Positions 1-64,000 of a stretch of DNA of 64,000 bases are shown piece by piece; the first letter of the stretch is position 1; each line of letters opens with the position of its first letter. The translations under genes and the position numbers were made by a program. The notes under the pieces were generated by a model, which saw nothing but the letters and a program-made list of their open reading frames with translations, ran no database searches and was not told where the DNA came from. The stretch is from Octopus sinensis (lineage: Eukaryota): positions 63,798,001 through 63,862,000 of the forward strand of contig NC_043004.1 in NCBI RefSeq assembly GCF_006345805.1. The letters run 5' to 3'.

Positions 1-135
1 ACTTTGAATGTTTCTATCATTTTTCTATCACTTTGGATGTTTCTATCATATCTTCATCGATCACTAGATGACAATGGCACCCTTACTTTAATTTTGACTC
101 TATATCTCCTGGAGGAGTTGCCTCAATCCTTTATA

Positions 136-1950
136 TATTATTATTATTATTATTAATATTATTATTATTACTATTTTTTATTCTTCTTTCAAATTTGCTT
201 CCATTTCTTGCCGAGTGTCTTCCCGACTCCTAGGGCAAAGAAACTCATAGTATACATTGGTAGGCCATTAAACCAAACTCAATAGTTCGTTCATTTTTTT
301 TTTTTTTAAATTAAATTAAAATACATGAGCAGCAACAGTTCTCACATCGACAATGCTCTTCTCAATACGTGTGATGTACCAGTTAAGACAATCTTTTGCA
401 CTTCTTGCAGGGATGGTAAGCCAGGGATCATTCTCATATAATTTTCGGTTCCCTTCTTGATCATTCCTAGTGCTCCTACGATCACTAGTATTGTAACCGC
501 CTTGAGATGCCACATTTTCTCAATTTCAATGAGTAGGTCTTTATATTTTCTGAGCTTGTCAAACTCTTTCGCCGAGATATTATGATCACAGGGGATGCTC
601 CTGTCGATCAATAAGCAAACTTTATTGTTTCGGTCTTTCACAACAATATCTGGTTTATTGGCCTTGATGGTTCAGTCTGTATGTACTGGAAAGTCCCACA
701 GAATGGTTACATTTTCTCCTTCAGTTACAGCCTCAGGGTGGTGATTATACCACTTGTCGGCAGTTTTGATATTGTAATGCCGACTTATTAGCCAGTGTAG
801 ATATTGGCCAACTCTGTCATGTCTTAATTTATACTCCACTGGTGCTAAGACTTTACATCCAGAGATTAGGTGGTCCACTGTTTCAATCATGTCGTTGCAG
901 AATTGGCATTTTGGGTCTGCTCCATTTTTCATCACATTGGCCTGGTAGTTCCGGGTTAATAGGCTTTGATCTTGAGTAGCCAGGATGAAACCTTCGCTCT
1001 CTGCTTTTAGCCCTGAGCTACGTAGCCACTGATGGGTTTGCTTCTGGTCAACATCACCTTGTTTGCTGCGGGTCACATATTTGCCGTCCAGAGGTTTCTC
1101 CTCCCACCTATCAGCCAATTGCTCGTGCGCTTTCTTCATTGCCATCATTTTCACCTTCTTTGCCGTACTTCCCTCGGGTTGTTCAGTTTGGATATCCTGC
1201 ACGAGATCAATAGCAAATTTTTTGCTTTCCTTTATGATAGAATGAAGCTTCTTTCGTCTCTCGTGATTTTCCACGAGCTTTAGCATCCAGTCATTCGATA
1301 TTTCGAGATATTTGGCCAGTCCAATTTTGGTTGTTTTGTAAGCTAGTTCAAATTGGATCAGGCCTCGACCTCCTTGGGCTCTGGGAAGGTAAAGGCGATC
1401 TACGTCTGCCTTTGGGTGGTGCATCCTATTACAACTCAGCAGCTTGCGTATTTTTCTATCTATATTCTTTACTTCACTCATATTCCAGTTCAACACATTG
1501 TAGCTATAAGTAACAACTGGAACTGCTAAGGAATTTATAGCTAACACCTTGTTACGTGCATTTAGTTCAGATTTCAGGACTGCACGAACTCTCCTATAAC
1601 ATTCCTTCCTGATATTCTCTTTCATGCTTGCATGCTGAATACCAGAGCCTTCATTTATCCCTAAATATTTGTATGTTTGTTCTTGCTCAAGCTCTCTTAT
1701 GACTGTGTCAACATCTAACACGACTGAATATGTGGTCTTCACTTTCCCTTTCTGGAAAGTGGCCTTGGCACACTTCTCAAGTCCAAACTCCATCCCGATG
1801 TCATCGCTGAATGCTTTCACGGTGCGCAATAGGCCTTCAAGTTCATTATTGTCTTTACCATAAAGTTTTAAGTCATCCATATAAAATAGATGGCTTATTT
1901 TTTTATTGGCAATTTTATACCCATACCCTGTTCTGTTTAAGAGCGCCAGC
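136..1950 (-). mobile_element. 5'-truncated R4/Dong-clade non-LTR retrotransposon (RT C-terminal half, CCHC knuckle, restriction-like endonuclease, (TAA)n tail); inactivated
   Basis: Minus strand reads SHLFYMDDLKLY (RT), KYLG, CQFCNDMIETVDHLISGC (zinc knuckle), RHDRV, then KPDIVV...LID.SIP...K..KY (PD-(D/E)xK endonuclease). ORFs 672-1880 and 342-641 are in the same frame, separated by one TGA at 672-674 (HTD*TIKANKPD, likely CGA>TGA). A (TAA)n-like tail lies at ~136-172. Clade call is from domain order. Confidence 0.85.
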
Positions 1951-2029
1951 CTTGACAGCGGCTGGACGTGTTCCTCACTGCTCTGACAGTTCGGTGGCCG
2001 AAAGCCATAGAAACACTAATATGGGCCAG

Positions 2030-2030
<1 letters not shown>

Positions 2031-2121
<91 letters not shown>

Positions 2122-2146
2122 TATATTTATTATTATTATCATTATA

Positions 2147-2203
<57 letters not shown>
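2031..2203. repeat. (ATT)n microsatellite
   Basis: Directly visible, with a few interruptions. Confidence 0.97.
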
Positions 2204-2205
<2 letters not shown>

Positions 2206-2602
2206 GGCGGCGAGCTAGAAGAAACGTTAGCACTTCGTGTGAAATGCTTAGCGGTATTTGGTCTGCCGCTACGTTCTGAGTTCAAATTCCACCGAGGTCG
2301 ACTTTGCCTTTCATCCTTTCGGGGTCGATTAAATAAGCACCAGTTACGCAGTGCGGTCGATATAATCGACTTAATACGTTTGTCTGTCCTTGTTTGTCCT
2401 CTCTGTGTTTAGCCCCTTGTGGGTAGTAAAGAAATAGGTATTTCGTGTGCCGCTACGTTCTGAGTTCAAATTCCGCCGAAACCGACTTTGCGTTTCTTCC
2501 TTTGCGGGTCTATGAAATAAGTACTAGTGGTGCACTGGGGTCGATGAAATCGACTTATCTCTTCCCTCCTAAAAATGGCTGCCCTGTGGCAAAATTTGAA
2601 AC

Positions 2603-2603
<1 letters not shown>
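2204..2603 (+). mobile_element. tRNA-derived SINE, head-to-tail dimer (full copy plus head-truncated copy)
   Basis: Head GGCGGCGAGCT..GTTAGCA (A-box-like) and GAGTTCAAATTCC (B-box). Core GCCTTTCATCCTTTCGGGGTCGAT resembles the MetaSINE/Sauria-type central domain (recalled, not verified). The same family recurs many times in the window. Confidence 0.85.
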
Positions 2604-2684
<81 letters not shown>

Positions 2685-2748
2685 GTTATTATTATTATTA
2701 TTACTATTATTATTATTATTATTATAATTATTATTATTATTATAGTTA

Positions 2749-2807
<59 letters not shown>
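2604..2807. repeat. (ATT)n microsatellite ending 10 nt before a splice acceptor
   Basis: Directly visible. Confidence 0.97.
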
Positions 2808-2819
2808 GAACAATTTCAG

Positions 2820-2885
2820 GTTAATGGAGAGAGAACAGCTGAAGAAAATATTGCTGACTTGGGTGGCTTAAACATAGCTTATAAG
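2820..2885 (+). CDS. M13 family (neprilysin/ECE-like) metallopeptidase, internal exon: VNGERTAEENIADLGGLNIAYK
   Basis: Preceded by tttcAG and followed by GTatgc; 66 nt, phase 0/0. Matches the M13 motif NGxxTxxENIADxGG containing the third zinc-ligand Glu. Confidence 0.93.
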
Positions 2886-4131
2886 GTATGCAGTGTTGAT
2901 GTTTCTAAATATGCCGTTGTGTTTCATTTATATGTACAATTTAGTCTGTGCTGCAAAAATTAGCATTATCAATGCGGTTACGCTTTTAATAATAATTTTA
3001 GTGAATCAAGTATATCCCTGAGTTGGTGACAAAAGCAACTCATCTGAATTGTTAATTCGTGGTTGAAGCAAATGAACAGGAAATAGCATAATGTATTTAT
3101 ATTGGATAAGACATAAAGGCGTAAAGTCGTATTTGTAAAATTTTGAAACAACGAGTATTTGAACATACCACTTCATTCCCATTTGAATAACAATCTTTAA
3201 AATCTTTGAGATATCAGCAAAAAGCAAGGTGAGAGGTCCTATCAAGATACCAAGACAAAGAAAGACTGTAATTATGGCAGACTGGAATTTGTCAATAAAG
3301 TGAAACTCAATAAGAAACGTAAAGAAAATCAAAACAACCTTTTGCCCAAATGATTATAAAATGATTTTACTGAGTAGATCATTTATTAATATCGAATGTT
3401 ATTTTTGTTCTTGTTTATTATTTATCATTTAATAAAGAGTTTATTTCAAATTCTATTAATAAGATTTTAAATTATCATTTTGCTAAATCTGAATCGCTAC
3501 CTTTTTTTTTCATTCTTAATTCAGCATGATCAAGTTTACTATAATCAATACTTTTATACTTAAACATCATTTGAAGCCCCTTTTTTTTCAAGTGTGATAT
3601 CAGCTAGGCTATCAACATTATGAAATCAGTGTATAGTATAACATTGAATTAATCAATTGTTTGCCACTTGCTTATGATAACGTTTTATTCGTAATTAATA
3701 ACATGAACTAAAATGCAAAGATTTGTATGCCATATTGTATGAACATATTAAAACTGGGATATGTCAATATTTTCAAGCGACAACAATATTGTAGATAATG
3801 AGTGCTAAAGAACAGTAACGGTTTTTAGTATTAAACAATTAAATACCCCAAAGAACGACCTTCGTCCAAAGTATTAACTTGTATGAGGAATTTTGACCAT
3901 TGTAATTTCAATTGTTAATTAACTTAGATAAGTATTAGCTTTGGTACGTTTATTAATTTTTGGCTTCTTTTTCGAAATTTAATAATTTAATTATCCTTAA
4001 TAGTATCTATGAATTTAAAATATCTGATGACCTTACTCTCAGGTCAATTATTGTCATTATTTCATTGAGCCCCAGGCTCTTATTTAATTATCACAACGTT
4101 GAACAAACTTTTCGCTTCCTATTTTCATCAG

Positions 4132-4230
4132 GCTTACTTGTTGTGGAAGTCAGATTACCCTCATATCAAATTCCACCTACCAGGTGTTAATCAAACTGAC
4201 ACACAAATGTTTTTCACAGCATATTCTCAG
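4132..4230 (+). CDS. M13 peptidase exon: AYLLWKSDYPHIKFHLPGVNQTDTQMFFTAYSQ
   Basis: ttttcatcAG acceptor and GTaaga donor; 99 nt, phase 0/0. Matches M13 AY..W...LPG.....QxFF..xxQ. Confidence 0.92.
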
Positions 4231-5242
4231 GTAAGAGAAATTATTTAATGCCATCAAATTCACTGAAATTTTATAACTGATCTCAAACCTTAGTGGTAAT
4301 TATTTTTCAGTGTGATCCTACACAAACATGTCAGGATTCATTTAGCTAGTTGATACTCTTCAGTCGGGATTTAGAATAAATACTACTTTTAAGAAGTAGC
4401 TCTACAAAGTTCTATATAAAAGTACGATGCATCTACTGTTCTTGCCTTGTCGTTTCTGGGTTTTTTATAATGTCAACACTTTATGATTTTCGCTGTTAAG
4501 AACAGAACTGCTAAATTGAATGTAGAAAATTCGACGAATTAATTTTGTATAACAAATAGCTTATCTGTCATTTTTACAGATGTGGGTTCGATTCACACTC
4601 ACATTCGTCCATCCAAGATGGTTTTAACCCACTATTCTACACGCTGTTATTTGTAACTTTATCTACTTCAAGTCCAACACTAAGAATAATCTACTTCATA
4701 TCTCGCGAAGTTTGATGGCATAGATAGAATTTGGTATTGTTTTTAAACGGCACGACACGATTTTCTGTTCTAATGATTTAATATGGTAATTGTACTTAAA
4801 CGAGTTATAAACTCCTAAGCATCATCATTGTAAATAAGTAAACGTAAGTTTGTATGTTTGTATAATATAAAATTAGAGTTACATTAATATATTTGTAATG
4901 TTTCACATACCACAAATAACTGTGAATGTTAAATAAACAGGCTTTTCAACAAAATATTTAGGTGTACCTCATCTTTTGGATGGTAATGTATATATTATTC
5001 ATTGGTCCTTACCAACGTTTTGTTCTTTAGGCTTTAACCCATCTGGTATATTCAGACAGATTCGAAGAACTACTTCCACCTGAAACGTATAACAATATTA
5101 TTAAACCCCTACTTTGTCAGTGTTCAGCAAAATGAATAATTGATATTGCAACAGTAAATAACAGTAAACAATTTTCCTGTTTGTAACCTACGAAAATATT
5201 TTCTTTTATTTTATTACAAAAATTAAACTTTATTTTTCCTAG

Positions 5243-5319
5243 GCTTCATGCTCAAGCGAAAAACCCGAAACAGTAACGTATTCGTTGTTAACTGATAAAC
5301 ATGCACCTGTGGAAGCACG
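5243..5319 (+). CDS. M13 peptidase exon: ASCSSEKPETVTYSLLTDKHAPVEAR
   Basis: tatttttcctAG acceptor and GTaaat donor; 77 nt ending mid-codon (cg|t = Arg). Matches M13 xxC...TDxH(S/A)PxxxR. Confidence 0.92.
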
Positions 5320-5454
5320 GTAAATGAAAACATTTATGATTTTAAAGTTTATAAAAATTAAGCTCATTCAGGCTTGATTACTTTTTTATGGGAAGTGGTG
5401 ATATATCATATAAGTTGATATTAATCCTTTTGTGAAAGCTATGCACACACACAC

Positions 5455-5555
5455 GCACATATACACATATATACATACTTATGTATATTATATATATGTA
5501 TATATTTATATATATATATATATATATTTATACATATATATACATATATATACAC

Positions 5556-5610
<55 letters not shown>

Positions 5611-5615
5611 CATAC
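5455..5615. repeat. (TA)n/(TACA)n compound microsatellite
   Basis: Directly visible. Confidence 0.93.
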
Positions 5616-5750
5616 ATAGTAGAAATATGTTACGAAAAGAAAATATTAAATACACGTGGAAATGTAGGGTAGAATATGAAAAATCAACGAAAATGCATAT
5701 TGCAGATAGAAAAAGGCTATTTATGACAGGTAACGACAAATATATACATT

Positions 5751-5883
5751 TAGATTGACTGAGGTAGTAATACGAGTCATAAAGGTCATTATTATGAGAT
5801 GATTATAAGATGATAATAATAATAAAGTAAGAGAATAAAACGAACCAATTGGTTTAAGCGTAGGCTATTCATCGTTTGAACAA
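5751..5883. repeat. Left copy of 133-bp inverted repeat bounding the Penelope-like element
   Basis: Reverse complement of 8828-8960, with about 11 mismatches and no net indel by hand alignment. Confidence 0.9.
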
Positions 5884-8827
5884 CACCGGTTAATATACGG
5901 TGTCAGGTCTAATATTTCCTGAGAAAAAAGATTATTTGTAAGGGAGGTAAGTAGTTCTGGAATTAGAGATGTGGGTGATGTGGGAAGTGTATAGGGTTTA
6001 GTGGTTTAAATTGAAGAGTTAGTGGTGTTCTGTATTGAGTTGTGTGTTCATATTTAGTTGGGGGAGAAATTTGTTGATGAAAAATGCCTCTTTATTCAAC
6101 CTTTGTTGCATTGCGGTGTTCTGTGAGCATTGATAAAAGGGAAATATTTGGAAATTGGGATTAAGATTCCTGGCACATCTTTCTATGTGTTCACTCACCT
6201 TTAAGTGTCTGTATTGTGGGTGACGGATTTGCTCTTTGTGAATGGTGATTCTTTGACGGAGCGAAATTCCTGTTTGTCCAATATAGAGTTTATCACATCC
6301 TATGCATATCATGACATAGATTACATTTGCTGAGGCGCAGGTGAAATTTGATTTGATCTTAAATATTTCTCCTTGTTTGAATTGGAATTCTGAATCCTCC
6401 AGAAGATGGGGGCATGTTCCACAGTTGGAACGTCCACATTTTGTCACTTTTGGCTCAGTAGTTAGTGGGTAAAGTCTAGCGCTGGTTAGTATTCTTTTCA
6501 GTGACTTCGGTTGCTTTTTGCTTTTTATAATTTTATATGAGCTTAAAATTTCGTTCATTGTTTTGTCTGCTGTGAGGATGGGGAGGTTTTGGGTGATGAT
6601 GTTGAAGGCTTCGTTGTTTCTGGGGTTATGTGTGGAGGTGTACGGGAGTATTTTTAAGTCTTGTTTAGTATTTCGGCTAGTTTTCCTTAATCTTTGTATA
6701 TCTATTCCCTTAGCTCTTTGATGCCTTCATTTACTAATGAGATTGGGTAGTGTCTTTTAGTTAGCGTAGATCTAAGTTCAAGGAGTCTATGTTCACGAGT
6801 GTATGTATCGGAAACTATGGTGCAGATTCTTTTTGCTAGGTTAAAAGGTATGTTGATTTTTATGCGTTTGGGGTGGCAGGAGTTAAATAATAGGTATTGT
6901 TTAGAGTCTGTGGGTTTATAAAAGATATCTGTTTCTATGTGGTTGTTAACTATTCTAATTAAGATGTCTAGAAAAGGTAGTTGCTTACTGTTGTGTTCCA
7001 TAGTGAATTGTATATTGCTGTGTATGTTGTTGAGCATTCTTTTGAAATCAAGGAGTTGATCCATGCTATCTTGCCAAAGTATGAAGCAATCATCTAAATA
7101 TCTCTTCCAGTTCTCCTTTAAGTAGTAATTGAAAGAAGCGCCATATTTTTCTAGTGAGGGTTGGTATAACTTAAGTTCGTGGTAACCCATTACGAGGTTT
7201 GCAATCACTGTAGCAGCTCTGGTCCCCATTGCAATTCCGCATTTCTGTCAATAGTAAGTAGTATCGAACAAGAAATGATTGTTCAACAGGACGAATTCCA
7301 GTGCTTCAATTATAAAATTGTGGTTAATTCGTCCTGGGATCTCTTCTGGGTGTTTTTGTAGCCAAAATGTGATTGCTTCTATACCATAGTCGTGTGGGAT
7401 ATTAGTGTATAGATTCACCACATCGAAAGACACCAGTAGAGTTCCGTCCTTTACTGTCTTCTGGAGGTGGTTCAAACATGTCTAGGTCATCCTTGATATA
7501 GCTTTTGACATATTTTAAAAGAGGTTTGAGTAATATGTCAAGGAAGTTACTCAAACAGTGGGTTTCGCAAGAAGGGCCAGCTATGATGGGTCTGGGTTTG
7601 AGGTCAGTAGGGGGAGGGACATTAATGCATAGGCTTGTAGAGACTTTGCAGGCTTCACAAATGAGTGGATTTTTATGTATCTTGGGTAATCCGTAGAATA
7701 GACTAGGACTGTATTTGAAATTGGATAGATAGTCAATTTCATGTGTTGTAAGACCCTTTCCATGAGTTTGGAGTAAGGAGGATAAGTTTTTCAGTGTTTT
7801 CTGTGGGTTATAATATGTCAGTTTCTCATAGTAAGTATTATTTTCCAACATGGAATGTATTAAATTTTTTTGTAGTACTCTGTATCCATCAAAACTACCA
7901 CACTTTCTTTGTCGGCTTCTTTAATGGTGAGGTTTATGTAATTTTGTAGCTCGACAAGGTCTTTCCATAGGTTTAAGTTAAGGTTGGATTTAATATGTTG
8001 TTTTGGAATAGTACTGTAAGGAAAACAAGTGAAGTGATCACAGAAAACATCAAGTGCCTTATGTCTAGCTTTTGTAGGATGGTACTCACTTTTGTTTTTC
8101 ACTATTGAGTCATCTTCACTGGTATAGTTGTAAAGAGCTTCTGTGAGACGTAATTTACGGCAGAAGTCCAAAGTATTGTCCTTAATTTCATTTGGATTCG
8201 ATCTGCGGCGGGTAGGGGTAAATTTTAGACCTCTTGCTAGGATTTTGATTTGTATAGAACTCTTTGACAGGTTGATTATTTTCGGTTGGACTTGTTTATT
8301 CGTTTCCATTTCACATCTCTGTTTCTCTGGTTTGCGTCTAAAATATGGTTGTAGTACATGGATTGTAGTGGATTGTTTGGTTTGCTGAGGGAAAGGTGGG
8401 TGTAAATTGTGTCTATGGTAGTATGTTTGTGGTGGAGTGGTTGCGTAGTGTACTGGATTATGGTTGTACTGAGGATTGTTATATCGTCTGTGGCTAATGT
8501 AGTTTGGGTTTAATTGATTTTTAATATTGTGATATGGTTGGAGGGAGAGGTTATGTTGTCTAGTCATGTCCCGTCTTCCCGACCGCCTGAAGTGGCTATG
8601 CTGGGGACAAAGTCTCGGAGGCAAGTTATTTCTGGTAAGAAGTGGTTCACCAAAACTTCGGTCAGTTTGAGGGGTTCGATGAAACCTTTGGTTTGCATGT
8701 GGGATAACCCGAAGATCAAATCTAGATTTACCCTCGTGGGTTGAATTATTGATAGCCGTTCGATAGCCATTTGGGGGAGCAAGTGAGCCAGAGAAGGACG
8801 GGTTGCGTCCCCTAGACCGTCTGTGGT

Positions 8828-8960
8828 TTGTTCAAACGATGAATAATCAACGCGTAAACCAATTGGTTCGTTTTATTCTCTTACTTCATTATTATTATCA
8901 TCTTATAATCATCTCAAAATAATAAACGTTATGACTCGTATTACTACTTCAGTCAACCTA
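8828..8960. repeat. Right copy of 133-bp inverted repeat bounding the Penelope-like element
   Basis: ttgttcaaacgatgaata...cagtcaaccta is the reverse complement of 5751-5883. Confidence 0.9.
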
Positions 8961-8983
8961 CTACTTTAAGAAAAGTCTCCAAG

Positions 8984-11900
8984 AAAGTGTTTACTCAAAA
9001 ATAATTCACGAAGATATGGAGGGAAAAACAGCAAAATATCACAATTACAAAGAGTGTTTACTCAAAAATAATTCACGGAGATATGGAGGGAAAACAGCAA
9101 AATATCACATGTACAAAGTGTGTTTACTCAAAAATAATTCACGTTGATATGGAGGGAAAACAGCAAAATATCACTGTACAAAGAGTGTTTACTCAAAAAT
9201 AATTCACGTTGATATGGAGGGAAAACAGCAAAATATCACATGTACCAAAGATGTTTTACTCAAAAATAATATTCACGTTGATATGGAGGGAAAACAGCAA
9301 AATATCACATGTACAAAGAGTGTTTACTCAAAAATATTCACGGGCGATAAGGGGGAAAACAGCAATATCACATGTACAAAGTGTGTTTACTCAAAATAAT
9401 TCACCACGTTGATATGGAGGGAACCAGCAAAATATCACATGTACAAAGTGTGTTTACTCAAAATAATTCACGGCGATATGGAGGGAAAAAGCAAAATATC
9501 ACATGTAAAAGTGTGTTTACTCAAAAATAATTCACGTTGATATGGAGGGAAACAGCAAAATATCACATGTACAAAGAGTGTTTACTCAAAAATAATTCAC
9601 GTTTATATGGAGGGAAAACAGCAAAATATCACATGTACAAATGTGTTTACTCAAAAATAATTCACGGCGATATGAGGGAAAACAGCAAATATCACATGTA
9701 CAAGTGTGTTTACTCAAAAATAATTCACGGCGATATGGAGGGAAAACAGCAAAATATCACATGTACAAGTGTGTTTACTCAAAAATAATTCATGTTGATA
9801 TGGAGGGAAAACAGCAAAATATCACCATGTACAAAGTGTGTTTACTCAAAAATAATTCACGTTGATATGGAGGGAAAAACAGCAAATATCACATGTACAA
9901 AGTGTGTTTACTCAAAAATAATTCACGGCGATATGGAGGGAAAACAGCAAAATATCACATGTACAAAGTGTGTTTTTACTCAAAAATAATTCACGGTGAT
10001 ATGGAGGGAAAACAGCAGAATATCACATGTTACAAAGTGTGTTTACTCAAAAATAATTCAACGGCGATATGGAGGGAAACAGCAAAATATCACATGTACA
10101 AAGAGTGTTTACTCAAAATAATTCACGTTGATATGGAGGGAAAACAGCAAATATCACATGTACAAAGAGTGTTTACTCAAAAATATTCACGTTGATATGG
10201 AGGGAAAACAGCAAATATCACATGTACAAAAGTGTTTTTACTCAAAAAATAATTCACGGCGATATGGAGGGAAACAGCAAAATATCACATGTACAAAGAG
10301 TGTTTACTCAAAAATAATTCACGTTGATATGGGAAGGAAAACAGCAAAATATATCACATGTACAAAGTGTGTTTACTCAAAAAATAATTCACGGCGATAT
10401 GGAAGGAAACCAGCAAAATATCACAGGTACAAAGTGTGTTTACTCAAAAGTAAGTCACGTTGATATGGAGGGAAAACAGCAAAATATCACATGTACAAGT
10501 GTGTTTACTTAACTAATTCACGGCGATATGGAGGGAAAACAGCAAATATCACATGTACAAAGTGTGTTTACACAAAATAATTCACGTTGATATGGAGGGA
10601 AAACAGCAAAATATCACATGTACAAAGTGTGTTTACTCAGAATAATTCACGGCGCGATATGGAGGAAAACAGCAAAAATATCACATGTACAAAGAGTGTT
10701 TACTCAAAAATAATTCACGGGGCGATGGAGGGAAACAGCAAAATATCACATGTACAAAGAGTGTTTACACAAAAATAATTCACCGGCGATATGAGGGAAA
10801 ACAGCAAAATATCACATGCACAAAGAGTGTTTACTCAAAAATAATTTCACGTTGATATGGAGGGAAAGCAGCAAAATATCACATGTAAAGTGTGTTTTAC
10901 TCAAAAACAATTCACGGCGATATGGAGGGAAACAGCAAAATATCATATGTACAAAGAGTGTTTACTCAAAAATAATTCACGTTGATATGGAGGGAAAACA
11001 GCAAAATATCACATGTACAAAGTGGTGTTTAACTCAAAAATAATTCACTTTGATATGGAGGGAAACAGCAAAATATCACATGTACAAAGTGTGTTTGCTC
11101 AAAAATAATTCACGTTGATATGGAGGGAAAACAGCAATATCACATGTACAAATGTGTTTACTCAAAAATAATTCACGTTGATATGGAGGGAAAACAGCAA
11201 AATATCACATTGTACAAAGTGTGTTTACTCAAAAATAATTCACGGCGATATGGAGGGAAAAGAGCAAATATCACATGTACAAGTGTGTTTACTCAAAATA
11301 ATTCACGGCGATATGAGAGGAAAAACAGCAAAATATCACATGTACAAAGTGTGTTTACTCAAAATAATTCACGGCGATATGGAGGGAAAAGCAAATATCA
11401 CATGTACGGAAGGAGTTTTACTCAAACATAATTCACGTTGATATGGAGCGAAAACAGCAAAATATCACATGTACAAAGATTGTTTACTCAAATAATTCAC
11501 GTTGATATGGAGGAAAACAGCAAATATCACATGTACAAAGTGTGTTTACTCAAAATAATTCAAATAATTCACGGCGATATGGAGGAAAACAGCAAAATAT
11601 CACATGTAACAAAGAGTGTTTACTCAAAATATAATTCACGTTGATATGGAGGGAAAACAGCAAAATATCACATGTACAAAGTGTGTTTACTCAAAATAAT
11701 TCACGGCGATATGGAGGGAAAACAGCAAAATATCACATGTACAAAGTGTGTTTACTCAAAAATAATTCACGTTGATATGGAGGGAAAACAGCAAAATATC
11801 ACATGTACAAAGTGTGTTTACTCAAAAATGATTCCCGTTGATATGGAGGGAAAACAGCAAATATCACATGTACAAGTGTGTTTGCTCAAAAATAATTCAC

Positions 11901-14900
11901 GTTGATATGGAGGGAAAACAGCAAAATATCACATGTACAAATTGTGTTTACTCAAAAATAATTCCACGTTGATATGGAGGGAAAACAGCAAAATATCACA
12001 TGTACAAAGTATGTTTACTCAAAAATAATTCACGTCGATATGGAGGAAAAAGCAAATATATCACATGTCCAAAGTGTGTTTACTCAAAACTAATTCACGA
12101 AGATATGGAGGGTAAAAACAGCAAAATATCACATGTACAAAGTGTGTTTACTCAAAAATAATTCACGTTGATATGGAGGGAAAACAGCAATATCACATGC
12201 ACAATGTGTTTACTCAAAGTAATTCACGGCGATATGGAGGAAAAAACAGCAAAATATCACATGTACAAAAAGTGTTTACTCACAAACAATTCACGCGATA
12301 TGGAGGGAAAACAGCAAATATCACATGTTCAAAGTGTGTTTACTACAAAATAATTCACGGCGACATGAGGGAAACAAGCAAAATATCAAATGTACAAAGT
12401 GTTTTACTCAAAGAATAATTCACGGCGATATGGAGGGAAAACAGCAAAATATCACATGTACAAAGTGTGTTTACTCAAAAATAATTCACGTTGATATGGA
12501 GGGAAAACAGCAAATAACACATGTACAAAGTGTATTTACTCAAAAAATATTACGCCGGCGATATGGAGGGAAAACAGCAAAATATCACATGTACAAGTGT
12601 GTTTACTTCAAAAATATTATCACGTTGATATGGAGGGAAAACAGCAAAATATACATGTACAAAGATTGTTTACTCAAAAATAATTCACGTTGATATGGAG
12701 GGAAAACAGCAAAATAATCACATGTACAAAGTGTGTTTTACTCAAAAATATTTCACGGCGATATGGAGGGAAACAGCAAAATATCATATGTACAAAGAGT
12801 GTTTTACTCAAAAATAATCATGTTGATATGGAGGGAAACAGCAAATATCACTGTACAAAGTGTGTTTACTCAAAAATAATTCACGCGATATGGAGGGAAA
12901 ACAGCAAAATATCACATGTACAAGTGTGTTTTACTCAAAAATAATTCACGTTGATATGGAGGTAAAACAGCAAAATATCACATGTACAAAGTGTGTTTAC
13001 TCAAAATAATTCACGGCGATATGGAGGGAAACAGCAAATATCACATGTACAAAGGTGTTACTCAAAATAATTCACGGCGATATGAGGGAAACGCAGTAAA
13101 ATCATCATGTACAAAGTGCGTTTACTCAAAATAATTCACGTTGATATGGAGGGAAAACAGCAAAATATCACATGTACAAAGAGTGTTTACTCAAAAATAA
13201 TTCATGTGATATGGAGGGAAACAGCAAAATATCACATGTACAAAGTGTGTTACTCAAAATAATTCACGTCGATATGAGGGAAAACAGCAAAATATCACAT
13301 TTACAAAAGTGTGTTTACTCAAAAATAATTCACGTTGATATGGAGGGAAAACAGCAAAATATCACATTTACAAAGTGTGGCTTACTCAAAACTAATTCAC
13401 GAAGATATGGAGGTAAAACAGCAAAATATCACATGTACAAAGTGTTTTACTCAAAAATAATTCACGGCGATATGGAGGAAAACAGCAAATATCACAGGTA
13501 CAAAGAGTGTTTTACTCCAAACAATTCACGGCGATATGGAGGGAAAACAACAAAATATCACATGTTCAAAGTGTGTTTACTCAAAATAATTCACGGCGAC
13601 ATGGAGGGAAAACAGCAAAATATCACATGTACAAAGTGTGTCTCAAAAATATTCACGTTGATATTGGAGGGAAAACAGCAAAATATCACATGTACAAAGT
13701 GTGTTTACTCAAAAAAATAATTCACGTTGATATGGAGGAAAACAGCAACATATCAAATGTACAAAGTGTGTTTACTCAAGAATAATTCACGGCGATATGG
13801 AGGGAAAACAGCAAAATATCACATGTACAAAGTGTGTTTACTCAAAAATAATTCACGTTGATATGGAGGGAAAACAGCAATAACACATGTACAAAGTGTA
13901 TTTTACTCAAAAATAATTCACGGCGATATGGAGGGAAAACAGCAAATATCACATGTACAAAGTGTGTTTACTCAAAAATAATTCACGTTGATATGGAGGG
14001 AAACAGCAAAATATCACATGTACAAAGATTGTTTACTCAAAAATAATTCACGTTGATATGGAGGGAAACAGCAAATATCACATGTACAAAGTGTGTTTAC
14101 TCAAAATAATTCACGGCGATATGGAGGGAAAACAGCAAAATATCACATATGTACAAAGAGTGTTTACTCAAAATAATTCATGGCATGTTGATATGGAGGG
14201 AAACGCCAAAATCACAGTACAAGTGTGTTTACTCAAATAATTCACGGCGATATGGAGGGAAAACAGCAAATATCACATTTACAAAGTGGTGTTTGAATTT
14301 ACAAAGTACTCAACACTAATTCACGAAGATATGGAGGGTGAACAGCAAAATATCACATGTACAAAGTGTGTTTACTCAAAAATAATTCACGTTGATATGG
14401 AGGGAAAACAGCAAAATATCACAGGTACAAAGTGTGTTTACACTCAAAAATAATTCACGGCGATATGGATGGAAACAGCAAAATATCACATGTACAAAGA
14501 GTGTTTACTCAAAAATAATTCACGGCGATATGGAGGGAATCCAGTATAAATATCACATGTACAAAGTGCGTTACCACTCAAAAATATTCACGTTGATATG
14601 GAGGGAAAACAGCAAACTATCACATGTACAAAGAGTGTTTACTCAAATAATTCATGTTGATATGGAGGGAAAACAGCAAAATATCACATGTACAAATGTG
14701 TTTACTCAAAAATAATTCACGTTGATATGAGGGAAAACAGCAAAATATCACATTTACAAAGTGTGTTTACTCAAAATAATTCACGTTGATATGGAGGGAA
14801 AACAGCAAAATATCACATGTACAAAGTGTGTTTACTCAAAAATAATACAACGCGCGATATGGAGGAAAACAGCAAAATATCACATGTAGCTAAAGAGTTT

Positions 14901-17900
14901 TACTCAAAATAATTCAGCGGCGATATGGAGGGAACCAGCAAAATATCACTGTACAAAGTGTGTTTACTCAAAATTAATTCACGTTGATATGGGAGGGCTA
15001 AAACAGCAAAATATCACATGTACAAAGTGTGTTTACTCAAAACTAATTCACGAAGATATGGAGGGAAAACAGCAAAATATCACATGTACAAAGTGTGTTT
15101 TTACTCAAAAATAATCACGTTGATATTGAGGGGAAAACAGCAAAATATCACATGTACAAAGTGTGTTTACTCAAAAATAATTCACGGCGATATGGAGGGA
15201 AACAGCAAATATCACATGTACAAAGTAGTGTTTACTCAAAATAATTCATGTGATATGGAGGGAAAACAGCAAACATATCACATGTACAAAGTGTGTTTAC
15301 ACTCAAAAATAATTCACGGCGATTGGAGGGAAAAACAGCAAAATATCACATGTACAAAGTGTGTTACTCAAAAATAATTCACGGCGATATGGAGGGAAAC
15401 CAGCAAAATATCACATGTACAAGAGTGTTTACTCAAAAAAATTCAGTTGATATGGAGGGAAAACAGCAAAATATCACATGTACAAAGTGTGTTTACTCAA
15501 ACTAATTCACGGCGATATGGAGGAAAACAGCAAAATATCACATTACAAAGTGTGTTTACTCAAACTTTAACGATTGATATGGAGGGTAAACACAGCAATA
15601 TCACTGTGTACAAAGTGTGTTTACTCAAAAATAATTCACGTTGATATGAGGGAAAACAGCAAAATATCACAATGTACAAAGTGTGTTTACTCAAAAATAA
15701 TTCCGTTGATATGGAGGGAAAACAGCAAATATCACATGTACAAAGAGTGTTTACTCAAAAATAATTCACGGCGATATGGAGGGAAACCAGCAAAATATCA
15801 CATGTACAAAGTGGCTTTACTCAAAATAATTCACGTTGATATGGAGGGAAAAAAGCAAAATATCACATGTACAAAGTGTGTTTACTCAAAAATAATTCAT
15901 GTTGATATGGAGGGAAAACAGCAAAATATCACATGTACAAAGTGTTTTTACTCAAAAAATAATTCACGTTGATATGGAGGGAAAACAGCAAAATATCACA
16001 TTTACAAAGTGTGTTTACTCAAAAATAATTCACGTTGATATGGAGGGAAACAGCAAAATATCACATGTACAAAGTGTGTTTTACTCAAACTAATTCACGT
16101 TGATATGGAGGGTGAAACATCAAAATATCACTGTACAAAGTGTGTTTACTCAAAAATAATTCACGTTTGATATGGAGGGAAAACAGCAAAATATCACATG
16201 TACAAAGTGTGTTACTCAAAAATAATTCACGGCGATAAGGGGGGAAAACAGCAACTATCACATGTACAAAGAGTGTTTACTCAAAATAATTCACGGCTGA
16301 TATGGAGGGAAACCAGCAAAATATCACATGTACAAAGTGTGTTTACTCAAAATAATTCACGTTGATATGGAGGGAAAACAGCAAAATATCACATGTACAA
16401 AGTGTGTTTACTCAAAAATAATCACGAGTATATGGAGGGAAAAAGCAAAATATCACATGTACAAAGAGTGTTTACTCAAAATAATTCACGTTGATATGGA
16501 GGGAAAACAGCAACATATCACATGTACAAAGTGTGTTTACTCAAAAATAATTCACGTTGATAGGGAGGGAAAACAGCAAAATATCACATGTACAAAGTGT
16601 GTTTACTCAAAATAATTCCGTTTGATATGGAGGGAAAACACAAAATATCACATGTACAAAGTGTGTTTACTCAAAAATAATTCACGGCGATATGGAGGGA
16701 AAACAGCAAATATCACATGTACAAAATGTGTTTACTCAAAAATATTCACGGGAGATATGGAGGGAAAACAGTAAAATATCACATGTACAAAGTGTGTTAC
16801 TCAAAATAATTCACGCGATATGGAGGGAAAACAACAATATCACATGTACAAAGAGTGTTACTCAAAAATAATTCACGGTGGATATGGAGAGAAACAGCAA
16901 ATATCACATGTACAAAGAGTGTTTACTCAAAAATAATTCACGTTGATATGGAGGGACAACAGCAAATATCACAGTACAAAGTGTGTTTACTCAAAATAAT
17001 TCACGTTGATATGGAGGGGAAAACAGCAAAATATCACATGTACAAAGTGTGTTACTCAAAAATATTCACTGAGATATGGAGGGAGAAACAGCAAAATATC
17101 ACATGTACAAAGTTGTTTACTCAAAAATAATTCACGGTTGATATGGAGGGTAAACAGCAAATATCACATGTACAAAGTGTGTTTACTCAAAAATAATTCA
17201 CGGCGATATGGATGGAGGGAAAACAGCAAAATTCACATGTACAAAGAGTGTTTACTCAAAAATAATTCACGTTGATATGGAGGAAAACCGCAAATATCAC
17301 ATGTACAAAGTGTGTTACTCAAAAATAATTCACGGTGATATGGAGGGAAAAGCACGCAAATATCACATGTACAAAGTCTGTTTACTCACAAAATAATTCA
17401 CGGTTGATATGGAGGGAAACAGCAAATATCACATGTACAAGTGTGTTTACAGCAAAATAATTCACGGCGATATGGAGGGAAACAGCAAATATCACATGTA
17501 CAAGATGTGTTTTACTCAAAAATAATTCACGTTGATATGGAGGGAAAACAGCAAAATATCACATGTACAAAGTGTGTTTACTCAAAAATAATTCACGGGA
17601 TATGGAGGGAAAACAGCAAAATATCACATGTACAAAGTGTGTTTACTCAAAAATAATTCACGTTGATATGGAGGGAAAACAGCAAAATATCACATGTACA
17701 AGTGTGTTTACTCAAAAATAATTCACGTTGATATGGAGGGAAAACAGCAAAATATCACATGTACAAAGTGTGTTTACTCAAAAATAATTCACTTTGATAT
17801 GGAGGGGAAACAGCAAAATATCACATGTACAAAGTGTGTTTACTCAAAAATAATTCACGGCGATATGGAGGGAAAACAGCAAAATATCATGTACAAAGTG

Positions 17901-20900
17901 TGTTTACTCAAAAATAATTCACGTTGATATGGAGGGAAAACAGCAAAATATCACATGTACAAAGTGTTTACTCAAAAATAATTCACGTTGATATGGAGGG
18001 AAAACAGCAAAATATCACATGTACAAAGTGTGTTACTCAAAAATAATTCACGTTGATATGGAGGGAAAACAGCAAAATATCACATGTACAAAGTGTGTTT
18101 ACTCAAAAATAATTCACGTTGATATGGAGGGAAAACAGCAAAATATCACATGTACAAAGTGTGTTACTCAAAATAATTCACGTGATATGGAGGGAAAACA
18201 GCAAAATATCACATGTACAAAGTGTGTTTACTCAAAAATAATTCACGTTGATATGGAGGGAAAACGCAAAATATCACATGTACAAAGTGTGTTTACTCAA
18301 AAATAATTCACGGCGATATGGAGGGAAAACAGCAAAATATCACATGTACAAAGTGTGTTTACTCAAAAATAATTCACGTTGATATGGAGGGAAAACAGCA
18401 AAATATCACATGTACAAAGTGTGTTTACTCAAAAATAATTCACGGCGATATGGAGGGAAAACAGCAAAATATCACATGTACAAAGTGTGTTTACTCAAAA
18501 ATAATTCACGGCGATATGGAGGGAAAACAGCAAAATATCACATGTACAAAGAGTGTTTACTCAAAAATAATTCACGGCGATATGGAGGGAAAACAGCAAA
18601 ATATCACATGTACAAAGAGTGTTTACTCAAAAATAATTCACGTTGATATGGAGGGAAAACAGCAAAATATCACATGTACAAAGTGTGTTTACTCAAAAAT
18701 AATTCACGTTGATATGGAGGGAAAACAGCAAAATATCACATGTACAAAGTGTGTTTACTCAAAAATAATTCACGGCGATATGGAGGGAAAACAGCAAAAT
18801 ATCACATGTACAAAGTGTGTTTACTCAAAATAATTCACGTTGATATGGAGGGAAAACAGCAAAATATCACATGTACAAAGTGTGTTTACTCAAAAATAAT
18901 TCACGGCGATATGGAGGGAAAACAGCAAAATATCACATGTACAAAGAGTGTTTACTCAAAAATAATTCACGTTGATATGGAGGGAAAACAGCAAAATATC
19001 ACATGTACAAAGTGTGTTTACTCAAAAATAATTCACGGCGATATGGAGGGAAAACAGCAAAATATCACATGTACAAAGTGTGTTTACTCAAAAATAATTC
19101 ACGTTGATATGGAGGGAAAACAGCAAAATATCACATGTACAAAGTGTGTTTACTCAAGAATAATTCACGGCGATATGGAGGGAAAACAGCAAAATATCAC
19201 ATGTACAAAGAGTGTTTACTCAAAAATAATTCACGTTGATATGGAGGGAAAACAGCGAAATATCACATGTACAAAGTGTGTTTACTCAAAAATAATTCAC
19301 GTTGATATGGAGGGAAAACAGCAAAATATCACATGTACAAAGTGTGTTTACTCAAAAATAATTCACGTTGATATGGAGGGAAAAACAGCAAAATATCACA
19401 TGTACAAAGTGTGTTTACTCAAAAATAATTCACGGCGATATGGAGGGAAAACAGCAAAATATCACATGTACAAAGTGTGTTTACTCAAAAATAATTCACG
19501 TTGATATGGAGGGAAAACAGCAAAATATCACATGTACAAAGTGTGTTTACTCAAAAATAATTCACGTTGATATGGAGGGAAAACAGCAAAATATCACATG
19601 TACAAAGTGTGTTTACTCAAAAATAATTCACGGCGATATGGAGGGAAAACAGCAAAATATCACATGTACAAAGAGTGTTTACTCAAAAATAATTCACGTT
19701 GATATGGAGGGAAAACAGCAAAATATCACATGTACAAAGAGTGTTTACTCAAAAATAATTCACGTTGATATGGAGGGAAAACAGCAAAATATCACATGTA
19801 CAAAGTGTGTTTACTCAAAAATAATTCACGTTGATATGGAGGGAAAACAGCAAAATATCACATGTACAAAGTGTGTTACTCAAAAATAATTCACGGCGAT
19901 ATGGAGGGAAAACAGCAAAATATCACATGTACAAAGTGTGTTTACTCAAAAATAATTCACGTTGATATGGAGGGAAAACAGCAAAATATCACATGTACAA
20001 AGTGTGTTTACTCAAAATAATTCACGTTGATATGGAGGGAAAACAGCAAAATATCACATGTACAAAGTGTGTTTACTCAAAAAAATTCACGTTGATATGG
20101 AGGGAAAACAGCAAAATATCACATGTACAAAGTGTGTTTACTCAAAAATAATTCACGTTGATATGGAGGGAAAACAGCAAAATATCACATGTACAAAGTG
20201 TGTTTACTCAAAAATAATTCACGTTGATATGGAGGGAAAACAGCAAAATATCACATGTACAAAGTGTGTTTACTCAAAAATAATTCACGTTGATATGGAG
20301 GGAAAACAGCAAAATATCACATGTACAAAGTGTGTTTACTCAAAATAATTCACGGCGATATGGAGGAAAACAGCAAAATATCACATGTACAAAGTGTGTT
20401 TACTCAAAATAATTCACGTGATATGGAGGGAAAACAGCAAAATATCACATGTACAAAGTGTGTTTACTCAAAAATAATTCACGGCGATATGGGAGGGAAA
20501 ACAGCAAAATATCACATGTACAAAGTGTTTACTCAAAAATAATTCACGGCGATATGGAGGGAAAACAGCAAAATATCACATGTACAAAGTGTGTTTACTC
20601 AAAAATAATTCACGTTGATATGGAGGGAAAACAGCAAAATATCACATGTACAAAGTGTGTTTACTCAAAAATAATTCACGGTTGATATGGAGGGAAAACA
20701 GCAAAATATCACATGTACAAAGTGTGTTTACTCAAAAATAATTCACGTTGATATGGAGGGAAAACAGCAAAATATCACATGTACAAAGTGTGTTTACTCA
20801 AAAAATTCACGGCGATATGGAGGGAAAACAGCAAAATATCACATGTACAAAAAGTGTTTACTCAAAAATAATTCACGTTGATATGGAGGGAAAACAGCAA

Positions 20901-23900
20901 AATATCACATGTACAAAGTGTGTTTACTCAAAAATAATTCACGCGATATGGAGGGAAAACAGCAAAATATCACATGTAAAAAAGTGTGTTACTCAAAAAT
21001 AATTCACGGCGATATGGAGGGAAAACAGCAAAATATCACATGTACAAAGTGTGTTTACTCAAAAATAATTCACGTTGATATGGAGGGAAACAGCAAAATA
21101 TCACATGTACAAAGTGTGTTTACTCAAAAATAATTCACGTTGATATGGAGGGAAAACAGCAAAATATCACATGTACAAAGTGTGTTTACTCAAAAATAAT
21201 TCACGGCGATATGGAGGGAAAACAGCAAAATATCACATGTACAAAGTGTGTTTACTCAAAAATAATTCACGTTGATATGGAGGGAAAACAGCAAAATATC
21301 ACATGTACAAAGTGTGTTTACTCAAAAATAATTCACGTTGATATGGAGGGAAAACAGCAAAATCACATGTACAAAGTGTGTTTACTCAAAATAATTCACG
21401 TTGATATGGAGGGAAAACAGCAAAATATCACATGTACAAAGTGTGTTTACTCAAAAATAATTCACGTTGATATGGAGGGAAAACAGCAAAATATCACATG
21501 TACAAAGTGTGTTTACTCAAAATAATTCACGGCGATATGGAGGGAAAACAGCAAAATATCACATGTACAAAGAGTGTTTACTCAAAAATAATTCACGGCG
21601 ATATGGAGGGAAAACAGCAAAATATCACATGTACAAAGTGTGTTTACTCAAAAATAATTCACGGCGATATGGAGGGAAAACAGCAAAATATCACATGTAC
21701 AAAGAGTGTTTACTCAAAAATAATTCACGTTGATATGGAGGGAAAACAGCAAAATATCACATGTACAAAGAGTGTTTACTCAAAAATAATTCACGTTGAT
21801 ATGGAGGGAAAACAGCAAAATATCACATGTACAAAGTGTGTTTACTCAAAAATAATTCACGGCGATATGGAGGGAAAACAGCAAAATATCACATGTACAA
21901 AGTGTGTTTACTCAAAAATAATTCACGTTGATATGGAGGGAAAACAGCAAAATATCACATGTACAAAGTGTGTTTACTCAAAACTAATTCACGGCGATAT
22001 GGAGGGAAAACAGCAAAATATCACATGTACAAAGTGTGTTTACTCAAAAATAATTCACGTTGATATGGAGGGAAAACAGCAAAATATCACATGTACAAAG
22101 TGTGTTTACTCAAAAATAATTCACGGCGATATGGAGGGAAAACAGCAAAATATCACATGTACAAAGTGTGTTTACTCAAAAATAATTCACGTTGATATGG
22201 AGGGAAAACAGCAAATATCACATGTACAAAGTGGTTTACTCAAAAATAATCACGGCGATATGGAGGGAAAACAGCAAAATATCACATGTACAAAGTGTGT
22301 TTACTCAAAAATAATTCACGGCGATATGGAGGGAAAACAGCAAAATATCACATGTACAAAGTGTGTTTACTCAAAAATAATTCACGTTGATATGGAGGGA
22401 AAACAGCAAAATATCACATGTACAAAGTGTGTTTACTCAAAAATAATTCACGTTGATATGGAGGGAAAACAGCAAAATATCACATGTACAAAGTGTGTTT
22501 ACTCAAAAATAATTCACGTTGATATGGAGGGAAAACAGCAAAATATCACATGTACAAAGAGTGTTTACTCAAAAATAATTCACGTTGATATGGAGGGAAA
22601 ACAGCAAAATATCACATGTACAAAGTGTGTTTACTCAAAAATAATTCACTTTGATATGGAGGGAAAACAGCAAAATATCACATGTACAAAGTGTGTTTAC
22701 TCAAAACTAATTCACGAAGATATGGAGGGTAAAACAGCAAAATATCACATGTACAAAGTGTGTTTACTCAAAAATAATTCACGTTGATATGGAGGGAAAA
22801 CAGCAAAATATCACATGTACAAAGTGTGTTTACTCAAAATAATTCACGTTGATATGGAGGGAAAACAGCAAAATATCACATGTACAAAGTGTGTTTACTC
22901 AAAAATAATTCACGTTGATATGGAGGGAAAACAGCAAAATATCACATGTACAAAGTGTGTTTACTCAAAAATAATTCACGTTGATATGGAGGGAAAACAG
23001 CAAAATATCACATGTACAAAGTGTTTACTCAAAAATAATTCACGTTGATATGGAGGGAAAACAGCAAAATATCACATGTACAAAGTGTGTTTACTCAAAA
23101 ATAATTCACGTTGATATGGAGGGAAAACAGCAAAATATCACATGTACAAAGTGTGTTTACTCAAAAATAATTCACGAAGATATGGGGGGGAAAACAGCAA
23201 AATATCACATGTACAAAGTGTGTTTACTCAAAAATAATTCACGTTGATATGGAGGGAAAACAGCAAAATATCACATGTACAAAGTGTGTTTACTCAAAAA
23301 TAATTCACGTTGATATGGAGGGAAAACAGCAAAATATCACATGTACAAAGTGTGTTTACTCAAAAATAATTCACGGCGATATGGAGGGAAAACAGCAAAA
23401 TATCACATGTACAAAGTGTGTTTACTCAAAAATAATTCACGGCGATATGGAGGGAAAACAGCAAAATATCACATGTACAAAGTGTGTTTACTCAAAAATA
23501 ATTCACGGCGATATGGAGGGAAAACAGCAAAATATCACATGTACAAAGTGTGTTTACTCAAAAATAATTCACGGTGATATGGAGGGAAAACAGCAAAATA
23601 TCACATGTACAAAGTGTGTTTACTCAAAAATAATTCACGGCGATATGGAGGGAAAACAGCAAAATATCACATGTACAAAGAGTGTTTACTCAAAAATAAT
23701 TCACGTTGATATGGAGGGAAAACAGCAAAATATCACATGTACAAAGTGTGTTTACTCAAAAATAATTCACGTTGATATGGAGGGAAAACAGCAAAATATC
23801 ACATGTACAAAGTGTGTTTACTCAAAAATAATTCACGGCGATATGGAGGGAAAACAGCAAAATATCACATGTACAAAGTGTGTTTACTCAAAAATAATTC

Positions 23901-26900
23901 ACGTTGATATGGAGGGAAAACAGCAAAATATCACATGTACAAAGTGTGTTTACTCAAAAATAATTCACGTTGATATGGAGGGAAACAGCAAAATATCACA
24001 TGTACAAAGTGTGTTTACTCAAAAATAATTCACGGCGATATGGAGGGAAAACAGCAAAATATCACATGTACAAAGAGTGTTACTCAAAATAATTCACGTT
24101 GATATGGAGGGAAAACAGCAAAATATCACATGTACAAAGTGTGTTTACTCAAAAATAATTCACGTTGATATGGAGGGAAAACAGCAAAATATCACATGTA
24201 CAAAGTGTGTTACTCAAAAATAATTCACGTGATATGGAGGGAAAACAGCAAAATATCACATGTACAAAGTGTGTTTACTCAAAAATAATTCACGTTGATA
24301 TGGAGGGAAAACAGCAAAATATCACATGTACAAAGTGTGTTTACTCAAAAATAATTCACGTTGATATGGAGGGAAAACAGCAAAATATCACATGTACAAA
24401 GTGTGTTTACTCAAAAATAATTCACGTTGATATGGAGGGAAAACAGCAAAATATCACATGTACAAAGTGTGTTTACTCAAAAATAATTCACGGCGATATG
24501 GAGGGAAAACAGCAAAATATCACATGTACAAATGTGTTTACTCAAAAATAATTCACGGCGATATGGAGGGAAAACAGCAAAATATCACATGTACAAGGTG
24601 TGTTTACTCAAAAATAATTCACGGCGATATGGAGGGAAAACAGCAAATATCACATGTACAAAGTGTGTTTACTCAAAAATAATTCACGTTGATATGGAGG
24701 GAAAACAGCAAAATATCACATGTACAAAGTGTGTTTACTCAAAAATAATTCACGCGATATGGAGGGAAAACAGCAAAATCACATGTACAAAGTGTGTTTA
24801 CTCAAAAATAATTCACGTTGATATGGAGGGAAAACAGCAAAATATCACATGTACAAAGTGTGTTTACTCAAAATAATTCACGGCGATATGGAGGGAAAAC
24901 AGCAAAATATCACATGTACAAAGTGTGTTTACTCAAAAATAATTCACGTTGATATGGAGGGAAAACAGCAAAATATCACATGTACAAAGTGTGTTTACTC
25001 AAAATAATTCACGTTGATATGGAGGGAAAACAGCAAAATATCACATGTACAAAGGTGTTTACTCAAAAATAATTCACGTTGATATGGAGGGAAAACAGCA
25101 AAATATCACATGTACAAAGTGTGTTTACTCAAAATAATTCACGTTGATATGGAGGGGAAAACAGCAAAATATCACATGTACAAAGTGTGTTTACTCAAAA
25201 ATAATTCACGTTGATAGGATGGGGAAAACAGCAAAATATCACATGTACAAAGAGTGTTTACTCAAAAATAATTCACGTTGATATGGAGGGAAAACAGCAA
25301 AATATCACATGTACAAGAGTGTTTACTCAAAAATAATTCACGTTGATATGGAGGGAAAACAGCAAAATATCACATGTACAAAGAGTGTGTTACTCAAAAA
25401 TAATTCACGTTGATATGGAGGGAAAAACAGCAAAATATCACATGTACAAAGTGTGTTTACTCAAAAATAATTCACGGCGATATGGAGGGAAAACAGCAAA
25501 ATATCACATGTACAAAGTGTGTTTACTCAAAAATAATTCACGTTGATATGGAGGGAAACAGCAAAATATCACATGTACAAAGTGTGTGTTTACTCAAAAA
25601 TAATTCACGGCGATATAGGGAAAACAGCAAAATATCACATGTACAAAGTGTGTTTACTCAAAAATAATTCACGTTGATATGGAGGGAAAACAGCAAAATA
25701 TCACATGTACAAAGAGTGTTTACTCAAAAAATAATTCACGGCGATATGGAGGGAAAACAGCAAAATATCACATGTACAAAGTGTGTTTACTCAAAATAAT
25801 TCACGGCGATATGGAGGGAAAACAGCAAAATATCACATGTACAAAGTGTGTTTACTCAAAAATAATTCACGTTGATATGGAGGGAAAACAGCAAAATATC
25901 ACATGTACAAAGAGTGTTTACTCAAAAATAATTCACGGCGATATGGAGGGAAAACAGCAAAATATCACATGTACAAAGTGTGTTTACTCAAAAATAATTC
26001 ACGGCGATATGGAGGGAAAACAGCAAAATATCACATGTACAAAGTGTGTTTACTCAAAAATAATTCACGTTGATATGGAGGGAAAACAGCAAAATATCAC
26101 ATGTACAAAGTGTGTTTACTCAAAAATAATTCACGGCGATATGGAGGGAAAACAGCAAAATATCACATGTACAAAGTGTGTTTACTCAAAAATAATTCAC
26201 GTTATATGGAGGGAAAACAGCAAAATATCACATGTACAAAGTGTGTTTACTCAAAAATAATTCACGTTGATATGGAGGGAAAACAGCAAAATATCACATG
26301 TACAAAGTGTGTTTACTCAAAATAATTCACGGCGATATGGAGGGAAAACAGCAAAATATCACATGTACAAAGAGTGTTTACTCAAAAATAATTCACGGCG
26401 ATATGGAGGGAAAACAGCAAAATATCACATGTACAAAGTGTGTTTACTCAAAAATAATTCACGTTGATATGGAGGGAAACAGCAAAATATCACATGTACA
26501 AAGTGTGTTTACTCAAAAATAATTCACGGCGATATGGAGGGAAAACAGCAAAATATCACATGTACAAAGAGTGTTTACTCAAAAATAATTCACGTTGATA
26601 TGGAGGGAAAACAGCAAAATATCACATGTACAAAGTGTGTTTACTCAAAAATAATTCACGTTGATATGGAGGGAAAACAGCAAAATATCACATGTACAAA
26701 GTGTGTTTACTCAAAAATAATTCACGTTGATATGGAGGGAAAACAGCAAAATATCACATGTACAAAGTGTGTTTACTCAAAAATAATTCACGTTGATATG
26801 GAGGGAAAACAGCAAAATATCACATGTACAAAGTGTGTTTACTCAAAAATAATTCACGTTGATATGGAGGGAAAACAGCAAAATATCACATGTACAAAGT

Positions 26901-29900
26901 GTGTTTACTCAAAAATAATTCACGTTGATATGGAGGGAAAACAGCAAAATATCACATGTACAAAGTGTGTTTACTCAAAAAAATTCACGTTGATATGGAG
27001 GGAAAACAGCAAAATATCACATGTACAAAGTGTGTTTACTCAAAATAATTCACGGCGATATGGAGGGAAAACAGCAAAATATCACATGTACAAAGAGTGT
27101 TTACTCAAAATAATTCACGGCGATATGGAGGGAAAACAGCAAAATATCACATGTACAAAGTGTGTTTACTCAAAAATAATTCACGTTGATATGGAGGGAA
27201 AACAGCAAAATATCACATGTACAAAGAGTGTTTACTCAAAAATAATTCACGCGATATGGAGGGGGAAAACAGCAAAATATCACATGTACAAAGAGTGTTT
27301 ACTCAAAAATAATTCACGGCGATATGGAGGGAAAACAGCAAAATATCACATGTACAAAGTGTGTTTACTCAAAAATAATTCACGTTGATATGGAGGGAAA
27401 CAGCAAAATATCACATGTACAAAGAGTGTTTACTCAAAATAATTCACGTTGATATGGAGGGAAAACAGCAAAATATCACATGTACAAGTGTGTTTACTCA
27501 AAAATAATTCACGGCGATATGGAGGGAAAACAGCAAAATATCACATGTACAAAGTGTGTTTACTCAAAAATAATTCACGTTGATATGGAGGGAAAACAGC
27601 AAAATATCACATGTACAAAGAGTGTTTACTCAAAAATAATTCACGGCGATATGGAGGGAAAACAGCAAAATATCACATGTACAAAGAGTGTTTACTCAAA
27701 AATAATTCACGGCGATATGGAGGGAAAACAGCAAAATATCACATGTACAAAGTGTGTTTACTCAAAAATAATTCACGTTGATATGGAGGGAAAACAGCAA
27801 AATATCACATGTACAAAGAGTGTTTACTCAAAAATAATTCACGTTGATATGGAGGGAAAACAGCAAAATATCACATGTACAAAGTGTGTTTACTCAAAAA
27901 TAATTCACGGCGATATGGAGGGAAAACAGCAAAATATCACATGTACAAAGTGTGTTTACTCAAAAATAATTCACGTTGATATGGAGGGAAAACAGCAAAA
28001 TATCACATGTACAAAGAGTGTTTACTCAAAAATAATTCACGGCGATATGGAGGGAAAACAGCAAAATATCACATGTACAAAGTGTGTTTACTCAAAAATA
28101 ATTCACGGCGATATGGAGGGAAAACAGCAAAATATCACATGTACAAAGAGTGTTTACTCAAAAATAATTCACGTTGATATGGAGGGAAAACAGCAAAATA
28201 TCACATGTACAAAGTGTGTTTACTCAAAAATAATTCACGTTGATATGGAGGGAAAACAGCAAAATATCACATGTACAAAGTGTGTTTACTCAAAAATAAT
28301 TCACGTTGATATGGAGGGAAAACAGCAAAATATCACATGTACAAAGTGTGTTTACTCAAAAATAATTCACGTTGATATGGAGGGAAAACAGCAAAATATC
28401 ACATGTACAAAGAGTGTTTACTCAAAAATAATTCACGTTGATATGGAGGGAAAACAGCAAAATATCACATGTACAAAGTGTGTTTACTCAAAAATAATTC
28501 ACGTTGATATGGAGGGAAAACAGCAAAATATCACATGTACAAAGTGTGTTTACTCAAAAATAATTCACGTTGATATGGAGGGAAAAACAGCAAAATATCA
28601 CATGTACAAAGAGTGTTTACTCAAAAATAATTCACGTCGATATGGAGGGAAAACAGCAAAATATCACATGTACAAAGGTGTTTACTCAAAAATAATTCAC
28701 GTTGATATGGGGGAAAACAGCAAAATATCACATGTACAAAGTGTGTTTACTCAAAAATAATTCACGTTGATATGGAGGGAAAACAGCAAAATATCACATG
28801 TACAAAGAGGTGTTTACTCAAAAATAATTCACGCGATATGGAGGGAAAACAGCAAAATATCACATGTACAAAGTGTGTTTACTCAAAAATAATTCACGTT
28901 GATATGGAGGGAAAACAGCAAAATATCACATGTACAAAGTGTGTTTACTCAAAAATAATTCACGGCGATATGGAGGGAAAACAGCAAAATATCACATGTA
29001 CAAAGAGTGTTTACTCAAAAATAATTCACGTTGATATGGAGGGAAAACAGCAAAATATCACATGTACAAAGAGTGTTTACTCAAAAATAATTCACGGCGA
29101 TATGGAGGGAAAACAGCAAAATATCACATGTACAAAGTGTGTTTACTCAAAAATAATTCACGTTGATATGGAGGGAAAACAGCAAAATATCACATGTACA
29201 AAGTGTGTTTACTCAAAAATAATTCACGTTGATATGGAGGGAAAACAGCAAAATATCACATGTACAAAGAGTGTTTACTCAAAAATAATTCACGTTGATA
29301 TGGAGGGAAAACAGCAAAATATCACATGTACAAAGTGTGTTTACTCAAAAATAATTCACGGCGATATGGAGGGAAAACAGCAAAATATCACATGTACAAA
29401 GAGTGTTTACTCAAAAATAATTCACGGCGATATGGAGGGAAAACAGCAAAATATCACATGCAACAAAGTGTTTTACTCAAAAATAATTCACGGCGATATG
29501 GAGGGAAAACAGCAAAATATCACATGTACAAAGGTGTTTACTCAAAAATAATTCACGTTGATATGGAGGGAAAACAGCAAAATATCACATGTACAAAGTG
29601 TGTTTACTCAAAAATAATTCACAGCGATATGGAGGGAAAACAGCAAAATATCACATGTACAAAGTGTGTTTACTCAAAAATAATTCACGATTGATATGGA
29701 GGGAAAACAGCAAAATATCACATGTACAAAGTGTGTTTACTCAAAAAATTCACGTTGATATGGAGGGAAAACAGCAAATATCACATGTACAAAGAGTGTT
29801 TACTCAAAATAATTCACGTTGATATGGAGGGAAAACAGCAAAATATCACATGTACAAAGAGTGTTTACTCAAAAATAATTCACGGCGATATGGAGGGAAA

Positions 29901-32239
29901 ACAGCAAAATATCACATGTACAAAGTGTGTTTACTCAAAAATAATTCACGTTGATATGGAGGGAAAACAGCAAAATATCACATGTACAAAGAGTGTTTAC
30001 TCAAAAATAATTCACGGCGATATGGAGGGAAAACAGCAAAATATCACATGTACAAAGAGTGTTTACTCAAAAATAATTCACGGCGATATGGAGTGAAAAC
30101 AGCCAAATATCACATGTACAAAGAGTGTTTACTCAAAAATAATTCACGTTGATATGGAGGGAAAACAGCCAAATATCACAATTACAAAGAGTGTTTACTC
30201 AAAAATAATTCACGTTGATATGGAGGGAAAACAGCAAAATATCACATGTACAAAGTGTGTTTACTCAAAAATAATTCACGGCGATATGGAGGGAAAACAG
30301 CAAAATATCACATGTACAAAGTGTGTTTACTCAAAAATAATTCACGTTGATATGGAGGGAAAACAGCAAAATATCACATGTACAAAGAGTGTTTACTCAA
30401 AAATAATTCACGGCGATATGGAGGGAAAACAGCAAAATATCACATGTACAAAGTGTGTTTACTCAAAAATAATTCAGGGCGATATGGAGTGAAAACAGCC
30501 AAATATCACATGTACAAAGAGTGTTTACTCAAAAATAATTCACGTTGATATGGAGGGAAAACAGCCAAATATCACAAGTACAAAGAGTGTTTACTCAAAA
30601 ATAATTCACGTTGATATGGAGGGAAAACAGCAAAATATCACATGTACAAAGTGTGTTTACTCAAAAATTATTCACGTTGATATGGAGGGAAAACAGCAAA
30701 ATATCACATGTACAAAGAGTGTTTACTCAAAAATAATTCACGTTGATATGGAGGGAAAACAGCAAAATATCACATGTACAAAGAGTGTTTACTCAAAAAT
30801 AATTCACGTTGATATGGAGGGAAAACAGCAAAATATCACATGTACAAAGAGTGTTTACTCAAAAATAATTCACGTTGATATGGAGGGAAAACAGCAAAAT
30901 ATCACATGTACAAAGAGTGTTTACTCAAAAATAATTCACGTTGATATGGAGGGAAAACAGCAAAATATCACATGTACAAAGAGTGTTTACTCAAAAATAA
31001 TTCACGTAGATATGGAGGGAAAACAGCAAAATATCACATGTACAAAGAGTGTTATTCTCAAAAATAATTCACGTAGATATGGTGGGAAAAACAGCAAAAT
31101 ATCACATGTACAAAGAGTGTTTACTCAAAAATAATTCACATAGATATGGAGGGAAAACAGCAAAATATCACATGTACAAAGAGTGTTTACTCAAAAATAA
31201 TTCACGGCGATATGGAGGGAAAACAGCAAAATATCACATGTACAAAGTGTGTTTACTCAGACATAATTCACGTTGATATGGAGGGAAAACAGCAAAATAT
31301 CACATGTACAAAGTGTGTTTACTGAAAAATAATTCACTGCGATATGGAGGGAAAACAGCAAAATATCACATGTACAAAGTGTGTTTACTCCAAAATAATT
31401 CACGTTGATATGGAGGGAAAACAGCAAAATATCACATGTACAAAGAGTGTTTTACTCAAAAATAATTCACGGCGATATGGAGGGAAAACAGCAAAATATC
31501 ACATGTACAAAGTGTGTTTACTCAAAAATAATTCACGGCGATATGAGTGGAAAACAGCAAAAATACATGTACAAAGTGTGTTTACTCAAAAATAATTCAC
31601 GTTGATATGGAGGGAAAACAGCAAAATATCACATGTACAAAGTGTGTTTACTCAAAAATAATTCACGTTGATATGGAGGGAAAACAGCAAAATATCACAT
31701 GTACAAAGTGTGTTTACTCAAAAATAATTCACGTTGATATGGAGGGAAAACAGCAAAATATCACATGTACAAAGAGTGTTTACTCAAAAATAATTCACGT
31801 TGATATGGAGGGAAAACAGCAAAATATCACATGTACAAAGTGTGTTTACTCAAAAATAATTCACGTTGATATGGAGGGAAAACAGCAAAATATCACATGT
31901 ACAAAGAGTGTTTACTCAAAAATATTCACGTTGATATGGAGGGAAAACAGCCAAATATCACATGTACAAAGAGTGTTTACTCAAAAATAATTCACGTTGA
32001 TATGGAGGGAAAACAGCCAAATATCACATGTACAAAGAGTGTTTACTCAAAAATAATTCACATAGATATGGAGGGAACAACAGCAAAATATCACATGTAC
32101 AAAGAGTGTTTACTCAAAAATAATTCACGTAGATATGGAGGGAAAACAGCAAAATATCACATGTACAAAGAGTGTTATTCTCAAAAATAATTCATGAAGA
32201 TATGGAGGGAAAAACAGCAAAATATCACATGCACAAAGA
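8984..32239 (+). repeat. Tandem satellite, 66-bp monomer, about 350 copies
   Basis: Consensus GGAGGGAAAACAGCAAAATATCACATGTACAAAG(T/A)GTGTTTACTCAAAAATAATTCACG(TT/GC)GATAT; 22-codon periodicity in the ORF track; copy number is span divided by 66. Confidence 0.98.
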
Positions 32240-32240
32240 T

Positions 32241-32332
32241 TCTTTGTACATGTGATATTTTGCTGTTTTCTCTCTATATCTACGTGAATTATTTTTGATT
32301 AAACACTATCTGGGAGACTTTTCTTAAAGTAG
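32241..32332 (-). repeat. Right terminal inverted arm: 20-bp cap plus one inverted satellite monomer
   Basis: Its reverse complement aligns to 8961-9053 with about 9 differences. Confidence 0.92.
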
Positions 32333-32857
32333 TAGAAATGGCTAAAAATACATTTTGGCTGCTATTTCTAAAAAATTCAGTATGTGGCAAAGTAAGTTAT
32401 TTTACTGAGCCCTAATTATATAACGTAATATATATATATATATATATATATATACAGGGTGACCATGAAGTCACGCACTATCCTGCAGTAGATGAAATTA
32501 CTAACAATCTCTCTTTTCACAACTACCGCTATTACTCACAAACTAGTCCTCATTCGATGGATGCAGATAATCAACAAGACGTGGGTAAGGTAATGGTGGG
32601 GTGTAGGAATTGGCACAATCATGTAACTGAATACCTTTAAAACTGTGAGCTAGTATCTTTCAGTAGGTTTCTTACTCTTGAGTAATCAATCGATGGATGT
32701 TTCTCTGAAAATGATATCTGATGTTAGGGTGTGCAGCAAGATCAACCTTCCTTACGTTGGAGAATATATTCCAATGTGGGTTTCAAACGAGATTTAAAGT
32801 TTGCCAGCTATTTAGGGAGACTGATGTATGTACATATGTATGTACATATACATACAT

Positions 32858-32963
<106 letters not shown>

Positions 32964-32996
32964 GGATGGAGGGATGGAGGGATGGATGGATGAAAT

Positions 32997-33110
32997 CGCA
33001 TGACCCAGTGGTTAGGGTATTGCACGTACGACCGCGAGATCGTAGTTTCAATTCCTGATCCAGGTAGAGCGTGGTGTCCTTTAGCAAAGCAGTTCATTTC
33101 ATATTGCTGT
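32997..33110 (+). mobile_element. Degenerate tRNA-derived SINE head (second family)
   Basis: A-box-like TGACCCAGTGGTTAGG and B-box-like GTTTCAATTCC. A related inverted copy lies at ~49510-49760. Confidence 0.55.
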
Positions 33111-33458
33111 GACAACACTTTGGTATAAATGGCTGAAAATATGTATTCGGTGAAAAGTAAAATGACATATTAGTAATTGTGAAAAGGAAGAGAAAAGAAG
33201 ATGAAGAGAGAAAAATAGAGAAGGTGTGAAATTTTATAGGAAACATTGCATTGCAGTGGCACCCATCAATTCATTTGACTGTCTACATATTAACGGCTGT
33301 CTTCGAAATCACATATTGATTCACAGTATAAAACTTACAGCACATTTATTTTACTAACTAAAAGTTAATCATAAATACACAATCTCCTTCACGTATGCAA
33401 TATTCATGTACAAGTGTTTCATTACAATGATTATAAATATTAATCTTTTGACTTTCAG

Positions 33459-33558
33459 TGTCCAAGTGCCATTGCGGAACTATGACGAATTTGCAGAGTC
33501 TTTTGACTGCTCTAAAGGTACCTATATGAATCCGGGACATAAAATCAAAATATGGTAA
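33459..33558 (+). CDS. M13 peptidase terminal exon: (R)VQVPLRNYDEFAESFDCSKGTYMNPGHKIKIW*
   Basis: ttttgactttcAG acceptor. The first base completes the split Arg codon of the previous exon. Matches the M13 C-terminus RV...L.N..EF...F.C..G..MNP..K..W and ends in TAA at 33556-33558. Confidence 0.92.
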
Positions 33559-33607
33559 ATTTTATGGCCGCAGTCAAATGAGTGAAACAAATGAAAAGAG
33601 ACGAATT

Positions 33608-33613
33608 AATAAA
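33608..33613 (+). promoter_or_regulatory. Candidate polyadenylation signal AATAAA of the M13 gene
   Basis: First AATAAA about 50 nt after the stop codon. Other AATAAA hexamers occur further downstream in AT-rich DNA. Confidence 0.35.
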
Positions 33614-34562
33614 CAACGTTCCAAAGTTGTATTTTCCCATATAGCTACATTTCACTCTTAATACTAAATTTAAATATTTCTTATTTTAGAACTTACATCT
33701 TGGTTGCCTCCCTTCCATTAAACTTTAAAGATTTTGGTATGTGCGTCAATTTATACCTTATTTACTAGGAATATCCCCATGAAAGTTATTCTAAATACCC
33801 TTAATTAACATTCAAAACCTGATAAAGTATAGATAATAGTATCTAAGTTACATAGTTTCCATTTCTCTAAAACAACCCTACCCTCATGATCTTTGTATGT
33901 ATTCTAATACATACAAATACAAGCTTTATACTAATACATACTAATACAAGCTTTATAAATGGATTATAAATAAAGAAGAGAATAAAATTTTATAAGTACC
34001 AATTAATAAATATAAATTATCATATAAGGAATAATAATAACTTATAACACACCACTATATATGGTGTTTATTCAGAAGGAAAAGTTGAAGAAAAAATGTA
34101 CCAATATAGTGTAAGGTATAGTAATGTAAAGTTGGTGTGATGGATAGTAAAATATAGTTATATATTTTTTAATATCAAACTAAGTAAAAGGTGAGTGAAC
34201 AGTTATTTTAGATTGATGAATAGGAATTTGGTCATGTGCTTACATGAGAAAAACTTTCTCATCCGTAGTATTAACCTAATTTCCATTCCTTCGCATTATG
34301 TTATAGCTTCCTTCTAAACATAACCTACAAATGTTATTATTACTTATATAAGAGGGATAAGAAGATAGGATTATCCAAGAGATGGAGAAATTAGTATCGT
34401 TTCTTTTGAGGCGCCAAATATTTTAGATAGACTTGTACTATTCTCTTTTCGATGGACCCTGTCCATTATATAACGTATGCTTTCAAATTCTCTTCACACT
34501 CTCTTCAACGATGAAATTGCTAACTACTGACGTCCTATGATGCAGATATTTCTTAATTCTTC

Positions 34563-34644
34563 TTGTATGTATTTATGTGCGTATGTATGTATGTATTATG
34601 TATGTATGTATGCATGTATGTATGTATGTATGTATGTAAGTGTG

Positions 34645-34675
<31 letters not shown>

Positions 34676-34760
34676 GTGTGTATGTATGTATGTACGTATG
34701 TACGTATGTATGTATGTATGTATGTATGTATGTATGTACGTATGTATGTATGTATGTATC
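34563..34760. repeat. (TATG)n microsatellite
   Basis: Directly visible. Confidence 0.95.
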
Positions 34761-34968
34761 TGTCTGTTGTCTGATCAGTCTTTGTACCTGCCTGTCTGCT
34801 TGTGTGTCTGTCCGTTTGTCTCACAGTCTGTGTTCCTATCTGTCTCATTGTCTGTGAGTCAGAGCTTGTGTGTGCTCGCGCGTGAGAATGTGCACGCCAC
34901 TGCGTGTATTTGTGAGTGTGTATACAGATATACTCAGGAGCCCCTCGCACACACACACGCGCGCGCAA

Positions 34969-35190
34969 ACATAGAGGCTCTTGCTTGGGAAACAGGTAAC
35001 AGACTTGACAAGATCTAGTGCTCAAGCCTTCCACCCATGTTCAAAGTAAAAAGATATTTTGAACACTTTATGGATGAGAGACCTGGACGTTTTCGGCTGT
35101 CTGAGAAAATCCACTAGATGGAACACATACAAACCTGCTCAGAAAGATACAGAACAATCAGTTGGAGATCACACCCAACACTTAGATTTG
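34969..35190 (+). mobile_element. RTE-clade LINE 3' fragment, copy 1
   Basis: IEALAWETGNRLDKI...YG.ETW-like remnant; homologous to 37136-37655. Confidence 0.65.
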
Positions 35191-35479
35191 TGTGTGTGTG
35201 TGTGTGTGAGTGTAAAAGGTGGACGATTAGATGAAAAGAATGACGAGTTATGTTGATTCTCTTTTCTATCTTGTTTAACATGGGGATAACTAGATTCATT
35301 TCAAGGGAAATAACTCTACATTCCTTCGTTCGGTTTTTGCATAATTGTTCATTTGCACTAAGATTTCATATTTCGTCACCACAAACTGAATCCAGAATGT
35401 ACGTATCTCTCTTGCAGAAGATACTCTGCGGTTCGGGGGATGATGCCCGAAGCGATGCCAACATTTTCGCGCGCATGTG

Positions 35480-35480
35480 T

Positions 35481-35538
<58 letters not shown>

Positions 35539-35619
35539 TTGTGTCTGTGTCTGTGTTTGTGTATGTGTCTCTGTGTGTTTGTATCTGAGTGTGTGTTTGT
35601 GTGTGTGTGGGGGGGGGGG

Positions 35620-35665
<46 letters not shown>

Positions 35666-35690
35666 TGTGTGTGTGTGTATGCGTGTGTGA
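35480..35690. repeat. (GT)n microsatellite with a G-run
   Basis: Directly visible. Confidence 0.95.
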
Positions 35691-35719
35691 GTGTAAATGG
35701 GTGGATGATTAGATGAAGA

Positions 35720-35950
35720 GACCTGGATCTTATCTGCTGTCTAAGAAAAACAACTTGATGGAACATATACCAATCTGCTCAGAAAAATACAGATCAGTTG
35801 GAGATAACACCCAACACTTAGTAACACCTGTGGAAATCTGATACCAATGTCCGCCAATCTAAAACAGAAACGGCTGCAATTTGCTGGCCAATGCCACCGA
35901 GCAGAGAAAGAGTTTCTTTCATCCCTGCACGTATGCTATCCATCTGGAAG
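35720..35950 (+). mobile_element. RTE-clade LINE 3' fragment, copy 2
   Basis: Encodes KQKRLQFAGQCHRAEKE (RLxFAGHCxR motif); homologous to 37260-37500. Confidence 0.7.
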
Positions 35951-36832
35951 TGTTTTCTCTGAACACAGCAATGCAGGATCCTGTAGTATTTATCTATGTC
36001 TGTCTGTCTGTCTGTCTATCTGTCTGCCTGAATCTGTGCAGAAAACGTGCTGCAGCCGGTTTAAGTTTATAAAGAGTCAGAATATCGTTGTCTGTCTCGG
36101 GTAGCATACTGACACGCGAAAATATTGCCATCGCTTCAGGCATCAACACTGCAATCGCAGAGTGTCTTCGGCACGAGAGGTACTTACATTCTGGGTTCAG
36201 TTGGTGGTGACGAAATATGAAATGATATTTTATAGCAAAAACTTTAATGGCGAACGAGAAGTTATGCAAAAATCGAATGAAGAAATATAGAGTTACTTCC
36301 CTTGAAGCGAATCGAATGATTCTTTGTTAAATACGATACAAAGGAGAATCAACATATCTCGCCATTCTCTTCATCTAATCATCCACCCATTTACACTTAC
36401 ACACGGACACACACATACACACACACAAATACACACACACACACACATCTATGACGCAAACATATACACTCTAAATGAGAATGTCTAATTGATGCATTTT
36501 GCCTCTCACGATAGCTGTGTGTGTCTTGTTTACTATTTCCCTATCGAGATATATTGTTTTTTCTCTGTTTCATCCTATCAATACAATAAGTTCAAAGACA
36601 CTCAATTATACACAACTATTATGTATGTATGTATGTATGTATGTATGTATGTATGTATGTATGTATGTATGTATGTACGTATGTGTGTATGTATGTATAT
36701 GTGCATGTATGCATGTATGTATGTGTGTATATGTATGTAAGCATGTATATATGTACGTATCTATCTATCTGTCTATCTATCTGTCTACCAATCTATCTAT
36801 ATTTTTATCTGTCTGTCTATCTCTCTGTTCAT

Positions 36833-37069
36833 CAGTGAGTGTTTATTGAGCGAAAACACCTAAAAGCTCCACGAGGCTCCGGCAGGGAGTGGTGATCCTG
36901 CTGTACTCTTTCACCACTCTTTCTCCCACTCTTTCTTTTGTTGGCCTGCTCGCTTAGCCAGCGGGGTGGCGTCATTCGAAGGCTAAAACAATGCGAAGGC
37001 TAAAACAATGCGAACGCATTGTGACCAGCGATGTGTAACAACATCTGATGGTCTGGTCGGTCACGTGAT

Positions 37070-37076
<7 letters not shown>
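36833..37076. mobile_element. Unclassified short interspersed repeat inserted next to (TA)n
   Basis: GC-richer block interrupting the duplicated module, absent from the inverted copy at 38700-39100. Internal 17-bp duplication gaaggctaaaacaatgc; ends CACGTGATCACGTGA. Confidence 0.45.
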
Positions 37077-37109
<33 letters not shown>

Positions 37110-37135
37110 TAGCCCACGCACACACACAAACGCAC

Positions 37136-37655
37136 ACATAGAGGCGCTTGTTTGGGAAGCATGTAATAGACTGGATAAGATTTGGCACTCAAAACTTCCA
37201 CCCATCTTAAAAGTAAAAAGATATTTAGAACACTGATTGAGCCGGTCCATCTTTATGGATCAGAGACCTGGACGTTATCGACTGTCTAAGAAAATCCACT
37301 AGATGGAACACATACCAACCTGCTCAGAAAGATACAGAACATCAGTCGGGCATCACACTCAACACTTAGTAACACCTATGGAAAGCTGATACCAATATCT
37401 CTCAAGCTAAAACAGAAACGGCTATAATTTGCTAGCCAATGTCATCGAGCAGAGAAAGATGTTACCTCTCCCTGCTCATATGGTATCCCTCTGGAAGTTT
37501 TTCCTCCAGTATATTGAAGTTTCGAGATGCTATATCTCGGGACTTAAGGCTGGATATTAGAGATCTAAACACAGTAATGAAGGACAGTGTAATGTGGGAG
37601 AGGGTTATCAATGAAGTTTCGACTAACCATAGGATGGTCGAAGGATGATGATGTA
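37136..37655 (+). mobile_element. RTE-clade LINE 3' end with (GAT)n tail, copy 3 (most complete)
   Basis: ALVWEACNRLDKIW...KIFRTLIEPVHLYGSETW...KQKRL*FASQCHRAEK...LLIWYP...RDLRLD...MKD..MW; ends ggatgatgatg. Confidence 0.8.
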
Positions 37656-37727
37656 TCTGCGCATCGCAATGAGTACGCGCGTCTTTTACCCTATCGCTAC
37701 AAGTTTTCAGAGACCAAAATCACACCG

Positions 37728-38120
<393 letters not shown>

Positions 38121-38489
38121 CTGTTTGTTTGTCTATCTGTCTGTGTATCTCTTCGTCTGAATGTGTGCAAAAAAGTGCTGCAGCCGATGAAAATGTATAA
38201 AGTGTCGGAATATTGTTGTCAGTCTCTGGTAATATACTGACACATGAAAACATTGGCATCACTTCCGGCATCATCACCTGAACCGCAGAATACCTTCATC
38301 ACGAGAGCTACGTACATTCTGGTATAAGTTGGTGGCGACGAAATATGAAATTTTAGTGCAAAAACTTTAATGGCGAATAAATATTATGCAAAACCCGAAC
38401 GAAGAAATATAGAATTACTTCTCTGCTCGATGGCATTAGCCAGCAGATTGTAGCTGTTTCTGATTTAGATTGAGCGATACTGGTATCAA

Positions 38490-38696
38490 ATTTTCATTTT
38501 TCTGGGCAGGTTTGTATATGTTCCATCTAATTGTTTTTCTTAGACAGCCAATAAAGTACAGGTCTCTGATCCATAAAGAAGGACCTGCTCAATCAGTGTT
38601 CAAAATATTTTTTTTTTAATTTTAACGTGGGTGGATGGTTTGAGTGCCAAATCTTATCAAGTCTATTACATGCTTCCCAAGCAAGAGACTCTATGT
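38490..38696 (-). mobile_element. RTE-clade LINE fragment, inverted copy 4
   Basis: Minus ORF 38593-38796 contains HIESLAWEACNRLDKIWHS; same 5' junction as copies 1 and 3. Confidence 0.7.
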
Positions 38697-38982
38697 GTGC
38701 GGGGGGGCTGGGTAGCTTCTGTGTATATATGTATGCACTCACAAATACACACAGTGGCGTGCACATTCGCACGCGGGCGCTCACGCAAGCATACACACAC
38801 GCTCTAACTCACAGACAATGAGGGACAGACAGACAGACTGACAGACAAACGGACAGACACACAAACAAACAGGCAGACAGATACAACATACATATATACA
38901 TACATACATATATACATACATATATACATACATATATACATACATACATACATACATACACACACACATACATACACACACA

Positions 38983-39016
<34 letters not shown>

Positions 39017-39335
39017 CATACATACATACATAATACATACATACATACATACATACATACATACACACATACATACATAGACACAATAGTTCGGCATAAT
39101 TCTGTCCCTTAAAACTTATTGTATCGACAGGATGAAATAGAGAAAAAACAATGTGTCTCGATAGGGAAATACTAAAAGAGAACCCGCAGCCATCGTGTGA
39201 AAGCAAGATGCATCAATCAGACGTTCTTATTTAGATGGAGTGTATATATTTACGTCATTAAAACCATAGATGTTTATGTGTGTGGATGTGTGTGTGTGTG
39301 TGTGTCTGTGTGTCTGTGTGTCTGTGTGTGTGTGT

Positions 39336-40249
39336 GTGAATGGGCATCCATCGAGACCTTTCAACATTGTACGTTCGGACCGTCAGTAATGCCCCCTCTC
39401 GTCGCTTCTGTACGTATTGACACTCGAGCCACTACTGCGGAAGCTGGCGACGCTGAGGGGCATCCCCCAAGAACTGGGGTGCGGGACGAGCGTGTCCGCA
39501 TACACGGACGACGTAACGGTCATAGTGTCTAGCCACAAGTACATCGAGCTGCTAGGCTAGACGCTGAAAGACTATGAAGCTGTGACGGGAGCGAAAATCA
39601 ACCTGGAAAATCGGTGGGCTCAGGTGCTTGGCACCTGGAGAAGCAAACCCATGCCGTCCGGCAGCGCCTCAGTAGTTGGATGCTGGACGGACGGACCGGT
39701 TATGTTCCTCGGCGTCTGATGAGGTCCGGACCTCCAAACGGGGAAGAACTGGGACCAGATAACGACAAGGGTGGCCACGAAAACCCGCTGAAAGAAGAGC
39801 TGGGCATGCCGCAGTTGATGATGCGCAGACAAGCGCTGTGACTGCGACATCTCCGGCTCTCCGTGGATGACGGTGAGCCGTTTGTGAGGCGCGCTTTCTC
39901 GCAGCTTGTCTCCATAACTGAGCTGCAGTCGTGGATCAAGAAGAGGCCGAGGAAGGGCGGATGGCACCGCGAGTCTCAGGTTGCTCTCGAGCAAATCTGC
40001 AGTCCCGGATCAGCATTCTATTGGTGATTAGTGGAGGGGAGGTACGACGACGATCTCTGGGCGAAGCTGGGCGAAGCTGGGCGAAGCTGGGCGAAGCTGG
40101 GCGAAGCTGGACGAAGCTGGGCGAAGCTGGGCGAAGCTGGGCGAAGCTGGGCGTCGACGAGGAATACCTGACACGCCTGTTCATGACGATTTCGGGCCGG
40201 GACCTATGGACAACTTCCAGAGATCCCTGGTTAGGCATTGCTATCAAGA
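39336..40249 (+). mobile_element. Tx1/L1-clade LINE reverse-transcriptase fragment, decayed
   Basis: Frame-broken translation VNGHPSRPFNIVRSDRQ*CPLSSLLYVLTLEPLLRKL...SVSAYTDDVTVIV...YEAVTGAKINLEKS...FLGV..GPDLQ (QGCPLS and YADD motifs); GC-rich relative to flanks. Confidence 0.78.
40057..40153 (+). repeat. 10-bp minisatellite (GCGAAGCTGG)x9 inside the Tx1 fragment
   Basis: Nine units at 40061-40150, one with a G>A variant. Confidence 0.97.
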
Positions 40250-40290
40250 AGATATATATATATACATGTACATATATGTATATATATATA

Positions 40291-41554
40291 TAAGTTCCCA
40301 TAAATTCTGTCCGAATTTTGTATAAGGAAAACAAGTAATCAAATCTTATATTTAGTTGAAATGTAATCATCAATGTACTTTCCCTGATTATCTATGACTT
40401 CCTTCCTTCTATTTACAAGCTTTTAAATCCCATCAATGTAAAACTTTTGGGGTTTCAAAGCGAAGAACTCTGAAATGTCAGTTTCAACCTCCTCCTGGCT
40501 TGCGAAAGTTACGTCCCCCAAATGATTCTGTAAAGTACGAAACAAATGGTAGTCTGAAGGAGCAAGGTCGAGAGAATAAGGTGGATGGGGGATTTTTTCC
40601 CGACCAAGCTCTTCGAACTTCTGTGATGTAATCTTTGCAGTGTGGGGTCGCGCATTGTCCTGATGAAACATCACTCCTTTTCGGTTCACTAAGGTGGGTC
40701 TTTTTTACTTCAAAGCTTGGTTCAGTAGACTTGAGCATTGATTGTTGCATTACGTGGTAGCAATTCAACGTGAATTACTACTTTGCAATTCTACCAGATA
40801 GAGAGAAGAACCTTTTTTCCATGAAGTTCCTTTCTCGGTTGTGGTTGAGCTTTTCCCCTTTCACCAAGCCACTGTTGACGACGTTTAACATTTCGATAGA
40901 AGATCCATTTTCGTCACCGGTCACAAGTCTATCCAAAAAGGGTGAAATGAGTTCGCGAGAATAGAGAGAAGAGCAGATGTCAACTCAGGATTTTTGGTTG
41001 CTTTCGGACAATTCATGAGGCACCCATTTTCCAAGTTTAGGATGCTTTCCAAGTTGTTGAACATGACGATGAACAGTTGAATGGTTTGAACTAAACTTTA
41101 TTGCCAATTCTTCAACTGATAATACATGATTTTCTTCAAGTAATGCCTCAAAGAGCTTATCATCAAACTCAACTTGACGTCCTGTTCAATCTTCAACTTC
41201 AAGGCTGAAATCTCCACTTCTGAATTTTGCAAGCCATCTTCTGCAAGTTCTTTCATTCAAGCATTCTTTCCTATAAACTGAGAGTATGTTTCCAGTTGCT
41301 TCGGCTACAGAGTTACCTTTTTTTTGTTCTCATAACGCATTATGTGCCTCAAATGCTCTTTAGATACTTCCATGTTAGAAAGGGTTTTAATCAACGAAAT
41401 TTTAATTCTATTATTTTGTAAAATAATATTTAATTAGTTTAAATGTACACAAATGCATAAAAATGATTTCTAATTCCATTAAGACATTCTAAAATACTAT
41501 TAAATTTCATTCAATTTTAAAAAAGGTAAAATCGGACAGAACTTACAGGATGCA
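40291..41554 (-). mobile_element. Near full-length mariner transposon (~1.26 kb), frameshifted
   Basis: Minus strand: MEVSKEHLRHIM...RRWLAKFRSGDFSL (ATG at 41373), LVTGDE, HQDNARPH, HPPYSLDLAPSDYHLF. Imperfect TIRs (..TAA.TTCTGTCCGA.TTT). (TA)n on both sides. Confidence 0.9.
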
Positions 41555-41599
41555 TATATATATATATATATATATATGCATTGGTAAAGTCTAGGTGCC

Positions 41600-42720
41600 A
41601 ATGCTTCACACGCTATACTTAGCTATTCTTGCCGAATCGAAGTTCATTCCTGGCGCAGTTTTGCCTTCAGAGTATCAAGCGAAGCATGTAGAGTGCTCGT
41701 AACCCTCGTCTCTGAAATGGACGTAAGAGAACATTCCAACGGAGCTTGAGATCGGGGCTTCTCTAGAGTCATACATATTTGCCTAAGAGCAATGGAGTAT
41801 TTTCTGAATCCAGTGTTGGACCTGTGGAATGTGGCTGAGTCCTGTTGGACGACCCTAGGTACATCGTGAATGCTCTCATTCACCCAGAGAAGCAGTTCAG
41901 CTTCCAAAATGAGGTTAATCTATCGCTGTGTTTTAATTTTAACTACTGAGAACACAAAAAGGAGGGGAAACCTTCACTGTCACAACTCGCAACGTCATAC
42001 CTTATTATGGCATTTGAAAGTCATTTTATAAGTCTACCTTCAACAGTGCCAGATGCACTTCTTTTCATCAGTAAATATCTGGTTGACCAGCGTGCTTTTC
42101 AGTAAAGTAACGCAGGATATATTTTTTCTTTATTGCCCACAAGGGGCTAAACATAAAGAGGACAAACAAGGACAGATAAAGGGATTTAATCGATTACATC
42201 GACCCCAGTGTGTAACTGGTACTTTATTTATCGACCCCGAAAGGATGAAAAGCAAAGTCGACTACGGCGGAATTTGAACTCAGTACGTAACGGCAGATGA
42301 AACATATTTCTTTACTACCCACAAGGGACCAAACACAGAGAGGACAAACAAGGACAGACAAACGGATTAAGTCGATTACGTCGACCCCAGTGCATAACTG
42401 GTACTTAATTTATCGACCCCGAAAGGATGAAAAGCAAAGTCAACCTCGGCGGAATTTGATCTCAGAACGTAACGGCAGATGAAATACCGCTAAGCATTTC
42501 GCCCGGAGTGCTAACGTTTCTACCAGCTCGCCACCTAAAGTAAATCAGGATAAGACGACTTCTCCCCAATATCATGGCTTTATAAACTTGCCTGAGCTCA
42601 TGACAGTGGGTCTTCTTGTAGAGGTGGATCGTGAGATCATCCTTCAGCACTCGATACATCGATATTCGGCTTATTTTTATTGTGACAGCCATTTTTCTAA
42701 GGGAACGACAAGAATTTCGC
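41600..42720 (-). mobile_element. Decayed Tc1/mariner-superfamily transposase fragments split by a SINE insertion
   Basis: ORF 42462-42692 (SMYRVLKDDL..HLYKK..CHEL...K..RSR) resembles an N-terminal/HTH region. ORF 41644-41907 has VQQDSATFHRS (catalytic QQDxA.xH). Confidence 0.55.
42121..42536 (-). mobile_element. tRNA-derived SINE dimer (family of 2204-2603)
   Basis: Reverse complement of the same head, B-box and core; two units. Confidence 0.88.
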
Positions 42721-43224
42721 CGTATCTTTTCTCAGGTACTTTTGATAAGCTGAGAGGTCCACACTTCTCTTTCGGTCACATGCAAGTTGATCAGCGGTGG
42801 AAAAGTGAAAGACAACTAAATACTCACACAACGTATGTGCTGGAGTCGATATTTTTTTATTGATTCGACGTATATATTATTGGTTTTCGAATTATAACTT
42901 GTTAGAATATTGTTGTTCGTTTCGTGCTGAATATTAGCACTTGACAATATCGACGTGTCTTTAGGTAACGTTGATCAAAACTCAGAGCCTCTTGTTCATG
43001 AAAGGTGGGTTGTACTATATAGAAGGAAAACATTTCAGAGCAGAAATAGAAATGAAAAAAAAAAACGAAAAAAATATTTAGACGAAGTAAGGAACAGTTA
43101 TATCCCCTGAGTTCATTGATACTTATAAGCATGTATAATTGCAGGGGAGTAACTCTCTCCTTCTTAGGTAGTTGGACTGATATATTGGCTGATGATTTCT
43201 TTTCTACTCTATGCACGAAGCCAG

Positions 43225-43666
43225 ACATTTTGGTGAGAGGGCCAGTCGATTATACTGACCCCGGTACGCAACTGGTACTCAATTTATCGACTCCGGAAGG
43301 ATAAAAGGAAAAGTCGACCTCAGAGGAATTTGAACTCAGAACGTAAAGACAGACGAAATACCTATTTCTTTACTACCCACAAGCGGCCAAACACAGAGGA
43401 GACAAATTCGGTCACATGCAAGTTGATCAGCGGTGGAAAAGTGCAAGACAAATATATACTCACTCAACGTATGTGCTGGAGTCGATATTTTTTTTATTGA
43501 TTCAATGTATATATTATTGGTTTTGGCATATAACTTGTTCATCGACCCCGAAAGGATGAAAGGCAAAGTCGACCTCGGCGGAATTTGAACTCAGAACGCA
43601 GCGGCGGACGAAATACCACAAAGCATTTCGCCCGGCGTGCCAACGATTCTGCCAGCTCGCCGCCTT
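43225..43666 (-). mobile_element. tRNA-derived SINE dimer carrying a foreign 133-bp insert
   Basis: Head at 43666-43541, non-SINE insert 43407-43539, SINE tail and second unit 43406-43225. Confidence 0.8.
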
Positions 43667-44756
43667 ACTCATGCATTCATTATAATTCTTCTTCTTAATA
43701 ACTACATTGTTTCTTTCCACGAAAACTGATATATCATTGTTCAAAGAACGATTCAAATGTAAGAAGTAGTTGAAAATAACATTTCCCATCATGATGTATT
43801 CAAGTACCCAGAGAAAAAGAGTTTAACCCCCATGGATATTTCATGCTGTCATGGTTCCTACATTAAAGGATGATGCTCCAGCTTTATCAAAAGCGTAAAA
43901 GTGTTAAGTTAAATTTATGAGGGGGAAACAGTAGGGGTATTTCCGAAAAGACCTTTCATACCTCGACAATGTCCTAGGAAAACTATATATATTATATAAA
44001 GAATTGCGAAAGGATTGAATTACATGTATTATTACTGAAGGATAAGTAAACATCATATAGCGAAATATTCAAAATGTTTCAAATGTAGACATGAGTCAAT
44101 ATTTAAAGGGTGCAGTTTAGTTGATTACGCCGATATCATTACTTTACTGGTACTTTAGTTATCGACTCCTGAATGTTAAAATCTTGAGATTTGTATTGAG
44201 AACGAAAGCAAACATAATGAAAAGCTAAAACGATTCTATGATGCCGATGCCCTGTATAGAATATTACTGAACTTTCTGTTTATTCTTGATAAGATTCGAT
44301 AATGAGAAGTTGGAATTTGCTGCCTTGATTTTTGTAGTAATGGAAATGCCTTCCTGCTCGGTTTATTGGTTTCCCAAGACCCCCCCCCCCCCCAAGATAC
44401 AGACATAACTATTACAGCTGCTACTTTAGGAATTATCGAGTCATAACTACAACGAAACATATGCTACTTTTGATTGATCCAAATTGATCAGGGCCCCACT
44501 CATGCCAGGTGCCCTACCTGCCCTCTCTATGATGTAACGCGCGAGTTGGAGGATTATCTTGGGATAACGCATGTCTGAACGTTACCGACCAGCTTATCGA
44601 CAAGTGGAAACCTCTTGGCTAACACTTGGCCAAAATCTTGTAATCTCTGTTTAGTAGAGTTACGGGCCTAAAATTGTCTATTTTGTCCCCTTTTGTTCGG
44701 GTGCTTTTTTAGCTGCGCCTCCACACCACGTGCTACAACACTGGGGATCATTCCGT

Positions 44757-45032
44757 TCTGTTGCCAGTTACGCTAGATATCAGCCAAAAGATCACCGCGA
44801 AAGACCGTCCAGCCCAAAGACTTTTTTCTTATGCATAGTCATCGTATCCGTGTCTTCGGCTGTTTCGTCAATTCGTCTGTTGCCAGTTACGCTAGATATC
44901 AGCCAAAAGATCACCGCCGAAATCTGGCATATGAAAATAAAGCTCGCATGGTAGACCGTCCAGCCCCAAAGACTTTTTTCTTATGCAGTTAGTCATCGTA
45001 TCCGCTGTCTTCGGCTGTTATCGTCAATTCGT
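44757..45032 (+). repeat. Imperfect tandem duplication (~120 bp plus ~155 bp)
   Basis: tctgttgccagttacgctagatatcagccaaaagatcaccgc...gtcaattcgt occurs twice. The first copy lacks ~35 internal bp. Confidence 0.9.
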
Positions 45033-47433
45033 AAGACCCACACACCTCTGGCCGAGAAGCACCGCATATCATCGACGAAGAAGGTGAAATCCATTTTCGG
45101 CTTCATAGAGTAGGGTGAAGCGCAGCTGAAATTACGCATACATCTGCTTAAACTCGAGTGTCAAGAGCCTGTCTCCAACGCAATATTCATGCTTGGTATT
45201 GAAGAATTTATCAAGACCCAATCTCGCCACCGACACATCGGTCTCGATGTCACTAGTAGGTGTCACTTCTAATTTCCAAACTAGGTTTCCCTCTTCTTGA
45301 TTCCACAACGGCTAATTCCTTGCTAAACCATAATGTCTCTCATCTAATAGCCTTTTTTTAGGACTATCAACCATCGGTTGTTGACGATTACACCTGAAGA
45401 GCAACATCGATTTGATTAAGGAAGTAGTCAGCTACAAAAATGTCTGGTATATGGGGCAAATTTGCACGAAATGTTCCCGAAAACACCCTTGGAAAGACAG
45501 TTTGCACCTGGTTTAAAATTTAGTGATCTCTTAAAAAGAATATGCTTAATGAATACCACAGTAAAATATTCTTGAGAAGCCTTTTCCTACTTAAACCCCA
45601 GTGGAAAAGAAGGCTGGATAAATAGGGTCATGGTAAACATCTACCTATTCTGTTACCTGTTTCTGTTCTTGTAGTGTGTTGGTTGCGGGTTATGAAATGG
45701 CAGTGCAGTTACGATAATCCTTCAACCTTGACTTATGGACAATCTCACTGGAACCGTGTAGTTAGTTGGTTGTCTTCAACGTAAATAATAATGCCTTCAG
45801 ATTGGAGGTTGTCTATATCCCGAGTGAAATAGGTTGTTCTGATTTCTTCAGATGTTTGTAAAATTTCCTCGAACACCTGCTCAGACGTTTCCAGTTGTCC
45901 GACAAGTACCGATTGGGTTGCCCGCATGTGCCAGTGTGGAAAAGGAGCAACTACAGCAGACCATCCAAATTATATCTAAACTGAGATTTTACGATACTAC
46001 CGGATATGGTTATTGCAATATGCTCAAAATTCAAAGTAGTCGGCTACAGAAAACACGAATTGTGATCTACCCGGCTGACTCAGTTATGGGAAGGTGAACT
46101 CATCCTTATCGGCATGCAAAGTCTACGGGGATCGGAGTAGTGAATTAGCAATCATCACTGAGCAACAGTGAAATTGATAAATGGGGTCTGTGTGTGAGTA
46201 TTGAACTGTTGATCGTGTTGTTCGAGTGTTCTGTTTTGTTTTTGAGATTTCTTGTGAATCTGTGTCTGTGAATGGGTTTGTAACAATTGGTTTTGTGGTG
46301 ACGAGATTTCTGTTTCTTGGCCACGTCCCATCGCCTTCAATTTGGAGCAACTTCTATTAGCTTGGGTCAGATTGTTTTGTTTTCTCCACAACAAATTCCT
46401 TTTACAGCGATTTCCTCTGGATTTCATCTCCTAACTGGGATTTTGATTTGAGACCATGATCAGAAGAAAGAGGTGGGAATGGATTTGATAGTAACAATAC
46501 AGTGTGCTGTGCTTGCTTTGAGTGGGAAAGAAAATTTTGAAGTGATCTGAATTTTCACACACAAAACAGTTGGTTTCCCTGCCCTGTATTATCAGCTGCA
46601 TTTACTTGCATAACGCGAAACAGGAAAATTCTAAAATGTGATTGGCTTCTTCCGCGGTGACCAGTAACAATAATTCCATCAGAATCCCTATTCTGTTAAT
46701 TTGGGGATGAATTTGACCTCTACAATCACCCCATGCCACGGCTCACGAAGATTCCTAAGTTTCTTGTAAGCCCGAACGTTCGAGTTAACGTTCTACGCAT
46801 ATGTAAATGTATTTTGATAAAACTTTGGGAGATGAGATTTAACGTTGCCATTCTTAGACTTTCCGCCTCACTGTTATAGATTGCAGCTACAGCTTTGCAT
46901 ACATGTAGACATGAGAGCAATAGGTCTTCCGTGCATCTTTCTATTTCTGTCATCTGTGTTTATGATAGATATATTTATATTTGGTTGATTTTCGAAACTT
47001 TTCATAAGTGACATTAATCCTGGTTTAACAATATTTTGTATACGGAAAATTCTTTTTTTTTTAATCTTCCACTAGTTAACCGCTCTCGAGAAAGATACAG
47101 CATACATTTATTGTTGTTATTTACCCCTTTACAGAGCTTTTGACGTTGATGTTGATGATTTCGTTCTAGATACTATTATTTCTGTTCTCATTCTTTTTGT
47201 TCATATTGTTGATATGATTATTTTTTCTGCTTATTCATTTGCTATAGTTGGGAATCATCAGGGATAATCAAAATAATTTGATATCTTTGGATGACTCACA
47301 GCGACAAATGATTTCGCAAGACAAATTAATTGCGCATGAAAAGCTGTAATATTACATAATACAGGCCCAATACATTTTGAAACATACATTGTACAAAACG
47401 ACGTCTTCCATTCCTTTATTCATTCATATATAT

Positions 47434-48615
47434 TGTTACGGAATCACCTGCCGTCGCTCGCCCGAACGGGCAAGTTCGCCACGGAACCCAGAGAGGAGAG
47501 AGACAACGACAACAACCACAGCAGCAGCACAGAGGCAATCGAGAGAGACACAAAGAGGCAAGGCAACTGGCTTACATTTAACAACTAGTTTATATGACAA
47601 TGAATTGTTACAACATCAAATATATATCAGGTACATTTAAAAGAGGACATGCAAGTAACAACTCAATACATCATACAGGTATACCACAGATCAAAGCATT
47701 TAACAACATGCAGATACAATATAACCGTCCGGTAACAACACATCAAGTTCAATAACAACAGCATTTCAAAGGACATTAAAGGCCTAACAGTTCAATGTTC
47801 ATTATACAAATAATTCACGTTACAAATCAATGTTCAAATCCAATTAAACGAATAACGTTCACAGTTCTTTAAAGTCTTTTTCTACTTTCTTTTGTAACAT
47901 GCATCAACACAATTCTGAACATAAATACCACAACTCGATAATCGACACATCAACAAGTCCTTTACTCAATTCACATTGTTCATTAAATTCCTTTTTACTG
48001 TCTCATTTCTTTTTCAACATTTCGATACATCGATTCCTTTTCCTTCTGTTTCTTCACATATCAATACACAATTCACGTACCTTACATTAGCCAACGCCTC
48101 ATATTGCACCTCATCTCTCTCAGTACTGCTAGCTCCAACTTGCCAAACTCTTGCCCCGAATTCCCAAATCCTCGCTCCTCAAATCCCGACCGCTCGCTTT
48201 AACTTCCAAAAACCGACTGTCCAAAAACCTCTTGCTCTATCACCCCCCCCCCCTTAATCTGTCTTAGCACTGCTAATATTCTCTCTATCTGCTCTCAGAT
48301 TCCTTAATCTGCCTACTTCATCGACGCTGCTGCTGTCACTCTCTCATGATAGCTCTCAGATCCCTTACTCTGTCTTTCTCACTACTTTCGTCTTCCTCTT
48401 CTTCACTGTCACTAGATTCTTCTTTACTCTATCTTTCTCACTACTTTCTTCTTCCTCACATCTCTCTGACCCCTTCTCGACCGGCACAAGGCCAAAGGTC
48501 CTTCCAAAGGCCATTACTCTTCCCAAAACAAAGGGCTATAACTTTTTATTCCAGACTTTCCGTCTCCAAGCCAGCAAAGTAGGTCACAATCAACTGTACC
48601 AGCTGAACCACAACA
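47434..48615. mobile_element. Probable solo LTR (~1.18 kb)
   Basis: Starts TGTTAC and ends ACAACA (TGTT...AACA). ATAT on both flanks is a possible 4-bp TSD, but weak because the site is (AT)n. Composition differs from flanks. Confidence 0.5.
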
Positions 48616-48666
48616 ATATATATATATATATATATACATACATACATACATACACACATACATACA

Positions 48667-48698
<32 letters not shown>

Positions 48699-48766
48699 AT
48701 ATATATATATATATCTATATATATATATATATATATGAAATATGTTTGCTAGAAGTAGTAGTGGAT

Positions 48767-49423
48767 TACGATACAACGCTATGTAAAGCTTCACTGAAAT
48801 ATATACTGACAATGATGTATGCGGGCAGCGAACATTAAAAAAATTCCTCTTACCTCTAGACAGAACATGGTAAAAATGGACAACCCAGAATTGATAACCT
48901 AGGAACCGAATTTCAGACTTTCCAAAATATGGTTGTTATAGTTAATTTGATTTGTCCTCAGCTGCTAGATTCACGTGTGACAAAATTTTAAAATATCGCT
49001 ACATCTTGCCAGTATATTCAGCTGAACGCCTAGCCGTTAAGAACCCAGATCAGTGAAAAAGTTTTCAATAAGAGTTTTAAATATCATTGCAATACAAGAT
49101 TATCACTTTCCAATGAAATAAAGCCCCGTAAAGGTAGAATTGTAAATAAGAAATAGGGGTACGAAAAGGCACCAATATTTGCTGTAAATAGTAGTCAATA
49201 ACGATACAACGCTATGTAAAGCACAATCATAAAAAAAATGTTCGTCTTACATCTCGGCAGAACATCGTAAAAATGGACAACCCAGAATTGATAATCTAGG
49301 ACCTGAGTTTCGGACTTTCCAAAATACGGTTGTTATCGTAAATTTGATTAGTCCTCATCAAGTAAATTCACATGTGATGAAATTTTAAAATATCGCTACA
49401 TTTTGCCAGTATATTCAGCTGGA
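48767..49423 (+). repeat. Two direct copies of a ~225-260 bp unit (48767-49026, 49201-49423)
   Basis: Shared blocks acgatacaacgctatgtaaagc, gtaaaaatggacaacccagaattgataa, aaattttaaaatatcgctaca..ttgccagtatattcagctg. Confidence 0.88.
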
Positions 49424-49509
49424 AAGTGATACTTTTGTATTTTTGTATTGCAATCATATTTAAAATTATATATATATATATATATGATGCAATCTACCGT
49501 GGAAGACGA

Positions 49510-49760
49510 CGTATGAGTGTTCAGTTATTGCTGAACGATTTGTACAAAGGATTTGTTCATAGTGATCAAATGCAGGTGCTGTATACTGACACACTCTCTC
49601 CATCAAATCGACATTGCCTGAACATGTGTTCGGTGTATCACACGTCAGGTGTCGAAGTGATCACAGAGCAACGTGAAATGAAGTGTTTTGTTCACGAACG
49701 TGACGCATCATCCGGTCCATGGATTTAATTCACGATCTCGCGAGTAGAACCCAATACCCA
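49510..49760 (-). mobile_element. Degenerate SINE (family of 32997-33110)
   Basis: Reverse complement contains cgcgagatcgtg...acttcatttcacgttgc, shared with 33030-33110. Confidence 0.45.
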
Positions 49761-49817
49761 GTATCCACCAGGTTATGCACCCTAAGACACACAGACACAG
49801 ACACATACATACAGATA

Positions 49818-49952
<135 letters not shown>

Positions 49953-51036
49953 GGACACCATTTTCAAAGTGGGACGCCGATTTATAACTGGTTGTTATGA
50001 CAGCTTGTTAATATCCCTTAGCTGTGGATAGCTATTGGTTCCATGATTCCAGTAGAGATGTTTCATTCAAGAAGATCTTGTAAACGAATCTCATGTGTAA
50101 TAGAAGCCATGCCTCATGATATAGTAATCAACAAATTCGAAAAAAGTCCAATCAAAAATTTGCTTCGAAATACACACCTTTCAAAAAGCTATTTCCAATG
50201 AATCTACCTTCCATGCAATGTACAGAAAGAAAGACTGGTAAATTATCTGCAATATAAAATAGAAGCAAATATAAAAATCTGACAAAGACCCTAAAGTCCA
50301 CAAAGGAGTGGACTGAAATACTGTAATCGATTTCGAGTTCGATTAAGCCTAACCAGAAACATCAGATTAAAACGGTGACATAATGTGGGATCCACTTTCT
50401 GTGAAACGGAATAGTCCAAGGGTGCTTTTCACATTAATGTTTACTCGTTGCTTGGATGATCTTAGAAATAGCACGAAGAATACACTAGCATAAATAAAAC
50501 GTTGAAAGATATGATATTCACATAATATGTTAATAATAATTTGTGTCCCTGTATTTTCAAGCAGGCGAAATGCAATTTGAGGGTTAGTTGGCTGCTAATA
50601 CTAGCCACTCAATTAACTACACCCATATCATCTCATTTATATGGGATCGTGTAAGTTTGTGTACGTGTATGGAAGATTGTTCCATTGCATGTGGGTGCAA
50701 GCGCACGTGTATCTGTCTGTATTGTCATGTGTTTATCTTCTTGCATGTGCCTTTTCTGTATGTGTTTGAATGTATTGTCGTATCAATGAATGGATGATTG
50801 ATTGATTGAACATTCATGTGTGTATATATGTATGTGCACTTATATATGATTTGTTGTGTTGATGTTTCCTTATGTAGTATGTGTGTGTGCGCGCGTGCAT
50901 TTGCTCACGTACACATGCATGTGTCTGCAGAGTGTATGCACACGCGAGTGTGTGTTTGCGTGAGCCTAAGCGCACTTTTGAGCGTGTGTGATAAATTCCA
51001 AGCCATACTGTGAATTAAGGTCAACTGCAAACACGA

Positions 51037-51072
<36 letters not shown>

Positions 51073-51959
51073 AATCAGATAGAGAAAAGAAATCAAAGAA
51101 AACGGGATAAAGAAAAGGAAACCGAAGGAAGAAACAAAGAAAGAAATAGAGAAAGAAACAAAGAAAGAAAAGAGAAAGATACATTAAGTGAATGAATGAG
51201 TGAATGAATGATGAGAGAATGAAAGAATGACAAAATGACGAAAGCAAACACATGAGTAAATAAAAAAAAAAAAGGTTTGCAGCAATTTTGTGCCATAAAA
51301 TAGAAATCTTGAATTAATTAATTTTAAAATTATGAAATAAAAGACTTTGGTGAATCATAACATCAAAACTCACGATGTTTTTTTTTTATATCAAGAGGAC
51401 CACAAACTGTTGCAATGAAAATAATCTGTGGGATTTAGAAGTTTATTTGGTAACTATTGTGAGTTCGCGTCGAGAAAGTAGCGAGTATAATAGCATGGGG
51501 TTTCATAAAATATTTGTGGATGAAATTCAGAGGAATGAATCCGTTGACAGATTCTTCAAGCCGAGCCAATTGGCAGGAAACATAGGAGTTGACCAAGAAC
51601 GAGATAGCTGGATAATATCCGGAGTCTCGGTTATTCATGCATGAGAATCAAGTCAAAAGACAGTTGCTTCTGGCAGGATCGTACAGAAGAGGCGCCTGAG
51701 GTTTCGGCCTTTATGGCCATTCCCACGAAGAGTTAGCATAGAAGATGGATGGATTAATGGATATTTAGTAGATGGGAACTGTATGGAAGCCAGTGAGAAT
51801 ATTTTCTATTCAGGAAATACCTCTAACCTGAAGGTAATTACATACCGCATTATTTTTCCACTTTCAAATATTATGAGAAAGACCTACGAAGTCATATCAA
51901 AAGGTTTCAGGTCTAGCTATGTTTAATGAAATAAATAACTTAATTACCTTAGTTTTAGC

Positions 51960-52770
51960 ATCATCTCCTTCGAAATAATCACCTTGCACAGCTGTACACT
52001 GGGGCTAGCGTTCCTGCGACATTTGGAATCCACTCACAAAGTCGTTTTTCGTAAGCGAGTCATTGCCTCGTCATCGTAAGCTCTTGATCTCAAAAACACA
52101 GTGCTAAAACGGCAACCCTTCAGCTGTATTTTGATCTTAGAGAAGAGATGGAGGTCCGTAGGTGCTAAATCTGGTGAATAGAGCGTATGCAGAGGGATAC
52201 CACGTTGTTTTTCCCGAGAAACTCACCAGTGAAGAGCGCTCAGTGAGGAAACCAATTCTCCGCGCTCTACAGATCCACTGAATGGCCGCCCTCAAACGCT
52301 TCAAAACGTAGCAATAGAATTCTCGATTGACAGTCTGGTCCTGTGAGGCGAATTCTCGATGCACAAAACCACATTCCCGGAGGTGACCCAAGCGGCAGGT
52401 GTTCCAGGTAGTTCAGCGTCATCCAGGGACATTTTTCCGCTTTTGAAGCACTCGTGCCACCTGAAACATTGCTTGCGACCCATTGCCTCGTCATCGTAAT
52501 ATCGCCGAGGCATGCTCAGTGTCTCTATTACAGACTTCTGAAGTTTAACGCAAAATTTAAAGTTGGCTGTTTGTTCCTTTCCATGACAAAATCGCAAACT
52601 ACTGTTTACACGTGATCACAAAAATACAAATTTCACAGCTTGCAAAGTAAACACAGCAACGTCACTTGGCACATTGTCTCAGGGAGTTTACTGCTGGCTC
52701 TCACTGCATCTGCAGGTGCACTACAGGACTAGTCCGGGGAGGTTTTCATACCACCTCATATAAAAGCTGC
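51960..52770 (-). mobile_element. Internally deleted, decayed mariner transposon
   Basis: EQTANFKFCVKLQKSVIETL...YYDDEAMGRKQCFRWHECFKSG (HTH) and HREF...QTVNREFYCYVLKRLRAAI. One TIR-like end near 52733-52770. Confidence 0.8.
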
Positions 52771-53249
52771 CCTTTATAGCGTGAAGCCATTCAAAAATTA
52801 TGTTCTTCCCTTCTTACTCGTAAACAACGTGTTAAGTGCAACAGGTTGTCATGAAGTATGGTCGGACACAGAAGCAGATCGGATTTCCGTGCCCATGAAA
52901 GAATGAGTAGGTTGCTGAACTAGCAGACATCTGTAGGATCTATGTTTAAAACTGTTGCGGTCAAACTCTTTTTGGACGGCCATAGAATGAAAACTGTATA
53001 TCTTAAGCTATAGGTTAGCATTAGGATACAGCAGCAATGGCGAATAAGGAAGAAAATGGTGGCCTCACTATGTCTTGGTGATTACTTATCATAAGTTTTA
53101 TAAGCGCCTGCTCGCCGGGTAAAAGAATGATGTTAGAATAAATGGTGAGAGATGCTCGTCTAAATAACAGTCAAAAGGATTTGGAAAGCGAGTTAATTGA
53201 AATGTTATTTAAAACGTTCGTTTCATTTCATTGACTCTTCATGAAAGCT

Positions 53250-53550
53250 AAATGCTAAATATTAATTCGCATTTGTAGCACTAATACTGAGGATTATAGC
53301 CCACTAAGATTTATAAATCTTTATCGATTAAAACAGAAGTGAGATTTTTTCAATAAACGCAATGACTAAATATTAGATATTCAATTCAGTAATTCAATGA
53401 GACACTTATCTGAAAGTCGTCAATGACCGTAGCAAACAGTGAGGAGCCCGAAGAGTCTCCTTGTTGAATACCGGTAAATGACATAGTGTAGTAGTTATCA
53501 AAAGAAAAAGATCTGGGGTTTGTCAATTGAATCTGAAATCAAGCCATTAT
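53250..53550 (-). mobile_element. Very old non-LTR RT remnant (CRE/NeSL-like)
   Basis: Minus frame reads TGIQQGDSSGSSLFATVIDD, resembling the RT motif GVQQGDPLGPxLF. No other intact motif. Confidence 0.35.
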
Positions 53551-53640
53551 TATAGATTTGACAACAGAAACTAATCATGCCACAAAACGAATTTCATATA
53601 ATATCCTGCTATTGAGTGCGTCTTAATATTCTTTTCTACT

Positions 53641-53792
53641 CCAGGCACAAGGCCCACAATTTTGAGGGAGGGAGCCAGTCGATTAAATCGACCCCAGTAC
53701 GCAACTGGTACTCAAATTATCGACTCTGAAAGAATGAAAGGGCCCTAAGCATTTCGGCCGGCGTGCTAACGTTTCTGCCAGCTCGCTGTCTT
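53641..53792 (-). mobile_element. tRNA-derived SINE, internally deleted
   Basis: Head and core of the main family, with the B-box region missing. Confidence 0.75.
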
Positions 53793-56210
53793 TAGGCGTG
53801 GTAGTATTACAAACGGTCCGATGGACATTTGGATAAAACACCGAGAAACATGAATTGCGACTTCACAAACATTTTCGATGCCAGCAGATTCTTCGGTAGC
53901 CATAGAAAAACCATAGACTTTAGGTTGCTTTGTGCATTACAACTGCAATGGACCTTTCATTTTTCTTAAGAGCAATTGGGCACTGTAGAGTAATGACAAT
54001 CAGAAAATTCTATTGTTAGTAATACTGATGCATAATGTAGACAATAGTAATATCAAAAAATCATACAACGTAGCTCTTGTTGACTTTGGAGAGATTCGGT
54101 CTTAGAGGTCGAATCACTGGAGAAAGAAAGAACAGCAGCTATTTGTTCCTTACTAATGTCCTTCCATATGCTATATATATACATTGTGGTGGCTGCATTT
54201 TGAGTGTGTAGTGTAACTGTTAATATGAACGTCGCATAGAAACGTATTATTCTTGTTCCCAATTATATCTTTCTTATTTTACTAGCAGAAACTGAAGAAT
54301 GACGTATGTCTCTTTATTTAGATTATTTTCATTTTCACGAAGTACGTGTTATTTGTTTCAGCCATGTTTTTTTCTTACAGAATGAAAAAAAATCCTGCAT
54401 TTAATTCCAAAACAATCGCACTTTATTTTAAAAGTGTGATTTTAAAATATCACATTTATAAAATTAAAACAAAGACAATTACATCAACAACGCGTATTTA
54501 TAACATCACCAGACTTTTCTGTATAAGGTTTTATGAAACTAACGGGAGACTTTGTTCGTCATCACTCAACCTGCGAATAAAAAATATCTCGGTTTTCATC
54601 ATATCATGTCCAATCGAAACATAATGAAAGGAAAGCATTAGATAATGCTGTAGTTTTGGAATGTTCATGGTTGGGACATCATTTATTAGACGTCTGATTA
54701 ATCACTGGTAATAAACAACAATATTAGATAGAGTTAGGTCTAAATTTTCACAGAAGTTATTAAACCACTTTTGAATTTCCCCAAATGTAACTATTTTTAT
54801 AGAACGAAAACAAGGAAGTATCTAAGCTTTGAATATATCAAAGAAATGTAACTCTGCTATCTAAGAAAATAAGAATGCATTGAATATTGTGGTCTTTGGG
54901 GCTTTATGTTTCAAATAAAAGACAGGATGACTACAACTGGAACACTTTTGATCATTTGTTTGCATGATGATGGGTGATCAGTCTCTAAACACTAACAAAC
55001 AGCACCCGTAATAAAACTTCTTACAAAACTGTTTAACGGAGAATCTTTTACGTGTCTCAGGATCTACGCGTCAAAACAGGTAAATCTCCCGCAAATCACA
55101 TTCTACCGTCTTCGAAAAGATCGAGCACATTAATTACTGTGGTCTTGTGTACTTTGCCTAGGAAAAGCAGGATGGTCACGACCGGAAAGTTTTTTATCTT
55201 CGATCTCCGAGAGCAGATTTGGCTTAAGGATACCCAAACAAAAACGACAGCAAAAGAGGAGAAAAGAATGATTCGGCCCGGAATATTTGACTTGCTCGTA
55301 TAACCAATTAGAAATAGCAGCCAAATTCCATCAAATACATTCGCTAATGTCTTAGGAAAGATGGACGTATTGAATAATGCAATCTAGTGTTCAGTATGAC
55401 TATTCATAGGGAGCTAAATAATAACAAGAATAACAACAACAGCAACAACAACGGCAATAACAGAAAGCTTTTGGTGGGGAAAAACCCATCAATTTTACTT
55501 CCAAGGATATTTAACAAAAACAACAGCCATAACAAGGACAACATCAACAGCCAAAGCAACTTCCGCCAAAACGATATTCTGCTTTAAAGGAAGCATTCTT
55601 TCATTCATGAGACAAGAACACATCAAGCAAAACACAATTTATTAGTTTAATTTCCGTTATTTTTAATAAAGAAAATTTAATGAGCAGATATTTGATGACT
55701 CTATCTTCTGCTAGAAGAATAATTAATTTCTGAAAATGTCTTGAAAGTTATTTATAACAAACAACAACGAAAATTAATATTCTAACTTGAAAAGATTAAT
55801 TTCTTTTTTTTTATTATTATTAAATTAACGAGTGACCGTGTACACGTTCTGTAACTTGAATCAAATGGCCCACATTCAATGTGCAGGTTCGAGTATATAC
55901 TTCGAAACCATCCTGTTATGCAGGGCTTTGGTCGTGTACGTCTTCTATCATAACGTTGGCTTTAACAGTATCTCACGAGTAGACATTTCTATGCCGGAAG
56001 TGTGCAGAATTCCGTTATATAGATATAAATATAAATATATACGCGTGGTTATACACACACGCATACACACACACATGCATTAATATATGGTAAATGCGTA
56101 AATGCGTGTTTGTGTCTTCCGCTTCTTTATTCTATATTGGCCAAGTATTAATAACGACGACATAAAAACCAAATCAAAAGCAATGTTTTTCAATTAATTA
56201 TTTCTGTTAT

Positions 56211-56415
56211 AGGCACAAGGTCCGAAATTTTAAGGGGGTGGGCGATCAGTCGATTAGATCGACACCAGTACGCAACTGGTACTTAATTTATCGACCCCGA
56301 AAGGATGAAAGGCAAAGTCAACCTCGGCGGAATTTGAACTCCGAACGTAAAGACAGACGAAATATCGCTAAGCTTTTCGTCCGGCATGCTATCGAGTCTG
56401 CCAGGTCACCGCCTT
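56211..56415 (-). mobile_element. tRNA-derived SINE
   Basis: Full head, B-box (ggaatttgaactc on +) and core. Confidence 0.85.
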
Positions 56416-56460
56416 TATACTTTTCAATTAATGTTACTAATGATACTTGTTCTGCACAAA

Positions 56461-56517
<57 letters not shown>

Positions 56518-59500
56518 TTTATACAACATGGGTATGCATACATGCATACATACATATACACATAGACGTATATTTATATATATGTGTGTGTTTATGCATG
56601 TATAACACACACACACGCACACATATATGTATGTATTCATATACGGTATATACTAAACGCGTGTGTGTGCCTTTCACTGATATATTTATATTTTTTCTGC
56701 TCTAGTCACACAGCCCAAATTTTGGGGGAGAGGTCTCGTCGATTAGATCAACCCCAGTATGCAAGTGGTACTTAATTTATCGATCCCGAGGTGAGGAAAA
56801 ATAACCCAACCATGATTTCAAACTTCGCTAAATAACGGTTTGAAATTTTGTCACAAGAGCAACAATTTCAACAAAGAGAGTAAGTCATTTAGATCAATCC
56901 CAGTGCTCAACTGGGAATGATGAAAGGTAAAGTAAATATCGCTGAAATTTGAACTCAGAACATAGAGAGCCAGAAGAAATGCTAGTAACCATTTTTCTGC
57001 GCTAAAGAATGTTTATATGATCCTTCACATAAACGCATGCATAGACGCATACACACACATACTCTCACACACACACACGTACACATACACATCCAAGCAC
57101 ACATCACACATCATACTCACTCATTCACACTGGTAAAACCTGTACATTTCTTTTAATTGGTGTTGCCGGACATCAAATCTAAAAGGAAACTGAAAAAGTC
57201 GTTCTGTTGCTCTGAATCTTTGTCTTTGAAAGGAAAACAATACTTAAATGACCTCAGGATTATTGATGACTTAAAGTAAGTCCCAAATAGACGAAACTTG
57301 TAGTATTAATACTGCCTTCATTATACATCTATACTACAACATATATACCCACAAAGTATTTGATAATTATACACTTACGACCAACAAATTAATTGGCTAG
57401 TTTATATATAAGACAAGTTAATTATGGTATCTGTCCAAAACCAGAGTCAAATCGTAAATACCGGGTTTTAAATATTATTTCTTTCCTAACCTTACTGCCT
57501 AGCTTTATCAAAAGTATATTTCTAATGCGGTCTACGGTTATATAACATACGATGCATAAATACTTTCATTGGAAATACTTTTCTTGATAAAATGTTTTTA
57601 TAGTTGGTGTGAATCACTGATGATAATGTAACATGAATTATGTGGCAATCATTAGTATATGTACAGAAGGTTCGTCGTTGACAAATGTCACTGCCTTACA
57701 GGTTTGGGTCAGCCATCCAATCAACAATACATAATAAATGAACTGATTTCATTAAAGTCACTATATTTTACGCGAAATTCCTGAGACATTTCCAACGTTG
57801 GTCTGATTTCACTAAATTTAAACTTTCGAATGTCTTAACTAATCAACGAGAGAATATTTCTACTTGATTTGAATGAAATAAAGACATTCTCTTGACAATC
57901 TATTTCAGAGTATATATCTTCAAATTTAGATCGATTATTCGCATTTAGGTGCTTAATATTGATTTATTACAAACGCCGAAGAACATTGTGTTTCCAGGAG
58001 CGGGCAAATTACATTAAATTATGTACGTAGCGTTCTTAATCCCATTAGCTACATAAAGTAAAGGTAAACTTAGTCCTGGAACTGATTGTTACACTAGACA
58101 ACTCATAATTATCTTATAACATCAAGCCAATCAAAGAGACTGTATGCCATCGCCCGATCTGCTAAAGCAAGCATCAAAACCTGCATCGAATCACATCCAA
58201 CCACACTGAAATTTGAAGGTTACATTGGATAATGTAGTTCTAAATGCCTTATATCAGTTTAAAAATGTGTTATGGCTTATCTAGTCAGTATGTATCTATC
58301 GACTTTATCAATGTCATATGCATGTTTGGCTAGGCTAACAAGGATCCACGTAACGACATTAACAACAATATTACAAACACCTTGCAACCTATGTTACTTC
58401 ATCACTCCGCTTTGCTATCACTACTAGGCCTCTGTTCTTCGGAGCTGACACAAATCTTGTTTCTTCTAACTAGGAACATCTGACTCACTTATGTTTCTTC
58501 TTCTTGTTCCCCATTGCGCTCCTCCAATTAGCCGTGTTTAGCGGTATTTTCCTCCTACATGTTATCTGGAACTCCCTTCACATCCATGTTTGTTTGTTTT
58601 TGCCGCTGTTAAAAACAACTTCTTATGGAAATCAACCTAGTCGATATTACCGGTGTATGATAGCCTACAACGACCGTAGCCACACCATTCCTACAGAGCA
58701 AGTCATAATTAAATAAAAATAATAAAGTATTAGGAGGCGTTACGAATATCCGAGTGTGAGACAATTTTAAAATATGAACAGCACGTAACTAATAAGGTCC
58801 TCGCATGATGTCCATATCCAGTAGTCTTAACTTTCATAGTTGAAGGCAATCTTGCTGTAAATTGGTATCCATGGATGGTAGCGTTTACCCCAGTAGACAG
58901 TGGTTTAGCTGAAAAATTGACGAGTGCTCCGTTAGTTCGTAGCACCCATATGGATAATGTCTCAGAGTATAATTTCTAGTAAATTAAGAAACGGAAAACT
59001 ACATCATTTAGGCGTATTCACCTCTAATGTTCGATTGGTTATATGACTTACAATTAGCAACAGCATAGATGAATTAGTTCCTTATAATTTTACATTTTAT
59101 GAAGAAAAGACTCGTCGGTGAAACGATCGAAACTGATTCACTGCTTTAGATAAATGACAAGAGAACGCCTGTTCTCCGATGAAACAAATATAAGTGTTTG
59201 TTTGTTTTTTTTGGGGGGAGGGGGATCACCAGTCCCTCTGTTAACTTGCTGATGTTAAACCTTTTGTGGATAGGAAGCAAGGGCAAGAGAAATTGATGCA
59301 GATTTTCCAAATACAATCTATTTGTGGCCTAGGGAAGATTTGTAAACCATTACAAAAATTCTCCATCGTGAAAAGATGAAGCGCATCGACAACTGAATCA
59401 ACACACGATTCAACCACAATTCTACAAATACCGGGAACTCTCTCAACTCAAAAAGTCGAGTCGCTATGTTAGCGATCGGTTTAAACTCTCCTAAAACTTA

Positions 59501-59519
59501 AATAAAACTCAGAGAAACA

Positions 59520-59576
59520 TCATACATACATACGTACATACATGCACATACAAACAGACGCATATATATATATTAT

Positions 59577-59614
<38 letters not shown>

Positions 59615-59836
59615 ATTCATATATATATATGCATGTATGCATGTATGTGCGTATGTATGTGTCTACGTATGTAGGTATACATATGTATGACTTCTTATAT
59701 GTGTATGCATGTGTTTGGGTATGTGTGCGTGTGCATTATGTATGTATGTATCTATGTACGTATGTACGTATGTATGCATGTAGGTATGTAAGTATGTATG
59801 TATGTATGCATGTATGTATGTATGCATGTATGTATG

Positions 59837-59870
<34 letters not shown>

Positions 59871-59975
59871 TGTATGTATGTATGTATCTATGTGTGTATG
59901 TATGTATGTATGTATGTATGTATGTATATATGTATGTATGTATGTATGTGTGTGTGTATGTATGCATGCATGTAT
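59520..59975. repeat. Compound (TA)/(TATG)/(TG) microsatellite
   Basis: Directly visible. Confidence 0.93.
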
Positions 59976-61004
59976 AAGGACAAAGATGGTGCTTGTGGAA
60001 GTGGAACAAAAGCAGCTCTTCAAATCACTATGATATTCAATTGACTATCTACAGCGCAAAATGCAGATTTGTTTGCGTGCCTGCGCGTGTGTGTGTGCGC
60101 GCGTATGTGTGCGTGTGTGTGCATTTTATGTTTGCATGTGTGTGTATGTGTGTGTGGATACACTTGTGCGAGTATATATGTCTGCGTTTGTGTGTGTATA
60201 TATATAAAGTATAACTTGTTCTAATGAAAAGAAGTGATCGACCTCGTGGGTGGAATTTTGGTTGGTATTTCTAATTATTATAATATATTTCCATATATTA
60301 TCTCTATGATCAACAGCAACGTGGATTGAAGCCATTTTCAGTGGAAACGTATTTATTTATATATTTTGTTTGATTTTTTTATTTATGCATTTTTGTATAA
60401 TTGTCTGAGTGTTGTGACGGTATAGATGTTACGAGGTTCGAGCGCAGAAAGTATTTCTGTCGATACCTGAATTGAATAACAATTTCACCATTTGTCGACT
60501 ATAGAGTGCTTATCACAGTGATTCATTAATGAACTAGGTAGCTAGAGGATAGGATAATTCTTCAATATGCCACATACCAGCTTTGATTGGAAATAATTAC
60601 TTCTGCAGTATCAGGTATCTAGAAAACAGGAAATTGAGTCCAGTATTTACAATGAAAGAGCAACAATAAAACTAATGGATAACGCCGAACTAAATCCTCT
60701 TCTTGTTTTCCATTAACTACACCAGTCGTTTCATTCAAAATAAAAGAAAAAACAAAGATGAGGATTCGCGAAATATGCATGCTGATCACAACTCCTGTCA
60801 AATATTTTGTTTAAATTGTGTGAACGTGATTTTCAGTCTTTGAAACGATTAATGTTTTCTAGTGTAACAAACAACAGTTCTCGATTCTCAAGTACCTCTT
60901 TATATATATTTTTTAAGTTTTCAATCTCGATGATTCGTGAAGTAATAAGATATAATACAGACATGAAGTAATACTAGTAATAATGGTTTCAACTTTTGGC
61001 GCAA

Positions 61005-61818
61005 AGCCAGCAATTTCGAAGCGTTGAGGATATAAGTCGATTACATTGATCCCAGTACACAACTGGTACTTATTTTATCGACTGCAAAATGATGAAAGGC
61101 AACGTCGATATCAGCTGGATTTGAACCCAGTACGAAAAGATGGACGAAATGCTGCGAATCATTTTGCCCGGGGTGCTAAAGATTCCACCAGCTCACTGCC
61201 TTAAAAAATATTAATAATTCTTTCCAATATAGACACAATGCCTGAAATTTAGACGAGGGGACCAGTAGATTGCATCGACACCGGTGTTTCACTGATTCTT
61301 AATCTATCGACCCCGAAAGGATGAAAGGCAAAGTTGATCTCGGCGGAATTTGAAATCAGAACATAAGGACGGACGAAATACTGCTAATTGTTCGGCTTGC
61401 TAACGACTCTGCCAGCTCGCCACCTTAATAATAATATTTATTGATATTTCTACTCTAGACACAAGGTCTTTAAATTTTTGGGGAAAGGGGACTAGTCGAT
61501 TATATCGACTCCAGTGCATAGCTGGTACTTATTTCAGCAACCACGAAAAAATGATAGGCAAAGTCGACCTCGGCGGAATTTGAACTCAGAATATAGCGGC
61601 AGACGAAATACCTACCCACAAGGGGCTAAACACAGAGAGGACAAACAAGGACAGACAAACGGATTAAGTCGATTATATCGACCACAGTGCGTAACTGGTA
61701 CTTATTTAATCGACCCCGAAAGGGTGAAAGGCGGAATTTGAACTCAGAACGTAGCGGGTGACGAAATACCACTAAGCATTTCGCCCAGCATGCTAACGAT
61801 TCTGACAGCTCGCCGCCG
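61005..61818 (-). mobile_element. Cluster of four head-to-tail tRNA-SINE units
   Basis: Units at ~61005-61203, 61220-61427, 61455-61612 and 61613-61818, separated by short (TAA)-rich spacers. Confidence 0.85.
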
Positions 61819-61831
61819 TAATAATAATAAC

Positions 61832-61866
<35 letters not shown>

Positions 61867-61867
<1 letters not shown>

Positions 61868-63500
61868 TCTTTTACTGGCCATAAGGGCTCACAAACAAAA
61901 CATTAAAAGACATGCAACAACATAAAAGACAGAAACAGGACGATAAAATGGGTTTTCGCGTGTACCCAATATGAACAACAGTTAAAAACAAATTAAACTG
62001 CCAATAGGGAAGGCGCTTTAAGGTCATCGTGAAAAAACCCCACAAAAGCCACGGGTGCCCGAACAACGGTGCGTGAGCCTTCTTTTTTTACAGGTGCACG
62101 TTTAGAATGGCTCCTTTCACATTGGCCATTCTTCCAACATTCACCTGCCTTTCAACAAACTTGCTACAAGACAACACTTCCCTCTCCACCATCAACTTCT
62201 TTTTCCGAAGAGGAAAATGTCTATCTTTAGCCCTTTCAAACGGGTCCATCATACTAACTCTTTCGCTACAGCCACTAAACAAATAAAAATTCCCTTCCTT
62301 TCCCAGCCAAAAGAAGATGGCGTGCCATTCTTCAAAATGGATTCAGCTGATAGCCGGATCCGATCCAGTCGCGACAGCTTTAAAATGAGAACTGTTCCTA
62401 GAAAACCCACCAGGCCCCAGAAGGAATCTTCCTGCCCCGCCTCAGTCGATGCCTATACATTTACTAATTTGAAAGCACCCATTTCACTTCAAGGACCGAC
62501 AGTGTCTCGATAAAGCCTTTTCGAAACAGCACTGCCATGCTGTCTTCCATTCCAGTGAGGTTCAGAGATGCGCAGATTTTAAAGTCATCAAAAATGGCCG
62601 CCAAAGCGCGCGTGCAGGGCATCCTGCTCTTCCTGATGACCATCACATTCATATCTAGTGATCTGATATCATTGACCAAGCGTCCCTGTTTCCAAGCCAC
62701 ACCTATTTTCGGGCCACATCTAATTATAAATCCCACTAGTACATTTCATATGTGTTGCTTTTATTGGTTCTGTTTCAATATTTGAGTGAATGATTGTGTG
62801 TTTTGTTGTGGTTGCTGGATCGGTTGTGTTTGACTGTTGTTGTTAATGCTGCTATTCTTTTTCCTTAATTAGTTGTTGTGATTAAACGACGGTCTTTCTC
62901 TCTTTTTCTTTTGTTCCTCTGACGACAAAACGTTTTCCATTGTTGTCATCTTGTCTCGTCATTTGATGAGAGGTCATAGAGAAGAATAAAGGGGTGATCA
63001 GTGAACGTATACCAACTGACCTGGAAAAACATGGCCCAATCATTCTTGTTTGTTTCGTTAGGGGCGTTCATGTGAGACGTCTTCTTTTGAACTTGATGTT
63101 GTCTTTCGCTACTCTGGTTATGGTTTGGGTTTCTGTTATTGTTACCACTTCAGTTGCTGCTGATGTAAATGTGGATGTGGTGTTGGCAGCTTGGGGGTTT
63201 TACACCGTTTTTCCTCGAAGAGAGAAAACATTCTTTTGTTTAGGGCTACCTCACGTAAAGCACTGTGTCTTCTGACTTCTACCACAACTCTCATTTAGTC
63301 TTCACTGATTCAATTCATAGGACTGAGTATCCTTTGGAATTTCATATGTATGAACAACATCTGAAATTGAAGTTTGGAGAATTAAAGATTTTGCTTGTAT
63401 TACCGCTGAGTCTTGGCTCCGCAGTTGTACGAGTAGAATTCGCGGATACGTTGCTAATTTTCTAATGTTCAGCGTTTTCATTTACAGTATTGATGTTGTT
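61867..63500 (-). mobile_element. Tx1-like LINE derivative: ORF1 remnant and endonuclease N-terminus joined directly to the ORF2 C-terminus and 3' UTR
   Basis: Minus strand: LATYPRILLVQ...VVVE...QCFT*G (ORF1 knuckle-like); MGFII...KQGRLVNDIRSLDMNV...VNV*AS (APE endonuclease); VEREVLSCSKFVER...LNVHL* (C-terminus); UTR ending tggccagtaaaagaa plus (TTA)n. The 5' boundary is uncertain. Confidence 0.6.
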
Positions 63501-64000
63501 AAACTTTATCGTTGTAATTGTAGTTGTTGCTATCGCCGTTATTCATTTTAGCCATGGTAATGTGAGTGAATAATGGTGGCAGCGATATTAGTGGCGGGAC
63601 TGTCGACATATATTTTTCATTTATTGTTATTGTTATCGCTGCCATTTATGAACGGCAGTACTGGTGGTGGTGGTGAGGGGGCTGGTGAAGGTAGCCGTGA
63701 GGGTGATAGCGGTGCTGAATTTTACTGGCTTTATAACTGCAAGGGCAGTATCATGTTTGCGGTTTTCTCCCCCCGTGTTGTCATTATATTCCATGCTTTG
63801 GTTTTTTTTTTTTACTTTTCTATTTTTTTTTTTAATTACTGACTTGCAGAAAAAAAAGAACACCCACAGATTCCGCCCCGAAGGTCCAAAACAGACCTGA
63901 ACTCTTGCCTTTCAGGATGCTGGTTAGCTTAAAAACGAGACACAGTACAAACATGAGTTCTCAGATAGGTTATTTTGGCAATACCAAAACAACAACAGTA

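What the first reader, a model, noticed from the sequence alone, without database searches (positions are those of the whole stretch)
8959..32334. A 23-kb satellite array grown inside one arm of a TA-inserting TIR transposon
Seen: a perfect 20-bp terminal inverted repeat (CTACTTTAAGAAAAGTCTCC) with TA on both outer sides. Directly inside each cap the 66-bp monomer begins, about 350 times in the left arm and once, inverted, in the right arm. The monomer is therefore a subterminal repeat of the TIR itself. Established: foldback-type elements with internally repetitive TIRs can seed satellites (e.g. Tetris in Drosophila virilis), and mollusc satellites are often carried by Helentron-derived HINE/pearl-like elements, which have a different, subterminal-IR structure. 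Inference: this is a non-autonomous TA-targeting DNA transposon whose transposase-binding subterminal repeat underwent runaway, one-sided amplification, giving a mobile or once-mobile satellite cassette. I do not recognise the family.
Basis: partly seen in the sequence, partly recalled or inferred. Interest (0 to 1): 0.85.

Follow-up and report, generated by a model that had tools for sequence, protein, structure and literature searches.

The report
Private 66-bp array in retroelement arm
A 23-kb run of 66-bp repeats in an octopus chromosome grew on the spot from a normally single-copy piece of a common interspersed repeat; the "transposon ends with TA" that seemed to frame it are not ends, so this is an ordinary case of a mobile element seeding a tandem array.

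Summary
There are 354 copies of a 66-bp unit (8987-32238), a perfect 20-bp inverted "cap" on each side, and one inverted monomer on the right.

The cap is not a terminus. In about 800 other genomic copies the homology runs 96-190 bp beyond the cap and stops at a (TA)n tract. The window's right arm does this too (to 32431, then (AT)13). On the left, the "TA" is the last two bases of a separate 3.2-kb Penelope-like element (5751-8960) that abuts the cap. So there is no TA target-site duplication and no 20-bp TIR transposon.

The monomer is positions 217-282 of a ~566-bp dispersed repeat and occurs once per arm everywhere else. The monomer-to-monomer junction (268 of 268) and the array's derived variants (212 of 212) exist only at this locus. 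The first and last monomers share a private haplotype, which indicates amplification in place beside a strong palindrome centre.

The host family shows four features: 3' ends anchored in (TA)n, variable 5' truncation, invariant head-to-tail partial tandems, and head-to-head inverted copies. This is the published architecture of Penelope-like (Naiad-type) insertions, so it is probably a non-autonomous retroelement. No autonomous partner was found.

This is a new member of a known kind, of modest interest.

The parts
5751..8960 (-). Separate canonical Penelope-like retroelement (RT then C-terminal GIY-YIG, ORF broken over several frames) with 133-nt inverted terminal repeats at 5751-5883 and 8828-8960. 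Its terminus abuts the left cap and supplies the left 'TA'.
   Evidence: ORFs and Pfam GIY-YIG PF01541. Inverted repeat I1, 133 nt, 92%. The 133-nt module has over 1000 candidate copies, and genome hits stop at window 8960.
8958..8986 (+). Stump of the left arm: CTA, the 20-bp cap (8961-8980) and a 6-nt linker, equal to family unit positions 189-216. The outer 96+ bp of this arm is missing.
   Evidence: BLAST of the arm consensus against the window matches positions 189-283 at 8958-9053 and finds no outer arm anywhere upstream. Family hits start at 8958.
8987..32238 (+). Tandem array of about 352-354 copies of a 66-bp monomer, equal to family unit positions 217-282. The interior is dominated by derived variants (CGTTGAT, CGGCGAT), the edges keep ancestral-like states, and there is no higher-order repeat.
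   Evidence: The junction 28-mer gives 268 genome hits and 268 window hits. The derived-variant 29-mer gives 212 genome hits and 212 window hits.
32239..32242 (.). Centre of the palindrome, the head-to-head junction of the two arms. The last left monomer and the single right monomer form a roughly 68-bp stem with a 3-nt loop.
   Evidence: DNA fold of 32150-32335: -51 kcal/mol, z = -13.9 against shuffles.
32243..32431 (-). Right arm: one inverted monomer, linker, cap (32313-32332) and the outer arm (32333-32431), equal to family unit positions about 290 down to 93, 95.5% identical to the consensus arm.
   Evidence: BLAST places arm positions 93-290 at 32431-32234. The outer sequence matches other copies.
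32428..32454 (.). (AT)13 microsatellite at the true outer end of the right arm, the family's usual boundary.
   Evidence: TRF. 74 of 90 unique arm ends abut (TA)>=4 against a 1.7% background.

Best explanation
The 23-kb array is a single-locus tandem amplification of a 66-bp segment that is normally single-copy. The segment is positions 217-282 of a ~566-bp interspersed repeat family in a genome whose statistics match Octopus sinensis.

SHOWN: The locus began as a head-to-head (convergent) pair of two truncated copies of that family, a very common arrangement for it. The innermost 66 bp of the left copy lies right beside the palindrome centre. That segment was duplicated and then expanded in place, and the expansion did not spread to any other locus.

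SHOWN: The 20-bp 'cap' is an internal part of the family unit (positions 192-211). The right arm runs on to its normal end at an (AT)n tract. The left arm's outer part is missing, and a separate Penelope-like element ends exactly there. So the flanking TAs are not a target-site duplication.

INFERRED (mechanism): The roughly 68-bp perfect hairpin at the junction provoked replication slippage or template switching that made the first duplication. Unequal sister-chromatid exchange or slippage then expanded and homogenised the interior, while the two edge monomers kept the original haplotype.

INFERRED (host family): It is most likely a non-autonomous retroelement mobilised by a Penelope-like (Naiad-type) reverse transcriptase/endonuclease.
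For: The array and cap are real.

The cap is a dispersed repeat: 267 hits at <=1 mismatch and 784 for a 24-mer at <=2 mismatches. Sequence outside the cap is conserved in all 29 other sampled loci.

The window's right arm matches unit positions 93-290 and the left arm only 189-283.

Left boundary: a 133-nt terminal inverted repeat of a GIY-YIG/RT element ends at 8960. Genome hits to 8871-9050 fall into two exclusive classes that meet at 8958-8960.

In-place, private amplification: the junction 28-mer gives 268 of 268 hits in the window and the derived variants 212 of 212. The monomer is single-copy per arm in about 60 other loci. The 23-nt haplotype GAAGATATGGAGGGAAAAACAGC occurs only in the first and last monomers, and the ancestral GTA state occurs only near the right edge. 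The junction hairpin folds at -51 kcal/mol, z = -13.9.

Family class: 90 unique arm ends fall at unit positions 1-8 (45) or 88-104 (45). Of these, 74 abut (TA)>=4 against a 1.7% background. Inner ends are variable. The head-to-tail junction ...GGAATTGTAT|TATCAATAAT... recurs in 12 of 16 loci (one variant), always as a 5'-truncated copy followed by a full copy. At least six loci show an inverted truncated copy, then a truncated copy, then a full copy (L001, L006, L010, L067 twice, L068). Close pairs are convergent or direct, never divergent, in the first 100 places. The outer-arm 24-mer has 8167 hits against 784 for the cap.

These are the features published for PLE insertions, including (TA)n bias in Naiads and non-autonomous derivatives that form head-to-tail copies (PMC8557442).
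Against: Naiads are reported as old remnants in cephalopods (PMC8557442), whereas many copies here are 92-98% identical to the consensus.

The copy-number gradient is not clean. The 24-mer at positions ~330-353 has 771 hits, about the same as the cap, and the 28 hits at positions ~515-538 partly reflect a poorly conserved probe.

No target-site duplications can be read because of the (TA)n flanks.

Why the left outer arm is missing is only inferred (a deletion accompanying the Penelope-like insertion).

The role of the hairpin in starting the duplication is an inference from position alone.

The indel-rich left third of the array may be assembly noise.
Confidence: 0.65

Rival explanations
1. 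One reading: a non-autonomous, TA-targeting cut-and-paste DNA transposon bounded by the 20-bp cap, whose transposase-binding subterminal repeat amplified on one side to give a mobile satellite cassette.
For: There is a perfect 20-bp inverted repeat with TA outside each copy. The cap and monomer co-occur at many loci, often as convergent pairs.
Against: Family homology continues 96-190 bp outside the cap in every other copy and in the window's own right arm. The left TA belongs to the Penelope-like element's terminus. The monomer is single-copy elsewhere and the tandem junction is unique to this locus. No transposase was seen.
Confidence: 0.03
2. The host family is a DNA-level foldback or long-TIR MITE that inserts into TA/(TA)n. 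Its long arms are eroded by hairpin-driven and (TA)n-mediated deletions. The array arose in one arm by the same local slippage and unequal exchange.
For: Convergent inverted arms are very common and divergent pairs are not seen at short range. (TA)n lies on both sides. No RT partner, poly-A tail, tRNA head or ribozyme was found. The short (position 93) end could arise by deletion between the flanking (TA)n and the internal TTATATAA.
Against: The two outer ends (positions 1 and 93) are equally frequent, even within one element. Inner junctions are sharp and strongly asymmetric, for example 247|428, 308|103 and 199|543. Many single arms are truncated inward at variable points with unrelated flanks. 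Invariant head-to-tail junctions are always preceded by a truncated copy. These patterns are hard to obtain from a transposase acting on defined termini.
Confidence: 0.2
3. The host family is a SINE-like partner of a microsatellite-targeting LINE, for example the Dong/R4 lineage that is abundant and recently active in octopus. Head-to-head pairs would then be made by twin priming on the self-complementary (TA)n target.
For: The family shows 3' anchoring in a microsatellite, 5' truncation and inverted pairs. Dong-R4 LINEs are reported as abundant recent insertions in O. vulgaris (PMC13282606).
Against: Invariant partial tandems, together with the triple arrangement of an inverted copy, a truncated copy and a full copy, are the hallmark described for PLEs rather than LINEs (PMC8557442). 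No tRNA/5S/7SL head was found. Dong-type elements are known (from my own knowledge) for (TAA)n rather than (TA)n.
Confidence: 0.1
4. An assembly artefact: the array's size, or the junction at 8960, is a product of long-read mis-assembly or poor polishing.
For: The left ~8.5 kb has about 3 indel positions per monomer, typical of unpolished PacBio consensus. The genome statistics match a PacBio CLR plus Hi-C assembly.
Against: There are no gaps. The variation is ordered: ancestral states sit at both edges, the first and last monomers share a private haplotype, and two interspersed variants fill the interior. The junction at 8960 coincides with the exact end of a repeat family and shows 3-nt microhomology, which is not what a random chimeric join would give.
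Confidence: 0.07

Closest known systems
Penelope-like element insertion architecture, especially Naiads and their non-autonomous derivatives (Craig, Yushenova, Rodriguez & Arkhipova 2021, PMC8557442)
   Same: The family shows frequent 5' truncation. It forms partial head-to-tail tandems in which a truncated copy precedes a full copy (pseudo-LTR). An inverted 5'-truncated copy often abuts the 5' end, giving flanking inverted repeats. It has a strong (TA)n insertion bias that hides target-site duplications, and no hammerhead ribozyme. Non-autonomous derivatives that form multicopy head-to-tail insertions are described in that paper.
   Different: The unit is only ~566 nt and non-coding. No autonomous partner with the same 3' end has been identified. 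There are two alternative 3' ends (unit positions 1 and 93). Cephalopod Naiads are reported as ancient remnants, yet these copies look fairly young.
Satellites seeded by foldback or MITE elements (Tetris in Drosophila virilis; the Xenopus MITE-derived satellite cited in the retrozyme preprint)
   Same: A tandem array is homologous to part of the inverted arm of a dispersed mobile element, and arrays and dispersed copies coexist in one genome.
   Different: In those cases the internal tandem repeats are a regular feature of many element copies, and the satellite sits at many loci. Here every other copy has one monomer per arm and the array is at a single locus. The host element is probably a retroelement, not a DNA transposon.
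Non-LTR retrozymes, tandem PLE-derived repeats (bioRxiv 10.64898/2026.07.22.740005)
   Same: They are short non-coding units related to PLE biology that occur head-to-tail, and they are proposed to seed minisatellite-like arrays by local amplification.
   Different: Retrozymes are defined by a type I hammerhead ribozyme in each unit. None was detected here at E <= 1. The amplified 66-bp unit is a sub-segment and not the whole element.
Helentron-derived HINE/pearl/CvA elements carrying mollusc satellites
   Same: They are mollusc interspersed elements associated with tandem repeats.
   Different: Those have subterminal inverted repeats, T-T insertion and a central tandem-repeat core in most copies. 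None of these was seen here, and the boundaries here are (TA)n.

Membership tests
TA-duplicating TIR DNA transposon / MITE (Tc1-mariner/Stowaway type) | The inverted repeats are the outermost bases of the mobile unit | tested here: not met
   Homology continues 96-190 bp outside the cap in 29 of 29 other loci and in the window's right arm.
TA-duplicating TIR DNA transposon / MITE (Tc1-mariner/Stowaway type) | A TA target-site duplication flanks both termini | tested here: not met
   The left TA is the end of the Penelope-like element's 133-nt terminal repeat. The right TA is internal to the family unit.
TA-duplicating TIR DNA transposon / MITE (Tc1-mariner/Stowaway type) | An autonomous relative encodes a DDE transposase between the same ends | not tested
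   None was seen in about 250 kb of sampled loci.
Foldback elements with internally repetitive arms (FB/Tetris type) | The arms are built from tandem subrepeats in most copies, with variable repeat number | tested here: not met
   There is one monomer per arm in all ~60 other loci. The monomer-monomer junction is found only in the window.
Foldback elements with internally repetitive arms (FB/Tetris type) | Long inverted arms of unequal, variable length with conserved outer ends | tested here: met
   Convergent arms have junctions anywhere from unit position ~100 to ~540, and the outer ends fall at positions 1 or 93.
Foldback elements with internally repetitive arms (FB/Tetris type) | A fixed-length target-site duplication | tested here: inconclusive
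   The flanks are (TA)n in 74 of 90 ends, so no duplication can be read.
Penelope-like (PLE) type insertions / non-autonomous PLE derivative | 3'-anchored copies with frequent, variable 5' truncation | tested here: met
   The outer (3') ends are fixed at positions 1 or 93 and the inner ends are variable. The outer 24-mer has 8167 hits against 784 for the cap. The gradient further in is confounded.
Penelope-like (PLE) type insertions / non-autonomous PLE derivative | Partial head-to-tail tandems: a truncated copy precedes a full-length copy (pseudo-LTR) | tested here: met
   The same junction ...GGAATTGTAT|TATCAATAAT... recurs in 12 of 16 loci (one variant). The upstream copy is truncated at positions 71-393 and the downstream copy is full length.
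Penelope-like (PLE) type insertions / non-autonomous PLE derivative | An inverted 5'-truncated copy adjacent to the 5' end | tested here: met
   About 21 of about 45 unique sampled loci are head-to-head pairs. At least six show inverted copy | truncated copy | full copy. No close divergent pairs appear in the genome-wide listings. L056/L057 are two copies back-to-back at their position-93 ends.
Penelope-like (PLE) type insertions / non-autonomous PLE derivative | Microsatellite insertion bias ((TA)n for Naiads) | tested here: met
   44 of 45 position-93 ends and 30 of 45 position-1 ends abut (TA)>=4 against a 1.7% background.
Penelope-like (PLE) type insertions / non-autonomous PLE derivative | The 3' end is shared with an autonomous RT + GIY-YIG element | not testable with these tools
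The PLE copies in hand (window, L071, L077) share no sequence with the unit.
Non-LTR retrozyme | A type I hammerhead ribozyme in each repeat unit | tested here: not met
   There is no hammerhead hit at E <= 1 in four loci with full units, nor in the window.
tRNA/5S/7SL-derived SINE | A Pol III head homologous to a small RNA | tested here: not met
   Rfam gives no tRNA, 5S or 7SL match in full units.
Satellite DNA derived from a transposable element | The monomer is homologous to a segment of a dispersed element and is arranged head-to-tail | tested here: met
   The monomer equals unit positions 217-282. There are 354 tandem copies.
Satellite DNA derived from a transposable element | Arrays at several loci or a chromosome-scale distribution | tested here: not met
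   All 268 junction matches and all 212 derived-variant matches in the 2.72-Gb assembly lie in this window. Collapsed or unassembled arrays cannot be excluded.

The most novel reading that the evidence does not exclude
The ~566-nt family (about 800 copies that include the cap region, about 8000 copies of its 3' module) may be a previously undescribed, ribozyme-less, non-autonomous partner of a (TA)n-targeting Naiad-type Penelope-like element that was active fairly recently in octopus. This would run contrary to the view that cephalopod Naiads are only ancient remnants. The perfect palindromes that PLE integration leaves at head-to-head junctions would then act as birth sites for new satellites, and this locus would show one caught at the single-locus stage.
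Probability: 0.3. Interest if true: 0.5.

Novelty: new member of a known kind. Interest (0 to 1): 0.3.

Why it matters
The locus is a clean example of a tandem array at its birth stage. It sits at one locus, its source segment is still identifiable, ancestral states survive at both edges, and it lies directly beside a strong palindrome. It also shows that apparent "TIR + TA" boundaries read from one locus can be created by a truncated arm meeting another element's end. If the host family proves to be a Penelope-like non-autonomous element, it would add material for the poorly understood PLE integration mechanism, in particular the tandem/inverted structures and the microsatellite bias. It would also help annotate the many unclassified "SINEs" of octopus genomes. 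None of this changes current concepts.

Tried and rejected
1. Hammerhead ribozyme / retrozyme idea: Rfam at E <= 1 on four loci with full units, on the whole window and on the Penelope-like element gave only microsatellite-driven miRNA false positives.

2. tRNA-type SINE head: none found.

3. Search for the missing left outer arm: it is absent from the window and from 20 kb upstream. Only an unrelated, ~70%-identical convergent copy lies about 19 kb upstream.

4. Long 'internal' sequences behind single caps (L031-L036) as candidate autonomous elements: homology between copies ends 100-355 bp inside the cap, and there is no shared coding region.

5. Higher-order repeat structure in the array: none found.

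6. Copy-number gradient by equal-length 24-mers: the values are 8167, 784, 771 and 28. The first step is informative. The rest is confounded by probe conservation and subfamily structure.

7. A whole-monomer distance analysis of the edge monomers was spoiled by phase drift. It was replaced by exact diagnostic strings.

9. The DNA-mode genome search with a monomer dimer does not report the array itself because repeats are masked. Pattern counts were used instead.
Full report
**Observation.** The window holds one long tandem array at 8987-32238. TRF reports period 66, 354.0 copies and 92% matches. The 20-mer CTACTTTAAGAAAAGTCTCC occurs exactly twice, at 8961-8980 (+) and 32313-32332 (-), and none is expected by chance. 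TA lies outside both copies, and a single inverted monomer lies inside the right one. The left/right inverted repeat in fact extends about 96 nt at about 90% identity, covering cap, a 6-nt linker and one monomer. The window has no gaps. One caveat applies. The left ~8.5 kb carries about 3 indel positions per monomer against 0.2-1.1 further right. In a long-read assembly this may partly be consensus noise.

**Source genome.** G000 has 2,719,151,902 bases in 13,516 sequences. A published table gives 13,516 scaffolds and 2719.2 Mb for the PacBio/Hi-C assembly of Octopus sinensis (PMC10700109). The window is therefore very probably from chromosome-scale scaffold 8 of that assembly.

**The cap is not a terminus.**
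- The cap is a dispersed repeat. It has 267 matches at <=1 mismatch and 784 for a 24-mer that includes it at <=2 mismatches.
- In all 29 other sampled loci the sequence outside the cap is conserved (...agccatttcta|CAP). It continues outward for 96 or 190 bp and then stops at a (TA)n tract.
- The window's right arm does the same. It matches the family consensus from unit position 290 out to position 93 (window 32234-32431, 95.5%) and is followed by (AT)13 at 32428-32454.
- The right-hand "TA" is therefore internal element sequence.
- The left arm matches only positions 189-283, starting at 8958.

**The left boundary is the end of another element.**
- Positions 5751-8960 hold reverse-transcriptase-like and GIY-YIG (PF01541) open frames on the minus strand.
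- This stretch is framed by 133-nt inverted terminal repeats at 5751-5883 and 8828-8960, 92% complementary. That makes it a canonical C-terminal-endonuclease Penelope-like element (PLE).
- The 133-nt module is itself highly repeated, with over 1000 candidates.
- A query spanning the junction (8871-9050) returns two exclusive classes of genome hits. One covers 8871-8960 and the other covers 8958-9050, and none crosses.
- The left "TA" is thus the PLE's last two bases, or part of a 3-nt CTA microhomology. It is not a target-site duplication.
- The left arm's outer 96+ bp is absent from the window and from 20 kb upstream.
- I infer, but have not shown, that it was lost when the PLE integrated.

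**The array is private and grew in place.**
- The monomer equals unit positions 217-282 of the family and is present once per arm in about 60 other loci.
- A 28-mer across the monomer-monomer junction has 268 matches in the whole genome (all forward strand) and 268 in the window.
- A 29-mer specific for the array's derived variants (CG[GT][CT]GAT) has 212 in the genome and 212 in the window.
- Within the array the interior is dominated by two interspersed derived variants (GTT 182, GGC 103), with no higher-order period.
- The family's ancestral GTA state survives only near the right edge.
- The 23-nt haplotype GAAGATATGGAGGGAAAAACAGC occurs exactly twice, in the first and the last monomer.
- Edge copies that share a private haplotype around a homogenised interior are what expansion from one original monomer by unequal exchange predicts.
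- The array ends at the head-to-head junction of the two arms. There the last left monomer and the right monomer form a roughly 68-bp hairpin at -51 kcal/mol, z = -13.9.
- I infer that this palindrome provoked the first slippage or template-switch duplication.
- Nothing suggests that the array or its monomers ever moved.

**What the host family is.** A ~566-bp unit was reconstructed from the outer 191 bp, the cap, the monomer and about 290 bp of inner sequence. Among 90 unique arm ends, 45 lie at unit positions 1-8 and 45 at positions 88-104. Of these, 74 abut (TA)>=4 against a background of 1.7%. Twelve of the other 16 are one recurring head-to-tail junction...GGAATTGTAT|TATCAATAAT....

The inner ends vary. 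Single arms stop anywhere between about positions 217 and 570, often against unrelated DNA. Head-to-head pairs switch strand sharply and often asymmetrically, for example 247|428, 308|103 and 199|543.

In tandems the upstream copy is always the truncated one and the downstream copy is full length. At least six independent loci show the triple arrangement of inverted truncated copy, truncated copy and full copy. Close pairs are convergent or direct and never divergent in the first 100 places of two genome-wide listings. In the sampled loci, L056/L057 show two copies back-to-back at their position-93 ends. The outermost module is about ten times more abundant than the cap region, 8167 against 784.

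Read with the sense strand as the reverse complement of the arm, this describes a 3'-anchored, 5'-truncated element. It is primed in (TA)n, or at an internal UAUAUAA for the position-93 end. It forms pseudo-LTR tandems and carries inverted 5'-truncated partners.

That is the architecture described for Penelope-like elements. The (TA)n bias is reported for Naiads, which also lack hammerheads, and non-autonomous derivatives that make head-to-tail copies are described (PMC8557442). No hammerhead or tRNA-like head is present.

I therefore rank "non-autonomous PLE-type retroelement" first at about 0.6. A DNA foldback/MITE eroded by hairpin and (TA)n deletions follows at about 0.2, and a LINE-dependent SINE with twin priming at about 0.1. 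The decisive piece is an autonomous element sharing the 3' end. The one extra locus fetched was just another truncated copy embedded in (TA)n.

**Comparison with known systems.** The general phenomenon is well known: a tandem array seeded by part of a mobile element. In Tetris-type elements many copies carry tandem subrepeats in their arms, and here only this locus does. Helentron/HINE features were not seen. The retrozyme definition (a hammerhead in each unit) is not met. The locus is best filed as a new example of a TE-derived, single-locus minisatellite-like array. It sits in a copy of a probably PLE-mobilised non-autonomous family.

**Verdict.** Its specific claims are refuted, namely the 20-bp TIR, the TA target-site duplication, the DNA-transposon class, the pre-existing subterminal repeat and the mobile cassette. 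This is a new member of a known kind, with interest about 0.3. The most novel reading not excluded is that the family is an undescribed non-autonomous Naiad-type partner that was recently active in octopus, with head-to-head junction palindromes acting as satellite birth sites (probability about 0.3).

Noticed in passing
window 5751-8960: A Penelope-like element (RT-like frames plus a C-terminal GIY-YIG domain, ORF split over at least four frames) has 133-nt inverted terminal repeats. The 133-nt module has over 1000 candidate copies, some as inverted pairs only ~76 bp apart (e.g. C1:143897343/143897547). Rfam finds no hammerhead ribozyme at E <= 1, although canonical PLEs are said to carry one.
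   Followed up: partly
window 672-2015 (-), with 131-175, 2031-2204, 2604-2807: A LINE reverse-transcriptase C-terminus (RVT_1, zf-RVT) lies next to long (TTA)n/(ATT)n tracts. It may be a microsatellite-associated LINE such as the Dong/R4 type reported as active in octopus.
   Followed up: no
window 18252-31990 (e.g. 21471-22787): Because 66 bp equals 22 codons and one frame lacks stops, the array gives open frames up to 438 aa (repeating ...IIHVDMEGKQQNITCTKCVYSK...). These are by-products of the repeat, not genes, and could mislead gene predictors.
   Followed up: partly
L076 8993-9099 (+) and 9369-9555 (-) = C8:63,786,993-63,787,555: An older (~70% identical) convergent pair of the same family's outer arms lies about 19 kb upstream of the array. 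It is not the missing left arm.
   Followed up: partly
window 42125-42484; 40057-40153; 37728-38122: Other tandem repeats are present: a 182-bp unit x2 (89%), a 10-bp minisatellite CTGGGCGAAG x9.7, and (ATCT)100. The window is generally very rich in di- and tetranucleotide microsatellites.
   Followed up: no
window 8987-17400 versus 17400-32238: The left third of the array has about 3 indel positions per monomer and jittering monomer lengths (61-74 bp). The rest is nearly all 65-66 bp. This is either an older, decayed part or poorly polished long-read consensus.
   Followed up: partly
genome-wide: The exact cap variant CTACTTTAAG... is a minority subfamily (34 exact copies). Most copies carry CTACTATAAG... 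A third variant...AAGAAGAGTCTCC, also recurs, so the family has several subfamilies.
   Followed up: no
L056/L057 (C10:35,666,201 and 35,670,606): At the inner end of two copies the unit's first 13 nt form a small palindrome (TATCAATAATAAA-T(n)-TTTATTATTGATA) followed by (TA)n. This is a mini head-to-head junction right at the element's 3' end.
   Followed up: no
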